From NCBI GenBank assembly GCA_965237675.1, contig OZ250150.1:896001-960000 (forward strand): DNA of 64,000 nucleotides, written 5' to 3'. The position numbers were made by a program, and so were the translations under genes. The stretch is from Candidatus Latescibacterota bacterium (lineage in GTDB: Bacteria; Latescibacterota; UBA2968; GCA-2709665). Positions 1 to 64,000 of this stretch are shown piece by piece. The notes beneath the pieces are model-generated. The model ran no database searches and had not been told where the DNA came from. It saw nothing but the letters and a program-made list of their open reading frames with translations. Position 1 is the first letter of the stretch. Each line of letters starts with the position of its first letter.

Positions 1-1321
1 CAGCTTTCAGCACCGTGCGCGCAGGTACGCGGGACTCTATATGGATGAGGACCCGCAGGCCAGGAATTACGATCCGGAGCATAAGATCATCCGCAGTCTG
101 TTTACCGGAAGCCGTGGGCCCTTGCTCCGGAAGGCGACGGCGCTGGATTGGGCGGGAGACCCAATTGAGGTGGAGGGACGATTCGGCCCGGCGCATGGCG
201 AGCGCAATTTCGAGGAGATGCTGGCGCATTTCGAGGATTACACGGACGTGGTTGGGGACCATCCCATCAACCTGGCGGCCACTACGCTGGGTCTGAACGC
301 GTTTATGGTGGCTGGAGAGAAGAAATACAGGGAGTGGGTGGTGGACTACGTGGGTGCCTGGGCGGAAAGGGCAGAGGCCAACAACGGGATTCTTCCCAGC
401 AATATCGGTTTGGACGGCACGATCGGGGGCGAGTGCGATGGAAAGTGGTATGGCGGGTGTTACGGCTGGGGGTTCACGGTGGTCGTGCCCCAAACGGGCG
501 AACTGGCGGACAGGAACGCGACCTACCGGGGTGTCGCGGGCTTCGGCAACGCGCTGTTGCTGACGGGCGAACGGAAATACGTGGACGTATGGCGCCGGAT
601 GCTCGCCGCGGTGAATGCCAATTCCCGGACGGTGGATGGCAGAACGGTGTACCCGCACATGTATGGCGACGACGGCTGGTACGCCTATCAGGAATCCCCA
701 TACAATCAGGGTGCGCTTGACGTCTACTACTGGTCGATGAATCGGGAGGATCTGAAATACGTGCCCGGGAACGCTTGGCTGAAGTTTCTGGACGGAGAAA
801 ACGAGGGATTTCCGGAGACCGCCTTGCGCCGGGAATTTGCCTCAATCCGTGAAAAGGCAAACGGTATGCGCCAGGATACCAGCACGCCCGATACCCGGAT
901 GTCGGACGATACGCTGCGGTACAACCCGGCCATCAATAGCTGTCTGACCCAGTTGATGATGGGCGGATTGACCCCCCGATACGGCGAGGCGCTGCATTGC
1001 CGTTTGCGATATTTCGACCCCGTACGCCAGCGGGCGGGGATACCCGAGGACGTGGCGGCGCTCGTGGAGGGGATGACGGACGAAACGGTCACGGTGTCTC
1101 TGGTGAACGTGAATCCGGTGGATCATCGGACTGTCATCGTCCAGGCGGGGGCCTACGGCGAGCACCAGGTGACGGCGGTTCAGACCGACGACAGTACCCA
1201 TTCCGTGGATTGTCCTTTCTTCACGGTACGTCTGGCGCCCGGAAGCGGCAGCCGTCTCGTTGTCACGGCAAAGCGATACGTGAATCAACCGACATTCGTA
1301 TTTCCCTGGGATAGGGAATGA
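1..1321 (+). CDS. Hypothetical protein, 5'-truncated by window edge (possible alpha/alpha-barrel glycan-active protein)
   Basis: Frame is open from base 2 through 1321; Trp/Tyr/Gly-rich segments (GKWYGGCYGWGF, YGDDGWY); no recognisable catalytic motif. Confidence 0.6.
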   Translation, partial: SFQHRARRYAGLYMDEDPQARNYDPEHKIIRSLFTGSRGPLLRKATALDWAGDPIEVEGRFGPAHGERNFEEMLAHFEDYTDVVGDHPINLAATTLGLNAFMVAGEKKYREWVVDYVGAWAERAEANNGILPSNIGLDGTIGGECDGKWYGGCYGWGFTVVVPQTGELADRNATYRGVAGFGNALLLTGERKYVDVWRRMLAAVNANSRTVDGRTVYPHMYGDDGWYAYQESPYNQGALDVYYWSMNREDLKYVPGNAWLKFLDGENEGFPETALRREFASIREKANGMRQDTSTPDTRMSDDTLRYNPAINSCLTQLMMGGLTPRYGEALHCRLRYFDPVRQRAGIPEDVAALVEGMTDETVTVSLVNVNPVDHRTVIVQAGAYGEHQVTAVQTDDSTHSVDCPFFTVRLAPGSGSRLVVTAKRYVNQPTFVFPWDRE

Positions 1322-1565
1322 TAAGCTGTCAGTGGTCAGTTATCAGAGGTCAGCTCCCCACCCAAACAGCCCCAAAGGCGGAAGTCGCAGGGAGCCGGCC
1401 AATCGCTCGGAATCGGCCGGAAACGCAAGACGGACTCTAATCTGAATTATTCATGAATTGTCACGGATCGCAGTTTCACGAAGCAGAAACAGCTTCTGAG
1501 TGAATAGAGAAAGTGAATCCCCATGTGTAATACATTCTGGATTTGGATCGTTTGAAACAAACGAG

Positions 1566-1815
1566 ACCTACCCCCTATCCCCCTTCCTGCGAGGAAGGGG
1601 GAACTGTGATCGGCTGATGAACGGTTGGATTGGATGAAGACGTTTCGATTGATGAAAAAATCCGGTCGAAATATCGTGATTGGTCGGCGAGTTGCGCTTG
1701 GGAAAGTGACGAGATGGCGTTTTTCAATCAGTCAGATATTGCATAAAATATCGTTTACACGATACGTAGTCCGACTCCCCCTCTCCTCGCAGGAGAGGGG
1801 GACGGGGGGAGAGGT
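1566..1815. repeat. ~250-bp element bounded by inverted REP-like hairpins (MITE-like)
   Basis: 1566-1604 ACCTACCCCCTATCCCCCTTCCTGCGAGGAAGGGGGAAC is an imperfect reverse complement of 1774-1815 ACTCCCCCTCTCCTCGCAGGAGAGGGGGACGGGGGGAGAGGT; each end is itself a hairpin. Confidence 0.65.
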
Positions 1816-1886
1816 TCTTTTTTGTTAATCATGCAGGCTATGACGAAGCGCGTCAACGTGGCGTTCAAACTTACGGAGGATGTGAA

Positions 1887-2729
1887 ATGAGTCTGGATAT
1901 CGAAAGGTGGCTCCGCCGACCCAAGATCGACGTGCATTGCCACGTCTGGAATCTGGGGAACGAGGCGGAAGAGGCGACCTCCGCCGAGCGGTTGATCTCG
2001 GCGGGCGAGATGCTGGGCATTACCGAATACTGGTGTTCTTCGCCCATTACGGGTGGACGGCTCGCGAGTATTGAAGAAGTGCGCGCGGAGAACGACGCGG
2101 TGTTGCGGGCCATGAAACGCTTTCCCGAACAAATCCGGGGCATGTGTTTTGTGATTCCGGGGCACTACCGGCAGGCGGTGGACGAGGTGGACCGGTGCCT
2201 CGACGCGGGGATGATCGGCGTCAAACTCTACAACCAGTACCGGATCAACGATCCGGCGGTGTTTCCGGTTATCGAACGTGTGATCGAGCGCGGGGTGCCT
2301 CTCCTGGAGCACGCGGGTTTCGTGTGTGGCAGAGAATTCCTGGATCAACAGCCGCTGATTTCCGATGGACGTCATTTCGCGGAGATGAACCGGTTGTATC
2401 CGGAGGCGATGGTCATCCACGCCCACATCGGCGGCGGCGGCGACTGGGAAAACACGATTCGCGCAATGCGGAACACGTCGCCCAACCTGGTCTGCGACGT
2501 CAGCGGCAGCAATCTGGATGACGGACAGGTCGAACTCGCCGTGGCCGAAATGGGGCCCCACCGGGTGTTGTTCGGCACGGACGGCACCATGACCGGCAGC
2601 GTTGGGAAGGTCATCGACGCAACACTGACGGACGAGGAAAAGGACCTGATTTTCTGGGGCAACGCGGAGCGGATTCTGGCCGCCCAGGGCGCGGCGCCGA
2701 TCTTGACGGAGAAGGAGGCCGTGGCATGA
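1887..2729 (+). CDS. Amidohydrolase family protein (Amidohydro_2-type TIM barrel)
   Basis: IDVHCH metal motif, GVKLY, IHAHIGGGG, RVLFGTD; GGAGGA RBS upstream. Confidence 0.9.
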   Translation: MSLDIERWLRRPKIDVHCHVWNLGNEAEEATSAERLISAGEMLGITEYWCSSPITGGRLASIEEVRAENDAVLRAMKRFPEQIRGMCFVIPGHYRQAVDEVDRCLDAGMIGVKLYNQYRINDPAVFPVIERVIERGVPLLEHAGFVCGREFLDQQPLISDGRHFAEMNRLYPEAMVIHAHIGGGGDWENTIRAMRNTSPNLVCDVSGSNLDDGQVELAVAEMGPHRVLFGTDGTMTGSVGKVIDATLTDEEKDLIFWGNAERILAAQGAAPILTEKEAVA

Positions 2730-3523
2730 GGTACGTCGATATCAATGCGTGGTTGGGTTCCTGGCCCTTTCGGGGATTGCGGGACAATACGCCTGAAACA
2801 CTCATCCGACGGCTGGACCGGGCCGGGATCGCCACGGCCGCCGTATCCCGGATCGACGCGATATTGCACCGGAGCGTACAACCGGGTAACGAACGGTTGG
2901 CGGAGGATCTGGAGGGGTTTACTGATCGATTGATTCCGATGGCGACAATCAATGCGGCCGATCCGAATTGGGAAGGCGATCTGCGCCGCTGCCACGAAAA
3001 TCTGAACATGAAAGGCGCACGGCTGTTTCCGCAGTATCACGAATTCGCCGTGGACGGACCCGAAGCCCGCAGGGTCGTGGCGGCGTGCACCGAGCGGGGG
3101 CTTCCGGTGTTCATTCCGCATCGGATCGAAGACGTCCGGCAGAGGCACTGGATGGACCCCGGGCGGATGGTGGATCTCAATGGCGTGGCGAATCTTATTG
3201 CCACGGCCTCCGGGGCGACAATCGTGATTCCGAATGCGCGAGGGCTTGCGAACACCCCCGTCTGGCAACGCACGGAGATTCGGGACCGCGACTGGTATTT
3301 CGACCTGTCCCTGGCGGAAGTACACTACACATTGAGTCGAAACGTGAATCAGATGGGCGATCTGTCGGATTTCATCGAACAGGGCGGCGCGGATCACCTC
3401 GTATTCGGCACACACGCTCCGTTCTCCTATCCTTCGGCGGCCAGGGTCAAGTGTGCGGTGTTGCCGGTGGATAACGAAACCCTTGAAGAAATCTGTTACA
3501 GGCGGGCGGAACGGATGTTGTAA
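2726..3523 (+). CDS. Amidohydrolase family protein, degenerate metal site
   Basis: DINAWLG replaces DxHxH; GARLFPQYH, LVFGTHAPF; ATGA overlap with upstream gene. Confidence 0.85.
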   Translation: MRYVDINAWLGSWPFRGLRDNTPETLIRRLDRAGIATAAVSRIDAILHRSVQPGNERLAEDLEGFTDRLIPMATINAADPNWEGDLRRCHENLNMKGARLFPQYHEFAVDGPEARRVVAACTERGLPVFIPHRIEDVRQRHWMDPGRMVDLNGVANLIATASGATIVIPNARGLANTPVWQRTEIRDRDWYFDLSLAEVHYTLSRNVNQMGDLSDFIEQGGADHLVFGTHAPFSYPSAARVKCAVLPVDNETLEEICYRRAERML

Positions 3524-3556
3524 GCCACGTTATATTAATGTAGAGGGCGATGACGC

Positions 3557-5971
3557 ATGGTCACCGTAGACATGATAACCAGACTGGAGGGCGCGTGCAT
3601 ACCCGCCGCCGAGACGCCGACGAGCCGGCGTTATCTGAGGATGGCACAGAAGTGGTTTCCGACCGCGCTGAGCTATTTTGAGGACTGGGGTGAGCGCCCC
3701 CGTTGCGGGCATTTTTTCGGCGGGGTCCATTGGTACGGCATAGAGACGGCGGTTCCATTGCACGCCCTCGCCGCGGTGAGCACCTCGCCGGAGTACGATG
3801 AAAACACGACGGGATTGTCGATTGACGACCTCCGGGAGGTTGTCATCAAGGCGATCAGGTACCTGTGTTTCACGCACGATACGGGCCCCGGGGAATGCCT
3901 GCGTCCGTCCACGGGGCTGGGAATGCCCAGGTCCTGGGGTACCAAGTGGGGGGAAAGAGGCCGGGGATTTTTTCCGGAAAGCCAGTGCGGCGGGACCATC
4001 GCGAATATGACCGCCGCGGCCCTGATGTTGCGGCCGTACGTGGACCACGAAACACGGATGATGCTGGCGGAAATCTGTATCGACTATCTCGAACGGTTTG
4101 GAGAAATGGCGCCGAAGAGCGGCGTCTACGCCGATACGCAAATGGAGGAGAACGCGTGGACGGCGCACGGCCTGGCGGCGTGCTATCTGTTTCTGTCCGG
4201 ACACGAGCGTGCGGAAGCATGGGAAACATGCGCCCGGCGGTGGATGTTTTCGGCCTGCGCAACGCCGCAGGACCGGTTCAACGAAGGCGTGCTGGAAACC
4301 GGGTTGACGGCCGCAGCGCTGACCGGGAAGACATTCACCACATTGCCGGACTACATGGCCGAGAACCACGGTATGGTCCACCCCGGTTACACCGCCTCCG
4401 GTGTCCAGTCCGTGGCCGGCCTGGGGTTGCTCTATCGGATGTACGGGCGGACCGAACCGCCGGAGGCCTACTGGAACCGCCAGCGGGTCTACGATGCGAT
4501 CAAGCTGCTGACGGATGAAACGGGTTCGGCGATGCCGACACAGGGGATGGACCGCCTTTACCTGGGGGAACAACACGCGTTGCACGCATCGGCCTATCTG
4601 TTTCTGAAGGATCCGGATGCCGGGTACTTCGAGGAGGTATCACTGGCGCTCAGAGAGAAAAAACAGGAAGGAAACGGAGGGCGGTTGATCGATCCCGAGG
4701 TTGCGGCCACGTGCCACGAGGTGGAAGATCCCATGGAGATCAAGGAGTCGGAGATGATCGAAGGGATCGTGAAACCCTACCTCCTGCACCGGTTGATGGA
4801 TGGAGAGGCGCCGGCGCCCACGCCCGAGGCGGAGATTGCAACAAAGTTCAACGGTGTCCGGCTCTTCCCCCATTCCGGATTCGTACATCACCGGCACAAA
4901 CGAGGCCAGACGTCCTTTTCCTGGCGAAATTATGTGATGGCGCTGCCGTTCACCCGCGACGGCGTACACACAGTCGGGCCCAGCCGGTGGAGTCTGCTGG
5001 CCAACGTAACGGTAAAGGACCGGCCGGGAAGCCACAATCTACGTGTCATGTGGATCAATCGTAAGGACGACGGGTTCGCGGCGTTGATGGTGAACGACCG
5101 GGCACAGGATACGATTCGCCAGCGCGTGCTGTGCTGCTCGCTTCCGGATGGACGCATGGTATGCAGTGAGCGACTCGAGGCGCTTCGGGATTGCACGGTG
5201 GAGAAATTAGATCAGGGATTCATCAGGGTCATCAACGAAAACTTCCCGCTTGTTGGCGGGGTCTGCGATGGAGAGCGTATTCTCTATCATCAGCACGGAT
5301 CGGAGACGTTTCCCGGGTTTCCGAGCAATGACCCCGAAGATGATGTCGTGTTTGATATGCGCGACCCGGGCTGGTTGAACTTGGACGATCAGATGGGGAT
5401 TGTGTTCGAAGGGACGAGCAGGACCCGCTATCTGAACCGTCACTATTTCCCGCCCTTCGCCTTCCGGGCGGTCGCCGACGATCTGTTTTTGAGCCGGAAC
5501 GACACGGCGAAGGAATACCGAGCGGGCGAGCAGGTGGGCACGCTCGCCATGCTGATTTGTCCCGAGCAGTCGCATGAGGAAACGCCGGCCCAGTTCCTGA
5601 GAGTAGCTGAATCGTCGGAAAATGCGGTCGGCCTGATTGTGGACGGCTATTTGTGCGCCGGTAATTTCGGATCGAAGCGGAAGGTGTGCACGTTTGAGAC
5701 AGGCATTGAGAAACCGGTTCCGGTGTTTGGAAGCACAACCCGTGTTTCGGGACAGCGCGTTGAGTATGCGATGCCCATCGAAGGTGGAGAGGCGGTCTAC
5801 GAGAGGGAAGTCATGAAGGTCCGGACGGATGGGGATATTCGGATCGAAGCGGTACCCGGCGGTGACGCGTATATCACAAATGAAGCGGGACGCAATGTGG
5901 AGGTGTGTGTTCTGAGAGACGGACAAGAACGGAATTTTCGAATGGAAGCGGAACAGGTGGTGCGCATTTGA
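3557..5971 (+). CDS. Large hypothetical protein, polysaccharide-lyase-like; paralog of 11662-14076
   Basis: 804-aa ORF; shared blocks FFGGxHWYGxET, TKWGERG, DTQMEENAW, ENHGMVHPxY; helical N-half and beta-rich C-half (inference). Confidence 0.6.
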   Translation: MVTVDMITRLEGACIPAAETPTSRRYLRMAQKWFPTALSYFEDWGERPRCGHFFGGVHWYGIETAVPLHALAAVSTSPEYDENTTGLSIDDLREVVIKAIRYLCFTHDTGPGECLRPSTGLGMPRSWGTKWGERGRGFFPESQCGGTIANMTAAALMLRPYVDHETRMMLAEICIDYLERFGEMAPKSGVYADTQMEENAWTAHGLAACYLFLSGHERAEAWETCARRWMFSACATPQDRFNEGVLETGLTAAALTGKTFTTLPDYMAENHGMVHPGYTASGVQSVAGLGLLYRMYGRTEPPEAYWNRQRVYDAIKLLTDETGSAMPTQGMDRLYLGEQHALHASAYLFLKDPDAGYFEEVSLALREKKQEGNGGRLIDPEVAATCHEVEDPMEIKESEMIEGIVKPYLLHRLMDGEAPAPTPEAEIATKFNGVRLFPHSGFVHHRHKRGQTSFSWRNYVMALPFTRDGVHTVGPSRWSLLANVTVKDRPGSHNLRVMWINRKDDGFAALMVNDRAQDTIRQRVLCCSLPDGRMVCSERLEALRDCTVEKLDQGFIRVINENFPLVGGVCDGERILYHQHGSETFPGFPSNDPEDDVVFDMRDPGWLNLDDQMGIVFEGTSRTRYLNRHYFPPFAFRAVADDLFLSRNDTAKEYRAGEQVGTLAMLICPEQSHEETPAQFLRVAESSENAVGLIVDGYLCAGNFGSKRKVCTFETGIEKPVPVFGSTTRVSGQRVEYAMPIEGGEAVYEREVMKVRTDGDIRIEAVPGGDAYITNEAGRNVEVCVLRDGQERNFRMEAEQVVRI

Positions 5972-6042
5972 CGTCGGGGATGGAATACCTGGAAGTTGGC
6001 CGATGGTCCATAGCCAGGTGTAAATGAATAGGAAATAGCGAA

Positions 6043-7431
6043 ATGCGGCTGGCGATCTGCGGAATCAGGCATGAAACGAACACATTCTCGGCGTTACGCG
6101 CCGGGATCGAGGATTTTCATGTCTTGCGGGGGGACGAGATTCTTGCGGATGGGCCCTGGCAGGCGTTCGACGACGTCGAATGGGCGCCGACGCTGGTCGC
6201 CAGAGCGCAGCCGCATGGGCTCGTTCTCCGGGACGCGTACGAGTCGATGGTGGCCGAGTTGGTGGATCGTTTGCGTAGGGCATCGCCGGTGGACGGCGTG
6301 TACCTGGATTTGCACGGCGCGATGGAGGTGGAAGGCCTGGGCGACGGCGAACGCGACCTGGTTTGCCGCGTGCGCGAGACGGTCGGTGGCGACATTCCGA
6401 TCGTCGCCAGTCTGGACCTGCACGCCAATCTCGCGCCAGAGGTCGTGGAGAAGACCGATGTGCTGACGGCGCTGAGGACCGCGCCCCACGTGGACCGGAC
6501 CGAGACGCAAAGGCGGGCAATTGGACATCTCATCCGCTGTGTGAGAGAGAATCTCCGCCCCGTTAATGCCATTGTCAGGCTGCCCATGCTGCTTCCGGGT
6601 GAACACGCGGCAACGGGAGTGGAACCCGCGCGGTCCCTGTACACAGGACTTCAGGAGGTGGAATCACGTCCCGACGTTATCGACGCGTCGATTATGATCG
6701 GGTGCGCGTGGACGGATTCGCCTTTTACGTCCGTGGCCACAATTGTGGTTTCGGAGAATCGGTCGGTTGCCGGGGAACACGCGGAACGCCTGGCGCTGGA
6801 AATCTGGCGAAAGCGTGAGCGATTCGCGCCGGATGTGCGGACGATGCCGGTCGAGGAAGCCGTGAGGAGTGCCGTCCGCGAGACCCGGCACCCTGTGTTT
6901 GTTTCCGACTCGGGAGACAATGTGACGGCCGGCGCGGCGGGCGATATCACCCTGGTCCTGAAAACGCTGCTCGAGGCCGGCGCCAGAGATGCGGTCGTCG
7001 CGGGGATTGCCGATAACGAGGCCGTGTCGCGGTGTCTTGAAGCCGGTATCGGCGCCGAGTTGACCCTGGCCGTGGGTGGCAAGCTCGACAGGGTCAACGG
7101 ATTTCCTCTGGACGTAACCGGCCGCGTGATCTCGATGAATCCGCCGCGCATCGTCGTATTCCAGGTGAGGGGAGTGAAAGTGGTGTTATCGGCCGACCGT
7201 ATGCCGTTCCTGGATCTCCGGAGCTTTGAAACGGCAAACGTGAATCCGGCGGAACACGAGATCGTGGTTGTGAAACATGGATATCTCGCACCCGAACTGC
7301 GGGAAATAGCCGGGACGGCCTTAATGGCAATCAGCCCGGGGTGTACGACCCTGGCGCTGGAGACGTTGCCCTATGAACGGATTCGACGGCCTGTGTTTCC
7401 ACTGGACGAGGACGTCGCATTCCGCGCGTGA
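6043..7431 (+). CDS. M81 family metallopeptidase (MlrC-like)
   Basis: HETNTFS, LDLHGAM, SLDLHAN, RTAPHVD, DSGDNVTAGAAGD, VVVKHGYL. Confidence 0.9.
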   Translation: MRLAICGIRHETNTFSALRAGIEDFHVLRGDEILADGPWQAFDDVEWAPTLVARAQPHGLVLRDAYESMVAELVDRLRRASPVDGVYLDLHGAMEVEGLGDGERDLVCRVRETVGGDIPIVASLDLHANLAPEVVEKTDVLTALRTAPHVDRTETQRRAIGHLIRCVRENLRPVNAIVRLPMLLPGEHAATGVEPARSLYTGLQEVESRPDVIDASIMIGCAWTDSPFTSVATIVVSENRSVAGEHAERLALEIWRKRERFAPDVRTMPVEEAVRSAVRETRHPVFVSDSGDNVTAGAAGDITLVLKTLLEAGARDAVVAGIADNEAVSRCLEAGIGAELTLAVGGKLDRVNGFPLDVTGRVISMNPPRIVVFQVRGVKVVLSADRMPFLDLRSFETANVNPAEHEIVVVKHGYLAPELREIAGTALMAISPGCTTLALETLPYERIRRPVFPLDEDVAFRA

Positions 7432-10148
7432 TGGACTTGGAAATGATGTTGATCTGTGTGTTGTTGACCCTGGCGATTCTGCTGTTTCTGTTGCCGGACC
7501 GGATTGATGCGGAACCGGTGTTTCGGCCTCAGGTCGACCCGAGTCAGGTTGCGGGTCTTAAGAAAAACCTGGCGTCCCTGTTGGCGCTGTCCGAAAAAGA
7601 ACTGGCGCGTTTGATTCCGAACCGGTCCGGTTTTCGGTTTGTGGATTGCCCGAATTGCTCGGGTGGAGCGGAGGAGAATCAACTGTCGTGGTCGATTGAG
7701 GACCCCGACCGGGTCTTCTGCCAGTTCTGCAACATGCGGTTTCCAAACGAGATGTACCCCGAAAACGGGGTGATGCGGGTGACCAATCCGCGCGGCGAGG
7801 TCCAGGAGTATCCTTATTGGGAAGCGCCGTTTTCGCCGCCCGCGCAGTTGCCGGGATCGCTTTCGCACATCGAGCCCGATAAGAAGTACCGGCACTATTT
7901 CCGGGCCAAGGGATGGTACGTCGCCCGAATGTATTTTTCGGATGCGGCCCATCAACTGGGTAGGCTTTACTATCTCACGAGGAACTCGGCATTCGCTCGA
8001 AGAGCGGCGTTGATTCTGGATCGCTTTGCTCAGGTTTATCCGGGGTATTGCGCCCGGTTCGACGCGCCGTTCCGGACCAAGGTGGTATTCGAGGGAGACC
8101 ACGCGTTTCCCTATCCGGTGTCTCCGTATCTGGCGGCAAAGTGGGATTACTGGGCGTATGGGGATATACCGTCGAACCTGATCCTTGCCTACGATCTGAT
8201 TCGAGAGAGCGGTCAGGTAGACGACGGGATGCGGCGGCGGATCGAGGATGATCTGTTTCGCGGCAGTGTCGGATTTGTACGGTCGTATCCGATTACACTC
8301 AGCAATATGGACCCCGCGATCCTGCGCGGGCTGATTTCCGCGGGACGGGTGCTGGGCGAGCCCGCGTACGTCCACGAAGCGGTGGACTGGATTGGGGATA
8401 TAATCCGGAAGCAGTTTTTTGTCGACGGGATGTGGAGAGAAGGAGCGGTGTCCTATCATAATCAGACGGTGGACGGGCTGGCGGCCGTCATGGACCTTTT
8501 GAAGGGATACAGCGATCCGGAAGGCTACGTAAATCCGGAAAGCGGGGTGCGTTACGAGGATCTGGATCTGTCGGACCGGTTTCCGCTTTTTGAAAAGGCC
8601 AGACGGATTCCGGATCTCTTGCGATATCCGAACGGGCGCCTCGTCGCGGTGCACGATACGTGGGCCTGGCAAAAAAGAGCGCCCACGACAGAGACCGGTC
8701 CTTATCTGCTGGGCGGCGTCGGACATGCCTGGCTGGGGCGGGGCCATGGCGAATATCAGATGCAGGCGCACCTGCACTATTCGGGAGCATACGGACACGC
8801 GCACGCGGATCTGTTGAGTATCACGCTGTTTTCACATGGGCAGGAACGCCTGTCCGATATCGGGTATACCTGGACCCACCAGCGGCAGTGGGCGTCGAGT
8901 ACGCTATCGCACAGCACTGTGGTTGTGAACGGCGAGGACCAGGTGCGAGGACATGAAAACAACCCTTCGGATGGCAACCTGCTGATGTTCGTTCCGGGGG
9001 ATGAAGGGTTTCAGGCGGTGGCCGTACAGGGCGACAGGGCGTATCCCGGAGTTGTACGGGAATACTCGCGATTGCTCGTTATGATTGGCGTTTCGGCGCG
9101 GGATGCGTATGTCGTGGATGTGTTTCGCGTGGACGGGGGAGCGCGGCACGATTACGTGCTGGTTGGAGATGCGAATAACGATGGGTCTATCGAGACGGAT
9201 CTGGATCGGTCGATCTATGGTGAGACGCTGCTGCCGCCCGATGTGGAGGTCGTGTTTCCCAGCGGGGAGACCGTACCGGGTTATGCGAAGGGGCACAATT
9301 TCGTCTACGGGTACGTGCGGGACGTGAGCAGGGCTGAAATCTCCGCGCCGTGGAATGTGGTCTTCACCAGCGAGGGCGAACCGAAGGGTGGTGTTCGTAT
9401 CCACGGGGTTTCAGAGCTGGACGGGGAACTGCTTTTCGGCAAAATGCCATCCGTTCGGCGCGCGGAGGAGAGCGAGGGGAGGCTGGATGACTACACGATG
9501 CCGGCGTTGATCCACCGCCGCGAGGGCAGGGATCTGTCCAGCGTCTTTGTGAATGTGCTGGAGCCTTTTGGCGAAACGCCATTTATCCGGTCCGTGGAGC
9601 GACTGGGGAAGGAGTCGGACGGTCTGGCGCTGAAGATTGAAGGAGAGGATTATACGGACTATCTGTTCTGTAACTTGGACGGTAAACGGATGGTTCTGGG
9701 AGACATGACGCTGGATGGCCGGATCGGGTTTGTGCGTGAACGGAACGGAGCCGTGGAGAGGATGACCCTGGTGGGTGGGGCGCTGCTGAAGAAGGGGAAC
9801 GTCCACCTGTCGGGAGATGGTATCCTGACGGGTACTATCCTTGGCGTGTTGCGGAAGGAAAGTGGCGCCGATATGGACGGTCTGGTGGTGGACGGCAACA
9901 TTCCGGAAGGCGATAGGATGAAGGGATTGACGGTTGTGGTTAAAGACGGGGCAGGGTTTACGCTGGGGCTCCGGTTGGCGGATGTCGTGAAACGGGATGG
10001 CCGGACGGTGCTGGTACTGGCGGACGATCCCGGATTCGAAATGGAACCGGACGGGACGAGCCGGCATGTCTATTTTCCCCGACGGTCCTGGGTCGGAGAG
10101 AATCGATTTGAGATTATGGACGTGAGGCATAGAATCGGATCGAGATAA
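7428..10148 (+). CDS. Heparinase II/III family protein, secreted
   Basis: N-terminal hydrophobic signal; DGMWREGAVSYH, GHAHADLLSITLF, SDIGY, SHSTVVVNG. Confidence 0.8.
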   Translation: MMDLEMMLICVLLTLAILLFLLPDRIDAEPVFRPQVDPSQVAGLKKNLASLLALSEKELARLIPNRSGFRFVDCPNCSGGAEENQLSWSIEDPDRVFCQFCNMRFPNEMYPENGVMRVTNPRGEVQEYPYWEAPFSPPAQLPGSLSHIEPDKKYRHYFRAKGWYVARMYFSDAAHQLGRLYYLTRNSAFARRAALILDRFAQVYPGYCARFDAPFRTKVVFEGDHAFPYPVSPYLAAKWDYWAYGDIPSNLILAYDLIRESGQVDDGMRRRIEDDLFRGSVGFVRSYPITLSNMDPAILRGLISAGRVLGEPAYVHEAVDWIGDIIRKQFFVDGMWREGAVSYHNQTVDGLAAVMDLLKGYSDPEGYVNPESGVRYEDLDLSDRFPLFEKARRIPDLLRYPNGRLVAVHDTWAWQKRAPTTETGPYLLGGVGHAWLGRGHGEYQMQAHLHYSGAYGHAHADLLSITLFSHGQERLSDIGYTWTHQRQWASSTLSHSTVVVNGEDQVRGHENNPSDGNLLMFVPGDEGFQAVAVQGDRAYPGVVREYSRLLVMIGVSARDAYVVDVFRVDGGARHDYVLVGDANNDGSIETDLDRSIYGETLLPPDVEVVFPSGETVPGYAKGHNFVYGYVRDVSRAEISAPWNVVFTSEGEPKGGVRIHGVSELDGELLFGKMPSVRRAEESEGRLDDYTMPALIHRREGRDLSSVFVNVLEPFGETPFIRSVERLGKESDGLALKIEGEDYTDYLFCNLDGKRMVLGDMTLDGRIGFVRERNGAVERMTLVGGALLKKGNVHLSGDGILTGTILGVLRKESGADMDGLVVDGNIPEGDRMKGLTVVVKDGAGFTLGLRLADVVKRDGRTVLVLADDPGFEMEPDGTSRHVYFPRRSWVGENRFEIMDVRHRIGSR

Positions 10149-10298
10149 TCAAACCATCCGCCCTGAACCGAACCTGGATTCGACAAGGGGTGTCGAATGG
10201 ACTTCGACCCCGGCAGGACGCATTTTTTCCGTTAGAAACGCGACGGTGGGCGAATTCATCTCAGGGAGTTCCTGCCGGAGGTTTTAAAGGTCTTTGTA

Positions 10299-11573
10299 AT
10301 GGGCGCATTTGAAATTGACGTAACTCGGAACGTCCATATTTCCGCACCCACGGGTGCCGCGGTGTACGCGACGCCGACGTACGCGCGGGCATTCGGTGTG
10401 GAAATGATCGAGGATGTGCAGTATGCGGCAATGCACGTCAAACCCGATGGGTCGCCGCACTATTATGCAAAGCGGATTTACAGGAGACGTTCTCCGGATA
10501 ACGGACAGACGTGGACCGACGCCGAGGAACTGCATCGGACCGATCCTGAGGACGTTTCGGAGGTGCAGCGTCACGACCTGGCGACGATTCCGGATCCGGC
10601 GAATGATATCCTGATTTACCTGTATATGACTCACGAAGTGGACCTCAACGAGGGTCCGTTTACGAGGGGAAACCGGATCCAGCGGACACAGCGGACCTAC
10701 TACCGGTTGTCGCACGATGGCGGCCGCACGTGGACGGGCGCCCGGCAGGTGATAGACGAACGCGACCCATATGACGAAACGAACTGGGCGCCGTGTGTGG
10801 CATACGGAGTGCAGGGAGCCCGCTCGAGCGGACAGTGGGTGTTTTTGCCCGACGGAACGCTGGTGATCGGGTACGACGTTATGCAACCCGAGCAACCACC
10901 CGGTTTTCCGCCGGGGATATCGAGTTACTACATCAACACAATTTACGCACAGGCCCGTCTGGCCGCGGACAGACAGACGCTCAACTGGCGATTCGGGGAC
11001 ACGATTGAGGTGATGTACCCCAAATCGATGGTCGGGTGTTGCGAAGCGGCGCTGGCTTGGTTGGGCGGCGACCGGTTGTTCAATACGATGCGGTGCCAGG
11101 GAAACGCAGCGCACGGCATTCATTCCATTCGTTATACGACGATTTCTGAAGATGGAGGGTTGAACTGGACGGATCCCGCACCGCTGGTCTACGACGACGG
11201 CGGAACGGTCTGGACGCCGGCGTCACCCCATCGGTTCTTCCTGTCGTCGAAGACCGAAAGAACATACGTGCTGGCCAATATTCTCCCGGGTCCGGTTCAC
11301 GGGCAGACCCCGAGGTATCCGTTGTCGATAGCCGAATTTGATACGGATCGCCTATGCGTGTTGAGGGATACGGTGCAGGTTATTCAAGATCTGCCCGAAG
11401 GCGCGCCAGAGTCCAGGCGATACACGAATTTCTCAATGTATGAAGAGCGCGGTTCGGGCGATCTGATTTTGCAGATGCCGGAGCAACCGAAACACGTGGA
11501 ATTTGAAGCGATGACCAAACCCGAGGATTTTACGGCGGACTGTATTCGGTTTCGCATTGAAATCAGCGGATAA
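10299..11573 (+). CDS. Sialidase/BNR-repeat family protein
   Basis: Three Asp-boxes: SPDNGQTW, SHDGGRTW, SEDGGLNW. Confidence 0.8.
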   Translation: MGAFEIDVTRNVHISAPTGAAVYATPTYARAFGVEMIEDVQYAAMHVKPDGSPHYYAKRIYRRRSPDNGQTWTDAEELHRTDPEDVSEVQRHDLATIPDPANDILIYLYMTHEVDLNEGPFTRGNRIQRTQRTYYRLSHDGGRTWTGARQVIDERDPYDETNWAPCVAYGVQGARSSGQWVFLPDGTLVIGYDVMQPEQPPGFPPGISSYYINTIYAQARLAADRQTLNWRFGDTIEVMYPKSMVGCCEAALAWLGGDRLFNTMRCQGNAAHGIHSIRYTTISEDGGLNWTDPAPLVYDDGGTVWTPASPHRFFLSSKTERTYVLANILPGPVHGQTPRYPLSIAEFDTDRLCVLRDTVQVIQDLPEGAPESRRYTNFSMYEERGSGDLILQMPEQPKHVEFEAMTKPEDFTADCIRFRIEISG

Positions 11574-11661
11574 CGCAGACCCCTGGGAGCAACCCTTGGT
11601 GTTGACCGCCCACCGACGTGAGGCGAACCGGGGGTTTCGTGAAGTGACGGGAGAATACGAA

Positions 11662-14076
11662 ATGACGCGGATGGCAGACACCACGGAATTGAAGGCGCCG
11701 TTCTTGCCGGCGGAGGAGAATGAATTGAGCCGCCGCTACCTGCGGATGATCGAAAAATGGATTCCGGTGGGCATCGAGTATTTTCAGGAATGGCCGGACA
11801 GGCCGGATTGCGGGCATTTTTTCGGCGGGTGTCACTGGTATGGAAACGAGACGGCGCCGCCCGTGGAGACATTCGCCCTGGCGAGCGTCTCGCCGGAGTA
11901 CGATGAGAAAGGGGTTGGCGTATCCCGGGACGACCTTCAGCGCATGGCCATTATGGGATTGCGCTATCTTTGTTTCACACACGACTCCGGGCCGGCGGAT
12001 TGCGTGCGGCCCAGTGAGGGAATGGGGCGGCCGGAGATCTGTGGAACCAAGTGGGGGGAACGGGGGCTGGGGTTCTTCAAGGAAAGCCAGTGCGGCCACG
12101 GGATCGCGGCGCTGGGGCGGGTATGCCTGCTGTTGCGGGACCGGATCGACGACGAAACGTGGATGATGATGGCGCGGGTGCACGCGGACTATTCGGAACG
12201 GTTCGGGAATATGGCGCCGAAGAGCGGGATTTACGTGGATACGCAGATGGAAGAGAATGCCTGGACATCCAACGGATTGACCTCCTGCTATTTATTTCTT
12301 GAGCGCCACGAACAGGCCGCTCAATGGGAAGCCACGTGCAGGCGGTGGATGTATTCCACCTGCGCGGCGCCCCAGGATGCGAAGGACCGCGGCGCGATTG
12401 GCCAGACCACGGCAGGGGCGTTGGCGGGGAAGACGTTTACGGCGCTGCCGGATTACTGGGCGGAAAACCACGGGATGGTGCATCCGAATTACACGGGGTC
12501 CGGCGTCCGCCCGCTCACCGCGGCGGGAGCGCAATTGAAGTTGTGGGGGCGGGAACTGCCGCCGGAGTTGTTCTGGAACCGCCGCAGAGTATACGAAAAT
12601 TTGAAGGCGATGACCGACGGGTGGGGGTACGCCCAGGCCGTGCAGGGGATGGACTGGCACTATCTGCCCACGACCGGAAGCGAGACCCCGCATTCCGCGG
12701 CGGCTGTGTTCTTCGACGACCCGGACGCCGCCGCGCTTCTGCGAAGAGGGCTCCGGAACGCGGAACTGCGGCAGGATGGAAACGGGGGTCGGATGTACGA
12801 CAAGGAATTCTCCATGAGGGCGCACGACCAGCAGGATCCGATGATCATGCGGGAAGTCACCATCGGCGCCATCGCGCACCAGTATCTGTTTCACCGCTTG
12901 TTCGGCCCCGGCGCGAAACCCACCCCGGAAGATGAACTGGAACGGCGATTGGCCGGGGTGCGGGAGTATCCGCACGCGGGTTTCGTCCATCACCGGCATC
13001 CGAGAGGGCAAACCTCGTTTTCCTGGCGGAACTCCGTGATGGCGATGCCGCTGACGCGGGAGGGAATCTATACGATCGCGCCCTGTTCGGATAGCTGGCT
13101 GGGCAGGCCGGTGGTGAAGGGACGTCCGGACAGCCATCGACTGAAGCGGGTGCGGGTGACCGACTATGACGACGGATTTGCCGCCGCGATGGTCATGGAC
13201 CGGTGCCAGGAGTCGCTGCGGCAGCAGGTGTTATTCGCCAGTCTGCCCGATGGACGGGCGCTGTCCTACGAGCGGTTTACGGCCCTGGAGGATCTGACCG
13301 TGGAATCGCTCGACCAGGGATTCCTGCGGATCACCAATGAACATTTTCCGTTGCTCGAGCCGAACTGCAGAGGCGTCCGGACACTGTACCGCCCCGACGG
13401 GTCAATCGACTACAGGGGCTGGCTCGGCGATCGCGAGGAGGACGATATCCAGGATCGCCTCGGCAGGCCGGCATGGCTGAATATTGACAACCGGCTGGGC
13501 ATTGTGTTTTCGGGATCGGGCAACGCGGTTTATCTCAATCGGCACTATTACAAACCGTATCGCGCCATCGCGGATGATTTGACGCTGTCCCTTCAAGCAA
13601 AAGAAACGGCGTTGCGGGCGGGCGAGGAAGCCGGATCCCTGGCGGCGTTGCTGATTCCCGAGCAGGCCCACGAAGACACGGCTTCGAGTCACCTCGACGT
13701 CCTGACGGGGCCGGACCAGAGCGCCTGCCTCGTTTCAAACGGCTACCTCGCGGCGGCCAATTTCGCCACGGAACGCAGGGTGTGTGCGTTTGCGCAGGCC
13801 CGGCGGGAGGAAATCGTCGTTTACACGGGAGCGACGGCGGAAGTTCATGGAGATTCAGTACGATATGACGTGCCGCTCAACAGCGAGAGCGCCTGTATGC
13901 TCGGTGTGTCGCATACGCTGCGCGTGAAGGGCGACATACGGGTGGATGCCGCCCCGGACGGGGTGATCTATGTGACGAACACCGGTACAGATCAATTGGC
14001 GGTCGAGATTACAAGCGGGGAAGATGCGGGCGGGGAGCGGGCGATCGACGCCGGGCAGATCCTACGTATCGGATAA
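11662..14076 (+). CDS. Large hypothetical protein, polysaccharide-lyase-like; paralog of 3557-5971
   Basis: ATG 11662 after GGGAGA is preferred over the ORF-track start 11557; colinear similarity with 3557-5971 along the full length. Confidence 0.6.
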   Translation: MTRMADTTELKAPFLPAEENELSRRYLRMIEKWIPVGIEYFQEWPDRPDCGHFFGGCHWYGNETAPPVETFALASVSPEYDEKGVGVSRDDLQRMAIMGLRYLCFTHDSGPADCVRPSEGMGRPEICGTKWGERGLGFFKESQCGHGIAALGRVCLLLRDRIDDETWMMMARVHADYSERFGNMAPKSGIYVDTQMEENAWTSNGLTSCYLFLERHEQAAQWEATCRRWMYSTCAAPQDAKDRGAIGQTTAGALAGKTFTALPDYWAENHGMVHPNYTGSGVRPLTAAGAQLKLWGRELPPELFWNRRRVYENLKAMTDGWGYAQAVQGMDWHYLPTTGSETPHSAAAVFFDDPDAAALLRRGLRNAELRQDGNGGRMYDKEFSMRAHDQQDPMIMREVTIGAIAHQYLFHRLFGPGAKPTPEDELERRLAGVREYPHAGFVHHRHPRGQTSFSWRNSVMAMPLTREGIYTIAPCSDSWLGRPVVKGRPDSHRLKRVRVTDYDDGFAAAMVMDRCQESLRQQVLFASLPDGRALSYERFTALEDLTVESLDQGFLRITNEHFPLLEPNCRGVRTLYRPDGSIDYRGWLGDREEDDIQDRLGRPAWLNIDNRLGIVFSGSGNAVYLNRHYYKPYRAIADDLTLSLQAKETALRAGEEAGSLAALLIPEQAHEDTASSHLDVLTGPDQSACLVSNGYLAAANFATERRVCAFAQARREEIVVYTGATAEVHGDSVRYDVPLNSESACMLGVSHTLRVKGDIRVDAAPDGVIYVTNTGTDQLAVEITSGEDAGGERAIDAGQILRIG

Positions 14077-14094
14077 CGAATGACCGGAACCGTT

Positions 14095-14280
14095 CGTTAC
14101 GCTTGTCGAAATGCCCGTGTTTCGCTATCCGTTCGATGCCCTTTGACAGGCCCCGGGACCTCCTTCGCCGACCCTTCGACAAGCTCAGGGAGCGGCTCAG
14201 GGTGCAGGCCCATTGATGTTCGTTGCTTGCGTTGCCTGTGCTAAGCTTGTCGAAACGGCCTGTCGAAGCAAGCTTGACGA
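14095..14280. repeat. REP-like repeat cluster (CCTTCGACAAGCTCAGG family)
   Basis: CCTTCGCCGACCCTTCGACAAGCTCAGGGAGCGGCTCAGGG matches the reverse complement of 63525-63566; GCTTGTCGAAATGCCCG also occurs near 26825. Confidence 0.8.
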
Positions 14281-14377
14281 GGGACGGTATAATACCTCCC
14301 CTCCCCGCGCCGGGGAGGGGTCGCCGGCCGAATCTCGGCAATCTATTTCCGGGACAGAACACTGAGGAGGCATTTCC

Positions 14378-16912
14378 TTGACCGATCAATGGGTACTTCA
14401 GAATAGCGCCTTGATTTTGAGATGGGAGGGTGGGGATCTGCAGGTGGAGAATCGGCTTTCGGGTAAGTGCCGTTCGTTTGACTTTCCCGCATTCATGATC
14501 CGGCTGGGTGAAGTGGAGATTCCGGCGGACCGTTTTGTTCAGACCGGTATGCAGCCTGGCACGGATCAGATGATGTTTGACTATCGGCACGAAGCGACTG
14601 GAATTCGCGTCCAGGTGCGGTACTGGATCGATGGAGACAATCCCTGGTTCAGGAAACAGTTGACGCTTCAGGCGCCGGACAGTCCCAACGCGCCGACGCC
14701 GGACCGGCTATGGGTGGACATACAGGAACAACCTCCGCGGCCGATTCGACGGGTCGGATACGGCGTCCGCGGTGGGCCGGACGTGGAAGAACAGGCCGGG
14801 CTCGACACGTACGCCCCCCCGGTACCGGGATGCGGGTATCCGGTGTGGGCAGGAGACTGGTTCGCCGGCCTGGAACATCCGGTGGGGTTTACGGTTCCTG
14901 GAGAAAAGCTGGAGCTCTTTCACCACCCGGTGTGGGACGACGAAAGGCGAATTGAGAGTTACACCGCGGTCTACGGCGCGGCAGAGAGTCATGAGACCGT
15001 GCGAGACGCGTTTATGGACTATCTGTGGCAGATCCGCCTGCCCCGGCTGTCGAAGCCGATTTTCCATCTTTCCGTGGGATGGTCCGTGCGGTATCTCGGA
15101 AATCGGGAGTATATCGACTCGTTCGAAATGAACCAGGCCTACGCCGACGCGGTATCGGACCTGGGCCTGAAGCCCGACTCCCTGGCGTTTGACGCGGGGT
15201 GGTTCGACCGGAAGTCGATCTACCGGCATAAGGCAGACGACGAGAATGACTCGGGGTTTATCGCGTTTTCCGAAGATCTGAAACAGAAGGGGTTCTCGCT
15301 GGCATTATGGGTGACCCACAATGGGCCGGTGGGTTTTGACACCGATTGGATCCAGGAACAGGGTTGGCGGGTCGGCGAGGGACCCGGCTCCTACGGAAGC
15401 GGGACGTTTGTGGTGATGGCGCAACCGTCCTTCGAAGAAGCCCTGGCGCAGCGCTGGGAGCGGCTGGTGAAAGACGTGGGAGCCGTGCACCTGAAAATCG
15501 ACTGGGACAACGAGTGTGCCACCCATCCTGATTTCCGGGACCGTTTACCCACACCCGATCACATGCGAGAGGCTTCGGTAAACGCGTTCAATCGGATCGA
15601 TCGCCGGCTGCGGGCGGTTAATCCGGACCTGGTGACACGGAACGGGTGGTGGCCGAGCCCCTGGTGGTTGTGCCTGGCGAACCACACCTGGCTGGTTCAT
15701 TCGGGAGATTGTGAGTACGCATCGTGGCCGTCTCGAACCCAGCGAGACCGGGCCCTGACGCATCGGGACGCGGTTTATTATCAGATCATGCGCCGGGCGG
15801 AGACGCCCATCTTTTTCGACGCGTACGACAATCACGAATTCGTGCAGGCATTGACCAATGCGTTTGGAGACCCGGACCATACCTGGCTGGACAATCTTGT
15901 GCTGGCGGCCTGCCGCGGCACCACCTATATGCCGATGCCGGTGAATCCTGAAAGTCTGAGGGCGGAACGGGCTGAACAGCTTCAGTCAATGATGGACTGG
16001 ATGCGTTTCAACGCGGACGAACTGGGCACGAAGGGGACGCAGATGGTGCTGGGGAGTCCGGCCTTCGGCGAAGTCTATGGTTTTCTGCATCCGTCGGATG
16101 GAAGCGCGTGGCTCCTGCTGCGAAATCCCTCCGTCGAGCCGCAGGCGGTGGATCTTGGGGTGGACTACGGGTTGGGATATGTGCCGGACGCCATCCGACA
16201 GGTTTATCCTTTCTGGCAGGACCTGGAAGGGTCGGTGACGATGTTGGGGAACGAAGTACGTCTGCTGAAGATCTTCGCCGACACACAGGAGGACGTTTCT
16301 CCCATACCCGGCGCCCCGTTCATGGCGCGGCTGTGCGATGGCGGGTGTGAATACCTGTTTCCGGGAGACCGGCGGCTTGCGGACAACGTGGGGCCGGTGG
16401 TGCATCCGGATATGCAGATCAACGGTCTTTCCGCCGAGGCAACGTGCGACGACCTGAACGACGGGATGCACAGGATGCAATGGTACGTCGCGGTGCCCCA
16501 CCGATTCGAGCGTCCGGAGCTGCAGGTTGTTCTAGGCGGGCCGGAGAAGGTGCTGGATAGTGTGGACGTCCGCGCCGGCGGATCGCGGTACCGGGGTGTG
16601 CCCGGTTGTTACTCGTACGTGACCCAGCGCATCCACCGGCAGGCCCGCAGCGGCCACGGCACGTCCAGGTTCCTGCCCCCCGTGGGACCGAGGGAACGTG
16701 ACGACTATCTATTCAGCATTCACGACAGCGGATGGTCGTCCGTAACGGTGGATATTACGGGCGACGACCTTGAAGAACTGACGGTAAAGGCCTGGATCAC
16801 GGGGTACGAGGCGCCCGCCAGGCAGACGATTGTCCGGGACAGACCGCCGATGTCGGGCACGTTGCTACCGATGCATCCGTATGGGTTTTCGAGATGTCTT
16901 GAAATCAGGTGA
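14378..16912 (+). CDS. Hypothetical glycoside-hydrolase-like protein (alpha-galactosidase clan-D-like TIM barrel)
   Basis: 844-aa ORF, TTG start after GAGGAG; FDAGWF, LALW and HLKIDWD resemble GH27/36 motifs. Confidence 0.5.
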   Translation: MTDQWVLQNSALILRWEGGDLQVENRLSGKCRSFDFPAFMIRLGEVEIPADRFVQTGMQPGTDQMMFDYRHEATGIRVQVRYWIDGDNPWFRKQLTLQAPDSPNAPTPDRLWVDIQEQPPRPIRRVGYGVRGGPDVEEQAGLDTYAPPVPGCGYPVWAGDWFAGLEHPVGFTVPGEKLELFHHPVWDDERRIESYTAVYGAAESHETVRDAFMDYLWQIRLPRLSKPIFHLSVGWSVRYLGNREYIDSFEMNQAYADAVSDLGLKPDSLAFDAGWFDRKSIYRHKADDENDSGFIAFSEDLKQKGFSLALWVTHNGPVGFDTDWIQEQGWRVGEGPGSYGSGTFVVMAQPSFEEALAQRWERLVKDVGAVHLKIDWDNECATHPDFRDRLPTPDHMREASVNAFNRIDRRLRAVNPDLVTRNGWWPSPWWLCLANHTWLVHSGDCEYASWPSRTQRDRALTHRDAVYYQIMRRAETPIFFDAYDNHEFVQALTNAFGDPDHTWLDNLVLAACRGTTYMPMPVNPESLRAERAEQLQSMMDWMRFNADELGTKGTQMVLGSPAFGEVYGFLHPSDGSAWLLLRNPSVEPQAVDLGVDYGLGYVPDAIRQVYPFWQDLEGSVTMLGNEVRLLKIFADTQEDVSPIPGAPFMARLCDGGCEYLFPGDRRLADNVGPVVHPDMQINGLSAEATCDDLNDGMHRMQWYVAVPHRFERPELQVVLGGPEKVLDSVDVRAGGSRYRGVPGCYSYVTQRIHRQARSGHGTSRFLPPVGPRERDDYLFSIHDSGWSSVTVDITGDDLEELTVKAWITGYEAPARQTIVRDRPPMSGTLLPMHPYGFSRCLEIR

Positions 16913-17013
16913 GGCGGCGAGCGCAAACAGGCTGCGATCGCCCTTCCTGGCTTCGCTCTGCTTAGCAGCAACCCAAAAAGGTGAAAGCGAACCCGCAAGC
17001 CCGTTTGGCGGGC

Positions 17014-17120
17014 TAATCACTCCCCCCTTGAGGGGGGGGAGTCGTAGAAGCCGAGCCGACCCCCTGTGGCTTGTCCTGAACCTGTCGAAGGGCAGGCGAC
17101 GGCTGATGCGGTGGGGGATT
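17014..17120. repeat. Intergenic palindromic repeat with an embedded REP-like unit
   Basis: Hairpin ACTCCCCCCTTGAGGGGGGGAGT followed by CTGAACCTGTCGAAGGG. Confidence 0.55.
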
Positions 17121-17212
17121 TCAACGCCTTGCCGTATGCAAGCGGCATGAAAAAACATGAACGCATTTAGCGTAGAAGTCTTACTGCAAGACTCCAAAAA
17201 GGAGGCTGAGAG

Positions 17213-18091
17213 ATGGCGTTGAGACACGATGCCGAACGGGGCGTGTGGCACTTTGAAACTGAGCAGATGACGGGACACATACAGCCGGACGGGGACCGGC
17301 ATGGGATCAAGGAGTTGACCCATAAGCCCACCGGGGAGCAGGTGGTGCATCCGAAGTACGACCTCCTGAATCTGTTTTTCATGTTTTCACAGAATCACTG
17401 TATGGGGCAGGCTCGTGAGAACGAGCGCACCATTACATCCGAGGGCAATGCGATCGACGTGCACTGGGCGCCAACGGACGATCACAAGGCGGAGATGACG
17501 GCCAGGTACGAAGTTGTCGAACCGAACGCGGTGGACATGTCGATAACCGTGGCGTCCAACTGGCCGTACCCGGCTTATGAAGTGTTTTTGTCGAACTATT
17601 TCGATCTGTCGCTGAGGCCGTACGTGTATGTTCAGGGCAGTCCGTTCGATATTCCGGCAGACCAGGCGCGTTGGATAGCGCCGGAGGTGAACGACGTATT
17701 TGTGGGAACGGGACTGGTATTCTCGAGGGATCAACACGCGGCCAGGCGGTCTACCGACGGGCGATGGGACCGAATCTGGGGCCTCTACCAGTGGAATCCC
17801 CAGCGTTATTTCGAATTGCCGATGATCATGAGCGCGAACCTTGAAAAGGGCGTTGCGGGCGTTCTGATGTCCAGGCCTCAGGATTGTTACGCGGTGATCA
17901 GCGGGTACCAGAGCGAGAACATGAAAGATCCGTTCAGGGATCAGAACCCCCTCTACCTCTCGTTGTTCGGGGATGATTTCCGTGTTGGCGATGAACGGAC
18001 CGTGGAGGTGCGGTTCGCCGTCACCGAAATCGATGAATCGATGGCGCAGCCCCTGGCGTTATACGAAGCGTTCATGGAAGCAAAGGGGTAG
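17213..18091 (+). CDS. Hypothetical protein (possibly galactose-mutarotase-like beta-sandwich)
   Basis: 292-aa ORF with AGGAGG RBS and host-like codon use. Confidence 0.65.
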   Translation: MALRHDAERGVWHFETEQMTGHIQPDGDRHGIKELTHKPTGEQVVHPKYDLLNLFFMFSQNHCMGQARENERTITSEGNAIDVHWAPTDDHKAEMTARYEVVEPNAVDMSITVASNWPYPAYEVFLSNYFDLSLRPYVYVQGSPFDIPADQARWIAPEVNDVFVGTGLVFSRDQHAARRSTDGRWDRIWGLYQWNPQRYFELPMIMSANLEKGVAGVLMSRPQDCYAVISGYQSENMKDPFRDQNPLYLSLFGDDFRVGDERTVEVRFAVTEIDESMAQPLALYEAFMEAKG

Positions 18092-18239
18092 GCGCGGTCG
18101 CGCAGAATACGGGGGCAATCCTCGCCTCTCCCTTCGCCGACCTGCGTCCGACGGGGGACAAGGGCGTCTTTTCAGTACGAGAATGTGCCTGCAGTCATAC
18201 ATATTTGGCCGCAACTCAATGAATCCAACGCCCAGGATC

Positions 18240-18385
18240 CGGAAAATTGATGCCGCACCCACCGTCGCCCGTCCGCCGTATCAGCGCTACTGCGGTGGGC
18301 AGACGCCCGAACCTGAGCCAATATCGCAGCCAGATTTCCCTTGCCTGGGAACGAGAAAATGCCGTTTTTTCTTCCAATCCTATCG
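18240..18385 (+). repeat. Degenerate copy of repeat family A (MITE-like)
   Basis: GCAGACGCCCGAACCTG...GCCAGATTTCCCTTGCCTGGGAACGAGAAAATGCCGTTTTTTCTTC aligns with 45100-45173. Confidence 0.7.
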
Positions 18386-18413
18386 TCCACCGTCAAGAAG
18401 CGAGTAAAGCAAA

Positions 18414-20405
18414 GTGAGAGAATCATCGAAGCGGGGAATGAGCGTCGGCGGCGTTGATCCGTCGATTCTTCGAGAGCTTTCCGGCGTCTACAAGCCATTT
18501 ATCAAAGCATTCAAGGAACTCGTCAGCAACGCGTACGACGCCGACGCGGCCGATGTTTCAATCGAGTTTGCGGACGACTTCACGTCTGCGACCATTGCGG
18601 ATGACGGCAACGGGATGAGTCCGTTTGAGTTTCGATCCGACTTCACGCGGATCGGCGGCAGCAGCAGCAGATGGTCAAAGGGAACGACGCCCCAGAAAAA
18701 GCGAAGCCGCATTGGGAACAAGGGCATAGGCTTCCTTGCACTTGCTCGCTACTGCAATCGGATGGTCGTTACTTCGAGCAGTCCTCGTCAGTTCAAACAA
18801 GAACACTCGGTCGAGACGACGTCACCTTCCATCGACGTCGTCAGCGCTCTCGGAGTACCAATTAGCCCGCAGTTACTCAGCAAAGTGTGTAGGTTTGTCG
18901 TAACGCAATCTGGAAAACGATCGAAGATTGCCGCTACCAACTACGAGTTGAATGCGAATACTGGTCGCCTTGCCTTCAAGGAGGACTTTGGTCCTGTCGA
19001 CATCGCAATTACGATCGACTGCAACAGCTTGGGTTTCCAAGCGACTCTGGACTTTGATCGCTTGCTCAAGCTTGCGGATTCTGCCGACCTCGAAAGGCTG
19101 TCCGATTTCACGTTGATCGAAGTTCGCGAGCTGCCACGGAAGTCAAAGTCCGGAACAACGGTCGCGATAGAAGGATTGAAGTCGTTTGTCAAACGCGAAC
19201 TCAAAGCAGATCGCCGGAAGGGCTTCGTTCGAAATGTTGCGAGTCGTAGCGGGTTTGAACAGGTCGCGTGGCACTTGTCTCGTTGCACGCCAATCGGCTA
19301 CGCGAAGGCACCAGATCAAGCTGAATATCTTGAAGCCCTCTTGGAGGATGCGGCGCCACCGACGCTGGACAAACTGACACTTCGACACGGCAAGACGGAG
19401 AGCGAGTTGACGCGCCCTCTCTATCCGTTCGAGCCGGACGCAGCGACGCTACACAAGGACATGATCACGGAGGTGGACATCAACGAGGGTGGTTTTGTCG
19501 CGAAGGGGTTTGTTCACGGCTACGAAAGCGTCGTGTTCCCATCCGAGTATCGAGGCGTTTCGATAAGGGTGCGTGGTGTCTCCATCGGCGACCCGACGTT
19601 TCTCGGTGCAGAATTCCTCCTAACGGGAGCACATAAGGCCGCGTTGAGCCAGATCACTGGCGAGATAAATGTGCTGAGCGGCATGGACGCGATGGATGCA
19701 ATCAATCCAGGTCGTGAAGGTTTCTATGAAGAGAGTGGTGATTTTCTCGCCCTGCGTAGGTATTTCCGTGGCGACGGTGAAAAGGTTGGCGGCTATCTCG
19801 GCAGAACGATCGACGCCGTCTTGAAACGAAGCCAAGCGAGATCGTCACTCAACAGCACCTTGAGTCGTGCGGCATACATGCGGCGTGCGATGGACGATGT
19901 GTCGGCGGGGATAACACACCTGATGTCCGAGGGAGGAAAAGAAGCGAGCGCGATACGTGAGATGCTCAAGTCGAACAAATCGCACCCGAACGGGTTGGCA
20001 TCCGCGAAGCCGGCAGGATTTGACGTTCCCAACAAAGTGGCCGGAATGGCGGTCAATCAGGCGAGACGTCAATCGGAAGCAGCAGCGATCGACTATGAGA
20101 AAGCACAGGTAACAATCGACGTATCTCGCCCTGAATGGGATAACGCGCTCGTGTTGTTCAAACGGCGGTTCGACGTCATCCACAAGCAGGGCACGGCGAT
20201 TCAACCGATCGCTGAAATCGACTTCAACCAGGACCGTATTCTCGTCAATTGGGGCCACGCTGCAAAGTCGCAGATGGACGAGCGGGGATTCCTGCGGACT
20301 GCCCTAGCATGGGTGCTGGCACGGACAGCAGCCGATGGCGACGCCGATCAGATGATGGAAATGGCCATAACATTGTTATCTTTCACTACGCAGCCCAATG
20401 ACTAA
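18414..20405 (+). CDS. GHKL (MORC/Hsp90-like) ATPase 1
   Basis: KELVSNAYDADA (N box), DDGNGMS (G1), IGNKGIGF (G2), S5-like RVRGVSIG...ITGEI...NPGREGF; start may be ATG 18438. Confidence 0.88.
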   Translation: MRESSKRGMSVGGVDPSILRELSGVYKPFIKAFKELVSNAYDADAADVSIEFADDFTSATIADDGNGMSPFEFRSDFTRIGGSSSRWSKGTTPQKKRSRIGNKGIGFLALARYCNRMVVTSSSPRQFKQEHSVETTSPSIDVVSALGVPISPQLLSKVCRFVVTQSGKRSKIAATNYELNANTGRLAFKEDFGPVDIAITIDCNSLGFQATLDFDRLLKLADSADLERLSDFTLIEVRELPRKSKSGTTVAIEGLKSFVKRELKADRRKGFVRNVASRSGFEQVAWHLSRCTPIGYAKAPDQAEYLEALLEDAAPPTLDKLTLRHGKTESELTRPLYPFEPDAATLHKDMITEVDINEGGFVAKGFVHGYESVVFPSEYRGVSIRVRGVSIGDPTFLGAEFLLTGAHKAALSQITGEINVLSGMDAMDAINPGREGFYEESGDFLALRRYFRGDGEKVGGYLGRTIDAVLKRSQARSSLNSTLSRAAYMRRAMDDVSAGITHLMSEGGKEASAIREMLKSNKSHPNGLASAKPAGFDVPNKVAGMAVNQARRQSEAAAIDYEKAQVTIDVSRPEWDNALVLFKRRFDVIHKQGTAIQPIAEIDFNQDRILVNWGHAAKSQMDERGFLRTALAWVLARTAADGDADQMMEMAITLLSFTTQPND

Positions 20406-21753
20406 GTCTGTCACAGGACACGCACTGCTGAAGCAGGTCCAAAAGGGCGACCGGATACTGCTGGTAAACCCACCGGTGTTCGAGACACGCTATAGCTGGC
20501 TGCGGTGGAATCAACCACTGGACCTACTCAGGATCGGGGCGTACCTCAAAAGCAGCAAGAAGTGCGACGTCGAGTTGTTTGACTTCATGCTACCTAACGA
20601 CAAGGGCCGCGTTCAAAAGCGAGGGTTGACGGGACAAGAACGGTACAAAAAGGTCGGTGACGGAGACTTCGCCTACACATATCCGATGTGGAAATTCGGA
20701 AAACCCTTCGATGCACTCAATGACTGGCTGGTCGAGCGACGTGCCGGCAACAAGCGAGGCGAGCCAACTCAAGTGTGGATCACTTCGCTGTGCAGCTATT
20801 GGTACGCCAGCATTCACCAATTATGCACGAAGCTACGCCTTTGGTTGCCAGACGCGAAACTGGCTGTGCTGGGCAACTACCCACGATTTATGGTGGACAA
20901 CGCAGTGGACTTCTGCGATGCAGACCTGATCGTCAGGACGCCACTTAAACATGCCGACAAGGGATCATCTCTGAGGCTCTACGGAGCCGAGAAACCTCCA
21001 TTCATTTCGGTCACTCTCAATCCACCTACAGCCATCCCTGCGATCAAGGAAGCAATCGAACTGGGAGTATTTCACGTTGCCGTGTTTGATGGCGAGGACG
21101 ACATTTGCCGCGACAAGGGCAAGCCACTTCGAGAGATCGTCGAAAGCACGAAGAACTTCCACCAGCACCTACGTTTTCATGCGGTATCGGGACTACATCC
21201 CGAACGGGTCACTTCAGAATTAGCGAAAGTGTTCGTGGAACGAGCGTTCGCGGAGCTGTTTTTTGAGCAGTCCGAGGAGGAATTGGAGTTAGACGAGGCG
21301 GCATACGAGCAGTGTCGCGCCTACCTGCTGGAAGCGGGGATTGATCTTTCAGATGGAGGCAAAACCTGCGGATTCGTGTGGATTGGACGCCCGGACGAAA
21401 CACTGGAAGGGATCGTCCGTCGTAGTTTCACCGTTCTCAGCACGTTTGGGAGTGTCATCCTCAAGCCGTACACGGCCGTACCGGGAACAGGGCTGTACGA
21501 ACGGCACAAAGATTATCTGGACGATCTTACGTACGCTGATCTGTCCCCACACAGATTTCCGTTCGCCGAGTACAATGGAATCACCCGGAACGAATACCAT
21601 GACCTCTACAGAATGGCGGCGTTCCTCAACGAGAAAGTACGCAACCGGTCTTTCGACTTATTGAACGGCAGTATGGGTGCCGAGTTGCTGCGAAACAGTT
21701 TACGTCTCGAGGTTTGGAATCTTGAAACGTCCCCCCTCAGCATTATTGATTAG
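20398..21753 (+). CDS. B12-binding radical-SAM-like protein lacking the CxxxCxxC motif
   Basis: ILLVNPP..W..PLDLLRIG, VWITSLCSYWY, LGNYP, YTAVPGT; paralogous to the downstream gene; no CxxxCxxC anywhere; overlaps the upstream stop. Confidence 0.8.
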   Translation: MTKSVTGHALLKQVQKGDRILLVNPPVFETRYSWLRWNQPLDLLRIGAYLKSSKKCDVELFDFMLPNDKGRVQKRGLTGQERYKKVGDGDFAYTYPMWKFGKPFDALNDWLVERRAGNKRGEPTQVWITSLCSYWYASIHQLCTKLRLWLPDAKLAVLGNYPRFMVDNAVDFCDADLIVRTPLKHADKGSSLRLYGAEKPPFISVTLNPPTAIPAIKEAIELGVFHVAVFDGEDDICRDKGKPLREIVESTKNFHQHLRFHAVSGLHPERVTSELAKVFVERAFAELFFEQSEEELELDEAAYEQCRAYLLEAGIDLSDGGKTCGFVWIGRPDETLEGIVRRSFTVLSTFGSVILKPYTAVPGTGLYERHKDYLDDLTYADLSPHRFPFAEYNGITRNEYHDLYRMAAFLNEKVRNRSFDLLNGSMGAELLRNSLRLEVWNLETSPLSIID

Positions 21754-23290
21754 CCCGCCTGTCTACGACGTACAATATTGGGCGAACTGGAGCATGCCCT
21801 ATGGCTTGTTGCGTGTCGCATCGTGGCTTCAGGGCAAGGGCTACATGCTGAAGCTGATCGACGGTATGGAGGCTAACAAGCGGCGTACCGTGCCAAAGCA
21901 GAAGCGATGTGTACGAAAACTCTGCTCAGCGGACGAACCGTTCACGCCGGACAAGTGGACGGACTACGAACCGCAGCCTGACGAAAAGATCGAGTACGTG
22001 TTCGGCATGCCGCTAAAGGAACTGCGGAAACGGCTCGAAGCGATCAAGGCACGTGCAAGGTATGCGCGTGAATCGCTGTTCGACGAAGTGGCCTTTCCAG
22101 ATCCAGATGAAATCTGGATTTCGTCTATCATGACGTACTGGTGGGAAAGCACTCGCGACGTGATCCAAGTCTGTCGGCAAGTATTTCCGAAGGCCGTTTT
22201 CCGCGTTGGTGGAATCTATCCGACGCTCATTCCCGAACACGCGATGCAGAACCTCGGGTTGAATGATCCACTGCACTTAATGGGTCGTGACCTTGATCCG
22301 CTTAATGCCAAGCAGAAGAAGCGTGACATCGTAGTGTCCGCAACGATTCCCGATGCGAATCCGCTCCCACTTGCGATTGAGTTGTACGACAAGGACGGTG
22401 CGGGCGACGACGAAGAAGGCGAAGAAGGCGAGAGGTTGCCCGATTACCTCATCATGACGACGAGTCGTGGCTGCCCTTTCAAATGTTCTTACTGTTCGGC
22501 TAACGTTTTGAACGAAGGACGAAAGATCTGGGTTCGGGAATACGAGGTTGCGTACGATGAGATCAAGCGACGGTTTGAGCAAGGAATTCGCGAATTCTGT
22601 TTCTACGAGGACAACCTGCTGCTCGGCAGAGAGAATTTCAAGCAGCTTTGCCGACTGATTCGTGACGATCGCGATTTGAAAGGGATCGAGCTGTACGCAC
22701 CAGAGGGCATCGAAGTCCGCCTGCTGCACGAAGACACCGTCCAACTGATGCGTGATGCTGGCTTCAAGAAGCTCTACCTGCCGCTCGAAACCGTCAACGC
22801 CAACATGGCGAAATCGTGGCAACGCACGCACACGAACATGGACAAATTCTTCTACGCGTTGCGTAACGCGGAAAAGGCCGGCTTCAAGCTGCGATGCCAA
22901 GACATCAACTGCTTCATCCTCTTCGGCCTGCCAGACGAAGACCTGCAAGCGGTGTACGACACAATCACATTTGCCTCAAGCCGTGTCGGCTCCGTGATTC
23001 CCATGCTTTTCACTCCAGTGCCAAGCACGCCATTGTTCGAGCAGTACCGACCGTACATCGAAGACAAAGGTTTCGATCTACACCACTTGAATGGAAAGCT
23101 GCTCCCTTTCCTCGATTACAATCGCCGCAAGTACACGTCGTTATCAGTACACGACTACAACTCAATCGAAGGGTTGATGTGGAGACTTAATGCGAAAGTT
23201 CGCAACGCGAGTTTCAATCTCGGAGGAGATGGCCGAGTGGCGAGGGCGTTCCGAGACGTGTACAACGCGCTGGAACCGATGTCCGTCTGA
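21722..23290 (+). CDS. Cobalamin-dependent (class B-like) radical SAM protein
   Basis: LLISPP, PYGLLRVA, IWISSIMTYWW, VGGIYPTL, TTSRGCPFKCSYC, FYEDNLL, ILFGLP, FTPVPST; TTG 21722 is the likely start. Confidence 0.92.
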   Translation: MKRPPSALLISPPVYDVQYWANWSMPYGLLRVASWLQGKGYMLKLIDGMEANKRRTVPKQKRCVRKLCSADEPFTPDKWTDYEPQPDEKIEYVFGMPLKELRKRLEAIKARARYARESLFDEVAFPDPDEIWISSIMTYWWESTRDVIQVCRQVFPKAVFRVGGIYPTLIPEHAMQNLGLNDPLHLMGRDLDPLNAKQKKRDIVVSATIPDANPLPLAIELYDKDGAGDDEEGEEGERLPDYLIMTTSRGCPFKCSYCSANVLNEGRKIWVREYEVAYDEIKRRFEQGIREFCFYEDNLLLGRENFKQLCRLIRDDRDLKGIELYAPEGIEVRLLHEDTVQLMRDAGFKKLYLPLETVNANMAKSWQRTHTNMDKFFYALRNAEKAGFKLRCQDINCFILFGLPDEDLQAVYDTITFASSRVGSVIPMLFTPVPSTPLFEQYRPYIEDKGFDLHHLNGKLLPFLDYNRRKYTSLSVHDYNSIEGLMWRLNAKVRNASFNLGGDGRVARAFRDVYNALEPMSV

Positions 23291-23371
23291 TTGGCTACGT
23301 CAAGTCACTGGTGGTTCGACCTGTGGCGGATAGAGCTCGACTCGCGGGATCATCCCGTCCAATCGACGTAG

Positions 23372-23603
23372 CGGATAGTTGATTATCTCTGCGAGAGATT
23401 TTGCTTGCGTCAGGTCGGGCAGAGCTCCCGTTTGCTTCAGGAATTCGGCATAGAAGTGAACTCCCAGGTGAACGATTCCAGATATCGTCAAATGTTGTGG
23501 ATGGCGGCGAGAGGACCATGACGGATTAACCGGCGGCTTTGATGTCTCTGTCCTGGAATTCAACGTCTTGGACGAGGAGTTCAAAGAGTTTGTGACTGTG
23601 TAA
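23372..23603 (+). pseudogene. Possible frameshifted 3' remnant of a lost gene
   Basis: RIVDYLCERFCLRQ...QMLWMAAR, then shifted frame EDHDGLTGGFDVSVLEFNVLDEEFKEFVTV-stop; no start codon. Confidence 0.3.
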
Positions 23604-23676
23604 TCGCCATTGGAAAAGTTGATCAGGATACTTAATCAGAGATTACCTTATTTCATACAGTGAAAGACTCGACCAT

Positions 23677-25539
23677 ATGATTCAGAATGAACGCCAAACG
23701 CGGCGAGTTCAGCTAGAGAGTTGGGAGGTGGGCGGGGAGCTATTAGACATCCTCTCTCGAGGCTTGTACTCCGATGCAAAAGACGCACTCAGGGAATACG
23801 TCCAAAACGGAGTCGATGCTGAAGCCGAACACACTCTCATTACGGTTGATGGCTCCCAAGCAGTGATAAGAGATGATGGCCATGGCATGGATGAAGAGGG
23901 CATCCGGATCGCTCGACGATTTGGAATGTCTGAGAAAAGCCCTAGAGAAATGGTCGGATACCGCGGCATCGGCATCTATTCGGCATTCGGCATTTGCGAG
24001 GAAATGACGATCACTAGCCGCCAGGCGGGTATGGATAACCTAGTAGGTTGGACCTTCCAGTTTGGTGAAATGCGCCGACTCCTCGAAGCAGATAAAGCTT
24101 CTGATGCCCGTCATGGTGTTGGCCTACCCGACCTCATGTATCAGTACAGTGAGTTGTTCGTTGAACCTTACCACGGCAATGCGGACGATCACTTTACTGT
24201 TGTGGAGATCGATGGATTGGGTGAAGAATACAGAGCCCAGCTAAACAACGCGGGAGAAGTCAATGATTATCTTCTGAATACGATTCCTGTAGCTTTCTCG
24301 GAGGATGGTTATGGCGACACGGTCAATGGATGGCTCGCAGATTACGTAGACCTCAATCCAGTTCGGATTACTCTTCGAATCGCCGACGAGAGCGAGATCA
24401 ACGTCCATCCGCCAGTCGCCAAAGGCGTGTACAGTCCCGAATCTGACTGGATAAGGGCACCGGACGATACGCCGTTGGCATTCGTGTGGTACGCCCTGTC
24501 CACTAATGGCAAACAGCTTCCCATGCATGAGGGTTCCGAGGTCAGTGGCTTCCTAATGAAGGTGAAAGGGTTCACATTAGGAAATCGACTTGCGCTCAAA
24601 GGGCTTTGGCCAGCCGTTGGTGGGGGAACTTTATACCATCACTATACAGGGGAGGTGCATATTCTGGCGACCGACCAAATCTATCCGAATGCTGCTCGGA
24701 ATGATTTGGAATCTAGTCCGGCTAGGCAACTGTTTGTGAAGCAGGCCGAAGATTTCTTTTATCCCCTCAGCCGGAAAGCTCGGGCTATGCAGGCGATGAC
24801 TAGGGGAGATCGCCTTCTTGAGGGAATTGATCATACAATCAAACAGTTAGCGGGACTAAAAGATGCGCCGAACGCAGACATATTCGAGGTATATAGAAGC
24901 AGCGAGAACTATCGGAAAGAACTAGAGAATGTGCATCAACAGATCGAGAGCCATAAGAGAAAGCCTCGCGGGCGGCCGCGAGTGCAATTCGATGAAGTAC
25001 AACAACGATTATTGGACAATGTCACCAAAAGGCTTCAAGGCGCTATCAGCCAATTAGGTGGAGTAGCTAGGGCCGCGCAAAAAAGTACGGAAAGACAAAG
25101 AAGAAGAGCTACTCAACCTCCTCCTCAAGAAAGACTACTTTACAGCGCACTTAGTGCTACATTGCGAGCAGCGGATAAGACCGACGATCCCCGGTTTAAG
25201 GAAGCGGCAGAGGCCTTGGTATCTTCGATTAATAGTAGATCAGTTCCGAGGACTATAGGGATTCTTGACGAACTTAAGGCTGCAGGAGTCGAACTCGGTA
25301 CCGAAGTGGAGTCGTCTAGGAGGGAGTTGAGGGCCTCATTAGGTTGGTCTCCTTTGGCACCAGTTTCACTGGGTGAGGCGTTGACGCAGCAAGGGGTTTC
25401 GTTAGAAGGCAAGCATGAGGAGAGCCTTGTAAAGGCAATCGACCGAGGTCTGGTGGTCGGGCTGGGTGGAAGAGGTGAGAGATATGAAACTGTGCTACGA
25501 GCTATAGTTGAAGCGATTGCCGAGGAAATGGGGAGCTAG
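23677..25539 (+). CDS. GHKL (MORC/Hsp90-like) ATPase 2 with helical C-terminus
   Basis: GLYSDAKDALREYVQNGVDA, DDGHGM, GYRGIGIYS, KVKGFTLG...YTGEVHI...PNAARND. Confidence 0.9.
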   Translation: MIQNERQTRRVQLESWEVGGELLDILSRGLYSDAKDALREYVQNGVDAEAEHTLITVDGSQAVIRDDGHGMDEEGIRIARRFGMSEKSPREMVGYRGIGIYSAFGICEEMTITSRQAGMDNLVGWTFQFGEMRRLLEADKASDARHGVGLPDLMYQYSELFVEPYHGNADDHFTVVEIDGLGEEYRAQLNNAGEVNDYLLNTIPVAFSEDGYGDTVNGWLADYVDLNPVRITLRIADESEINVHPPVAKGVYSPESDWIRAPDDTPLAFVWYALSTNGKQLPMHEGSEVSGFLMKVKGFTLGNRLALKGLWPAVGGGTLYHHYTGEVHILATDQIYPNAARNDLESSPARQLFVKQAEDFFYPLSRKARAMQAMTRGDRLLEGIDHTIKQLAGLKDAPNADIFEVYRSSENYRKELENVHQQIESHKRKPRGRPRVQFDEVQQRLLDNVTKRLQGAISQLGGVARAAQKSTERQRRRATQPPPQERLLYSALSATLRAADKTDDPRFKEAAEALVSSINSRSVPRTIGILDELKAAGVELGTEVESSRRELRASLGWSPLAPVSLGEALTQQGVSLEGKHEESLVKAIDRGLVVGLGGRGERYETVLRAIVEAIAEEMGS

Positions 25540-25547
25540 GGGAGGCA

Positions 25548-26564
25548 ATGGCAAGAAGGCGCGGTCGTCGACGAGGAAACTACTATTCCAGTGAAGAGAA
25601 GAACGTAGTTAGAGAAAAGTATGATTATCCGTTGGTCAAGGCAGCAGCTCGTAGAAAAAAGGGGGGAATCAGGTATTTTGGCATGCCGGGCGAGGAAGCC
25701 CTGGACTTACACAGCTGGGGCGGACTCTGCGAGTACGTAGCTGCTGTGGAATTCAGCGACGAAAGGTTTCAGTACGTAAAGCATGTACTGAGAACCCAGT
25801 TTGGCAGCATACGCCATCGAGCCCATTTAGGAGACGTCGACAAGGTTATCTTGAGAAACAAAAGTGGGAACCCACCTTCGGAATTTGTCTCAACCACTTT
25901 CCGATGCGGCGCTGGGTACATATGGGATTTTGACGTCATATACCTAGACTACTTTGGCAAATTCCTGCCTCATAAACACGGTGGCTCAGTTGTTCGAAAC
26001 AGAGCGAATGCGCTTAGACGCCTTTTCGCTACTGATCGCCAAGATGCATGGCAACCGTGGCTCTTAATGCTTACGGTTGAGTCCACGCTTTTCGGTTCTA
26101 ATGACAGGAAACAAATGCGACAGTTCTTGTCCGCTTCAATAGAAGAAGCGGATGCGGAAACGGAAGATGCTATTAACTTCCTGCTACATGATACGGCGTG
26201 TAAAGAGCAAGAGGCAACTAGGCTGGTTCACGGTACATTGAGCTATTTGATTGCTTTGGCCGCAAGCAATTCCGACGTCCGCGTATCGCCCAGACCGACC
26301 GTTCTGTACAGAGGGGCAAACGACACTCCGATGTTGCATTTTGCATATGAGGTGGCTCCTTCTGAAGTGTTGTCGGGTTCTCATCCGGCATTACCCTTGC
26401 TCCGGTCTCCTTTACTGCAGGTAAGGAACGATTATATGGAGCCGTGGTTCGAACTATTGCCTGCTCAACCGCCTGGGCAGACTGACTCCGTTATACGTAA
26501 AGCATTGGATTTTCTCGACGAGGATCAAGTCGAGCAAATTCTATGTGGGCGACGGACGACGTAA
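25548..26564 (+). CDS. Uncharacterised protein with predicted SAM-methyltransferase-like Rossmann fold
   Basis: RYFGMPGEEALD, VAAVE, GDVD, FDVIYLDYFG, LLMLT pattern; GGGGAGG RBS; follows ATPase 2 directly. Confidence 0.65.
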   Translation: MARRRGRRRGNYYSSEEKNVVREKYDYPLVKAAARRKKGGIRYFGMPGEEALDLHSWGGLCEYVAAVEFSDERFQYVKHVLRTQFGSIRHRAHLGDVDKVILRNKSGNPPSEFVSTTFRCGAGYIWDFDVIYLDYFGKFLPHKHGGSVVRNRANALRRLFATDRQDAWQPWLLMLTVESTLFGSNDRKQMRQFLSASIEEADAETEDAINFLLHDTACKEQEATRLVHGTLSYLIALAASNSDVRVSPRPTVLYRGANDTPMLHFAYEVAPSEVLSGSHPALPLLRSPLLQVRNDYMEPWFELLPAQPPGQTDSVIRKALDFLDEDQVEQILCGRRTT

Positions 26565-26789
26565 AGCCCCCAATTGGACAAGAACGAGAACCTTCGGGCT
26601 CAGGTTCCGGCCGGCGGTGTTATTCTGGAGCCGACGTTGCCGGGCTACCCACCAAAGACCCGAATGCGCTAGGTCCACCCGGTAGCGGATGGAGTTATCG
26701 AGAGAGGCCCTCTGCTGCGCTGGCAGAGAGCCTTTTCTTGAGAGCAATGTCGGCGTCATTGACCCGGCTTCGTCCTTTATGTAGGATGT

Positions 26790-26865
26790 AGAAACGTGGT
26801 CATTGCGTGCGTCGCTTGCGCTGAGCTTGTCGAAATGCCCGCGTTTCGCTACCCTTCGATACCCA
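26790..26865. repeat. REP-like repeat (same family as 14095 and 63520)
   Basis: GAAACGTGGTCATTGC...GCTGAGCTTGTCGAAATGCCCGCGTTTCGCTACCCTTCGATACCC. Confidence 0.75.
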
Positions 26866-26871
26866 TCAACT

Positions 26872-27642
26872 TCACGGCATCCAGATATTCCACTTGCCAT
26901 GCTTTTCCCAGATGCGGCAGGTGTCACAGGTGCACATCCACCGGAGTGCGAAACGCGGCTTGTTGCCTGTATTCAGAGATCCGGCGTGTATCAGCAGATA
27001 GTAAAAAAACAGTACGTCTCCCCGTGACGGCCTCAACTCAACCGGCGCTCCCAGTTCGAACTTTTGCTGCGGGTTCTTGAAATCCGACAGCATTCGATAC
27101 CGGTCGGGGTCCTGCACTGCCGCCTCGCCGAGCTTCCGATGGGACCCCGGCCAGACCGCGGTACCGCCACCCTGCGCGACACCCGAATCGAGATAGGTCA
27201 GTGATGAGACGCGGAATGATCCTGGAAAAACGCTGAAAGGTCGATGAACACCATCGGCATGCCCGCTGTGATGATTCCATTTTCCGGAGACCGGAAATAC
27301 ACATCGTGTCCACACTGCCTCGGGCTGTGGTTTCTGACAATGAAATGCCTCTTCATTTTCCCTTGCCAATTGGCTCTGCGCTTCGTAAAACGTGGGAGTA
27401 CAACAAGCCAGTAACGCAGGGTCCTGGAGCCCGAAATGTTCAATCACCCCCTGGCTGGCAACTGTTGTCACCTCGTCTGTATCGTCCGGTAGAGGAGACC
27501 ACGAAGCCGGATCGTCCCGATCCATACCCAGGACAGACCACATCGCCTCCTCTGCGCCGGCAATTGTCTCTTCCGGAATTAAGCCCGACACCAGCACATA
27601 CCCGTCCCGGTCATATTGCGCCATTTGTTCTTGTGAAAGCAT
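26872..27642 (-). CDS. Phytanoyl-CoA dioxygenase (PhyH) family protein
   Basis: MLSQEQ..YDRDGY, HAD, GGTAVWPGSH, GDVLFF, HAGSLN...RFAL. Confidence 0.88.
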   Translation of the reverse strand: MLSQEQMAQYDRDGYVLVSGLIPEETIAGAEEAMWSVLGMDRDDPASWSPLPDDTDEVTTVASQGVIEHFGLQDPALLACCTPTFYEAQSQLARENEEAFHCQKPQPEAVWTRCVFPVSGKWNHHSGHADGVHRPFSVFPGSFRVSSLTYLDSGVAQGGGTAVWPGSHRKLGEAAVQDPDRYRMLSDFKNPQQKFELGAPVELRPSRGDVLFFYYLLIHAGSLNTGNKPRFALRWMCTCDTCRIWEKHGKWNIWMP

Positions 27643-27938
27643 GGATTCCTCCCGGGTAGATCGAATTTTGTACAGGAAAAATAAGGCGCCGATCATTCAC
27701 TCGAAGAAAAGCGTTAAAAAATCCAATAGGACACCCCTCCCGTCACGAAACCTGCCGAAAAACCGAAAAATTCTCTCGTCAATTTCTGTTATACGCCCAT
27801 TTCAAATGGTATGGTTTTCTGAAAATTTTATATTTTTCGATGTGGAAAAATCGTAAATGGTGAATTAAGAATGGAGCGATCGGGAGAGGAGTGAGGAAAA
27901 GTATTGTGGGATTTAGTTTGATTTTTGGCAGATTCTTG

Positions 27939-28238
27939 CTATTTGAAAGTTGCTACCTGATTAAGATTTTTGCTGGAAATTGAACCTTCCTCATAGCAAG
28001 AATACCAATCGGTAGCGTTTGGGATATTCACCATGTCTGCTTGTGCATTCTTCGCGTTGCCCTCTAATTCCCAGTAAACAATGTCGATATAACCTCCATC
28101 ACTATTCCTGTGAATCTCCCACTTTTTGAAACCTGACTGTCTGCTCATCCAATTTTCCAGAACATCACTTGCAACATTCAGTAGATGTTCCTCCGAGATA
28201 TTCTCTGCCAACTCGTAACTGATTATGTCTTTGTACAT
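27939..28238 (-). CDS. Small ABM-like (dimeric alpha-beta barrel) protein, AT-rich
   Basis: WMSRQSGF, YIDIVYWE; ATG 28238 after AAGGGG. Confidence 0.6.
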   Translation of the reverse strand: MYKDIISYELAENISEEHLLNVASDVLENWMSRQSGFKKWEIHRNSDGGYIDIVYWELEGNAKNAQADMVNIPNATDWYSCYEEGSISSKNLNQVATFK

Positions 28239-28505
28239 TTTGTTGCCCCTTAAATTGATGAATTGCGTACAAGTCGTGGGTGTGGAACGAACAAACGAGC
28301 GCTTCCCTCCAGTTCGCAACAGAAGACAAAGGATTCTATCATAGTTACTATGTAAAACAGACAGTCTCCGAGGGTTGTGCCAAAAATGAAGTCTACCAAA
28401 TTACAAACAACCCTTTTGGATGAGACGGTCTTGAAAAAGGATAACATTGAATCGTTGTCAGGTCAAACCCTTATTTTTGCAGGTGTTATGTATAGTAGAA
28501 TTACG

Positions 28506-28601
28506 CGCCGATGTCGCTAACATGCATTTCGCCGAAAACGTATGCAAGGGTCCGGCAGGTTCACCGATGAATCGCTTGTCGTCGCACAGAATCGTCCGGG
28601 A
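28506..28601 (+). repeat. Repeat family B, copy 1
   Basis: GCCGATGTCGCTAACATGCATTTCGCCGAAAACGTATGCAAGGGTCCGGC...ATGAATCGCTTGTCGTCGCACAGAATCG. Confidence 0.85.
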
Positions 28602-28623
28602 CAGAACACGAGGAACATCCGCT

Positions 28624-29370
28624 ATGGACAGTGAATTGTTGCAACGGGGGTTCGACCCCCAGCCGCTGACGCCCGCCCAGTGCAGCGCGCTGGACACCAA
28701 CGGCTTCCTCATTCTGGATGCCGTCATCGCGCCCGACTGGCTGGCCGGGCTGCGCCGTGCTTTTGACGAGATCTTCGCCCGCGAAGGCGACAAAGCCGGC
28801 GCTGAGGTTGCCCGGATGGATGGCGTGCGCCGACTCGCCGACCTGGTCAACAAGGGGACGGTCTTCGACGCCGTGTACCTGCAGCCGACGCTTCTGTCGG
28901 CGGTCTATCACGTCCTGCAGCGGCCGTTCAAGCTCCACTCGCTCAACGGACACGATCCGCTGCCCGGCAGCGGATTACAGGGCCTGCACAAGGACTGGGG
29001 GCAGCCCACCGTACCCGGCGGACCGTACCACGTCGTCAACTCGATGTGGATGCTCGACGACTTCACCCGGGTTAACGGCGCGACCCGCTGCGTCCCCGCG
29101 AGCCACCGCAAACCCGGCAGGGTTGCCGATGCCCTGGCCGATCACCCCGATCAAGTCCAGCTGACAGGCCGCGCCGGCTCGGTCGCCGTCTTCAACGGCA
29201 GCCTCTTGCACAGCTCGTATCGCAACCTCAGCGACGCCCCCCGCCGCACCCTGCACTGCGCCTTTATCGCCCGCGAACACCCGCAGCAGACGAACCAGCG
29301 CGAGTACTTGCGGCCCGCAACCGCCCGACGACTCTCGCCGCTGACGCGCTACATCCTCGACGTCGAGTGA
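28624..29370 (+). CDS. Phytanoyl-CoA dioxygenase (PhyH) family protein
   Basis: LHKD, WMLDDFTRVNGATRCVPASH, AGSVAVFNGSLLH; ATG 28624 (the longer ORF reads through repeat B). Confidence 0.9.
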   Translation: MDSELLQRGFDPQPLTPAQCSALDTNGFLILDAVIAPDWLAGLRRAFDEIFAREGDKAGAEVARMDGVRRLADLVNKGTVFDAVYLQPTLLSAVYHVLQRPFKLHSLNGHDPLPGSGLQGLHKDWGQPTVPGGPYHVVNSMWMLDDFTRVNGATRCVPASHRKPGRVADALADHPDQVQLTGRAGSVAVFNGSLLHSSYRNLSDAPRRTLHCAFIAREHPQQTNQREYLRPATARRLSPLTRYILDVE

Positions 29371-29437
29371 ACCTCGACGCATAACTCAAACTGCTTTTTC
29401 TTCAGATGATCCATCGCGTACGCATAGGATAATATCG

Positions 29438-29525
29438 CACCGATATCGGTAATATGCAATTCGCGGAAAACGTACGCAAGGGTCCGGCACGGTCACTGAT
29501 GAGTCGCCTGTCGCCGCACAGACTC
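29438..29525 (+). repeat. Repeat family B, copy 2
   Basis: CCGATATCGGTAATATGCAATTCGCGGAAAACGTACGCAAGGGTCCGGC. Confidence 0.85.
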
Positions 29526-29580
29526 GCTTCGCCATCGTGTTCGACGATCGCGTCCATTTTCATTGATCCACGAACGCCAC

Positions 29581-30100
29581 TTACACGATATTCTTGACAC
29601 CCCCGGCCAGAGGCCGTTCTTGAAACTGCCTCAGATTCGCTGCCGACGCCTTAATGAACCGCTTGGAAACACTTGAGGACGATAAGCCAAACGCCTCCAG
29701 TACCGCCTCGGCGCAACTTTCATAGGAACGCGTGGCAATGCCCCTGACCACGCGCAGCAGCAAGCCTTCATCCATGTGTCTCGGGCGCTGCAAGCGGTGA
29801 TACACCTCCAGAGGAACTTCCTCATTGGCTTCCACATCACGCACCCTGGGCACCGTAATGGGCACTTTTTGATCCGACAGATACACCGATCCCGGTTGAG
29901 CGCCCCACCGACGATTCGAGGTCTTCCCCGCTTTACGACTGTATTTCTTGCCCGTCAACCCCGCGACCTCATTCTGCAAGACGTCCTCCACAGCGCCCGG
30001 ACCAGGCGGGATCAGCGCCTGGATCAATGCCACCCGGACGTCAACATCCTCCAGCGCTGCTCCCAGGACCGGGTCGGACGTCAGACCGCCATCCGGTGAC
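29581..30100 (-). mobile_element. IS256-family transposase fragment
   Basis: RVALIQALIP, RRWGAQPGSVYL, VPRVRD, RGIATRSYE, GLSSSSVSKRF; truncated. Confidence 0.75.
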
Positions 30101-30146
30101 CAGCGCCGTTTGGCCGTCGAGCTTAAAAAAATCCAAAATCCCCATG

Positions 30147-30521
30147 CTATTCCCCTTGGTTCTGTCCTTGAAGAACGGTCAGTGCATCCCACGTCGCCGG
30201 AAATCCGCCGAAAGCGCTCATCTGCAACATGACCTCCTCAATCTCCGTCCTTGTGGATCCACAACCAAGGGCTCGGTCGATGTGAACAGCAAGTTGTTCC
30301 GGCCTGCCGAGAACCGTCAAGGCCGCGATCGTGCACAGCAGACGGGTCTTGATGTCCAGCCCGTCCCGTCCGTACAGGTCATACATCACGTGCTCCATCA
30401 CGAGTCGCTCGAACTCGGGATGAAGTGTGCGCATCTTCTTGGCAGCGGCCTCTGCAGCGGCCTCTCCGACCATCGTCGAGAGAACTCTGCGCCCTGCTTC
30501 GTAGCGTTCACTTTCAGTCAT
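30147..30521 (-). CDS. Carboxymuconolactone decarboxylase family protein
   Basis: YGRDGLDIKTRLLCTIAAL, QLAVHIDRAL, EIEEVMLQ..FGGFP. Confidence 0.9.
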   Translation of the reverse strand: MTESERYEAGRRVLSTMVGEAAAEAAAKKMRTLHPEFERLVMEHVMYDLYGRDGLDIKTRLLCTIAALTVLGRPEQLAVHIDRALGCGSTRTEIEEVMLQMSAFGGFPATWDALTVLQGQNQGE

Positions 30522-30544
30522 ACTTCCTCCCCCTTGGGTGTCGA

Positions 30545-30725
30545 TTAAAATTTCGACCGTGCTGTCGCCGCAGTAGCAGGCAGCCTACATCGCAGGTGCC
30601 AGTCTGCGTCTTCAAGCGCCTCGTAGACCACGCCGCCCCCCACCTGCTCGGGCATGGGGATGCCGAGCAAGTAGCACAGCGTCGGCGCGACATCCACCGC
30701 CCGCACCTGCCGACTGAGCGCCAGC
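30545..30725 (-). pseudogene. C-terminal fragment of an alkaline-phosphatase-superfamily protein
   Basis: VDVAPTLCYLLGIPMPEQVGG; N-terminal part missing. Confidence 0.6.
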
Positions 30726-30781
30726 AGCCCCTCAGCTCGATTCAGCCACGGGTTCAGCCTGGATGTACCCCGATAAATCAT

Positions 30782-32197
30782 TCATACAAACAGCTCATGT
30801 ACCAGCGTCCGAGCCCGCTCGACCACGGTTTCGAGGCAGCCGGGGGTGAGCTTGGCCCAGTAGGTAACGTCTTCGTTGGCCTCGTGTCCGCCTCGGGCGT
30901 AGGCTGCCCGCGTCGGCAGGTAGCCGACATAGTGGGTCGTGAGGTGCGCTGGAAAGAGAAAAGGTGCCGCTGAGTTCGTTTTGAGTGCGAGTTGTCCTTC
31001 GACAAAAGGTTCTCCAGGCAGGCCGATAACGCCGAGGTCGCCGATGCGGAAAGCCTGGATTTCATAGGGGAACTCGGAGTCCCGCTGCCGGCATAGTTCG
31101 ACGCTGCGGGTCGAAGCGGCCCGAAACCAGTGCCGATCCACTTCGCCGTTTGCTCCGCGCGGCGGTTGTGGATTCTCAGTGAGAGTCGCATTGACCTCGC
31201 ACAAGCGCTCGGCCGGAATCTCGCGGAAGGGCAGGCCGACCTTTTCGACTCTGCAAGCCAACGCAGCGTTATTGGCAAACGTCATATTGTGAACAATTCG
31301 TTCGCTCATCCGGGCCAATTCGCGCCCCATTCGCTGGTGGTCCGGCCGGCAATCCGGGTCGAAAGGATGCCAGGGGTTGATGTTGCCGCAACAGCCGTTG
31401 ACGACCAACGGCACTGCGTCGGAGCCGAACAGCTGCTGCATCTGCCGCGTCCAGGCGCCAGGCCAATCCGCCGACACCGCCCGGTAGGTCTCGGGATTTC
31501 CGAACGCATTGACCGGGTGACAGGTGTAGTGCAGGAGAAAGGCCAGCGGCCGCATATCCATGTCCTGGACGCAGCACACGCCGACTTCCGGGTCCATCGG
31601 CCCTTCGAGATAGCAGATATCCGCGTTCCCGAACGGCTGTTGTTCCCGACCCAGCGGCTTGGGCATGGCGATGCCGCCGTCCCGGCGTATGCCGCGGCGA
31701 TTGAAAGCCAGGTCCCCCAAGACGCCACGCCCCAAACCGATGCGCACGGGTTGCAGCTTGCCCACCGCTTCGACCGCGGCCTCCACTGCGGCGGCGGCAG
31801 TCCGGTCGCCGTAGGCGCGCTCGCCTCCGCGCAGATACTCCGTCTCCGCGTTGGTCTCCAAAGGGAAATCCGGATCCAGCATAAAGTAGCCGAGGCTCGG
31901 GGCGGAGTGCGTCTGGGTCGCCTGGACCATGATCGCCTCCGGTGCGATGCCCGTATGCTCGCCGATAACGGCGCGGATCCGGTCCGTGTAGTCCCAGGTG
32001 ACAATGGTGAGATCCAGGATCACCATGCAGACGCGCCGCTGGCCGACTTCAAAAACGATGGCCTTTGCAAAGAGCGGATCCATCACGGCCTGGGCCGGGC
32101 GGTGCTCGCCAGCCCCGCTTCCCGCCAGATGCGTCCCCGGCGGTGGCGTGATGTCAATCATCGCCGCTCCGGCTCTCAACAGGTTGGTCTCGTGCAT
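30782..32197 (-). CDS. Neutral/alkaline ceramidase-like protein
   Basis: AGAAMIDITP, DPLFAKA, ATQTHSAP, YTCHP, SADWPG, GCCGNINP, GLPGEPF, GYLPT. Confidence 0.85.
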   Translation of the reverse strand: MHETNLLRAGAAMIDITPPPGTHLAGSGAGEHRPAQAVMDPLFAKAIVFEVGQRRVCMVILDLTIVTWDYTDRIRAVIGEHTGIAPEAIMVQATQTHSAPSLGYFMLDPDFPLETNAETEYLRGGERAYGDRTAAAAVEAAVEAVGKLQPVRIGLGRGVLGDLAFNRRGIRRDGGIAMPKPLGREQQPFGNADICYLEGPMDPEVGVCCVQDMDMRPLAFLLHYTCHPVNAFGNPETYRAVSADWPGAWTRQMQQLFGSDAVPLVVNGCCGNINPWHPFDPDCRPDHQRMGRELARMSERIVHNMTFANNAALACRVEKVGLPFREIPAERLCEVNATLTENPQPPRGANGEVDRHWFRAASTRSVELCRQRDSEFPYEIQAFRIGDLGVIGLPGEPFVEGQLALKTNSAAPFLFPAHLTTHYVGYLPTRAAYARGGHEANEDVTYWAKLTPGCLETVVERARTLVHELFV

Positions 32198-32357
32198 GGT
32201 TTCTCCTTTCGGCTCCGAGGGCGTCAAAGCGCACAAAAGGCTCGGCGTCGGTCAGCGCCTCGGGTGCAATGGCAGGTTAAACGGAATTTTGGCTGATTTG
32301 GAAAGGATCCAGGCGGTCACGCGAACGTGTGCGTTGTTCGGCCTGAGGAAAAATAAG

Positions 32358-32454
32358 GTGCCGATATCGGTAATATGCAATTCGCCGAAAACGTACGCAA
32401 GGATCCAGCGGGGTCCCTCATGAATCGCTTGTCGTCCCACAGAATCGTTCGGGA
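32358..32454 (+). repeat. Repeat family B, copy 3
   Basis: GTGCCGATATCGGTAATATGCAATTCGCCGAAAACGTACGCAAGGATCC...ATGAATCGCTTGTCGTCCCACAGAATCG. Confidence 0.85.
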
Positions 32455-32774
32455 ATGCTCAGAGTACCGCGGTAAAGGATTTTGTCGCGTTTCAGGGATC
32501 GGCCTGGCACTTGAGGGCGCACTCCTCCGTACGGCTCACGCAGGGAGCGAATCGCGTAGGAGGTCAGGCGGCGAACTCGAACTGCGGCGGAGGGGGTAGG
32601 GAGACGATTCAATATTGGCAAAACGGAGGGAGCAGCTCGTTCTTCCTGAACCGTACTTCCAACGGGGCTATGGGTTGCTATACACCCAGCACATTGAGCA
32701 GGCGCACTTGGGCTTTGATTTTGATTTCCTTTAGTTATACCTTTACTGTTAAATTATTGAAGGAGAAAAGCAGA

Positions 32775-32930
32775 ATGCTCGAAGAACAGTATCAAAAAGG
32801 CGTTGAACAGTTTTCAAGAATGGTTGGCACCAATAAAATAGACGAGTTAAGGGAGAAATTCAGGTCGTTATCTCCGGATTTTGAAAAGTGAGTGATGGGA
32901 GTAGTTGGCGGTGAGATTTGGAGCCGTCCA
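32775..32930 (+). pseudogene. Truncated carboxymuconolactone decarboxylase family gene
   Basis: MLEEQYQKG...SPDFEK*VMGVVGGEIWSRP, then similarity ends. Confidence 0.65.
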
Positions 32931-33052
32931 ACCGCAAGGGCAAAAACAAGCAGCGCCGCACCGCGGCCCAGCAAGCAGAACGCATGGCGCGCATCGGCGA
33001 CCCTCATGGAGGAGTGGGTGGAGGCCGAGGAAGCCATGGATAAAGGAGACCC

Positions 33053-33439
33053 ATGAAACGCAGAAACATACCGACTAGCAGCCCGTTTGGCGCGGAGTTT
33101 GGTTATTCGCGCGCCGTGCGCGTGGACCGGCACGTCCACGTCGCTGGCACCTGCGCCCAGCCGCCGCAGGACCAGGGCGATGCCTACGAGCAGGCCAAAG
33201 GCGCATTGCAGATCATCGACAAGGCGCTCGTCAAAACCGGTGCCAGCCTCGGCGATGTGGTGCGGACGGTCGTGTACATCACCGATGTGACCCATGCCGC
33301 TGGCGTCACCCGCGCTCACCGCGAGGTGTTTGGCGAGATCTTGCCGGCTTCGACCTTGGTCGTCATAGCTGCGCTGCTAAAGCCGCATCTGGTCGTCGAG
33401 ATCGAAGCCTACGCCATTTTGCCCACCGAAAGTACGTGA
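33053..33439 (+). CDS. RidA/YjgF family protein
   Basis: GYSRAVRV, VAGT, DVVRTVVY, PASTLV, VEIEAYA. Confidence 0.9.
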   Translation: MKRRNIPTSSPFGAEFGYSRAVRVDRHVHVAGTCAQPPQDQGDAYEQAKGALQIIDKALVKTGASLGDVVRTVVYITDVTHAAGVTRAHREVFGEILPASTLVVIAALLKPHLVVEIEAYAILPTEST

Positions 33440-33899
33440 ACAAAGACCGCCAAGTCCAGTCTATTGGCGTGTTGGGCTGCGGACCATCTACCAATTTGCC
33501 CACTTTGAGTCGTGCATCAAGGCCCGCAATACGCGGCCGTACGCGCTTTGCGACCAAGCGCCGGACTTGGTCGAGCGCATGGACTACCACGAGGGCTTTC
33601 ACATCTACGGAGAACACGGCAGCGTCGTCGGCAAAACCTACCTGCCGTGGTTTTTGAAATCCAGCGATGTCGAGTGCTTCTCCACGCGAGACGGTCAGTA
33701 CCACCGGCCTTTAGGAGCCGACGCGCATTTCTACCGACTCCAGCTCGAAGGTTTTGCCGATGCAGTCCTCCACGGCGCGCCCCAAATGGGGGCTGATGTG
33801 GAGGATGGAACTCAAGCTATGCGGGCGATGGCCGCCATTGCCCGCTCGGTCGCAAGCGGCGATTGGGTCCGCTTGGAGACCGTCACCGGCGGCGTCTAA
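33436..33899 (+). pseudogene. Gfo/Idh/MocA oxidoreductase remnant with internal deletion
   Basis: IGVLGCGP N-terminal motif joined out of frame to C-terminal EGFHIYGEHGS...QLEGFADAVL...AIARS. Confidence 0.7.
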
Positions 33900-33911
33900 C
33901 ACAGCGGATCA

Positions 33912-35456
33912 ATGCCCATGTTCTCGGCTGGCCCTCGCTTATGGCCTCTCTATTTGCTCGGAGGCGTCGTCGTCCTGGCGCTCCTGTTGATCTGGTTGCC
34001 CGAAGCCCCCCATCGCCAGCAACAGGTCATGCGCACCATGGCCACCTTCATTCTCGCGATTTTCTTTGCTTTGCTCTGGTTGCTCTTCGCGTCGCGGCTG
34101 GCCTGGGGACAGCGCCTGCGCTATTTCGGCGGTATCGTCCTCGTCATTGCGCTTGGGATCGGGTTTTTTCGCGTTAAGGGTATGAGCGGCGACTTCGCAC
34201 CGATCCTCGAATGGCGTTGGAGTACTGAGGACGAAGCCACCGCTGTCGAAGGAGGGGACGCCACCGCGCTCGACGCCCGCGATTGGCCGCAATTTCTCGG
34301 CCCCGAGCGCAACAACCGCCTCCGCGGCGTCCACCTCGAGCGCGACTGGGCCAAGCACCCGCCGCGCGAAATCTGGCGTCGCCCCGTCGGCGCAGCTTGG
34401 TCCTCCTTTGCCATTGTCGGCGGCCGGGCCGTAACTCAGGAGCAACACGGCCCCGAGGAGCAGGTCGTCTGCTACGACTTGGCAACGGGCCGCAAGCTCT
34501 GGCACCACGCCGACTCGACTCGCTACGAGACCGCCATTGCCGGCATCGGCCCGCGCGCTACGCCCACTATCGCTGGAGACCGGGTTTTCACGCTGGGCGC
34601 TACTGGCATCCTCAACTGCCTGGATCTGGCCAGCGGGGCGCTGATTTGGTCGCGGGACATCCTCGCCGACAATCAGGCTAAGGCCCATATGTGGGGCATT
34701 AGCTGTTCGCCGTTGGTTCTCGACACCTTGGTCGTGGTCAGTGCCGGAGGCCCGGATGAGCGCTCGCTAGTGGCCTATCACCGCCAAAACGGCGCGTTTG
34801 TCTGGGGCGGGGGCACAGACAAGGCCGGCTTCAGTTCACCGCGTCTGGTCACGTTGGCTGGACGCGAGCAGATCCTGATCTTCAACAACCACAGCGTTGT
34901 CGCGCACGATCCGCAGAGCGGAGCTCCCCTCTGGCGTCAGCCTTGGGATCGGGCCGAATGCATTGCCAATCCCCTGCCCTTGCCCGGGGACCGGGTTCTG
35001 GTCTCCACCGGCTACGGCATTGGAGCCAAGCTGTATCAAGTGAATGCCGCGCCCAACGGCGAGTTGACGACCGATATCGTCTGGAAAAGCCCCCGGATCA
35101 AGGCCAAATTTGCCAACATGGTCTATCGCGATGGTTTTGTCTATGGCCTCGACGATGGGGTGCTGGTCTGCCTCGACCCGCAAGACGGTAAGCGTCGCTG
35201 GAAGCGCGGGCGCTACGGCCACGGCCAGCTCATTCTGATAGACGATATCCTTCTGATAATGAGCGAATCGGGTGACGTGTTACTGGTCGAGGCTCGCCCC
35301 GACCGCCACGTAGAACTAGCGCGCATGACGGCCTTCGACGGCAAAACCTGGAATCCCCCGGCCTTTGCCACACCCTATCTGTTAGTGCGCACGGACAGCG
35401 AGGCCGCCTGCTACGAGCTGTCGCTTGCAAACGGTGCTCAGGCGCAGCGCTTCTAA
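33912..35456 (+). CDS. Membrane-anchored PQQ-like beta-propeller protein
   Basis: Three TM segments, DWPQFLGP, GPRATP, repeated DxxxG..W motifs, GKTWNPP. Confidence 0.88.
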   Translation: MPMFSAGPRLWPLYLLGGVVVLALLLIWLPEAPHRQQQVMRTMATFILAIFFALLWLLFASRLAWGQRLRYFGGIVLVIALGIGFFRVKGMSGDFAPILEWRWSTEDEATAVEGGDATALDARDWPQFLGPERNNRLRGVHLERDWAKHPPREIWRRPVGAAWSSFAIVGGRAVTQEQHGPEEQVVCYDLATGRKLWHHADSTRYETAIAGIGPRATPTIAGDRVFTLGATGILNCLDLASGALIWSRDILADNQAKAHMWGISCSPLVLDTLVVVSAGGPDERSLVAYHRQNGAFVWGGGTDKAGFSSPRLVTLAGREQILIFNNHSVVAHDPQSGAPLWRQPWDRAECIANPLPLPGDRVLVSTGYGIGAKLYQVNAAPNGELTTDIVWKSPRIKAKFANMVYRDGFVYGLDDGVLVCLDPQDGKRRWKRGRYGHGQLILIDDILLIMSESGDVLLVEARPDRHVELARMTAFDGKTWNPPAFATPYLLVRTDSEAACYELSLANGAQAQRF

Positions 35457-35515
35457 CAGGGCCATGGATTTTCCCGCTACCCCGCCAATCGCGACTCTAA
35501 TAACCGGGCACTTGT

Positions 35516-35810
35516 ATGGAGGAAAGTCATGGCAGACTATTCGCACATTCAAAAGCCGGACTTGGGCTACCGCCGGGTGCTTGCGAGGTGCTCGACTACG
35601 AGCCCTTCATGGTTATTAACCGGCACCTGATTGCCACCGACGAGTTGACGATCCACCGCTCGGCTGCCATCATCCGCCGGACCGGTTCGGCTCCCGTAGG
35701 GTGGCACACCGATTGGCGCAGCTATTCGACCGAAATCAAGCACTCGGGCGACGTCCTCAATCGCGGACTGTGGCCGTCGGGCAAGTGGTTCTACCTGACC
35801 GGGTCGCGGC
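35516..35810 (+). pseudogene. PhyH-family fragment
   Basis: GWHTDW, KWFYLTG; lacks both termini. Confidence 0.5.
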
Positions 35811-35832
35811 GACGAAATTACTCATTCGGACC

Positions 35833-36558
35833 TCACTGCGTCAGCGAATTCAAGTGTTCGAGAATTTCTTCCTGTTCGGCTAAATCAAACTGATTCGAGC
35901 CGATGTACATATATCTGATAGTGCCGAGTCTATCAATGATAAACGTCGCCGGGCGGGCAATGCTGTTGCTGAGATTGTGATCCGCCAGGCCGATCCAGTT
36001 GTGTAAAGGATAGCCGAGATTGTCGATGATGAACGTCGCGGGGCGGACGATGTTGTAAGCGAGGTTGTGCATCGCCAGGCCGAACCCGTGATATACCCCA
36101 TAACTCTTGATGATGCTCCAGTCTTCGTCCGCCAAAAGAGGATAGGTGATGCCACTGCGCTCGGCGTATTCGCGCAGTTCGCAAAGCTGCTGACCTGCGG
36201 CGATAGCAATAGATGTCGCGTTACGTTCGGCGTACGCGTCTATATGTTCTTGCACAGTCGCCAACTGACGACGGCTTCTCCTTCACCAGGTCCCCCGAAA
36301 AAACGTCAGCACGACGTGTTCTTTTTCCCGATGCGATGCCAGCGACACGTATCGTTGCTGTTGTGAGGGGAGGGTAAATAAGGGGGCCGTATCGTCCACG
36401 CTGAGGACCCGTAGCTTGTACCGCGCAGTGAACCGCCGGCGCTTCGCCTTCTCTGACACTTCCGGGTCAGGGCGGGGCGCCTCGGTAGCAGTCCCTTCGC
36501 TCCGCTCCGGAACTGCTACCGACACCTGCTCCTGTCGGCCGTTGTCCATACTCATCAT
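35833..36558 (-). CDS. AhpC/TSA-like selenoprotein (TGA 36283-36285) with N-terminus fused to an IS3 orfA fragment
   Basis: APLFTL...VVLTFFRGTW-TGA-RRSRRQL continues in frame to YPLLAD and RPATFIID; SECIS-like hairpin 10 nt after TGA. Confidence 0.75.
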
Positions 36559-36635
36559 CTCTTGCTCTCCTCTCCGCCCTCAAGACTACACTAAACTCGG
36601 ATGGGGAGTTGTCTCACTCTATATTGGCACGTAGG
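36405..36635 (-). mobile_element. IS3-family 5' remnant
   Basis: PDPEVSEKAKRRRFTARYKLRVL resembles IS3 orfA; end-like ACTCTATATTGGCACGTAGG also occurs near 50925. Confidence 0.6.
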
Positions 36636-36715
36636 GATATAATATTTACATTTGACAAACGATCTCCAAAAGGCTATATCATAAGTAGGAAGTTAGCCAA
36701 CAAAAGGGATCGGAA

Positions 36716-37336
36716 ATGGAACAGAAAAAGACGACATACAAGCCGATTAAGGATATGAGTATTTTCCAATTTAGCAAGCGGTTTCCGAATGAAGCTGTTG
36801 CCATATCTTATGTCGAAAACCTGCGATGGAAAGATGGGATTTACTGTCCGCATTGTGGGGTTATCGGCAATGTTCAGAAAACGAAAAACGGCAAGCCGCA
36901 ACCTTATCGCTGTCGAGAATGCCGCAAGCATTTTTCAGTAAGGACCGGAACGATCATGGCGCAGTCCAACCTGCGATTGACAACGTTTCTCAATGCTATC
37001 TATCTTATCATCACACATCGCAAGGGTGTGCCGAGCACTATGCTTGCCAGGGAGTTGGGTGTTACGCAAAAGACAGCATGGCATCTGGCCCACAGAATTC
37101 GTAAAGCGTTGGAGATGAAGGGCGGTTTGTTCTCCGGACCGGTAGAGGTTGACGAAACCTATATTGGCGGCAAGGAACGGAACAAACATTCTTCCAAGAA
37201 GTTGCATGCTGGCCGTGGTACTGTTGGCAAGACTGCGGTTGTGGCAGTGCGAGATCGTGAAGATGGTAAGGTTAAAGCCAGGCTGGTACAGGGAACGGAT
37301 AAAAGGAAGTGGACCCCATCGTCAAGACCAATTTGA
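36716..37336 (+). mobile_element. IS1595-family transposase, 3'-truncated
   Basis: Zn ribbon CPHC...CRECRKHFSVRTGT, GVTQKTAW, VEVDETYIGG. Confidence 0.9.
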
Positions 37337-37375
37337 GGCGAATTTAAGGTGGATATGTTTTTGGTTTTCGATAGG

Positions 37376-37477
37376 GTTCTTCTTTGCGGCCCGTGCAACC
37401 GGCTGAAGAGCAATGTGTATACGCTTTCAGGGTTAAGGCGGGAGAACAAGAAGCGGAGATATTTGTACAACGGATAA
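37376..37477 (+). pseudogene. C-terminal HNH-like fragment
   Basis: VLLCGPCNRLKSNVYTLSGLRRENKK-stop (CxxCN). Confidence 0.55.
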
Positions 37478-37489
37478 AGGGGGTACAAG

Positions 37490-37696
37490 ATGGGTGCTGT
37501 TACCGTTGTGATGGGTTTGATTAATCGAGTAGTAAAAGGGGAGCGTCCTGAGGTTGTCGTTCGAGAGGCGGCGGAAGATCCCTTTCTGGCCCGATCTCTT
37601 CAGATTGATGAGGATATTCGTACCGGGCGGAACCGTCCGTTATCACCGGAGGAACAGCGCCGGTTTATTGAACGAGTAAGAAGGGGCGGGAAGTGA
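37490..37696 (+). CDS. Small protein, putative antitoxin
   Basis: 68 aa; overlaps the downstream RelE-like gene (GTGA); EDIRTGR..PL motif. Confidence 0.45.
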   Translation: MGAVTVVMGLINRVVKGERPEVVVREAAEDPFLARSLQIDEDIRTGRNRPLSPEEQRRFIERVRRGGK

Positions 37697-38055
37697 ATGA
37701 GGGGCGCGAGAGGCAACGGACCAGAAAAGCAGAGACGCCCGTTGAACAACCCAAACCGGAAGCACCACCGGTAGAGCAAGAGGTTATCATCTATCGGCGT
37801 GTTTCACGGTTTATAGAGAGGAAATTGCAACCAAAAGTACAGACACGTGCGCTTGCGGCGATTGATTCTCTCAAAGTCCCCACAAATATACGGGGGTCGG
37901 TAAAGATAGAGGGACGACCTGCCAACGATCCCATGTTCAGGATTGATAAAGATGCTTATAGGATCTTCTACAAGCGTCTTGAGGGCAAGGTTCATGTGGT
38001 AGACATGGAGAATCGGCAAGGTGCTTATGACAAGGGTCGCACGAGGAAACGCTGA
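37693..38055 (+). CDS. RelE/ParE-like toxin
   Basis: Basic; KIEG...FRIDKDAYRIFY...VVDMENRQGAY resembles the RelE RxRxGxYRIxY...HRxxxY pattern. Confidence 0.65.
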   Translation: MNEGRERQRTRKAETPVEQPKPEAPPVEQEVIIYRRVSRFIERKLQPKVQTRALAAIDSLKVPTNIRGSVKIEGRPANDPMFRIDKDAYRIFYKRLEGKVHVVDMENRQGAYDKGRTRKR

Positions 38056-38110
38056 TCTCCACAAGATGGGGACAGTGATATTAGATTCCATAGACGTTGC
38101 GGGGAAGGCA

Positions 38111-38305
38111 ATGAAAAAGACAGGCAAGCGCAGGGCGGCAACCAAAGGAAGAATTAAGGTTGCAAAGTCTTCGTACAGTCCCACGAAGGCGGAGACGGAA
38201 GAGTTGGTAAAGATTCCAAAGAAGTTGGAAGGTGCGTCTTTTGACGCTTTTGTGAGTGTTGCGATAAGGCCAGTTGAAGTTAAGGAGTCGGACAAGCCGA
38301 AATAA
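38111..38305 (+). CDS. Small basic hypothetical protein (probable IS1595 passenger)
   Basis: ATG 38111 after GGGGAAGG; YSPTKAETEE motif. Confidence 0.4.
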   Translation: MKKTGKRRAATKGRIKVAKSSYSPTKAETEELVKIPKKLEGASFDAFVSVAIRPVEVKESDKPK

Positions 38306-38363
38306 TTAGATTTTCCTCGTGTGCAAACTTCACTTCCCGTCGGCTAACATTGTATATAGTTCC

Positions 38364-38572
38364 CATTGTAAAGGATTTCGGCGCGTTTCCGGCGTCAACC
38401 CGATACTCCCGCCACACGTCTCCCCGGCAGTCCCGCTCCTGCGGAGCGCAGATGCCCGGACCTGTCCCATTTCCCGCCAGATTCCCCTTGCCTGTGAAGG
38501 AGAGAACGTCGTATTTTCTTCCTATACGCCAACAATACACCAGGCTTGCAACGGCTCCGCAGGGTTGCGCCA
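38364..38572 (+). repeat. Repeat family A (MITE-like), copy left of the methylase island
   Basis: Near-identical direct repeat of 45015-45224. Confidence 0.92.
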
Positions 38573-38699
38573 TATCCAGAACATTTCAACGGAGGCACGA
38601 GGTGATCCAGAGAGGTCTTTCGGAAATCCTTTCTGTTCAGACCCTGTTCCCTCCATTTGATTCAATTGCCTAAGTCCAACGACATCAGGTGTAGGTGTT

Positions 38700-39857
38700 A
38701 TGGGTAATCGTGAAGCTCACTATATCGTAGACCTGTTCAGTGGGGCAGGAGGCCTTAGTCTTGGCTGTGCCCGCGCAGGGTTTGTTGTTAGTGGCGCTAT
38801 TGATAACGATCCAAAGGCTAACGAAACTCACAAGCGTAACTTCCCAAACGCGGTACATGTAAACACAGATATTGCCGAACTTACCGGTACTGACCTAAAA
38901 CATGAATTGCATCTTAACGGCGAAACCATTATGGGGATTGTGGGCGGCCCTCCGTGTCAAGGCTTTAGCGCTATCGGTAGAAGGGACAAAAACGATATGC
39001 GCAATATGTCGTTCGTCCATTTCTTCCGCATAGTTTCTGAAGTCCAACCCAAGTTTTTCCTTGTCGAGAACGTGCCAGGAATCATGCATGACATGCATGA
39101 CGAAATCAGAGAGCAGGCATTCTCTCTCGTCGACGACAACTATGATGTTTTGTCTGAAATGTACTTGTCGGCAAATGAATACGGGGCTCCGACTAATCGG
39201 AAGCGAGTCTTTTTCTTTGGATATCGCACCGACGAGATGGACCCTCTGACGATTGACAGCTTTGATCCTCCTTTGGACGCAGAAACCGTTCATGTGAAGG
39301 ATGCCCTGTGTGGATTGCCTACGAGAATAGACCCCGAGTGGCAAAAGGAAGAACAGAGCTGGCAGGTTGTTGGCATCTCCCCGAACGGCAGCTTCGGACA
39401 AAGACTCCACGGACACATCCCCTCCGGTGTCGGCGACCAGGACGCTATTCGCCGGCTATTGAGTAAGAATGAAGTCTCCGGTTTCTTGGGCACCGCACAT
39501 ACAGCAGAAGTAGCTGACAGATACGCCAAGACCGAGTGCGGCCGATACGACTCCATCTCTAAGTCGTATCGACTCGATCCTGACGGCTTTTGCCGGACAT
39601 TGCGTGCGGGTACTGGTCCCGCCCAAGGTAGCTTCCAAGCGGTAAGGCCCATACACCCGACTGAAGCCCGAGTAATAACTCCACGTGAAGCCGCGAGACT
39701 TCAGGGCTTTCCTGATTGGTTTCAATTTTCCCCTACGAAATGGCATAGCTTCCGGCAAATCGGCAACAGCGTTAGTCCAATCCTCGCAGAACGAATCCTT
39801 AGAGTGGTAGCCAAGTCGCTGGGTATCCCCAATGCGACGGAGGACAAATGTGAATAA
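38700..39857 (+). CDS. DNA (cytosine-5)-methyltransferase
   Basis: DLFSGAGG, GGPPCQGFS, ENVPG, RKRVF, REAARLQGFP, QIGNSV. Confidence 0.96.
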   Translation: MGNREAHYIVDLFSGAGGLSLGCARAGFVVSGAIDNDPKANETHKRNFPNAVHVNTDIAELTGTDLKHELHLNGETIMGIVGGPPCQGFSAIGRRDKNDMRNMSFVHFFRIVSEVQPKFFLVENVPGIMHDMHDEIREQAFSLVDDNYDVLSEMYLSANEYGAPTNRKRVFFFGYRTDEMDPLTIDSFDPPLDAETVHVKDALCGLPTRIDPEWQKEEQSWQVVGISPNGSFGQRLHGHIPSGVGDQDAIRRLLSKNEVSGFLGTAHTAEVADRYAKTECGRYDSISKSYRLDPDGFCRTLRAGTGPAQGSFQAVRPIHPTEARVITPREAARLQGFPDWFQFSPTKWHSFRQIGNSVSPILAERILRVVAKSLGIPNATEDKCE

Positions 39858-41259
39858 GTCACAGCAAGGCAAGTACGAGCCGGTCGATGCTTCCCCGGTC
39901 AAGTCGTTCTTCGTTTCCATGCTCACACGGGATATTCAACTGGAAGATGCCATACTCGACTTGCTCGACAATTGCGTTGACGGCATCTTGCGCTCCAAGG
40001 GAACTAACGGTCCGCGGCCGTACGAGGGCTTCAAAGCTGAAATCGAGTTCGGCGCCGAATCGTTTTCGATTCATGACAACTGCGGTGGCATTCCTTGGGA
40101 ACTGCACGAATACGCATTCAGAATGGGACCAGATCCTGATAGACCACGCGATGAATCCGGAACCGTCGGCGTATACGGAATCGGGATGAAACGGGCGATA
40201 TTCAAGTTGGGCAAACAGTGCCTCATATCCACTCGCAATGACGAGGACCAGTACGAGGTCGAGATCACTCCAGACTGGATAACAGACGAAGCTGTGTGGG
40301 TTATCCCTGTTCGTGAGGCCGATATCTCTGCAGATTACGACGGGACTACCATTATGGTCGGCGAGTTGTATCCCGGTATAGCTAAGACCTTTGGTGAGGG
40401 AGCGAAGTCCTTCAAAAGTGATCTGAAACGAATGATTGCGACACACTATGCATACATCATCGATAAGGGGTTTGAGGTCACGGTAAATGGTGATTCGGTC
40501 AAGCCCGGATCTACGAAAATCGTACACGATGAACGAGACACTGCATGTGCAGATGCGATTAGACCATTCGTCTTCAAAAGCGCCATCGATGGCGTCAGCG
40601 TCTACCTAGCTGTGGGCTTCACTCGTCCAATTCCTTCCGAGAACGAGCTTAGAGAGGAACAGGAGGCCGCGAGGTATTCTTCCGTAGATGCAGGATGGAC
40701 CATTCTTTGTAATGACAGGGCCGTGCTCTACTGTGACCGCAGTGAATTAACCGGCTGGGGGGAAGCTGGTGTTCCACGTTACCACACTCAATTCATCGCC
40801 ATATCGGGCATAGTCGACTTTCGATCCGACGACCCCTCGAAGCTCCCTACAACAACGACCAAGCGAGGAATCGACGCATCGTCACCTCTATATCTTCAGG
40901 TCAAGAATAAAATGCGTGAAGGTATGAGGATATTCACAGACTATACCAACAAATGGAAGGGCCGAGCAGAAGAATCTAAGTATCAAATCGAGCATGGTAC
41001 TCCTCTTCCCCTTGAGCAGCTAAAGACAAGTACCGAGCGACTAACCTTCACGAACACTCGCATTCTGCCTCTTGGCGAACAATATAAGCCTCAACTCCCT
41101 TTGCCACGTAGGCCTGAACGGACGACGCGCCGGATCTCGTTTGTCAAAGAAATTTCTAAGATCAAGGCGGTAGCCGACTACTTGGGGGATCCCGACATGC
41201 AGACCTCGGAAGTTGGCGAAGAATGTTTCGACGCCATACATGCTGAGGCTAGGGAATGA
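39850..41259 (+). CDS. GHKL/MORC-type ATPase
   Basis: MLTRDIQLEDAILDLLDNCVDG, DNCGGI, GVYGIGMKRA, LPTTTTKRG; GTG 39850. Confidence 0.9.
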   Translation: MNKSQQGKYEPVDASPVKSFFVSMLTRDIQLEDAILDLLDNCVDGILRSKGTNGPRPYEGFKAEIEFGAESFSIHDNCGGIPWELHEYAFRMGPDPDRPRDESGTVGVYGIGMKRAIFKLGKQCLISTRNDEDQYEVEITPDWITDEAVWVIPVREADISADYDGTTIMVGELYPGIAKTFGEGAKSFKSDLKRMIATHYAYIIDKGFEVTVNGDSVKPGSTKIVHDERDTACADAIRPFVFKSAIDGVSVYLAVGFTRPIPSENELREEQEAARYSSVDAGWTILCNDRAVLYCDRSELTGWGEAGVPRYHTQFIAISGIVDFRSDDPSKLPTTTTKRGIDASSPLYLQVKNKMREGMRIFTDYTNKWKGRAEESKYQIEHGTPLPLEQLKTSTERLTFTNTRILPLGEQYKPQLPLPRRPERTTRRISFVKEISKIKAVADYLGDPDMQTSEVGEECFDAIHAEARE

Positions 41260-42227
41260 CTACTCCGGCGTATCATCTTAGACCTAACAAGGCAGCTGAT
41301 CGCTTTGCCTTACTTGAAGCGATCAGACGCCTTCCGTTGCTAGGCGACGGAGGTCTGGACAAATACACGTACTTCAGCATGGGGGGAGCATACCTAGAAG
41401 ATTTTCGCCTGTTGTACGAGTTTTGTCCCGAGATGGGTATGGTGTCGATTGAGAGCGATGGGGAAGTTTACAGGCGCCAGAAGTTTAACCTTCCTTTCCG
41501 GACACTGAAACTCATAGAAGAAGATGTGTCCTCATTCATTAGTCGTTACGACCCTGGCGACAACAAGAGCGTCTTCTGGTTGGACTATACAAGGCTGGAA
41601 TATGGATGCTTTCTAGATTTTTCAGCTTTGTTAGAGACAGTACCCCCAAACAGTATGATTAAGATTACATTGCGGTCCGATCCTCGGATATACTGGGATC
41701 AAAATCCTGCTGGACCGAACAATAAGCAGGCCGAGAGATTTAAGAGGCAATTTGGGGGTATCATGCCCGACTCGTCTGCCAACCCTCCCAGGGCACCAGA
41801 AGATCTAGCTTATCTTCTTCAAGAGATGCTCCAGATTGCTTCAGAGAAAGTGCTGCCGCCTGGCGCTACAGGCAGATCGTTTGTACCGGTGTCTTCGTTC
41901 TATTACTCCGATGGAACGTGGATGTTCACCTTGACGGGCCTTGTTTGCGATGTCGACAAGACACAAAGCGTGAGACGGGCATTCAGGAATTGGGAGTTCG
42001 CAAATCTGGATTGGAGTAAGCCAATCAGGATTTCTGTGCCGGTGCTTAGCACTAAGGAACGGCTGCATCTCCAGAGGATTTTGCCTACTAAGACAGCGGC
42101 TGGAAGAAGGCTCCGTAAACGCCTGGGTTATCTAATCGAGGACGATGTCCTAAAAACTGAGGATGCGCTCGAACAGTACGCGGCATTTCATCGGTATTCC
42201 CCGTATTTTGTAAGGGGAGTGCCGTAG
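41256..42227 (+). CDS. Methyltransferase-fold protein associated with the MORC/RM locus
   Basis: YHLRPNKAADR, YFSMGG...EDF, SIE, FWLDY, FYYSDG..M; ATGA overlap. Confidence 0.75.
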   Translation: MTTPAYHLRPNKAADRFALLEAIRRLPLLGDGGLDKYTYFSMGGAYLEDFRLLYEFCPEMGMVSIESDGEVYRRQKFNLPFRTLKLIEEDVSSFISRYDPGDNKSVFWLDYTRLEYGCFLDFSALLETVPPNSMIKITLRSDPRIYWDQNPAGPNNKQAERFKRQFGGIMPDSSANPPRAPEDLAYLLQEMLQIASEKVLPPGATGRSFVPVSSFYYSDGTWMFTLTGLVCDVDKTQSVRRAFRNWEFANLDWSKPIRISVPVLSTKERLHLQRILPTKTAAGRRLRKRLGYLIEDDVLKTEDALEQYAAFHRYSPYFVRGVP

Positions 42228-42239
42228 ATAGGTAGCACA

Positions 42240-42683
42240 ATGGACACCCGGACTCAAGAAGAGCGGAGCCGGATAATGGCAGCCGTTCATAGCAAAGACA
42301 CTAGACCGGAGTTATTGGTACGTCGCTTCTTGTGGTCGAAGGGTATACGATATCGACTGCATGCTGCCAACGTGCTAGGCACACCGGACATCGCTGTGCG
42401 GCGACATAGATTGGCGATATTCGTTCACGGCTGTTTCTGGCACGGCCATGAGGGATGTTCAAGGGGCAGGCTTCCGAAATCTAGGTTAGAGTACTGGGGT
42501 ACCAAGATCGATGCCAACAAGTGCAGAGATGCGGCGACCGCGGAGCAATTGAGTCTGGAAGGTTGGCATCGGCTAGTGATCTGGGAATGTCAACTAAGGA
42601 CGCAACAGGCTGCTGCTATTGCTTTGCCCCAACTATGGAGTGAAATCCGTTCGATATGTCCGGAAATCGGACAGACTCAATAG
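42240..42683 (+). CDS. vsr: Very short patch repair endonuclease
   Basis: RSRIMAAV.SKDTRPE, GTPDI, FVHGCFWHGH, IWEC. Confidence 0.95.
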   Translation: MDTRTQEERSRIMAAVHSKDTRPELLVRRFLWSKGIRYRLHAANVLGTPDIAVRRHRLAIFVHGCFWHGHEGCSRGRLPKSRLEYWGTKIDANKCRDAATAEQLSLEGWHRLVIWECQLRTQQAAAIALPQLWSEIRSICPEIGQTQ

Positions 42684-43620
42684 TTCATTAGCTATACGCG
42701 TCTACTGCGTTCCAACGTACCTTGGTTTGGGGCCACTGATCAGATGGATGCCCTCGTACTCGAAACCGATGTCTTAGGGCCAGCATCGCAGTCCAGGTAC
42801 GACGATAACCTGACGAGCTACCAATTCCCGAGTCGGTATTTGAGGCACTTCAGGCCGCTCTCGGAAGGTGCGGACTTGTTGGCTATCGTTTATGAACCGA
42901 GAGGTAAGCCTCCGCGTGGCCGCATGGCGTATGTTGGCTGGGCGGTGCTTAGTGGTTCTCCCCGCAGGGATCTGTCTGTGCCGGGTAACGCATACAGAGT
43001 AGATTTCCTGGACGCATTGCGGAGTTTCGAACAGCCCGTGCCGAGAGAGATAAATGGAGACCCCTTGGAACGATGGCTTCGCGACTATCCTCGCGGTCGT
43101 CTGCGAAACACCGCAACGAGAGGACGAGCTGTTAGGGGCTTAGCTCCCGATGAAGCCGAAGCCATTATCCTGTTCGGGGCGACTGACGTCGCGTGGGATG
43201 CCCGGGAAGAAACCAGCGGGGAGCATCATGTGACAAGCCCTGGTGATTCGCGTGTGCGGCAGGTTGTCACAAGGCTCGAGCGGAGCGCCCGATTTAGACA
43301 GGACGTCCTGGTGGTTTATGGGAATCAATGCGCTGTGTCGGGATTGTCGGCCAACGGCGTCGAGGGTCTCATCGAAGCGGCCCACATTAGAGGAGCCGGA
43401 CGGCCAGAGGACGGTCCGGATCACATCACAAACGGAATAGCGCTGACCCCCACCCTTCATCGACTGTTTGATCGTCACCTATTCTCGCTCCAGTACATCG
43501 GCGAGGAGCTTGTCGTCGTTACCTCCAATCAGCTGTCTGCTGGCATGGTGCAGGATTCGATCACTGGAAGCTGGCTCAAAGTAATACAGGATCAGCGAGT
43601 ACGCCTACCGTCGCATGCTA

Positions 43621-44801
43621 GTGTTTTGTCCCTAAAGTAACTTGACTATTTATTGAGCCTGTCCTATGTTCTCTCTACACGCTTCTTACACCCATCGGGA
43701 AAGGAGAGAACCATGGGACGCGGTCGTCCTCGGAAGCCCATTGTGTTGTCTGGCCAGGTCCGTGAGGAACTCAACTCACTTTCAACCTCTCGTACGTTGT
43801 CGCATGGTCTCGTGCGACGTGCCAAGATCGTCTTGATGAGCGTCGAAGGTCTCAGTAACCGGGTGATTGCCCAAAAAGTCGGGCTGAGCCAGCAGAGCGT
43901 CATCACCTGGCGTAACCGCTTTCTCCAGCAAGGATTAATGGGTCTGTATGATGAACGCCGTTCGGGCAGACCACGCACGGTTGAGGCCGAAGACATCACC
44001 GCACTGATCCGCAAGACGCTGACCACAAAACCCGAAGACGGCAGCACCCATTGGACGTGTCGTTCCATCGCTGCCGAAACGAAGATATCCAAATCCGAGG
44101 TGCAACGTATCTGGTCCACATTGGGGATTGCGCCACACCGTCAGAAGCACTTCAAGCTATCTAACGATCCCTTCTTCACAGAAAAAGTCCACGACATCGT
44201 CGGTCTGTATCTGGACCCACCGGATTCTGCGATAGTGCTTTGTGTCGACGAGAAAAGCCAGACGCAGGCGTTGGAGCGTACCCAGCCGCTTTTGCCGATG
44301 GGGCTGGGATATGTGGAGGGCGTGACGCACGATTACCGCCGCCACGGCACCACGACGTTGTTCGCTGCCCTGGACATTGCCTCGGGCGAGGTGTTGACGC
44401 AATGCAAGCGCAGGCACCGCCACCAGGAGTTTTTGCAGTTTCTCAACCACATCGACCAAAACGTCCCTGATGATCTCGATGTGCATTTGATCGTCGACAA
44501 CTATTGTACGCACAAACACACCAAAGTGAAACGATGGCTTTCACAAAGACCCAGATACCACGTTCACTTTACACCGACCTACGCATCCTGGCTCAACCAG
44601 GTCGAGATCTGGTTCAATATCATCACTCAGAAGGCCATCAGGCGCGGCTCCTTCAGATCTGTCAATGAACTTATCGACAGAATACAAACCTTCACCGACA
44701 ACTACAACGACACGTCGAAGCCTTTCCTCTGGACCGCCACCGCACAATCGATCATCCAAAAAGTCGAACGATTTTGTAAAGCTATTTCTGGGACGGGACA
44801 C
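43621..44801 (+). mobile_element. Complete IS630-family element
   Basis: Imperfect TIRs GTGTTTTGTCCCTAAAGTAACTT / AAGCTATTTCTGGGACGGGACAC; TA duplicated at 43619-20 and 44802-03. Confidence 0.95.
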
Positions 44802-44804
44802 TAG
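43713..44804 (+). CDS. IS630 transposase
   Basis: [33 protein letters not shown]. Confidence 0.95.
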
Positions 44805-45011
44805 CTCCCGCCCTGGTCGCGAGTTTGTTGCCTTCCACCGGCGTTTACTCCGTTCATAGCTGAAGAGCCGGTATTCGTAACATAGACTTACAAGGGTGTT
44901 CCTTCGTCTCGGCTCACAGCCGACACAACCAAGTAGGCTCTTGGCGACGAGCAATGGGTGTATGTATAGGTAAAAGTGAGGCGCCGATTTCGGTACTATG
45001 CTGTTCGCTGA

Positions 45012-47386
<2,375 letters not shown>

Positions 47387-47547
47387 TCTCAGCGGGTGCT
47401 CACAACGGCGGCATCCGAGGAGCCGAGATAGGCGCGGACTGCAGGGCATCAGTCGACAACGCGTCATTGACGTAGAGCAATTCGTCCCGAAGCCGCACTT
47501 CGGCCTGCAGCGCATATTCGATGAAGGTAGTAAAAGAAGGGACCACG

Positions 47548-48021
47548 ATGGCAATCACGCTGGCGGCAGGCGATGTTGCCCCGGATTTCGCGCACGCCGA
47601 CCAGGACGGCAATATCCATTCGCTGGCCGAATACAGGGGCCGGACGGTCGTCCTCTACTTCTATCCGCGCGATGAGACCCCGGGTTGTACGACTCAGGCC
47701 TGCTCTTTTCGGGATCATCACGCCGAAATCCTGGCCGCGGGTGCAATCGTGCTCGGCGTTTCTAGAGACGATGCCGATTCGCACCGGGATTTCCGCGAAC
47801 GCCACCGGCTGCCGTTTCCCCTGCTGGTAGATGACGAAGCAACCGTCGCCACGCGCTATGGCGCCTGGGGTGAGAAAGTCCTCTATGGTCGTCGGTTCCA
47901 GGGAATGACGCGGTCGACTTTCATCATTGGCCCCGATGGAATACTGACCAGGGTTTGGAAACGGGCCCGGCCCGCCGAGCACGGCGCGGCGGTGCTAAAG
48001 GCGCTGCGCGAGTCCGCTTAA
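47548..48021 (+). CDS. bcp: Peroxiredoxin Bcp/PrxQ
   Basis: LYFYPRDETPGCTTQACSFRD, RSTFII. Confidence 0.92.
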   Translation: MAITLAAGDVAPDFAHADQDGNIHSLAEYRGRTVVLYFYPRDETPGCTTQACSFRDHHAEILAAGAIVLGVSRDDADSHRDFRERHRLPFPLLVDDEATVATRYGAWGEKVLYGRRFQGMTRSTFIIGPDGILTRVWKRARPAEHGAAVLKALRESA

Positions 48022-48148
48022 GCGCGACCAAACTGCTCTTTGCGTTGGCCGGTGGCCCGCGAACTTACCACCGTCGACTCCCCTCCGGCAAGCTGATGGA
48101 GACTATCATCGAGAATGACCCCGTCACTGGAGGAAGGTGCATTCGACG

Positions 48149-48977
48149 ATGATTGAATGGCTTGGTATTGGCCACCTTTTCGAACTTTCAGGGACGGAAG
48201 CGATTGCGGGGTATTTCACCCCGCTGGTGATCTTCGCCGTGTTTTTCCTGGCGCAGCTCATACTGCCTGGAAAGTGGGTCTCCGGCTACGTCATCAATCC
48301 GGAGACCGGCGAGCCCCGCAACTAACGGCTGAACGGTATTCTGGTATTTGCAATCGCGCTGATCGTGTGGGCGTTCGAGCTCACCGGGATGCCGCGTGAT
48401 TGGTTCTACCGGTCATCAATCTATGCCGTGGCCGGCGGAACGGTTTTCACCACTATCTTTACAGTCGTAGCGGTGTTCAGCCAGCCGCAAGGCAGGATAA
48501 AGAATCCGCTCCTGGCGCTGTGGGCCATGGCCGCTTACCCGGACCCCGGATTCTCGCCGGCGTGGCCGAAGTTTTGGCTCATCGGAACGCCTGCGCTGTT
48601 TCTGGTCGGGTGGGTTGAACTCGCGCAGCGCCAATATGCAGAAATACACATTCAAGCGGTGGCCCGACCGCAAGTTTCTCGGTCTGATCGAGCCTGAGTT
48701 CATTGAGGCCGGTGACCGCAAGATCCTGTGCAGCGGACTATGGGGTGTCGCCCGCCACTTCAACTATCTGGGCGAGGGGTTTCTTTCCCTGTCAATCGCC
48801 CTGGTGTTCGGCCACTTCACCAATCCCTGGGCCTGGACCTACTTTGTCTTCATCGTCACGCTGTTCACCGTGCGTCAAGTTCAGGACGACAGGCGCTGTG
48901 CCGAGAAATACGGCCCCGAAAAGTGGGCGGAATATCAGGCACGGGTGAAGCACCGAATTATTCCTGGCATCTATTGA
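48149..48977 (+). pseudogene. ERG4/ERG24-type sterol reductase pseudogene
   Basis: LPG..V.G...N*RLNG (TAA 48323 where Tyr is expected); frameshifted C-terminus SANMQKYTFK, SGLWGVARHFNYLGE, DDRRCAEKYG..W..Y...V..RIIPGIY. Confidence 0.8.
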
Positions 48978-49142
48978 GAATGGCCCCGCGAATTTCATGC
49001 AGGGCGCCTGTGAATCGTTGACCTGGCCCGACGCGCGGTCCATACGGCCGCGCGTGTGCGGTTTAGCCAAACGCGAAAATTCGTCTGCCGGGATAAGCGA
49101 CGTTTCTTTGAAATAAGAATGGGAGAAAGAAGGACTACCCTA

Positions 49143-50042
49143 ATGAAGGGGCTTTTTTTTGTCACCATCGTGGCGTTGTCAAGCCTGTTTTCCTGTTCAG
49201 GAAATGACGACATGCCACTCGATGCACCTGCTACAACAGGATTATTTACACAAACACTGTCCCATAACGGAATAACAAGAGAATATATCGTGTATGTGCC
49301 GGATTCTTATGATGAGAATTCAAGAGTCCCATTGATGTTTAACTTTCACGGATTTGGTCAGACCGCAGACCAATATTTGAATTTCGCAGATATGCGGTCA
49401 TTGGCGGATACAGGGAATTTTATTCTGGTTTATCCTCAAGGTACCCTGCTGGATGGAGACCCGCACTGGAATGCCGGACTGAAAACAGATGACAACAAAA
49501 GTGATGCGGATGACTTTGGCTTTGTGGAAGCACTGATCGTTGAAATCTCCTCCAATTATAAGATTGATCCAGCAAGAGTATATTCCTGTGGTTACTCAAA
49601 TGGCGCTTTTTTTGCATATGCACTTGCTTGCTATCAAAGTGATAAAATAGCGGCAATAGGTTCTGTTGCCGGAACGATGATGGAGGAAACATTTAACAAC
49701 TGCAGTCCATCACACCCAACGGCCATGATAAATATCCATGGTACGTCAGACGCTTATGTGCCCTATGGGGGGATTGAAGGACTAAAATCAATCGATGACG
49801 TGCTTGCTTATTGGACAGGTTTCAATAATACGGGTACTACTCCCACAGTAAATCGCATAAATGATGGTGCAACAACAATCGAACGCTATTCCTATACGGA
49901 TGGAGACGACAATACCGCCGTTGATCATTTTAAGGTTATCAACGGAGGGCACGTCTGGTTCGATCTCAACTACGACGGTTCCAATACAAGTGCGCTGATC
50001 TGGAATTTTGTTTCAAGATACGACATTAATGGATTGAGGTAA
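49143..50042 (+). CDS. PHB-depolymerase/LpqC-type esterase lipoprotein, AT-rich
   Basis: Lipobox LFSC, FHGFG, VYPQG, GYSNG nucleophile elbow, HGTSD, GGHVW. Confidence 0.88.
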   Translation: MKGLFFVTIVALSSLFSCSGNDDMPLDAPATTGLFTQTLSHNGITREYIVYVPDSYDENSRVPLMFNFHGFGQTADQYLNFADMRSLADTGNFILVYPQGTLLDGDPHWNAGLKTDDNKSDADDFGFVEALIVEISSNYKIDPARVYSCGYSNGAFFAYALACYQSDKIAAIGSVAGTMMEETFNNCSPSHPTAMINIHGTSDAYVPYGGIEGLKSIDDVLAYWTGFNNTGTTPTVNRINDGATTIERYSYTDGDDNTAVDHFKVINGGHVWFDLNYDGSNTSALIWNFVSRYDINGLR

Positions 50043-50088
50043 TTCGTCGGGATCCAGGCGACTCAAGCAACGGGAGCTAAACTTCCAC

Positions 50089-50796
50089 ATGAAAGCTAAA
50101 AATTCACAAGAATCCCAAAGATTACTGGACTCCGTAAAGGAAAAGTACAACGATCCTACAGAACTTGAAATCCGAAAAGAAGATCTGAAAATCGGTATCA
50201 GAGAGGAAGAACAAGCGTTTGTTGGAAAATACCCTGTAGACAGCCGCCTGTTAGACATCGGATGTGCGACAGGACGATTATGCTTCGCACTTGCGCGGCT
50301 TGGATATAGCGTCACCGGTATTGATGTCGCAAAAAAGCAGATTGAACAGGCACGGCGAAATGCTGCAAAGGAACCCATCAACGTGACATTCCTACAATAT
50401 GAAATGCCGACGCTACCTTTTTCCAATGCCTCATTTGCCGCTGCATTTGTGGGAAACGTATACTGTTATGTCCCCCACCGCGCATCAAGAATCGCTTTCT
50501 TAGAAGAGATCTCGCGTGTGTTATATCCAAATGGCGAAGTTTTAATGTCTCAGACAGTGCTGGATTCTGTACTGAAGAATTACGAGGAGGTTTACGATGA
50601 CAACCATCGTCAATTTGCTCTCAAATATGACACCCTGGAAGAAGGGGACGGATTTGCATTGGGATCACCAAATTACCTGCATTTTTTCTTCGCTGAAGAT
50701 CTCATAGCAGAACTGGAAGCATCTCCGTTTCAGGTTGTGAATTCAGTTTTGAAGAAAGAGAAATTCACATGCGTTTTAAAGAAGCAAAACACATGA
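50089..50796 (+). CDS. Class I SAM-dependent methyltransferase
   Basis: LLDIGCATGR, VTGID, LPF, RVLYPNG. Confidence 0.88.
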   Translation: MKAKNSQESQRLLDSVKEKYNDPTELEIRKEDLKIGIREEEQAFVGKYPVDSRLLDIGCATGRLCFALARLGYSVTGIDVAKKQIEQARRNAAKEPINVTFLQYEMPTLPFSNASFAAAFVGNVYCYVPHRASRIAFLEEISRVLYPNGEVLMSQTVLDSVLKNYEEVYDDNHRQFALKYDTLEEGDGFALGSPNYLHFFFAEDLIAELEASPFQVVNSVLKKEKFTCVLKKQNT

Positions 50797-51124
50797 TGTT
50801 TCACATCTACAATCCTTGCGATGTTGTGAAGATTTATACTGAACCAGTACGATGACCATACTTTCATCAGGGTTTTTCCAGGCATCGCGGTTCGTCGCAG
50901 TGGTACCTCAACCGGTTGATTCATACTCTATATCGGCACGTAGGTATAAAGAGCTTATCAAGATTCTGGGGCTAAAACATGATAAGAAGTGTGGCTGAGG
51001 CGGGGCCCTCGGCGGGGGCACCGCTGATAGCCTTACGCGAATCAGCGGAACGGGTTACAACTGACGAACTCTCAGACCAGTTCATGAACACACCGACCAG
51101 CCCCCAGTCCCCAGGCCCCGCTTC

Positions 51125-51862
51125 TCAATGCTTACACGCCACATGTCGATCTTCGTATTTTCCCTTTAGAAACCTTTCCGGATTGAGTTCTTCCGGCAGA
51201 TAATGCCAGGCCGTACTATAGCGCGTGCGATTGCTGTGGTTATCATTAGCACCGTGCAGGAGATTGGCGGAAAACAGAACAACCGTGCCAGCGGGAATGA
51301 CCAGATCCACAGCCCGCGATTCATCGACCTCCGTCCAACTGCCATGCCTGCCTGGATTTTTGCGATGCTCGACAATCTTGCCTATCAGGTGGCTGCCGGG
51401 CACGACCCGCAAACACCCATTCTCCACATCTGAATCTTCCAGATAAATTCCGCAACTGACAATGCGATCCGTATCGGTGCCAAAATAAAAATTGTCCTGA
51501 TGCCAGCTCGTTGATGTGCCGCCGTTGGGCAACTTCGGAAAAAACTTGGTGCCAAACACATCGATATTCTCACCAATCAAACCTGCCACGCGGTCTAAAA
51601 TCGCCGGTTCACGCGCCAGTTCCAACACGCGGGCATCGACCACGCAAACCCCCTGAACTTTGTGCAACAGACCCGCCCGGGGTTTACCGCGTTCGTCCAA
51701 CTCGAGCGCCCAGTGCGGCGTCTCCTCGGTCATTTTGCGTCCCTCTGCGACCAGTTCATCAAACACGCGTTTGTAATGGGCCAATCGCTCGCCTTGTATC
51801 AGGGCTTCAAAAACGAGATACCCATCTTCTCGAAACTGCCGGACCTGTTCGTCAGTTAACAT
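51125..51862 (-). CDS. Phytanoyl-CoA dioxygenase (PhyH) family protein
   Basis: MLTDEQV.QFREDGY, WHQD, ENGCLRVVPGSH, LLHG..N.S...R. Confidence 0.92.
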   Translation of the reverse strand: MLTDEQVRQFREDGYLVFEALIQGERLAHYKRVFDELVAEGRKMTEETPHWALELDERGKPRAGLLHKVQGVCVVDARVLELAREPAILDRVAGLIGENIDVFGTKFFPKLPNGGTSTSWHQDNFYFGTDTDRIVSCGIYLEDSDVENGCLRVVPGSHLIGKIVEHRKNPGRHGSWTEVDESRAVDLVIPAGTVVLFSANLLHGANDNHSNRTRYSTAWHYLPEELNPERFLKGKYEDRHVACKH

Positions 51863-51978
51863 TAAGACCTCCTCAAATTCGCTCGGCTACTTCGGTCGCG
51901 CAGAGGCGACCAGCACGGCATCGGGCCTGGAATCTGTCTCGATTACAGTGGAAATACGCCAGGGAATCCATGTGCAAC

Positions 51979-52099
51979 TCAGTTCCTGTTAACGCGCAGT
52001 CTATTGGCTGCCGCGAGTAGATCTGAAACGAGTACCGCGAACGACGCGGCAATCACATCCGGCTCGACGCTGGGGTGGGCCGCGCGGACCGCCAGACAT
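51979..52099 (-). pseudogene. Internally deleted partner gene (AbiEii-like) remnant
   Basis: ATG (MSGG) overlapping the upstream gene end, then an out-of-frame helical tail EPDVIAASFAVLVSDLLAA-stop. Confidence 0.4.
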
Positions 52100-53162
52100 G
52101 CTCGTTCTTCTCCATCCACGTCAGTACGTGTTCGCCCTGCGACGGTTCCCGTCCTGGACCGGTCAGGAGGTCCGCGGCGAGTTGGCTGGGAGCCACGCAA
52201 CGAAGGCCGTCGCGGTCGACTGCCCTATCAAAGACCACTTGGTCGAGAGGCTCTATAATCACCACGTTGGCGCCGGCTTCTGTCTCCCGAAGATCCAGTT
52301 GCTGGATAAATTGGATCGAGTCATTAACGTAGACGGCCACCAGTGCTGCCGGGGCAATCGGATCGAATCGCTGGGCAGCGAACGCGCCAGTGGCGACGTA
52401 CGGAAGCTTCGTCGCGCGGAGCTTCTTCTCGAGAGCCGATATTCCCCGTGGCTCAAGAGCCATCGTAGACGTGTTCGAGTCCGTTTGGTCGTAATCCTCA
52501 GTCCATCGCCTTATCACGCCTTTCCAATCGACGGCGGATACCCCTCCCCGCACGCGGGTCACGATGGCTTCCCGTTCGAGCAAGTCCAAAACGCGCGACA
52601 AGGTCGGCGCCGACGCGCTGGTCGACTCGGCCAACTCTCGGACACCGTACGGGGGAATTGTGTCGATGATGGCCCTCACTGCTCGTGCAGCACCCCGGCC
52701 CCGCAGCGATTGGAGCTTGTGATCCCTCGGCCAGGGATCACGATTCACCCCGTCGGCAGAAATGAACAGCCCCGGCATGGACGCTTCAATTCGGACATTG
52801 CCCGTAGTGTCGATGTATCCGACACCTCGGTCACGAATGAGAGCACGGGCGCGGGGAGAAAGGTAGGAGGACGCAACTACAGGTACCGCCCGCGGCATCG
52901 CGTGGGCTTTGATGGTGGAGAGCTGCTCGATCGCGCGGAGGACGCCGCGTGGTTCCAGATTGCGCTTGATCTCAATGACAAGGACCACCGTAGCTCCTGC
53001 CGGTGACGCGATTTCTGCCAGCAGATCCACCTGGTAACGACCTGCCAGGGCCTCCATCCGGGCGCAAAGTGACCAGCCGCACGGCATTCGTTCAGCCAGA
53101 GCGCGCTCGACGTGGCGAGCGACCTGAATGTCGGTCGGTGGCTTTTTGTCTGGGAGAGGCAT
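52053..53162 (-). CDS. AbiEi-like (type IV TA antitoxin-type) transcriptional regulator
   Basis: YLSPRAR, GYIDTTGN, HTH GVRELAE...SRVL..LE, YVATG..AA, GANV, QLAADLL.GPGR. Confidence 0.7.
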   Translation of the reverse strand: MPLPDKKPPTDIQVARHVERALAERMPCGWSLCARMEALAGRYQVDLLAEIASPAGATVVLVIEIKRNLEPRGVLRAIEQLSTIKAHAMPRAVPVVASSYLSPRARALIRDRGVGYIDTTGNVRIEASMPGLFISADGVNRDPWPRDHKLQSLRGRGAARAVRAIIDTIPPYGVRELAESTSASAPTLSRVLDLLEREAIVTRVRGGVSAVDWKGVIRRWTEDYDQTDSNTSTMALEPRGISALEKKLRATKLPYVATGAFAAQRFDPIAPAALVAVYVNDSIQFIQQLDLRETEAGANVVIIEPLDQVVFDRAVDRDGLRCVAPSQLAADLLTGPGREPSQGEHVLTWMEKNEHVWRSARPTPASSRM

Positions 53163-53517
53163 GGATCTCCTATGCTGCTACGGGTATTTCATTAAATATA
53201 ATGTTTCGCGTTGTCTGAAACAAGTTATTTTATGAAACACAGACTTTACCTTGCACCGTATCTCTGGAGATTTCTCTCATTGCCGTTGAAAGGATTCCGG
53301 AGCGCTTTGGGGGTCAGCCGGATTGCGAAAGTTCCCAATCCTACGAACGGCTCACAGGGCAGGGTGCGAATCCTGGAAGACACAGGATCAGTCTTTGGCT
53401 ATATTAGGCCGGTAGTCAAGGGCCTGAGCGCTCGAACGTGTTCCGGTCGGGGACTTTCCCTATACGCTGACACTTCGGATGTTTACTTGAAGGTTAAGAT
53501 CAGAAAGGAGTAGACCC

Positions 53518-54255
53518 GTGTCAAGAATCGAACCCGCATCCCGACTGTCCCGCCTGAACGGCGCCAGGATCGGACTTCTGGACCCGGGAAAGCGAACCGC
53601 GGGAGCCGTTCTCAATGCGGTCGGTGAGCGACTCGCGGCAGAGTACGACGCGAACGTGGTCGGACCCTGGAAAAAGTCATCCCCGTACCGCGTCTGCACG
53701 AAGAAGCTTCTGGAGGAAATCGTCCCGCAGTGCGACGGGCTTGTTATGGGGGTTGTGGACTGATGCGGCGCCAGTTCGTGCAGTTTGCACGATATGCTGG
53801 AGTTCGAGTTGAGAGGCATACCGACCGCCTACATCACGGCCGCGGGACGGGTACCGATGATCGAACGCGATGGTGATGGGTTCAAGCTATCGCATGCAAC
53901 AGGAAACTATCTGGTTGAGGCGTGGGAGGACTCGGGACCGCAGCCGGACAACGTGCATCGCAGGCTGATTCACTTCGGAGTACACCGCAGGATGAGGATG
54001 AGCGACGTGAAGGAGGGGGATCAGGTCCGGTACCGCGGCAGGGACCTGCGATGGGAGTATCCTCGAAAGGAGCTGGAAGCCAGATTCAGGCCTTCCGGAG
54101 CCGGTGCCTGGTCGAGCAAGCTTGACGGCGTCGCAGACTACAGGAATATCGAACTGCGCGCGCACGCTGCACCCATGGGAGGCGATAAAGTGGATGAATG
54201 CGTGGAGGAGGCCGTCCCACAGGTGGTGTCGATTCTGACCGGCGGGAGGGCATGA
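53518..54255 (+). CDS. UGSC-like (thioredoxin-fold) selenoprotein, TGA 53761-53763 read as Sec, variant motif U-C-G-A
   Basis: ORFs 53518-53763 and 53785-54255 share a frame; CDGLVMGVVD-U-CGASSCSLHD..E.RGIPT matches the UGSC family pattern; SECIS-like hairpin follows. Confidence 0.8.
53771..53800 (+). promoter_or_regulatory. Putative bacterial SECIS element
   Basis: Perfect stem TCGTGCA/TGCACGA (53776-53792) with apical G 20 nt after TGA, plus outer CCAG/CTGG. Confidence 0.7.
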
Positions 54256-54286
54256 GTTCACGCGTCGAATCACTGTAGCAACATGA

Positions 54287-55075
54287 CTAACCCATCTCCG
54301 GCTGTACGATGCAGAAGTCGGCGCCTTGAGGATCCCGGGCGACCACCATTCGTCCGAATCCCGCAATGTCGTCCGGCTCAGCCATCAATCGACCTCCGTG
54401 CCCCTGCACGTGACCCGCTGATTCGTCATAATCCCGGACCTGAAAATACACGTACCACTCGGACGCGACCCCTTCTTCGATCATCCGGTCCGGCATCTGC
54501 ATGATCCCGCCCACACCCTCGTCTCCCACCAGCAAGGTCGTATACTGAACCGGCTGTTCTTCGCCCGCCGTCGCGGTTTCGATACCGAATACCTGCTCGA
54601 AAAACCGAACCGATGCTGCACGATCCGTACTCAGATGCTCACACCAGGAAAACGCGTCCACCTCCGACGTCACTCCGCATCCCGCGAACTCGCCGGGCTC
54701 CCACAGCGTCGTCACACAACCCGTCGGGTCCGCGATCACCGCCACCCGACCCGCGCGATCGACGTCTCTCGAGCCAGCCAGCACAGCCCCGCTATTCGCC
54801 GCCACCCGCGCGACCACGGCGTCGACATCATCCACCGAGACGTAGAGGTTCCACTTCGCGGCCCCGTCCGGACGAATCTGCCCGGGGCCGGATTCATAGA
54901 TCGCCGCCGCTGCCGACCCGTCCAGCATCGCCATCGAATAAACCCCGATGTCCATCTCCCCCATCTCCTCATCCACGTACTCCCAACCGAATAGGCCGGC
55001 GTAGAACGCTTGCGCCCCGGCCAGATCAGTCGTCGCCAGATCGACCCAACACGGTGTTCCGTGTGTGTAGTCTAA
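54287..55075 (-). CDS. VOC/glyoxalase family protein (two domains); native start apparently lost
   Basis: GTPCWVDL, AFYAGLFGW, GRVAVIADPTG, ARDPQGA. Confidence 0.8.
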   Translation of the reverse strand, partial: LDYTHGTPCWVDLATTDLAGAQAFYAGLFGWEYVDEEMGEMDIGVYSMAMLDGSAAAAIYESGPGQIRPDGAAKWNLYVSVDDVDAVVARVAANSGAVLAGSRDVDRAGRVAVIADPTGCVTTLWEPGEFAGCGVTSEVDAFSWCEHLSTDRAASVRFFEQVFGIETATAGEEQPVQYTTLLVGDEGVGGIMQMPDRMIEEGVASEWYVYFQVRDYDESAGHVQGHGGRLMAEPDDIAGFGRMVVARDPQGADFCIVQPEMG

Positions 55076-55274
55076 AGTAATAAGTGTTTCCGCTTTCGCA
55101 ACCGTGGGCATCCAGCGGAGGTTCACCATCCAGTAACATCTGACAAAAAGGTGTTTCATTCAGATGCGAAAGGGTGGAATATTCCTCCGCCACGCTATTA
55201 ACGACCCATGGACGATCTATACTTCCATCGCCCGTAGCCAAGATTGCCAATATACCTTCTGGATCGGCTGACAT
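55076..55274 (-). pseudogene. Fragment resembling the DUF4919 C-terminus
   Basis: AILATGDG...PWVV.SVAEEY..L, YYF; abuts the VOC gene. Confidence 0.45.
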
Positions 55275-56285
55275 GCTTTGTCTCCGAACACACGGATCTG
55301 ATTGCAGGGATCATTGAGTGGAAATGAGTATCAGTAGCCCCGCCCTTATGTTTTGGACCTTGAATTTAGTCGATGCTAATTTTCGTTTCCCCATATTCGC
55401 TTGTGCAGGAATTGATCCAGAGCATCCGCGCCGCCCTGCTTGTCCACGCCGGCAGCGAGTTTGAGGTTTCTGTGAACCGTCTGTTTCGTGACGTTTCTTT
55501 TTTCAGCCAGCGCATTTTCGGCCTCATTTCTGACCTCTGTGACGCCCGGAAGCGAGGAACAACGGTCTTCTTTGTCTTTCATGTATCGTTTCACGTACGA
55601 CAAATCGCATATTGCTTGTCGTTTCATCTGCGCCCCCTTATACCTATGTTCTATCTTGGAATCTGAGTTGCGCCTGTTTGAGTCCGCGACCAACGGCACA
55701 GGGAGGATCAGAGCGCTTGCCCACGGGTTTCTCGTCCACTGTGAGCAACTGTAGGCGAGGATATATGACCTACCCGATCTGCACGTCGCCTGCCTGCACC
55801 ATTTCCCGCTTCAGCTTGTGTTGTTTTCCACTGCTGTCCAAGAACCGTGGGATTCTCAGAGATGAGGATAGAAAAGTGGCTTCAATTGGCGACTTTGTAC
55901 GGGTTTGACCCGGATGACAAGAACCAGGTTGCCGTCGTCTGCGAAATGCTGTCCAAGAACAAAGTGAGTTTCCTGGCAGCCAAAATTGTGTTGTTCCCGT
56001 CTCATTAAGCGCGTGAAATAGGCAGTTTGTGAAACTCAGGCGACGTTGGTCGAGGCGCTGCTTCGCGGAAGCAAACCAGATGCTGTCGAGTACAGAAACC
56101 GATTTTGAACAGGTGTGATCCGTCTTATACAATACGCCCGTTTTTTTGCGTTTTTTGCCGAATTTTCGGTACTTATTTGGGTTGTGGGAGAGGTGGGACA
56201 TCCTATGGGGTAATGAGGCCCGGGCATCGAATTGTCCCGTCGGGAAGATTACAAGATACCCTGGGACCTCTGCCTTTCGTTCAGA

Positions 56286-56546
56286 TCATGGACCAATCTC
56301 ATCTTTTTCGGGAAAGTCCATGAGTTCACGAAAAAAAGCTTCTGCTACTTCGGTATTTACAGGATGGTCCGGACTTTCTCCTTCAAGATCTTGAATGAGA
56401 AGAAGGACATCGCACCATGCTTTCTGCTTTTCTCTATCAGGTATTTCTTGCCCCAATGTCTCGACTATGGTCTGCATCGAGCGAGCCATGACATACAGGG
56501 CGGCTTTGGGAGGAAAGTCTGGTTTATCAAAATGGGTAGTATGCAT
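56286..56546 (-). CDS. Small hypothetical protein
   Basis: 86-aa ORF with AGGAGA RBS. Confidence 0.45.
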   Translation of the reverse strand: MHTTHFDKPDFPPKAALYVMARSMQTIVETLGQEIPDREKQKAWCDVLLLIQDLEGESPDHPVNTEVAEAFFRELMDFPEKDEIGP

Positions 56547-56816
56547 GGAATATCTCCTATTTGCCGAAGGTTGTTATGGGTCTATTTTATCAAAGACGTT
56601 ATGGATTTTTCGAATGTCGTGGTGGAATTCGAGTAGGAATCGAGGGACGTTTTACAGGTCGTCGTAAGGATATTTTCTCATTTTGTCTTGATTTTTCAAA
56701 TTGGGATCCGTCGGCGGAATGTTTCAAACATTATAGAAGATTCTGCGGTTGTTGACGGCCAGTCCTAGAGACGGCGATGATGATCGTTCTTTAAGTTATG
56801 AGCTGTAGTCTAATTT

Positions 56817-57090
56817 CCCCCGAATTATTCATAAAAAAGGTAGTTTCCATACCTAAATCATTGTATTATATTATGGTTACACACAAGAAACCATAACACA
56901 ATGAAACAGGAGGAAACTACCGTGGAGGTTCAAGATAATCAACGCACGCTCTCTTTCGCAAGTGTTTCGGGCAAGCAGGTGGAAGCCGTCTTCGATGGCG
57001 GTGTGCTCACCAGCGATATGGGGTTGATGTTGCTTCGGGAGGTGGCGTCGAAAACCAGCATCCTGTCTCGTATCGTGGCAGCCTGTAGGG
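56817..57090 (+). mobile_element. IS1380-family 5' remnant
   Basis: End-like CCCGAATTATTCAT; FDGGVLTSDMGLMLLRE. Confidence 0.75.
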
Positions 57091-57655
57091 TACAGTACGG
57101 CAAAGGCGGATTAATGTCAAGAATGAAGCCGTGGATGTACCGCTGGGTTTGTTTATCATAGATTAAGAAACTATAGGGCATCACTCATCCGAAACCAGCA
57201 TATAAAATCCCGGAAGACCTCCCCAACCTTCACTATCAATATAAAGCTAAATATCCTCTTCGAGACACAAAGCAAGGTGCACCCTCCCACGAATTGTCAA
57301 TACATCCATTTCGGTAAATGGAGAATGCACTGTGGTAAGGTTGTTTTGCCTATTTCAAAAAGAATGAGGGTATAAACAAACAGGTCATATTTCAGTGTAA
57401 ATCATCCCCGGGATCGAGTCAATAAAGAACACCTTGATTCTGAAGACAAAGGAGTTATTCTAGCGAGCATCCAGGGGTTTGTCTCCCGGATGTCCGGAGC
57501 TCTAAAATGCGTGGATATATGTTCCATACCTTTGAATTGTAAAAGCAATTCGGTATCAGCCTTATTGCAGTGGTGGAGTTGACGATTACATTCTGGTATA
57601 GCGTCTTTCGATACAAAAAAGGGGGCCATGCGTTGACTTTAGGCAAGGAGGAAAA

Positions 57656-58111
57656 ATGCGGATCTCCGTTTGTCGTATAGCCGTAATATTCCTGGTGCTC
57701 GGGTGCGAGGGGCGCGCTGTTGTTAAAGAATACAATCGGGGGTTGGATGTCTCATTCCGAGAAAATGACTGTGGGCCTTATACTCAGATGGCGGGGCTGC
57801 GGTGTACCGGAGTCAAGTGGAGGTTTATATCCCACAGGAAGGTAAAACTCCCGCGCAAGCCTCCCATATCTGTTTCAGGTGTGGCGGTTGTATTTTGGGA
57901 AAACGAGACAGATAAAGAAATATCTGCGAAATGTGCCTTGTTGTGTAAAGATGAGCACGGATTAATCATTACCGGAGATGTGAAGACCGTTTCCATCCTG
58001 CCTGGGGTGGACAACGATTCGGTGTTTTTCGACCTTGAGATAGACGATATCGGTGCTGCAAATTTGGTCACAGCCATACATATTAAATGTGTGCCTCCGA
58101 GTACGAAATGA
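57656..58111 (+). CDS. Hypothetical lipoprotein
   Basis: AGGAGG RBS; signal ending VLGC. Confidence 0.55.
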   Translation: MRISVCRIAVIFLVLGCEGRAVVKEYNRGLDVSFRENDCGPYTQMAGLRCTGVKWRFISHRKVKLPRKPPISVSGVAVVFWENETDKEISAKCALLCKDEHGLIITGDVKTVSILPGVDNDSVFFDLEIDDIGAANLVTAIHIKCVPPSTK

Positions 58112-58162
58112 TCGAAAACCTGTATGCTTAACTTGACACGATGCATATATGAAATTAAGATG

Positions 58163-58225
58163 CCTGGTCGCCTGATGGCGGAAAAATTGCCTTCCTCTCC
58201 AACCCCGAGACGACTCTTGATATTT
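58163..58225 (+). repeat. Duplicated 3' piece of the TolB-like gene
   Basis: CCTGGTCGCCTGATGGC...CTCTCCAACCCCGAGA...TTGATATTTA matches 60913-60976. Confidence 0.8.
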
Positions 58226-59457
58226 AGGAATCTCTGATTAAGTTGCTTATTGATTATGTGGGTATGAAGTCGTATATACAAGGATAAGGATGGCCGCGTG
58301 TTGGGATTTGAGATGGAACAACATAGAACGAGGTGCCCAGCGATGAAACAAATGAGTTTTTCGGATTTGTCGTATAGAACGAAGAAGAAGCAGACGCGCA
58401 GAGAACGATTTCTGGAAGAGATGGATGCGGTGTTGCCGTGGGAGATTCTGCTTAAACCCATTAAGAGGAAGTATCCGAAACCTGGAAACGGTCGTCGTCC
58501 GATAGGCGCGGAGGTGATGCTGAGGATCTACTTCATGCAGCAATGGTATGGGTTGAGCGATCCGGGTATGGAGGACAGTCTTTATGACGTGGAATCGATG
58601 CGCCGTTTCGCCGGTGTGGAGATCAACGGGGTGCCTGACGAGACGACGATCTGCAAGTTCCGGCACTTTCTGGAGGGGCATGGTCTGACCGAAGCATTGT
58701 TTAAGCAGGCGAAGCGGTATCTGTCGGGGCGGGGCATGATCGTCAGTGAAGGCACGATTGTGGACGCCACGATCATTCATGCGCCATCGTCGACGAAGAA
58801 CCGGGAACGCAAGCGGGACCCCGAGATGAAAAGCACGAAGAAGGGCAACACCTGGTATTTCGGCATGAAGGCCCACGTCGGCGCCGATGTGAAAGGGCGG
58901 GTGCACAGTGTGGTCACCACCGCCGCTTCGGTGCATGACTCCCAGGTGATGGACGCGTGCCTGCATGGAAAGGAGCGGACGATCTATGGCGACAAGGCCT
59001 ATGCGGACCAGACGCGAAAGGAACAGGCCGAATCCAATGACATCGAATGGCGTGTGCTTCGCAAGGCCCGCCGTGGCAAGCGTCTCAACTGCGCGGACCT
59101 GTCGTTCAACAAGAAGAGCAATCGCACACGCGCACGGGTCGAACATCCCTTTGGCGTCATCAAGCACCTGTGGGGCTATCGCAAGGTCAGATACCGGGGC
59201 CTTGCCAAGAACACGGCCCACCTCTTCACTCTGTTCGCCCTGGCCAATTTCTATCTCGTCCGACGGGAACTGGCCACCGCTTAGGGACAAATCCGTCCGG
59301 ATCGGGCGGACGGGGGCACAAACCCCGGGACGGGGCGCATCCCACCCTCGAATAGCCCCCACAACCATCCAAAACCACGTCCTTTTCAACATAAACGTCC
59401 TCTCAACACGATCATATCACACCACGACTTCGTATAACCGGGTTGATCAGACCTTCC
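58226..59457 (+). mobile_element. IS5-family element
   Basis: TIRs GGAATCTCTGATTAA / TTGATCAGACCTTCC; flanks TTTA and TTCG do not match. Confidence 0.92.
58343..59284 (+). CDS. IS5 transposase
   Basis: KQTRRERFL, PDETTI..FR, VDATII, YFGMKAH, GDKAY, RARVEHPF. Confidence 0.95.
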   Translation: MKQMSFSDLSYRTKKKQTRRERFLEEMDAVLPWEILLKPIKRKYPKPGNGRRPIGAEVMLRIYFMQQWYGLSDPGMEDSLYDVESMRRFAGVEINGVPDETTICKFRHFLEGHGLTEALFKQAKRYLSGRGMIVSEGTIVDATIIHAPSSTKNRERKRDPEMKSTKKGNTWYFGMKAHVGADVKGRVHSVVTTAASVHDSQVMDACLHGKERTIYGDKAYADQTRKEQAESNDIEWRVLRKARRGKRLNCADLSFNKKSNRTRARVEHPFGVIKHLWGYRKVRYRGLAKNTAHLFTLFALANFYLVRRELATA

Positions 59458-59739
59458 TTCGGAGTACACCGCAGGATGAGGATGAGCGACGTGAAGGAGG
59501 GGGATCAGGTCCGGTACCGCGGCAGGGACCTGCGATGGGAGTATCCACGAAAGGAGCTGGAAGCCAGGTTCAGGCCTTCCGGAGCCGGCGCCTGGTCGAG
59601 CACCCTTGACGGTGTCGCAGGCTACAGGAATATCGAACTGCGCGCGCACGCTGCACCCATGGAAGGCGATAAAGCGGATGAATGCGTGGAGGAGGCCGTC
59701 CCGCAGGTGGTGTCGATTCTGACGCGAGGGAGGGCGTGA
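59458..59739 (+). pseudogene. Second, 5'-truncated copy of the UGSC-like gene
   Basis: Near-identical to 53974-54255; starts exactly at the IS5 right end. Confidence 0.9.
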
Positions 59740-59786
59740 GTTTACGGTACGCGCTCAGATGCACCGAGGGTACCAAGGAGGCAATT

Positions 59787-61001
59787 ATGTTTTTCAGATC
59801 AGTTGCCATATTGGCGGTCCTGGTTCTCACAGCCCAGGCTTCCGGTTGTCCCGGTGACTTCGACAACAACAGGCGGGTTGACTTCGCTGATTTTATCGCC
59901 CTGGCCGTTGCATTTGGGGCTCAGCAGGGTGACGCAGGTTATAATGCCGCAGTGGATCTGGACACTGATGGCTCAATTGATATGGCCGACTTTCTGGCCT
60001 TCGCGAAGTTGTTTGGTAATCCTTGTTTTGCCGAACTCACCCGTTTGACGAATAGCGAGACCATCGAATTACATCCCACGTGGTCACCGCCAGACGGCCG
60101 CAAGATTGCTTATCTCTCTGGTTTTGAAGATCCGGAATTGTGGGTGATGAATGCGGATGGTGGTGATTCAATAAGATTAGCCACTTCTATTGCAGTGGAT
60201 ACCGAATTATACACGACGCTAGCCTGGTCACCGGACGGTGAGCACATCGCTTTTTCCTCTGCTCGGGATGGGAATTCAGAGATTTATAAGGTAGGTGCAA
60301 ATGGTGAAGGTCTCACTCGTCTTACAAATAATGACGCAGAAGATATATACCCTTCTTGGTCACCTGACGGCACCAAGATCACCTTTTCTTCCAACCAGGA
60401 CGGGAACTTTGAAATTTATGTGGCGGGTCCGGAAGGCGCAGATCTCACACGGCTAACGAATAGTACTGTCCACGATTGGCTTCCGGTCTGGTCACCCGAC
60501 AGTAAGAAGATTGCCTTTATGTCTATAGGTGTTGATTCCAATGATAATAGGTTCGCTGTAATTTCTGTGGTGGATGTTGAGTCGGCAACGGTTACGCAAC
60601 TCACCGCAGATACCGAAGGTAGTATTTTGCCTACGTGGTCGCCTGACGGAACAAGAATTACCTTCTGGTCAAGGCGCGACAATGCCCGCACAAACTATGG
60701 CGATATGTATGTGATGAATGCTGACGGTAGCGAGGTTACTCGCCTGACCTTTCAGGATATCTGGGATGATTTGTGGGTAGGTGCTGCATGGTCACCGGAC
60801 GGCACCAGAGTCGTTTACTCAGCTGAGGGAGACGGCCCACTTTTTGTAATGAACGCTGACGGAGCGAATATCAAACGCTTAACGAATAGCGAGACTGCGG
60901 AGTATTATCCGGCCTGGTCGCCTGATGGCAAGAAAATCGCCTTTCTCTCCAACCCCGAGAGGACTTTTGATATTTATGTTGTAGAGGTTCCGTCAGAGTA
61001 A
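59787..61001 (+). CDS. Secreted protein with dockerin/EF-hand-like domain and TolB-like (PD40) repeats
   Basis: Signal peptide; GDFDNNRRVDFADF and DLDTDGSIDMADF; multiple WSPDG repeats. Confidence 0.88.
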   Translation: MFFRSVAILAVLVLTAQASGCPGDFDNNRRVDFADFIALAVAFGAQQGDAGYNAAVDLDTDGSIDMADFLAFAKLFGNPCFAELTRLTNSETIELHPTWSPPDGRKIAYLSGFEDPELWVMNADGGDSIRLATSIAVDTELYTTLAWSPDGEHIAFSSARDGNSEIYKVGANGEGLTRLTNNDAEDIYPSWSPDGTKITFSSNQDGNFEIYVAGPEGADLTRLTNSTVHDWLPVWSPDSKKIAFMSIGVDSNDNRFAVISVVDVESATVTQLTADTEGSILPTWSPDGTRITFWSRRDNARTNYGDMYVMNADGSEVTRLTFQDIWDDLWVGAAWSPDGTRVVYSAEGDGPLFVMNADGANIKRLTNSETAEYYPAWSPDGKKIAFLSNPERTFDIYVVEVPSE

Positions 61002-61059
61002 CTCACATAACGAATCATATCAAATGACTTACGCGGGATTCTATAGACTTCGTGCGGGG

Positions 61060-61400
61060 GAATGTGCCTATCATAGTTGAAATAGAAGAGGCTCCGATGT
61101 AAATTGGATACGGTAGTCCCGCGAAGAATTACTGTATCCTCATACGAAAGGAGCCTGTCATGAGCAAGGTATCATCGAAGTCCCATAAATTCAAGTTGAA
61201 CACGGATGGCTGTGTATTGTCCGGTCCTGTCAGAAGCGCTGGAGGATGTTGACGCCCGTGTGTATTGATCCTGTCGCTGATCCCGCTTGGTCTGAACGCT
61301 GTGGCAGAAATCTTGCATAATGAGGTCGTTGAGACCCAGGCTCTGCCCGCAGGGCATCACTCGACAAGTATCGCTCTGGAACGTGCCTGGGGACGTGCCA
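61060..61400 (+). mobile_element. Degenerate IS256-family 5' remnant
   Basis: GCGCTGGAGGATGTTGACGCCCG...CTGATCCCGCTTGGT resembles the reverse complement of 30000-30060. Confidence 0.55.
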
Positions 61401-61457
61401 GCGAGTCCGTCGAACATCCCGCGGACCCACGAAGTCTAAAGTGAACTGGTTGAGCCG

Positions 61458-62297
61458 ATGTCGCGCGATTGGAGCCGACAGGAGGTCGAAGCCACTGTCC
61501 GAGACTATTTCGACATGCTGGCTTCGGAACTTCGTGGTGAACCGTTCAACAAAGCCGCCCACAACAAGGCGCTCCGGGCTCGGTTGGATGACCGCACGCG
61601 CGGCGCAGTAGAGCGCAAACACCAGAACATCAGCGCAGTCCTGATCGAATTGGGGTTCCCCTACATCAACGGATACAAACCGCTCGTCAACATCCAGAGC
61701 ATGCTGAGGGATGTGGTGCACGAGCACCTATCGTCGCTCGAGAATTTGGTAAAAGCCGATGTCGAGGCACGCCAGATTCAAGTCGCCGTCGACGATCTCC
61801 TCGGTATCGGAGTCGATCCGCCTGTGCCTGCTTCTAGTTCAGTAGGTGAGGGACCCATTGACTACGTCGTTTCCGGTCAACCTGCACCAACGATCAACTA
61901 CCTCCAGATGGAGGCGCTCAATCGATCTCTGGGGTGTGCCGGAGAAGCGCTGGTCATGGAGTTTGAGCGCGCCCGGCTACTGGGCGAAGGCAAGGACCGC
62001 CTCGCCAGAAACGTCGAGCAGGTTTCCAAAACTGTGGGCGACCATGCCGGTTTTGATATTCGTTCGTACGAAGTCAGCGGGCGGGATCGATTCATTGAGG
62101 TAAAGACGACACGTTACGGTAAGCTCACGCCATTCTACATCAGCGCCGGCGAGGTCCGATTTTCCGAGGCGAACGTACACGCCTATCATCTCTACCGGCT
62201 GTTCGAGTTTCGGAAGAGACCCAGGCTCTTCCAGTTACCAGGGGATGTCGGACGTCACGTGCAGCTGCAGGCCGTCAGCTACCGCGCACGCTTCTGA
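61458..62297 (+). CDS. DUF3883 (NOV C-terminal, PD-(D/E)xK-like) domain protein
   Basis: DWSRQEVEATV.DY, KHQNISAVL, LG.AGE, GFDIRS, FIEVKTT, FYIS..E. Confidence 0.88.
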   Translation: MSRDWSRQEVEATVRDYFDMLASELRGEPFNKAAHNKALRARLDDRTRGAVERKHQNISAVLIELGFPYINGYKPLVNIQSMLRDVVHEHLSSLENLVKADVEARQIQVAVDDLLGIGVDPPVPASSSVGEGPIDYVVSGQPAPTINYLQMEALNRSLGCAGEALVMEFERARLLGEGKDRLARNVEQVSKTVGDHAGFDIRSYEVSGRDRFIEVKTTRYGKLTPFYISAGEVRFSEANVHAYHLYRLFEFRKRPRLFQLPGDVGRHVQLQAVSYRARF

Positions 62298-62394
62298 GAG
62301 CCGCGTCTGTATGGAGGGCGAAAGGCTCAGAAACCTTTCTCCTTACTCGCGTCGACCCGCATCGTGGCCGACGACCGTCCCGCCTCTAGCGCTT

Positions 62395-63222
62395 ATGCCG
62401 ACTGAGGAATATCCGTTGATTTCGAACATAGTTAAGACCTTTCTGGAGTTGGGTGACGCGACGTCCCGCAATCTTGAGTTCTCCCATCGTACAGACGTGT
62501 ACGTCAGTTACGGTGAAGAAACGATCACCGAAACCAACCTGCTTGAGATCAGGCGCCGACATAGCGACCGCGTTCACCTTGAGACGTTTTCCAAGAAGAA
62601 GGAGGCCCATAGCGGCGCCGACTGGGAGTGGCACATCGTCGGCAATAGGTGGACCCTAAAAATGCGAGTACAGGCCAAGAGAGCAAGATACAAAGGTACG
62701 TTACAGATCAAGTACAACCAGCAACGTGAACTGCTCTTGGACAAGGCAGAGTTCGCCAATATGAAACCGATCTACTGTTTCTATTGCACCGAACCCCAGC
62801 GCTCCATTTGGAAGCAATCGAATCAAGAGGAATGCCATACTGGCTGTCTGTTGGCGGATGCCAACGACGTACCCGAGACAACCACGAAACTGTGCGAAAT
62901 CGAAGACAAATGCATTCCGTGGCACTACCTGTTTCAGCGTGCAGACTTCGCACGTTGCAAGTCGGATGGGTTGTTTTCTGCTCGCGTTGCGAGAATGGTC
63001 GATTTAGGCGATGCCGACAGGGACCCAGAAACGACGTGGTGGAAGGCTCCCACGATCGCGGACCTTAACGAAAAAGGGGATGGTGATTTCGACCACACCG
63101 GCGTTCACGAAACCAAGGGAGAAGACCTCCGTCAGTCAAGTTATCCGCAAGAAGATCACGCGGAACTTTCGGACCGCGGGATACATCGAAAACTCGTGAT
63201 TGACGTTCGTGTTCAGGAATAG
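62395..63222 (+). CDS. DUF6615-like putative PD-(D/E)xK nuclease
   Basis: EETITE, E..SGADWEW, RVQAKR, PIYCFY; ATG 62395. Confidence 0.65.
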   Translation: MPTEEYPLISNIVKTFLELGDATSRNLEFSHRTDVYVSYGEETITETNLLEIRRRHSDRVHLETFSKKKEAHSGADWEWHIVGNRWTLKMRVQAKRARYKGTLQIKYNQQRELLLDKAEFANMKPIYCFYCTEPQRSIWKQSNQEECHTGCLLADANDVPETTTKLCEIEDKCIPWHYLFQRADFARCKSDGLFSARVARMVDLGDADRDPETTWWKAPTIADLNEKGDGDFDHTGVHETKGEDLRQSSYPQEDHAELSDRGIHRKLVIDVRVQE

Positions 63223-63259
63223 GTTGTTTCCAGAACCCGATTCAGAATGACAATGAGCA

Positions 63260-63284
63260 TGGCAGACAGGAATGTCTGCCCCAC
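63260..63284. repeat. REP-type palindrome
   Basis: GGCAGACAGGAATGTCTGCCCCAC hairpin. Confidence 0.6.
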
Positions 63285-63519
63285 CTTCATGCACGCTTCC
63301 CTCACGGGCTCGAAGAGCCATTATGCGAGGGATGGAATTGATTGATTCGCGAAAATAGCGGCTTACCTTGACAGCTCATGTTTTAATCAGCCCAGGATGA
63401 GATCGCTCGCAACGCCATTGCGTTTACATATTGTCAGTAGCGGAAAATAGTTGACAGTTTTTCGTCTGTTACACTGGAGAATGTAAACCATATGGTGCTC
63501 CCCGAACCTGAGGTCGTTA

Positions 63520-63672
63520 GCCTTGCCCTGAGCCGCTCCCTGAGCCTGTCGAAGGGTCGGCGAAGGGCTGTCCAATGGAGCCGAACGAGTTCCGAAACGC
63601 GCATTTCGACGAGCTCAATGAACGCATTTCGACAAGCTTGCATCGACAGGCTCAGCACAGGCAATGACCACG
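63520..63672. repeat. REP-like repeat cluster, inverted relative to 14095 and 26790
   Basis: CCCTGAGCCGCTCCCTGAGCCTGTCGAAGGGTCGGCGAAGG; CATTTCGACAAGC; GCAATGACCACGTTTC. Confidence 0.8.
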
Positions 63673-63885
63673 TTTCGGTAGGCTCAAAGACCGCTTTGAC
63701 AAGCTGAGCCGCTACAGAGGAGGATGTAAACTAAAGGGTGCTCCCCGTAATAACTACGAAAGCTGAGCGACTGGACGGTAGCGCCTCTACATCTTTTCGA
63801 AATCCGGTCTCACACCCGGCGTTTTCCACCACCTAGACCGCTCCCCAGCCCCTGCACGCTCCCTCCCACATAAGGAAAAATCGAA

Positions 63886-64000
63886 ATGCCAGAAAGTCAT
63901 CGCCCGTCAGTCCGCGGGAAACGGTACGTTGTCTCATCGGTGCACTATCTCGCAACCATGGGCGGGGTTCGTATCCTCGAAAATGACGGCAACGCTGCCG
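63886..64000 (+). CDS. Gamma-glutamyltransferase family protein, N-terminus only (runs off window)
   Basis: AAGGA RBS; MPESHRPSVRGKRYVVSSVHYLATMGGVRILENDGNAA. Confidence 0.7.
   Translation, partial: MPESHRPSVRGKRYVVSSVHYLATMGGVRILENDGNAA

Follow-up and report, generated by a model that had tools for sequence, protein, structure and literature searches.

A mobile five-gene cassette combining GHKL ATPases with a radical-SAM pair: a possible DNA-acting conflict system in Latescibacterota

What might a bacterium do with two GHKL ATPases, a pair of radical-SAM-like proteins and a methyltransferase-fold protein encoded side by side? Such a group lies at positions 18414-26564 of the 64,000-nucleotide stretch of a Candidatus Latescibacterota genome analysed here (the window), where an initial annotation from the DNA alone had called five co-directional genes, all of which we confirmed as open reading frames. 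The answer that we tentatively favour, at a little under an even chance, is that the whole group was acquired horizontally as a single cassette and encodes a conflict system, so far undescribed, that is restriction-modification-like and directed at DNA. Its function, its substrate and any use of cobalamin are inferred.

A mobile insert at a variable site

The five genes belong to the mobile accessory part of the genome, and the place where they sit varies in content between genomes of the genus. Comparison with empty sites in genomes of the same genus delimits a whole inserted cassette of 8,771 bp (18093-26863, no strand assigned), bordered on one side by a conserved gene for 292 aa (17213-18091) and on the other by a PhyH-family gene on the minus strand (26872-27696). 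Two genomes of the genus, G009 and G014, join window base 18092 to 26864 with a 6-nt gap; in another (G002) the flanks of the cassette adjoin each other, and a further one (G010) has the cassette. The same integration site in genome G008 holds other cargo, 4.9 kb long, which includes a ThiF/E1-like gene that matches PADLOC E1-E2 models at 6e-18. A search of 14 other genomes of the genus found an orthologue of RB, the radical-SAM enzyme encoded by the third gene, in three; there was none in seven genomes from the family's other genera or in 31 from the next family, and RB was absent from the phage and plasmid collections and the viral contigs searched. GC3 is 0.63-0.66 in g1-g3 and 0.49-0.50 in g4-g5, lower than the 0.67-0.76 of nine upstream genes, which bears out the early impression that codon use in the cassette was unlike that of host genes.

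Repeats had been reported on both sides of the genes (18240 and 26790), and elements do exist at both places, but they are two different dispersed elements and we rejected them as a matching flanking pair. Comparison of the window with itself by blastn places a non-coding element upstream of the genes and within the insert (18285-18374, plus strand) that resembles a stretch upstream of katG (45086-45173) at about 82% and is related to 38363-38598. A search of the window's own genome found no copies beyond these; alignment A3 of the element includes the related locus L001. The insert's right edge carries a short dispersed REP-like repeat (26791-26864, no strand assigned) with a copy at 14101-14141 and many short copies in same-genus genomes.

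Five proteins in two conserved gene groups

The first gene (g1; 18414-20405, plus strand) encodes G1, a predicted GHKL ATPase of the MutL/Hsp90/MORC type with 663 aa (HATPase_c_3, 2.6e-15). A profile matches PMS1, MutL, Hsp90 and MORC in their N-terminal ATPase domains only, its N-box, DxGxG and GxxGxG residues are invariant across 16 orthologues, and its C-terminal part of ~530 aa is uncharacterised. A second such protein, G2 (g4; 23677-25539, plus strand; 620 aa; HATPase_c_3, 2.1e-14, with invariant residues in alignment A5), has a middle GEIH...P...R motif, a long charged segment of low conservation and a small C-terminal domain. The two are related to each other (hhalign 99.3%). The annotation of two GHKL ATPases is thus upheld, and by their motifs both are predicted to be MutL/MORC-type enzymes with every ATP-binding motif kept.

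The first three genes had been described as overlapping. RA, the 451-aa product of g2 (20398-21753, plus strand), shares 8 nt with g1 (20398/20405). RB (g3; 21722-23290, plus strand) has two possible starts, GTG at 21677 or TTG at 21722; the g2/g3 overlap (21722/21753) is plausible because the TTG start suits RB homologues of ~520 aa. RB is a predicted radical-SAM enzyme (Radical_SAM, 1.6e-16) in which all radical-SAM core residues are kept, including a CPFKCSYC motif; its Cys triad is shared by all 39 RB sequences. RA is its paralogue (BLASTP 3e-14; hhalign 100%) and has no Pfam match; CxxxCxxC was found in none of the RA-position ORFs listed, 38 of which, the window's included, make up the RA set. 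The label 'radical-SAM-like' for g2 was therefore correct, since RA is a paralogue of RB without the CxxxCxxC loop, and 'paired B12-radical-SAM' is to be read as one active and one dead copy. The match of RB's N-terminal B12-binding-like domain is sub-threshold (4.2e-4; 20.6 bits against a Pfam cut-off of 32.1). By profile the best solved relative of RB is AprD4 (6fd2, 1.4e-7), which is a dehydratase and not a methylase. We found 1007 homologues of RB, about 100 of them at 66-96% identity, and it is the most conserved component, at 70-72% identity across phyla compared with about 26% for G2.

P5, encoded by g5 (25548-26564, plus strand; 338 aa), is assigned to the PF28273/PP_RS20740 family by an NCBIfam match below cut-off (PP_RS20740_fam, 3.3e-9) and by precomputed PF28273 on its homologues; PDB and local Pfam gave no match. 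The Rossmann or methyltransferase fold first suggested for it is probably of the class-I methyltransferase-like kind, judging from a single Atlas model of P0241, a homologue from an RA-RB-G2-P5 locus that is 26% identical over its full length. The structural neighbours of that model, at TM 0.55-0.60, are tRNA and rRNA methyltransferases, Trm1 (0.58 and 0.55) and RlmI-like.

We followed the linkage of these genes in related loci. Most of these come from metagenome bins, in which taxon labels may be mistaken and contigs wrongly assigned. The RB-side set comprises 52 loci, counted with our own crude ORF picks and HMMs, and 39 of these genome loci have both RA and RB. RA lies directly upstream of RB, adjacent and co-directional, in 36 of the 39; wherever G1 and RA are both present (23/23), G1 immediately precedes RA; and a related GHKL ATPase (of the G1, G2 or c6 family) lies within 10 kb in 36 of the 39. 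In the GHKL-free exceptions (L017, L018 and L031) an Eco57I/N6-type methylase lies no more than 10 kb away, and in L018 it is adjacent. On the P5 side, where 33 metagenome loci were collected, all 26 metagenome loci having both genes, and 18 of 20 genome loci, place G2 immediately before P5. Of the 23 metagenome loci with at least 1 kb downstream of P5, 22 have an adjacent radical-SAM gene from the superfamily of RB, and so does L077; these genes cover three subfamilies (hhalign with RB, 99.7% for Rc and 95% for X536). The initial annotation had proposed to look for linkage of the radical-SAM gene to both GHKL ATPases and to the gene at 25548, and such linkage is observed. G1-RA-RB and G2-P5 are kept as fixed gene groups across many phyla, and a functional link among the genes of the cassette is supported from the radical-SAM side and from the P5 side.

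Genomic company and relation to described systems

No match to a named system was found in PADLOC v2, NCBIfam or the literature searched, and domain and profile searches of the five genes found no precursor peptide, NRPS/PKS, transporter, classical DNA methylase or recognisable nuclease; on both points the first reading of the DNA was sound. Related loci usually carry genes beyond the five, and these usual neighbours are predicted DNA-modification, restriction or defence genes. They encode a DGQHR/DndB/DpdB-like protein (1.2e-40), matches to the DndH C-terminus (5e-43) and to mad8 (8.6e-22), a PglX/MAD2-like methylase module (beside RA-RB in 6 of the 52 loci), an Eco57I-type methylase (1.6e-40), an HNH protein, an SPL-like radical SAM protein, a Tiamat-like TmtA (4e-88), DUF5131 (PDC-M41B, 1.7e-124; immediately after P5 in 5 of 11 related loci having both), and ResIII and UvrD helicases. 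Through the DGQHR, DndH-C/mad8-like and MAD2/PglX-like members the related loci resemble Dnd, Dpd and MADS, whose multi-gene modification-plus-restriction logic the cassette may share. Unlike those systems, the window's cassette has none of these three kinds of gene, no equivalents of DndACDE, DpdA or MAD1-7 were seen, and its candidate modification enzymes are radical-SAM proteins.

The restriction-modification operons with prokaryotic MORC/paraMORC GHKL ATPases (Iyer, Abhiman and Aravind 2008, PMC2292703) have in common with the cassette MutL-like GHKL ATPases with intact ATP-binding motifs and a patchy, laterally spread distribution, and share with its related loci a linkage to methylases, HNH nucleases and helicases. 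The word 'radical' is absent from that paper, and the operons described there differ from the cassette, whose conserved enzymes are a radical-SAM pair and not Dcm/Vsr or SF-II helicase/nuclease sets, and which has two GHKL paralogues per system. A classical example lies in the window itself, a second island at 38.7-43.6 kb with Dcm, GHKL, Methyltransf_35, Vsr and HNH, in which the order of GHKL and then methyltransferase fold mirrors G2-P5; P5 is only distantly like Methyltransf_35 (hhalign 2.4% against the single sequence; TM 0.57 for the Atlas model of P0241).

RB is like the class B type enzymes PhpK, HpnJ, BchE and AprD4 in placing a Rossmann-type domain N-terminal to a radical-SAM core with CxxxCxxC, and its best NCBIfam and PDB relatives belong to the B12-binding-domain radical-SAM group, with NCBIfam scores all far below cut-off. 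Unlike them, it has its own invariant signature, which includes SIMTYWWEST, GGIYPTL and FYEDN, is always paired with a cluster-less paralogue, and has DNA-directed neighbours in place of metabolite pathways. The DUF5131 and TcmP 'radical SAM mobile pair' (PADLOC candidates PDC-M30 and PDC-M41) likewise joins a radical-SAM-superfamily protein to a partner of ~300 aa, but the window's cassette has no DUF5131, and RA and RB are of a different radical-SAM family. We rejected P5 as a TcmP (hhalign 0.2%; no match to PDC-M30A or M41A). The window's genome holds two classical DUF5131 and TcmP pairs elsewhere.

Viperins are single small radical-SAM enzymes that act on NTPs. Ophion consists of a radical-SAM enzyme with PHP and PRTase (bioRxiv 10.1101/2025.09.30.679545). 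In prokaryotic viperins and in Ophion alike the essential anti-phage component is a radical-SAM enzyme; unlike the cassette, neither is known to include a B12-like domain, a dead paralogue, GHKL ATPases or P5.

Competing readings and a proposed mode of action

It is unlikely, in our estimate, that the radical-SAM pair is a weapon and not a marker. The GHKL proteins would clamp invader DNA and RB would take hydrogen from a base or from deoxyribose, leaving a break or lesion that halts replication and makes a classical nuclease unnecessary, while self DNA would be marked by P5 or a co-resident methylase. The absence of a recognisable nuclease from the five genes agrees with this, as does the putative methyltransferase-like fold of P5; the PglX/MAD2-like module could self-mark, and SPL-like and DUF5131 radical-SAM relatives, which are of families tied to DNA, co-occur. 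Our literature search, however, gave no precedent of radical-SAM DNA cleavage in defence, nor do we know of one, and the high conservation of RB relative to G2 suits housekeeping-like catalysis equally with an effector.

It is likewise improbable that the pair's target is a free nucleotide, an RNA (tRNA or rRNA) or a protein and its product an antiviral or signalling molecule, in the manner of viperins, with the ATPases as sensors. Nucleotide-acting radical-SAM defence enzymes such as viperins and Ophion offer a parallel, and the modelled neighbours of P5 act on tRNA and rRNA. Yet the partners of the pair are predicted MutL/MORC-type ATPases and DNA-directed families (DGQHR, DndH-like, PglX-like and HNH), and the related neighbourhoods conserve no nucleotide kinase, PRTase or cyclase.

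We think it more doubtful still that G1-RA-RB and G2-P5 are two independent systems, neighbours in a defence hotspot. The 386-nt gap between g3 and g4 holds the relic of a reversed P5 gene of the L001-L003 type, of which the final 54 codons are left (23300-23461, minus strand), 83% identical by BLASTP to residues 229-282 of the L001 P5. The window's G1-RA-RB is 90-96% identical to that of L001 and L002, and nucleotide homology stops at 23461 for these loci and at 23460 for L003; all three carry a different, reversed G2-P5 pair, the G2 of L001 being only 29% identical to the window's. Such a pattern marks g4-g5 as a separately exchangeable cassette, and since G2-P5 was exchanged independently of G1-RA-RB the modules could be separable. 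The difference in GC3 between them points the same way, as does L057, a locus where G2-P5 stands without a radical-SAM gene across the 10 kb upstream and 1.7 kb downstream that were covered. Against independence stand the radical-SAM genes, of three subfamilies, that adjoin G2-P5 in nearly all informative metagenome loci, the related GHKL ATPases of most RA-RB loci, and the entry or loss of both modules at the site together as a single 8.8-kb unit.

A natural-product or RiPP tailoring cluster built on a B12-type radical-SAM enzyme is very improbable. In its favour are weak NCBIfam matches of RB to PhpK, HpnJ, AprD4 and ApyD-type enzymes and, among those neighbours of the 52 loci that were scanned, one NRPS gene, identified in L015 only (3 kb downstream, opposite strand). 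The matches are all far below cut-off (e.g. 52.9 bits against 600), related neighbourhoods conserve neither a precursor peptide nor a transporter or scaffold enzyme, and the conserved neighbours, unlike the metabolite clusters that the initial annotation had named as counter-evidence, are DNA-directed families.

The restriction-modification-like reading remains the one that we prefer, and the anti-phage or epigenetic role first proposed is partly supported, by linkage, mobility, DNA-directed neighbours and the lack of a named match. The exchange of G2-P5 pairs, the E1-E2-like cargo that G008 holds at the same site and the parallel GHKL and Methyltransf_35 pair of the window's second island also count in favour of our reading. 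In such a system RA and RB would form a heterodimer, and G1 and G2, in the scaffold or sensor role suggested for them, would be ATP-driven DNA clamps that, by analogy with MutL and MORC, recruit the enzymes to DNA. P5, with its putative Trm1/Methyltransf_35-like fold, would bind SAM and either transfer a group to a base or read one. RB would next functionalise an unactivated carbon of that base or sugar through 5'-deoxyadenosyl radical chemistry, and methylation would be possible if its N-terminal domain binds cobalamin. The conventional N6-methylase module of several related loci fits less well with RB as the self-marking enzyme. Restriction could reside in the uncharacterised C-terminal parts of G1 or G2, as in the GHKL-bearing HgiDII/BbrUII-type enzymes, or in other loci, and an unusual DNA mark would tell self from invader DNA.

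Composition of the five-gene cassette

Five co-directional open reading frames occupy positions 18414-26564 of the window. The first (g1, 18414-20405, 663 aa) and the fourth (g4, 23677-25539, 620 aa) encode proteins with GHKL ATPase domains that match HATPase_c_3 above cut-off (2.6e-15 and 2.1e-14, respectively); we call their families G1 and G2. The second gene (g2, 20398-21753, 451 aa; family RA) is a paralogue of the third and matches no known family. The third (g3, 21677 or 21722-23290; family RB) has a Radical_SAM core (1.6e-16) and a sub-threshold B12-binding match, while the fifth (g5, 25548-26564, 338 aa; family P5) shows a weak NCBIfam match to the PP_RS20740 family. Genes g1 and g2 share 8 nt. 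Starting g3 at the TTG codon at 21722 gives it a length like that of its homologues and a 32-nt overlap with g2, and the gene layout and overlaps described in the initial annotation were therefore correct.

RB belongs to the radical SAM superfamily: it carries CPFKCSYC at residues 266-273 and scores 61.3 bits against a Radical_SAM cut-off of 29.5. RA has neither a CxxxCxxC motif nor a Pfam match and so lacks both of these marks. The motif is present in 39 of 39 RB sequences and in none of the RA-position ORFs inspected (the RA set comprises 38), and the entire cluster-binding loop is missing from RA. The two proteins are nevertheless related, with BLASTP matches in their N- and C-terminal parts (3e-14 and 7e-13) and a family-to-family hhalign value of 100%. 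We infer that RA and RB form an active/dead heterodimer. As regards the class B cobalamin-dependent radical-SAM methyltransferases, which carry an N-terminal cobalamin-binding domain, the N-terminal stretch of RB matches the B12-binding family PF02310 at 4.2e-4 (20.6 bits, below the 32.1-bit cut-off), and precomputed PF02310 assignments exist for a few RB homologues. Its closest solved relative by profile is AprD4 (1.4e-7). In NCBIfam, PhpK, HpnJ and other models match RB far below cut-off, as do the methylase models (PhpK, HpnR and TsrM-type), and RB has invariant motifs peculiar to itself.

G1 and G2 are Bergerat-fold ATPases, in which the residues of the N-box (E..N..D), DxGxG and GxxGxG motifs are invariant across the 16 G1 and 19 G2 sequences aligned. 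The families are homologous over about 300 columns (hhalign 99.3%). A profile search with G1 found ATPase N-domains only, those of PMS1, MutL, Hsp90 and MORC2/3/4, and gave no match for the remaining 500 or so residues. A GEI(H/N)...P...R motif is kept after the ATPase domain in both families, where MORC/paraMORC ATPases would have an S5-fold transducer domain with a conserved basic residue; no model or structure match covers this region. In NCBIfam both proteins score highest, though far below cut-off, with the N-terminal region of BbrUII/HgiDII-family restriction enzymes, which are similar in length to G1 and G2.

P5 matches the uncharacterised PP_RS20740 family at 3.3e-9 (36.5 bits against a cut-off of 200), and its own family numbers 937 representative clusters at E <= 1e-3 among 1.84 billion. 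The PDB returned nothing for P5, by single sequence or by profile; the local Pfam search gave no match for g5, and 17 members shared no family there (four unrelated families, one member each, E 0.013-0.46). No fused longer form was seen, an observation of little weight. The structure Atlas holds a model (pTM 0.80) of a homologue, P0241, that is 26% identical to g5 over its full length and appears to be the P5 of related locus L027. This model resembles Trm1 clusters (TM 0.58 and 0.55), Methyltransf_35 (TM 0.57, feature score 0.93) and RlmI-like methyltransferase clusters (TM 0.47). P5 keeps GLPG, VE and NLD(F/Y)xGG motifs, presumably at the places expected of methyltransferase motifs I, II and IV. 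Read from the homologue model, P5 is a putative protein of the class I SAM-dependent methyltransferase fold (Rossmann type, Trm1/Methyltransf_35-like). Its likeness to the Methyltransf_35 protein encoded elsewhere in the window is faint and confined to motifs.

Conserved linkage and exchangeable parts

A pattern scan for RB, taking one genome per species, yielded 52 loci in which ORFs were called crudely and clustered, and family HMMs were built. Because the scans used a few peptide patterns, the frequencies are lower bounds. RA and RB occur together in 39 of the 52 loci. Those left out comprise distant single radical-SAM genes with 25-35% identity and other neighbours, treated as another family (L037, L045, L046, L048, L050, L051, L052), contigs of 3.7 kb or less (L016, L038, L039, L042), a fragmented locus (L043), and L008, where an opposite-strand ORF was picked though tblastn detects RA. 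In 36 of the 39 loci RA is the gene immediately before RB; G1 immediately precedes RA in 23 of 23, and G2 immediately precedes P5 in 18 of 20. The initial annotation's proposal hinged on conserved linkage of the radical-SAM gene to GHKL ATPases, and this linkage was found: at least one such ATPase (G1, G2 or the c6 family) is no more than 10 kb away in 36 of the 39 loci with RA and RB. The three that lack one all encode an Eco57I/N6-type methylase at a distance of up to 10 kb; in L018 it is adjacent.

By record title the carriers of RA and RB span at least 12 phylum-level labels, which need care because most are from error-prone metagenome bins. Cultured Bacillota are included, with titles naming Paenibacillus, Aneurinibacillus, Tumebacillus and Bacillus pinisoli. 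RB is identical under the labels Anaerolineaceae and Caldisericales (L022/L023) and identical or nearly so under Anaerolineae and Victivallis (L021/L026); these pairs point to a very recent transfer or else to contigs placed in the wrong bin. A quick tree (SH-aLRT support, several long branches) was used only for the split between G1-linked and G1-less clades.

A metagenome scan with the P5 alignment gave 33 loci. Here G2 precedes P5 in 26 of the 26 loci that hold both, and a radical-SAM gene adjoins P5 in 22 of the 23 with at least 1 kb downstream, as well as in the partial locus L077; the exception is L057. These radical-SAM genes make up two further subfamilies. Rc is a single convergent gene of about 450 aa with a weak B12-binding match, and X536 is co-directional, in the arrangement 'G1< c5> G2> P5> X536> G2'>', where c5 is another ORF family. 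Both are homologous to RB (hhalign 99.7% for Rc and 95% for X536). Three components therefore form the conserved core, namely a GHKL ATPase, P5 and a radical-SAM enzyme of the B12-domain type; in the window, G1 and the dead paralogue are joined to this triad.

About 14 metagenome loci (within L067-L086) share a recurrent six-gene variant without RA or RB. Its genes encode a G1-like ATPase in reverse orientation, an ATPase resembling DndH and mad8, G2, P5, a single radical-SAM protein of 536 aa with the motif CIRKCSFC, and another G2-like ATPase.

The cassette is modular. In loci L001 and L002 the G1-RA-RB proteins are 90-96% identical to those of the window and the G2-P5 pair is reversed; the L001 G2 is only 29% identical to the window's. 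Positions 23300-23461 of the window correspond to the last 54 codons of a reversed P5 of the L001/L002 type (83% identical), and nucleotide homology ends at 23461 against L001 and L002 and at 23460 against L003. Judged from this relic and the end of homology, the present g4-g5 pair replaced an older one, in agreement with the lower GC3 of g4-g5 (0.49-0.50, compared with 0.63-0.66 for g1-g3 and 0.67-0.76 for nine upstream genes). In Planctomycetota loci identity to the window is 70-72% for RB, 51-55% for G1, 45-49% for RA and about 26% for G2. In 10 of 10 loci c6 stands directly next to a following c12 or c13. This third gene pair could be a remote form of G2-P5, no more than a lead, suggested by hhalign matches of c6 to G2 (56.6%, N-box region only) and of c13 to P5 (29%, E 6e-4, 216 columns).

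The insertion site and its surroundings

The cassette is a discrete mobile insert (18093-26863). In two genomes of the same genus that lack the cluster, G009 and G014, window base 18092 is joined to base 26864 with six bases between; in a third, G002, some 70 nt separate the flanks. The cluster is present in G010, with 82% nucleotide identity; besides this genome and G000, the same-genus carriers are G006 and G013. At the same site G008 has a different cargo of 4.9 kb (1838-6774 of L090, G008:C1:3116500-3125000). Its products are a 507-aa protein that fits no known family, a Cro/C1-type HTH protein, and a protein of ThiF/E1-like type with a match to the PADLOC E1-E2 models at 6e-18. This position resembles a hotspot for cargo of conflict systems. 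Of 14 other same-genus genomes searched, 3 have an RB orthologue; none was found in 7 genomes of the family's other genera or in 31 of the next family, and two weak matches in the same class (about 1e-21) proved to be other radical-SAM genes. RB gave no tblastn match at 1e-10 in plasmid and phage collections and none in viral contigs searched with two peptide patterns.

The repeats reported in the initial annotation near 18240 and 26790 exist, but they are two unrelated dispersed elements and not a flanking pair, so we rejected them as att-like island ends. No direct or inverted repeat pair bounding the cassette was found. The window has no Rfam match that reaches its gathering threshold, and predicted promoter and terminator sites were no more numerous than in shuffled sequence. 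A REP-like repeat at 26791-26864 is short and has many copies, one of them at 14101-14141; it differs from the dispersed repeat at 16949-17197, between genes for 844-aa and 292-aa proteins, which is present dozens of times in each same-genus genome. Three units, the G1 operon, a Dcm island and katG, are each preceded by a non-coding element some 90-150 nt long (at 18285-18374, 38363-38598 and 45014-45250, respectively). The element is also kept upstream of G1 in L001 (6541-6706); no further copies were found in the window's genome. Possible roles are a promoter or regulatory region common to these units, or a site of recombination.

The Dcm island is a second low-GC island of the window (38363-45250), with a direct repeat of 237 nt at either end (38363-38598 and 45014-45250, 90% identical), the right-hand one extending into the start of the catalase-peroxidase gene at 45140-47386. 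It encodes Dcm (38700-39857), a GHKL ATPase (39832-41259), Methyltransf_35 (41256-42227), Vsr (42240-42683), HNH_2 (42744-43640) and a DDE_3 transposase (43653-44804). Elsewhere in the window, two large paralogous genes (3557-5971 and 11557-14076; 804 and 839 aa) share 66% nucleotide identity over about 890 nt. Neither the 839-aa copy nor the neighbouring 844-aa gene (14378-16912) has a Pfam match; they are kept with the flank in L003-L005. A 290-nt direct repeat lies at 53973-54262 and 59457-59746 (95% identity).

Relation to known systems and a possible mode of action

The initial annotation did not recognise the locus as a named system, and this judgement stands. PADLOC-DB v2.0.0 gave domain-level matches only, namely short GHKL-domain matches (REase_II, TmtA, MzaB) and PDC-M51A at 0.006, with none for g2 or g5; PADLOC v2 found nothing for the X536 and Rc variants. 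No NCBIfam model matched at cut-off in scans of the cassette and related loci, and a search of openly available papers found none with this gene combination. The cassette is not a DUF5131-TcmP pair (PDC-M30/M41): g5 is not TcmP-like, having no TIGR04474 match and an hhalign value of 0.2% between the P5 profile and a genuine TcmP of the same genome, and the cassette has no DUF5131 gene. The only two DUF5131 matches in that genome, at 2.19 Mb of contig C1, form two tandem DUF5131 + TcmP pairs (7560-11951 of L056, G000:C1:2184000-2202000) that correspond to the PADLOC candidates PDC-M30 and PDC-M41.

We class the cassette as a new variant among the MORC/paraMORC-type restriction-modification-like systems. 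The second island of the window is a classical operon of this type, with the GHKL ATPase followed by Methyltransf_35 between Dcm and Vsr/HNH, and its two-gene order is the same as that of G2-P5. The enzymes at the core of the cassette, in contrast, are radical-SAM proteins; the MORC paper (PMC2292703) nowhere uses the word 'radical'. Ophion and Ambrosia (10.1101/2025.09.30.679545) are built of parts other than those of the cassette. The enzymatic core is without described precedent.

The genes that accompany the family in related loci include DUF5131 (the same family as the PADLOC candidates PDC-M41B and PDC-M30B, 1.7e-124), an ATPase that resembles the DndH C-terminus (5e-43) and mad8 (8.6e-22), a DGQHR protein of the DndB/DpdB kind in Bacillota loci (1.2e-40), PglX/MAD2-like and Eco57I-type methylases, HNH, a Tiamat-like protein (4e-88), an SPL-like radical-SAM protein, and ResIII and UvrD helicases. 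DUF5131 is itself a radical-SAM-superfamily family, placed on RadicalSAM.org beside spore photoproduct lyase (PMC9477430). An NRPS gene was seen near one related locus, on the other strand. These neighbours are DNA modification and restriction company, not metabolite pathways, and they count against the rival explanation that the cassette is a metabolite cluster.

What we observed is linkage, mobility, intact catalytic motifs and DNA-directed neighbours. Our main reading, to which we give a little less than an even chance, is a restriction-modification-like system that uses radical-SAM chemistry on DNA to make an unusual self/non-self mark. In such a system RA and RB would work as an active/dead heterodimer, the GHKL ATPases might, like MutL and MORC, act as DNA clamps driven by ATP, P5 would bind SAM, and RB would apply 5'-deoxyadenosyl-radical chemistry to DNA, leaving the mark by which self is told from non-self. 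Wybutosine synthesis offers an analogy: there, a hypermodified base is built by a radical-SAM enzyme acting together with enzymes of the class-I methyltransferase fold. A more novel scheme, which we regard as less likely than not, is a restriction-type immunity based on radical chemistry. MORC-like ATPases would load the B12-domain radical-SAM heterodimer on DNA, where it would either write a carbon-linked mark made by no known methylase or damage invader DNA by hydrogen abstraction, and the Trm1-like methyltransferase-fold protein with its own ATPase would be an exchangeable specificity cassette. Rival to the marking of DNA are the readings that the radical-SAM pair is a DNA-damaging effector, that it acts on nucleotides or RNA, and that two separate systems stand side by side.

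The cassette is compact at 8.8 kb, sister genomes provide natural empty-site controls and there are cultured carriers; the question is therefore directly testable. If the reading as a restriction-modification-like system is true, it would be the first of its kind with conserved B12-domain-type radical-SAM enzymes, and would entail marking of DNA at an unactivated carbon or, alternatively, damage of foreign DNA by radicals; to our knowledge, and in the literature searched, neither is known in bacterial immunity. The prokaryotic MORC-type ATPases, relatives of eukaryotic chromatin silencers, would thereby gain a defined enzymatic partner.

Follow-up and report, generated by a model that had tools for sequence, protein, structure and literature searches.

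Two ATPase/methyltransferase-fold gene pairs in one window

The window analysed here, a stretch of 64,000 nucleotides from a Candidatus Latescibacterota bacterium (contig OZ250150.1, positions 896,001 to 960,000), contains two loci in which the gene of a GHKL ATPase is followed immediately by that of a class-I methyltransferase-fold protein (Table 1). The original prediction, made from the sequence alone, had described a GHKL ATPase and a protein of 320-340 aa at both loci, and this is borne out by the HATPase_c_3 domains of both ATPases and by the lengths of the partners. The upstream genes that it had named are likewise present, namely a C5 DNA methylase at locus B and, at locus A, a radical SAM gene preceded by its paralogue p451. 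Of the two starting points that it gave, 23677 is the start of pair A, whereas 39850 falls inside the open reading frame 39832-41259.

Locus A contains a trio (GHKL1, radical SAM paralogue, radical SAM enzyme) that is opened by GHKL1, a third GHKL gene that had previously been overlooked. The GHKL1 family matches the GHKL2 family at 95.0% (hhalign, over 100 columns), and copies of GHKL1 that are 86-92% identical are present in three further loci (L102-L104). The p451 sequence lacks a CxxxCxxC motif and has zero Pfam matches, even at an E-value of 10; used as a query, it matches the adjoining radical SAM reading frame in genome G000 over residues 18-171 (4.2e-8) and 313-428 (1.5e-9). The radical SAM enzyme, the candidate DNA-marking enzyme of locus A, carries CPFKCSYC at residue 266, and all of its NCBIfam matches are far under cut-off, the best being to the PhpK family (1.9e-14). 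At the junction of pair A, the TAG stop codon is followed by an 8-nt spacer with GGAGG and then by the ATG of the partner gene, whose PF28273 membership is taken from a precomputed listing.

In locus B, the marking enzyme is the C5 methylase (PADLOC MTase_II, 2.8e-96; TIGR00675 over its cut-off). The ATP-binding motifs of GHKL3 are invariant across 36 sequences, the GHKL3 and partner B genes overlap via ATGA, and partner B matches PF20553 with 2.7e-62 and 211.3 bits (cut-off 27). The Vsr gene is a frequent accessory, found at most 300 nt 3' of the B-type partner in 27 of the 55 loci with room for it. The HNH_2 protein matches the NCBIfam PT-DNA restriction endonuclease family (5.7e-15, under its cut-off), and its homologues were found only in L038/L039 and L163 among the loci compared.

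Table 1. Genes of loci A and B, in window coordinates.
Feature	Position	Strand	Evidence
GHKL1, HATPase_c_3 ATPase, 663 aa (locus A)	18414..20405	+	Pfam HATPase_c_3 2.6e-15
p451, degenerate paralogue of the adjoining radical SAM enzyme (locus A)	20398..21753	+	no Fe-S motif
B12-binding-type radical SAM enzyme, 537 aa (locus A)	21677..23290	+	Pfam Radical_SAM 1.6e-16, B12-binding 4.2e-4
GHKL2, HATPase_c_3 ATPase of the A-type pair, 620 aa	23677..25539	+	Pfam 2.1e-14
Partner A, class-I methyltransferase-fold protein, 338 aa, PF28273 / PP_RS20740-type	25548..26564	+	
C5 cytosine DNA methyltransferase, Dcm-type (locus B)	38700..39857	+	Pfam DNA_methylase 5.5e-59
GHKL3, HATPase_c_3 ATPase of the B-type pair, 475 aa	39832..41259	+	Pfam 9.5e-8
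Partner B, class-I methyltransferase-fold protein, 323 aa	41256..42227	+	Pfam PF20553 Methyltransf_35
Vsr very-short-patch repair endonuclease (locus B)	42240..42683	+	Pfam Vsr 3.1e-30; TIGR00632 over cut-off
HNH_2 endonuclease, occasional accessory (locus B)	42744..43640	+	Pfam HNH_2 5.8e-12

Fold and remote homology of the partner proteins

The AF2 models of partners A and B (pLDDT 88.5 and 88.0, respectively) both show the class-I strand order beta1-beta7, and both have Trm1 (3axs) as their top PDB neighbour by Foldseek (E 2.3e-7 for partner A, 2.0e-7 for partner B) and by VIA (Z 15.8, rmsd 3.6, 237 aligned residues and Z 15.6, rmsd 3.3, 216 aligned residues, respectively), in agreement with the related folds originally proposed. 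At the sequence level the relationship is detectable only once the profiles are enlarged: BLASTP between the partners is not significant (the motif-bearing alignment has an E-value of 4.5) and profiles of 26 sequences reach only 1%, while successively enlarged profiles give 57.7%, 65.8% and then 91.5% in hhalign (E 8.7e-7, 132 columns). In control comparisons the scores were 14.3-23.2 for a reversed profile and 10 shuffles (probability at most 2.0%) and 10.0-20.4 for a further 20 shuffles (at most 0.9%). None of 106 distant A-family representatives matches PF20553; in the ESM Atlas, PF28273 clusters (0.96) are followed in rank by PF20553 clusters (0.94) for partner A. Judged by these profiles, partners A and B, both of the class-I methyltransferase fold, are remote homologues.

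The parallel motifs pointed out in the original prediction (RYFGMPG...LD/TYFSMGG...ED, AAVE/VSIE, YLDY/WLDY and LMLT/IKIT) are real, are conserved within each family, and map to beta1 and the Gly loop, the end of beta2, beta4 and beta5 of this fold. The signature common to both families comprises a Lys and an Arg in the N-terminal helix, Tyr-x-Gly on beta1, the Gly loop and an Asp, followed by a Glu ending beta2, Leu-Asp-Tyr on beta4, a Thr on beta5 and a Tyr on beta6, and its beta4 Asp is found in every member of both families (D134 in 195/195 for partner A, D110 in 205/205 for partner B). Sequence comparison with solved methylases gave no match for either family, and motif IV is Leu-Asp-Tyr in both partners rather than the canonical (D/N)PP(Y/F), which counts against the functional reading favoured below.

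Two GHKL lineages, each with its own partner

The lack of a specific relation between the two cassette ATPases had also been overlooked. The GHKL2 and GHKL3 families match at only 7.1% in hhalign, compared with 98.8% between the GHKL2 and GHKL530 families, and by this measure the cassette ATPases belong to two different GHKL lineages that are only generically related. The description of both loci as the same cassette therefore goes too far.

Each GHKL lineage retains its own partner lineage. GHKL2 lies directly 5' of the A-type partner in 10 of 11 genome loci, and a GHKL gene occupies this position in a further 8 of 8, while GHKL3 lies directly 5' of the PF20553 gene in all 59 metagenome loci with room for it and in all 11 loci of the window's phylum. 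Furthermore, the identities of GHKL2 and partner A to their counterparts in the window rise and fall together (10 loci, Spearman 0.97), and two proteins of L102 match the GHKL3 family (L102_575, 95.9%) and the GHKL2 family (L102_534, 99.5%). Since the GHKL lineages differ and each has its own partner family, the two pairs represent one architecture in two old lineages rather than an identical cassette.

Interchangeable enzymes and mobile surroundings

The pairs are associated with modifying enzymes, and these are interchangeable, as had been predicted. Of 30 metagenome loci open to assessment, 29 have Dcm ahead of the B-type pair, and within the phylum of the window Dcm adjoins it at 9 of 11 loci; there was no Dcm match at L048 and L076, nor at L160 and L169 among the phylum loci. 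In the 35 B-type loci of at least 6 kb, only four families recur: the partner in 34, GHKL3 in 32, Dcm in 29 and Vsr in 19, the next family being present in 5. The absence of Dcm from 6 of these 35 long loci counts against the main reading, as does the lack among them of any nuclease or helicase that consistently accompanies the B-type trio, which leaves a restriction-type output with no effector assigned to it.

Beside A-type pairs are found the B12-type radical SAM enzyme, a second, divergent radical SAM type, a candidate resembling SPL, and C5 or N6/N4 methylases. Radical SAM genes adjoin the pair at L139, L141 and L144, HhH-GPD::C5 methylase fusions occur at L142 and L146, and an N6_N4_Mtase is found at L145 (27.5 bits, cut-off 26.7) and, more weakly, at L143. 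The two pair types even share an upstream gene, as orthologues of the SPL-like candidate (88% identical), its likeness being one of language-model features, lie 5' of the A-type pair in L103 and of the B-type pair in L102. The p540-type radical SAM family, which has CxxxCxxC, matches the window's enzyme at 93.5% in hhalign and gives Pfam matches of about 1e-3 in 5 of 5 cases, was found in 15 of 401 genomes. Four of these have a PF28273-type gene, while 11 lack the pair (3 of these 11 loci have a recognisable GHKL neighbour); this family is thus not tied to the pair, which again counts against the main reading.

The neighbours of the pairs are DNA-centred (Vsr, HNH, SNF2 of ZorD/DpdE-like type, ParB_N-like proteins, ResIII helicase and type I restriction-modification genes) and their surroundings are mobile, with low-GC patches, IS genes or recombinases at the flanks and defence genes nearby. 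The distribution is patchy (7/168, 12/168 and 8/401 genomes, counts that include kin and hence non-independent members), and the trio of G000 shares 90-96% identity with that of G141/G122, across taxonomic families. Of 168 genomes of the phylum, six contain the p451 trio, and the same six have a strong PF28273-type gene; two pair subtypes are represented among them.

Relation to known systems

In our literature search, neither the two partner families nor the radical SAM version of the system turned up in any paper. Among known systems, the restriction-modification-like operon of the MORC/paraMORC ATPases comes closest; these ATPases occur with Dcm, Vsr, SNF2 and HNH proteins (Iyer, Abhiman and Aravind, 2008; PMC2292703). 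As here, excerpts of that account describe an N-terminal GHKL ATPase whose mobile operons also encode cytosine methylases, Vsr, SNF2-type helicases and HNH nucleases, and a proposed ATP-driven handling of DNA tied to an epigenetic mark; unlike here, the same excerpts mention no methyltransferase-fold partner gene and no radical SAM enzyme, and the term 'radical SAM' occurs 0 times in the paper (PMC2292703). The likeness of the window's ATPases is to MORC/paraMORC as a group, without placement among paraMORC1-5. Clusters of C5 methylase, HATPase_c_3-HEF_HK, Response_reg_2 and Vsr have also been described (Bellieny-Rabelo, 2021; PMC8011034), and phage protection requiring every gene is reported for the Ambrosia system (bioRxiv 10.1101/2025.09.30.679545). 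These share with locus B the order of DNA methylase, GHKL-type ATPase, small partner, and Vsr and/or HNH_2, but in the excerpted descriptions the partner is a receiver-domain protein rather than a methyltransferase-fold protein, and the ATPase combines HEF_HK with a C-terminal HATPase_c rather than HATPase_c_3 only.

For radical SAM chemistry on DNA after replication, phage M6 gp53 provides a precedent, being in the excerpted account an SPL-like radical SAM isomerase of thymidine hypermodification (Lee et al., 2021; PMC8989533), and SPL-like as is the candidate in L102/L103. That phage pathway acts on 5-hmdU-derived bases, whereas the present enzymes are cellular, are of three radical SAM kinds and have no hmU machinery in view near the pairs. 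BbrUII/HgiDII restriction enzymes (NCBIfam NF050001) match the N-terminal GHKL domains of GHKL1 (4.4e-16, 58.5 bits) and GHKL2 (1.9e-13, 49.8 bits), far under the cut-off of 550 and over about 100 N-terminal residues only, the remainder of the restriction enzyme being unmatched. The N2-guanine RNA methyltransferases Trm1 (tRNA m2,2G26) and RsmD/YhhF (3axs, 2dul, 2fpo, 2ift), to which both partner models come closest in structure, share with them the class-I fold and the Asp-aromatic pair on beta4, but the partners match them neither in sequence nor through Pfam TRM, and have a DNA-centred, mobile gene context rather than a housekeeping one. The beta4 motif differs as well from the Leu-Asp-Tyr of the partners: motif IV of Trm1 is Asp-Pro-Phe-Gly.

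Function of the module

An independent origin of the two pairs, their likeness arising from generic methyltransferase motifs and from the frequency of GHKL and Rossmann-fold proteins in defence islands, would agree with the negative BLASTP result, the 1% of the small profiles, the merely generic kinship of the ATPases (7.1%) and the 0/106 matches to PF20553. It is nevertheless highly improbable in view of the enlarged profiles (91.5% versus at most 0.9% for shuffles), the non-generic shared positions (N-terminal Lys/Arg, beta1 Tyr, beta6 Tyr), the common best PDB neighbour with near-equal Z, the families' matching of each other though of no solved methylase, and the orthologous gene upstream of either pair type. 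We consider it rather unlikely that the partner is itself a working Trm1/RsmD-like N-methylase of DNA or RNA, loaded or regulated by the ATPase, so that the pair adds a second mark. In its favour, conservation in both families is highest at the SAM-pocket positions and the beta4 Asp-aromatic pair, the closest solved structures (Trm1 and RsmD/YhhF) belong to active base methylases, and the B-type trio has no conserved nuclease, but such a role leaves unexplained why a dedicated ATPase and an always different second modifying enzyme stay together, and is opposed by the non-canonical motif IV and the lack of sequence matches to solved methylases.

Each of the upstream enzymes found, whether C5 methylase, N6/N4 methylase or radical SAM enzyme, uses SAM, the partner has retained a pocket of SAM type and a conserved nuclease is missing, all of which would fit a guard of the SAM supply, with the partner sensing SAM/SAH (in response, for example, to phage SAM-degrading enzymes), the ATPase triggering a response and the radical SAM target not necessarily being DNA. 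Such a guard is improbable given the DNA-centred neighbours (Vsr, HhH-GPD fusions, SNF2, ParB_N-like, ResIII and HNH), an upstream candidate whose language-model features resemble the DNA-acting SPL family, and the similar GHKL proteins of restriction-modification operons (excerpts of PMC2292703). Very improbable, too, is a role in DNA repair instead of conflict, with a MutL-like ATPase and its partner aiding lesion-specific enzymes (Vsr/HhH-GPD for deaminated 5-methylcytosine, an SPL-like lyase for photoproducts): Vsr adjoins about half of the B-type loci (27/55), C5 methylase is fused to HhH-GPD in L142 and L146 and the SPL-like candidate precedes the pair in L102 and L103, but the patchy distribution, the near-identity of the trio across taxonomic families and the IS/recombinase flanks with defence-gene neighbours point to mobile accessory systems. 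MutL stimulates Vsr in E. coli, which speaks for repair, while B12-type radical SAM enzymes are not known to act in repair, which speaks against it.

The reading that we favour, with somewhat better than an even chance of being correct as a whole, is a two-lineage module that acts on DNA as the constant half of mobile, restriction-modification-like systems with interchangeable SAM-using enzymes. The make-up of the genes, the common fold, the remote kinship of the partners, the joint inheritance of ATPase and partner and the exchange of upstream enzymes are observed here. The module consists of a MORC/paraMORC-like GHKL ATPase and a translationally coupled, Trm1/RsmD-like class-I methyltransferase-fold protein, in two ancient lineages (A-type, GHKL2 with a PF28273-type partner; B-type, GHKL3 with a PF20553 partner). 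The variable half, just 5' of the module or alongside it, is a C5 methylase (with Vsr or fused to HhH-GPD), an N6/N4 methylase or a radical SAM enzyme of any of three kinds. This enzyme would mark host DNA, in which case the radical SAM enzymes here would also act on DNA. The ATPase-partner pair may then load onto DNA, where the SAM pocket and beta4 Asp-aromatic site of the partner would probe, or further methylate, the target base; closing of the GHKL dimer by ATP may relay the outcome to variable effectors (HNH, a ResIII helicase, or an SNF2 helicase with ParB-like proteins) or act directly on the DNA. SAM binding, methyl transfer, DNA binding and a role in defence are predicted, and gene position points to the pair as a possible effector or sensor. 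The analysis supports the two pairs of the window being distant relatives of one reusable module behind many DNA-marking enzymes, and the position of the genes beside this module suggests that the radical SAM enzymes of locus A put a chemical mark on DNA.

Organization of the two loci

Locus A is a compact island (18414-26564) of five co-directional genes on the plus strand (18.4-26.6 kb), in which a trio of a GHKL ATPase (GHKL1), a 451-residue protein (p451) and a B12-binding-type radical SAM (rSAM) enzyme is followed by a pair formed by a second ATPase, GHKL2, and its neighbor, partner A. Locus B (38.7-43.6 kb) comprises a Dcm methylase, the pair formed by GHKL3 and partner B, a Vsr and an HNH_2 protein. 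The genes of pair A are separated by an 8-nt spacer containing GGAGG, and those of pair B overlap in an ATGA. Both loci are low-GC patches (0.50-0.56 versus about 0.58-0.63), and transposase genes are found near locus B and downstream of locus A. Partner A, partner B, p451 and GHKL3 match no known defense-system model in PADLOC.

Genes and intervals of the window and of related loci (L-numbers, loci fetched from other genomes or metagenomes)
Feature	Position	Strand	Family match or description
844-aa protein	14378-16912		no family
292-aa protein	17213-18091		no family
GHKL1	18414-20405	+	HATPase_c_3, 2.6e-15
p451 (451 aa)	20398-21753	+	no family
B12-binding-type rSAM enzyme	21677-23290	+	Radical_SAM, 1.6e-16
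386-nt gap	23291-23676		between rSAM gene and GHKL2
GHKL2	23677-25539	+	HATPase_c_3, 2.1e-14
Partner A	25548-26564	+	no match in local Pfam
Dioxygenase gene	26872-27696	-	PhyH-type, Fe/2-oxoglutarate
Dioxygenase gene	28447-29370	+	PhyH-type, Fe/2-oxoglutarate
Dcm			DNA_methylase, 5.5e-59
GHKL3	39832-41259		HATPase_c_3, 9.5e-8
Partner B	41256-42227		PF20553, 2.7e-62
Vsr			
HNH_2 protein			
Probable divergent rSAM enzyme (p540-type)	L008:589-2211		CxxxCxxC present
SPL-like candidate	L103:12435-13856		CPVECPYC present
SPL-like candidate	L102:15620-17017		CPVECPYC present
Two GHKL-plus-partner pairs	L102:9989-17017	-	in tandem
585-aa protein	L160:10347-12104	-	DGQHR motif
IS-disrupted A-type locus	L013:65-7197		adjoins type I R-M
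HhH-GPD::C5 methylase fusion (607 aa)	L142:4344-6167		beside GHKL + PF28273-type pair
HhH-GPD::C5 methylase fusion (579 aa)	L146:13130-14869		beside GHKL + PF28273-type pair

Within the island every junction is tight except the 386-nt gap that precedes GHKL2. A scan of 17900-27000 for promoter and terminator consensus sites gave no more sites than shuffled sequence, and nothing above chance in this gap; at the matching position, locus L139 has a gene for a protein of 150 aa that matches BrnA_antitoxin and KOW weakly. The family-less 844-aa and 292-aa proteins that precede the island are 80-93% identical in L003, L103 and L105 and absent from L102, where a TnpB-like gene is found instead; they are probably part of the flank and not of the system. 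Just downstream of partner A lie two PhyH-type dioxygenase genes, which are 80-87% identical in L003 and L105, while L102 holds only weak PhyH-like matches (23-26% identity), several kb away from its pairs.

The partner proteins share a methyltransferase fold

Partner B belongs to PF20553 (Methyltransf_35; 211.3 bits versus a gathering cut-off of 27). Partner A shows no match to this family even at E 10, and so lies outside it; partner A (P0001) and most of its 73 relatives carry a precomputed PF28273 assignment, a model that was not included in the Pfam copy scanned, and partner A scores only 36.5 bits with the PP_RS20740 family model (NCBIfam NF047698), for which the cut-off is 200.

Direct comparison of the two partners gave a non-significant BLASTP alignment (E 4.5), and hhalign with 26-sequence profiles returned 1%. 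When a profile search across 1.84 billion representatives, with 365 matches at E 0.001, and further loci had been used to enlarge the profiles, hhalign gave 57.7%, 65.8% and finally 91.5% (E 8.7e-7) over 132 columns that span the N-terminal helix through beta5, the reversed profile and 30 column shuffles all remaining at or below 2.0%. The AF2 models of both proteins are confident (pLDDT 88.5 for partner A and 88.0 for partner B) and present the same order of elements, namely an N-terminal helix, beta1-beta5 with helices, a helical insert and a beta6/beta7 hairpin. Foldseek returned the Trm1 structure 3axs as the top chain for both (2.3e-7 for A, 2.0e-7 for B) among at least 500 PDB matches each at E <=0.001, those listed being mostly methyltransferases. 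VIA-align likewise superposes both on 3axs (A, Z 15.8, rmsd 3.6, 237 aligned; B, Z 15.6, rmsd 3.3, 216 aligned), and its lower ranks also overlap (other Trm1 entries, RsmD/YhhF, PH1915 and Tt1595). Both partners thus have a class-I methyltransferase fold.

The parallel motifs noted in the original prediction are conserved in each family, and the positions that the two families share extend beyond generic methylase motifs: the N-terminal helix has a Lys and an Arg, beta1 bears Tyr-x-Gly, a Gly loop is present, an Asp opens the next helix, beta2 ends in a Glu, and beta4 carries Leu-Asp-Tyr, beta5 a Thr and beta6 a Tyr. Positions of the SAM pocket are well conserved in the A family (G45 in 187/195, G48 in 161/195 and E68 in 169/195 sequences, with Asp in another 12) as well as in the B family (G43 in 205/205, G44 in 201/205 and E66 in 201/205). 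At the place of motif IV, which in canonical amino-methylases reads (D/N/S)PP(Y/F/W), both families carry Leu-Asp-Tyr on beta4 and no Pro-Pro, the Asp being invariant (195/195 in A, 205/205 in B).

In the ESM Atlas, PF20553 clusters rank next after PF28273 for partner A. PDB sequence searches with the two family profiles yielded chance matches only (E 0.33 and 0.13). Two results speak against a relationship. In a test for a transitive link, 106 distant A-family proteins (of 150 listed matches, those of nearly full length starting with P0211; 365 proteins had passed E 0.001) gave no match to PF20553 at E <=0.01, and no fused or intermediate ATPase-partner forms were found among proteins of 637-2000 residues, which is weak evidence. 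Because of the shared fold, the enlarged-profile match, the shared positions and the ESM Atlas ranking, we conclude that partners A and B are remote homologues.

Two lineages of ATPase and partner

HATPase_c_3, indicative of an N-terminal Bergerat fold, is present in GHKL1, GHKL2 and GHKL3, and all 36 GHKL3 sequences carry the Asn, Asp-x-Gly-x-Gly and Gly-x-x-Gly-x-Gly motifs without variation. In profile comparisons, GHKL2 is close to GHKL530, an ATPase family of related loci (hhalign 98.8%, 351 columns), and to GHKL1 (95.0%, 100 columns), while its match to GHKL3 is only 7.1%; in BLASTP, only the N-terminal ATP-binding region of the two cassette ATPases aligns (E 0.006). GHKL2 and GHKL3 are thus related only generically. 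To call the two pairs one and the same cassette goes too far: the partners are remote homologues, and the ATPases belong to two different lineages.

Locus L102 contains both types of pair: the PF20553-like protein follows an ATPase of 575 aa that falls in the GHKL3 lineage (95.9%), and the PF28273-type protein follows one of 534 aa that falls in the GHKL2 lineage (99.5%). Each lineage of ATPases thus stays with one lineage of partners. GHKL2 and partner A also co-vary in their identity to the window across ten loci (Spearman 0.97).

Radical SAM enzymes of the A-type loci

[quoted passage not shown] Used as a query, p451 matches the adjoining rSAM reading frame in genome G000 with both its N-terminal (4.2e-8) and its C-terminal part (1.5e-9); its 7 cysteines in total form no CxxxCxxC, and p451 is only a paralogue of the neighboring enzyme. 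The 'radical SAM pair' originally proposed for locus A therefore consists of one intact enzyme and one degenerate copy.

The p540-type proteins, a probable divergent rSAM family of ~540 aa, contain CxxxCxxC and match the enzyme of the window in hhalign (93.5%, E 2.3e-7), with Pfam Radical_SAM scores of 17.6-20.1 bits in 5/5, under the 29.5 cut-off; the 395-aa rSAM forms of other loci score 23.1-25.3 bits, also below it. Two further proteins, in L103 and L102, are candidate relatives of spore photoproduct lyase (SPL), an assignment suggested by their Fe-S motif and by their nearest ESM Atlas clusters, which carry PF20903 (0.95-0.96). Neither has a Pfam SPL match (only Radical_SAM at E 0.023 in one of the two, and none for L103), and a PDB phmmer search found no SPL.

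Genomic context of the B-type pair

The metagenome scan covered the best 80 of 143 relatives, from which 11 loci with an identical partner gene were removed. In this set GHKL3 lies directly upstream of the partner B family in all 59 loci that offer 300 nt or more of room, and Dcm directly upstream of GHKL3 in 29 of the 30 loci (again from the best 80 of 143) that offer 400 nt or more and match GHKL3 over its full length; L030 alone differs, having Dcm downstream. This count left out loci whose GHKL3 match began beyond the first ten residues, among them L048 and L076, which have no Dcm match at all. A Vsr gene follows within 300 nt downstream of the partner in 27/55 loci. Among the 35 B-type loci of at least 6 kb, the partner recurs in 34, GHKL3 in 32, Dcm in 29 and Vsr in 19; no other family is present in more than 5, so that no nuclease or helicase is conserved with the B-type trio in these loci. 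Apart from the window, HNH homologues turned up only in L038/L039 and L163.

PF20553 occurs in 12/168 genomes of the phylum of the window, and in the 11 loci fetched from it GHKL3 is upstream of the partner in all 11, with Dcm adjoining in 9. A single locus of viral contigs is matched by the B profile. In L160 a 585-aa protein without a PDB sequence match takes the place of Dcm, upstream of GHKL3 and PF20553; its DGQHR motif is one that we take to be DndB/ParB-like. L169 shows no Dcm.

Genomic context of the A-type pair

A full GHKL2 gene lies directly upstream of the partner A family in 10/11 genome loci; in the other, L013, GHKL2 is a 66-residue remnant beside an IS1595 transposase. This IS-disrupted locus has the surroundings of a typical defense island, next to a type I R-M system into which a ThsB-like TIR gene is inserted. 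By tblastn, the rSAM trio of the window is found only in L003 among the 11 genome loci. The view that the rSAM link is confined to this near-identical relative was dropped, as the 540-aa neighbor of other loci is probably a divergent rSAM enzyme. It stands beside the pair in Chloroflexota loci, where it was confirmed in six (L004, L006, L007, L008, L011 and L012), with reading frames known only by their similar size and same place in L005 and L009; L010 has a weak radical SAM/B12 gene adjoining. In Chloroflexota the module often also comprises GHKL530 as a second ATPase, along with a ParB_N-like protein, a ZorD/DpdE-like SNF2 helicase and one more protein, which is PDC-M38A-like. The SNF2 module is present in L004, L006, L008, L011 and L141, and a ResIII helicase in L146.

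Within the phylum of the window, the broad A profile matches 7/168 genomes, and the six strong matches (G000, G047, G053, G057, G122 and G141) are exactly the genomes that have the p451 trio marker at >=80% identity. In G141, G047 and G122, a trio 86-96% identical to that of the window faces a different pair (ATPase of 534-536 aa, partner of 283-286 aa), which is about 26-29% identical to GHKL2/partner A and clearly of the same families (L104 is cut off by the contig end within its ATPase). The A-type pair of L103 is preceded by the 473-aa CPVECPYC protein, an 88%-identical orthologue of which stands in L102 before the B-type pair, while a 155-residue remnant of a second SPL-like copy precedes the A-type pair there; either pair type therefore serves one upstream gene.

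The two pairs of L102 are arranged in tandem, in the order SPL-like (465 aa), GHKL3-type (575 aa), PF20553-like (278 aa), the 155-aa remnant, GHKL2-type (534 aa) and PF28273-type (283 aa). The remnant matches residues 322-470 of the SPL-like protein. The arrangement resembles the outcome of an insertion into the SPL-like gene or of a recombination within it.

In the class of genome G168, the broad A profile matches 8/401 genomes, and a HATPase_c_3 gene lies directly before the partner in all 8 fetched loci (L140 being the same contig as L007). The enzymes beside these pairs are varied: a p451-like protein with a B12 radical SAM enzyme (1.4e-17) in L139, 395-aa radical SAM enzymes in L141 and L144, two HhH-GPD::C5 methylase fusions in L142 and L146 (one genome), in which the fused glycosylase may stand in for Vsr, and N6_N4_Mtase matches in L145 (27.5 bits, cut-off 26.7) and, below the cut-off, L143. 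Taken together with the recurrence of Dcm at B-type loci, these neighbors support the expected association of the cassette with modification enzymes.

The reverse test, from p540 to the pair, gives a weaker association than that from the pair to the enzyme. The p540-type profile matches 15/401 genomes, and the partner family is found in only 4 of these; among the other 11 loci a GHKL neighbor is present in 3, and in 8 none was recognized by the local profiles. The neighborhoods of these p540-type genes without the partner family (L182-L192) are varied, with a GHKL530-type ATPase directly upstream in L186 and L189 and a second CxxxCxxC protein nearby in L190.

Comparison with known systems

The general frame of these loci is already known: GHKL ATPases of the MORC/paraMORC kind have been recognized by genome comparison since 2008 in R-M-like operons, together with Dcm, Vsr, SNF2 and HNH proteins (PMC2292703). 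The three ATPases of the window resemble them in their N-terminal HATPase_c_3, and further likenesses are the DNA methylase, Vsr and HNH proteins near the window pairs and the SNF2/ResIII helicases of related loci. In contrast to type II R-M systems, no cognate restriction endonuclease is conserved with the methylase (35 B-type loci of at least 6 kb).

A parallel gene order, with a receiver-domain partner instead of a methyltransferase fold, has been described (PMC8011034), and such an order has been named 'Ambrosia' and reported as protective against phage (10.1101/2025.09.30.679545). The ATPase of these HEF_HK/Response_reg_2 clusters and of Ambrosia has HEF_HK and a C-terminal HATPase_c, whereas the window ATPases have only HATPase_c_3; their partner is a receiver-domain protein, whereas the window partners have no receiver-domain match and adopt a methyltransferase fold.

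Action of a radical SAM enzyme on DNA has a precedent in a phage SPL-like enzyme, and, according to Lee et al. (2021), the DNA-acting radical SAM enzymes then known were limited to spore photoproduct lyase and a single enzyme from phage (PMC8989533). In literature searches outside supplements, no publication was found on PF20553/Methyltransf_35 or describing the PF28273 family, PP_RS20740 being mentioned as a hypothetical protein linked to furfural tolerance; nor was a radical SAM version of GHKL/MORC/R-M-like systems found by title or abstract.

Implications

The ATPase and its Trm1-like partner, from the uncharacterised families PF28273 and PF20553, form a constant two-protein core that is found in combination with five or more kinds of SAM-using enzyme. 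New here are the link between these two families, the two co-travelling lineages of ATPase and partner, and the finding that radical SAM enzymes and C5 or N6/N4 methylases replace one another. Beside the pair stands either a DNA methylase of a proven kind or a radical SAM enzyme, and this common operon position supports, but does not prove, a role of the latter in marking DNA; it also provides a concrete, testable prediction, namely that these radical SAM enzymes modify DNA.

Tentatively, and with rather less than even confidence, we propose that three unrelated cellular kinds of rSAM enzyme (the B12-type with its degenerate paralogue, p540 and the SPL-like) would constitute the 'M' half of R-M-like systems, placing a radical-chemistry mark on chromosomal DNA, for example by methylation of an unactivated carbon, which the GHKL ATPase and the Trm1-like partner would read or complete. 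If true, this would represent a new class of self/non-self discrimination based on DNA modification.
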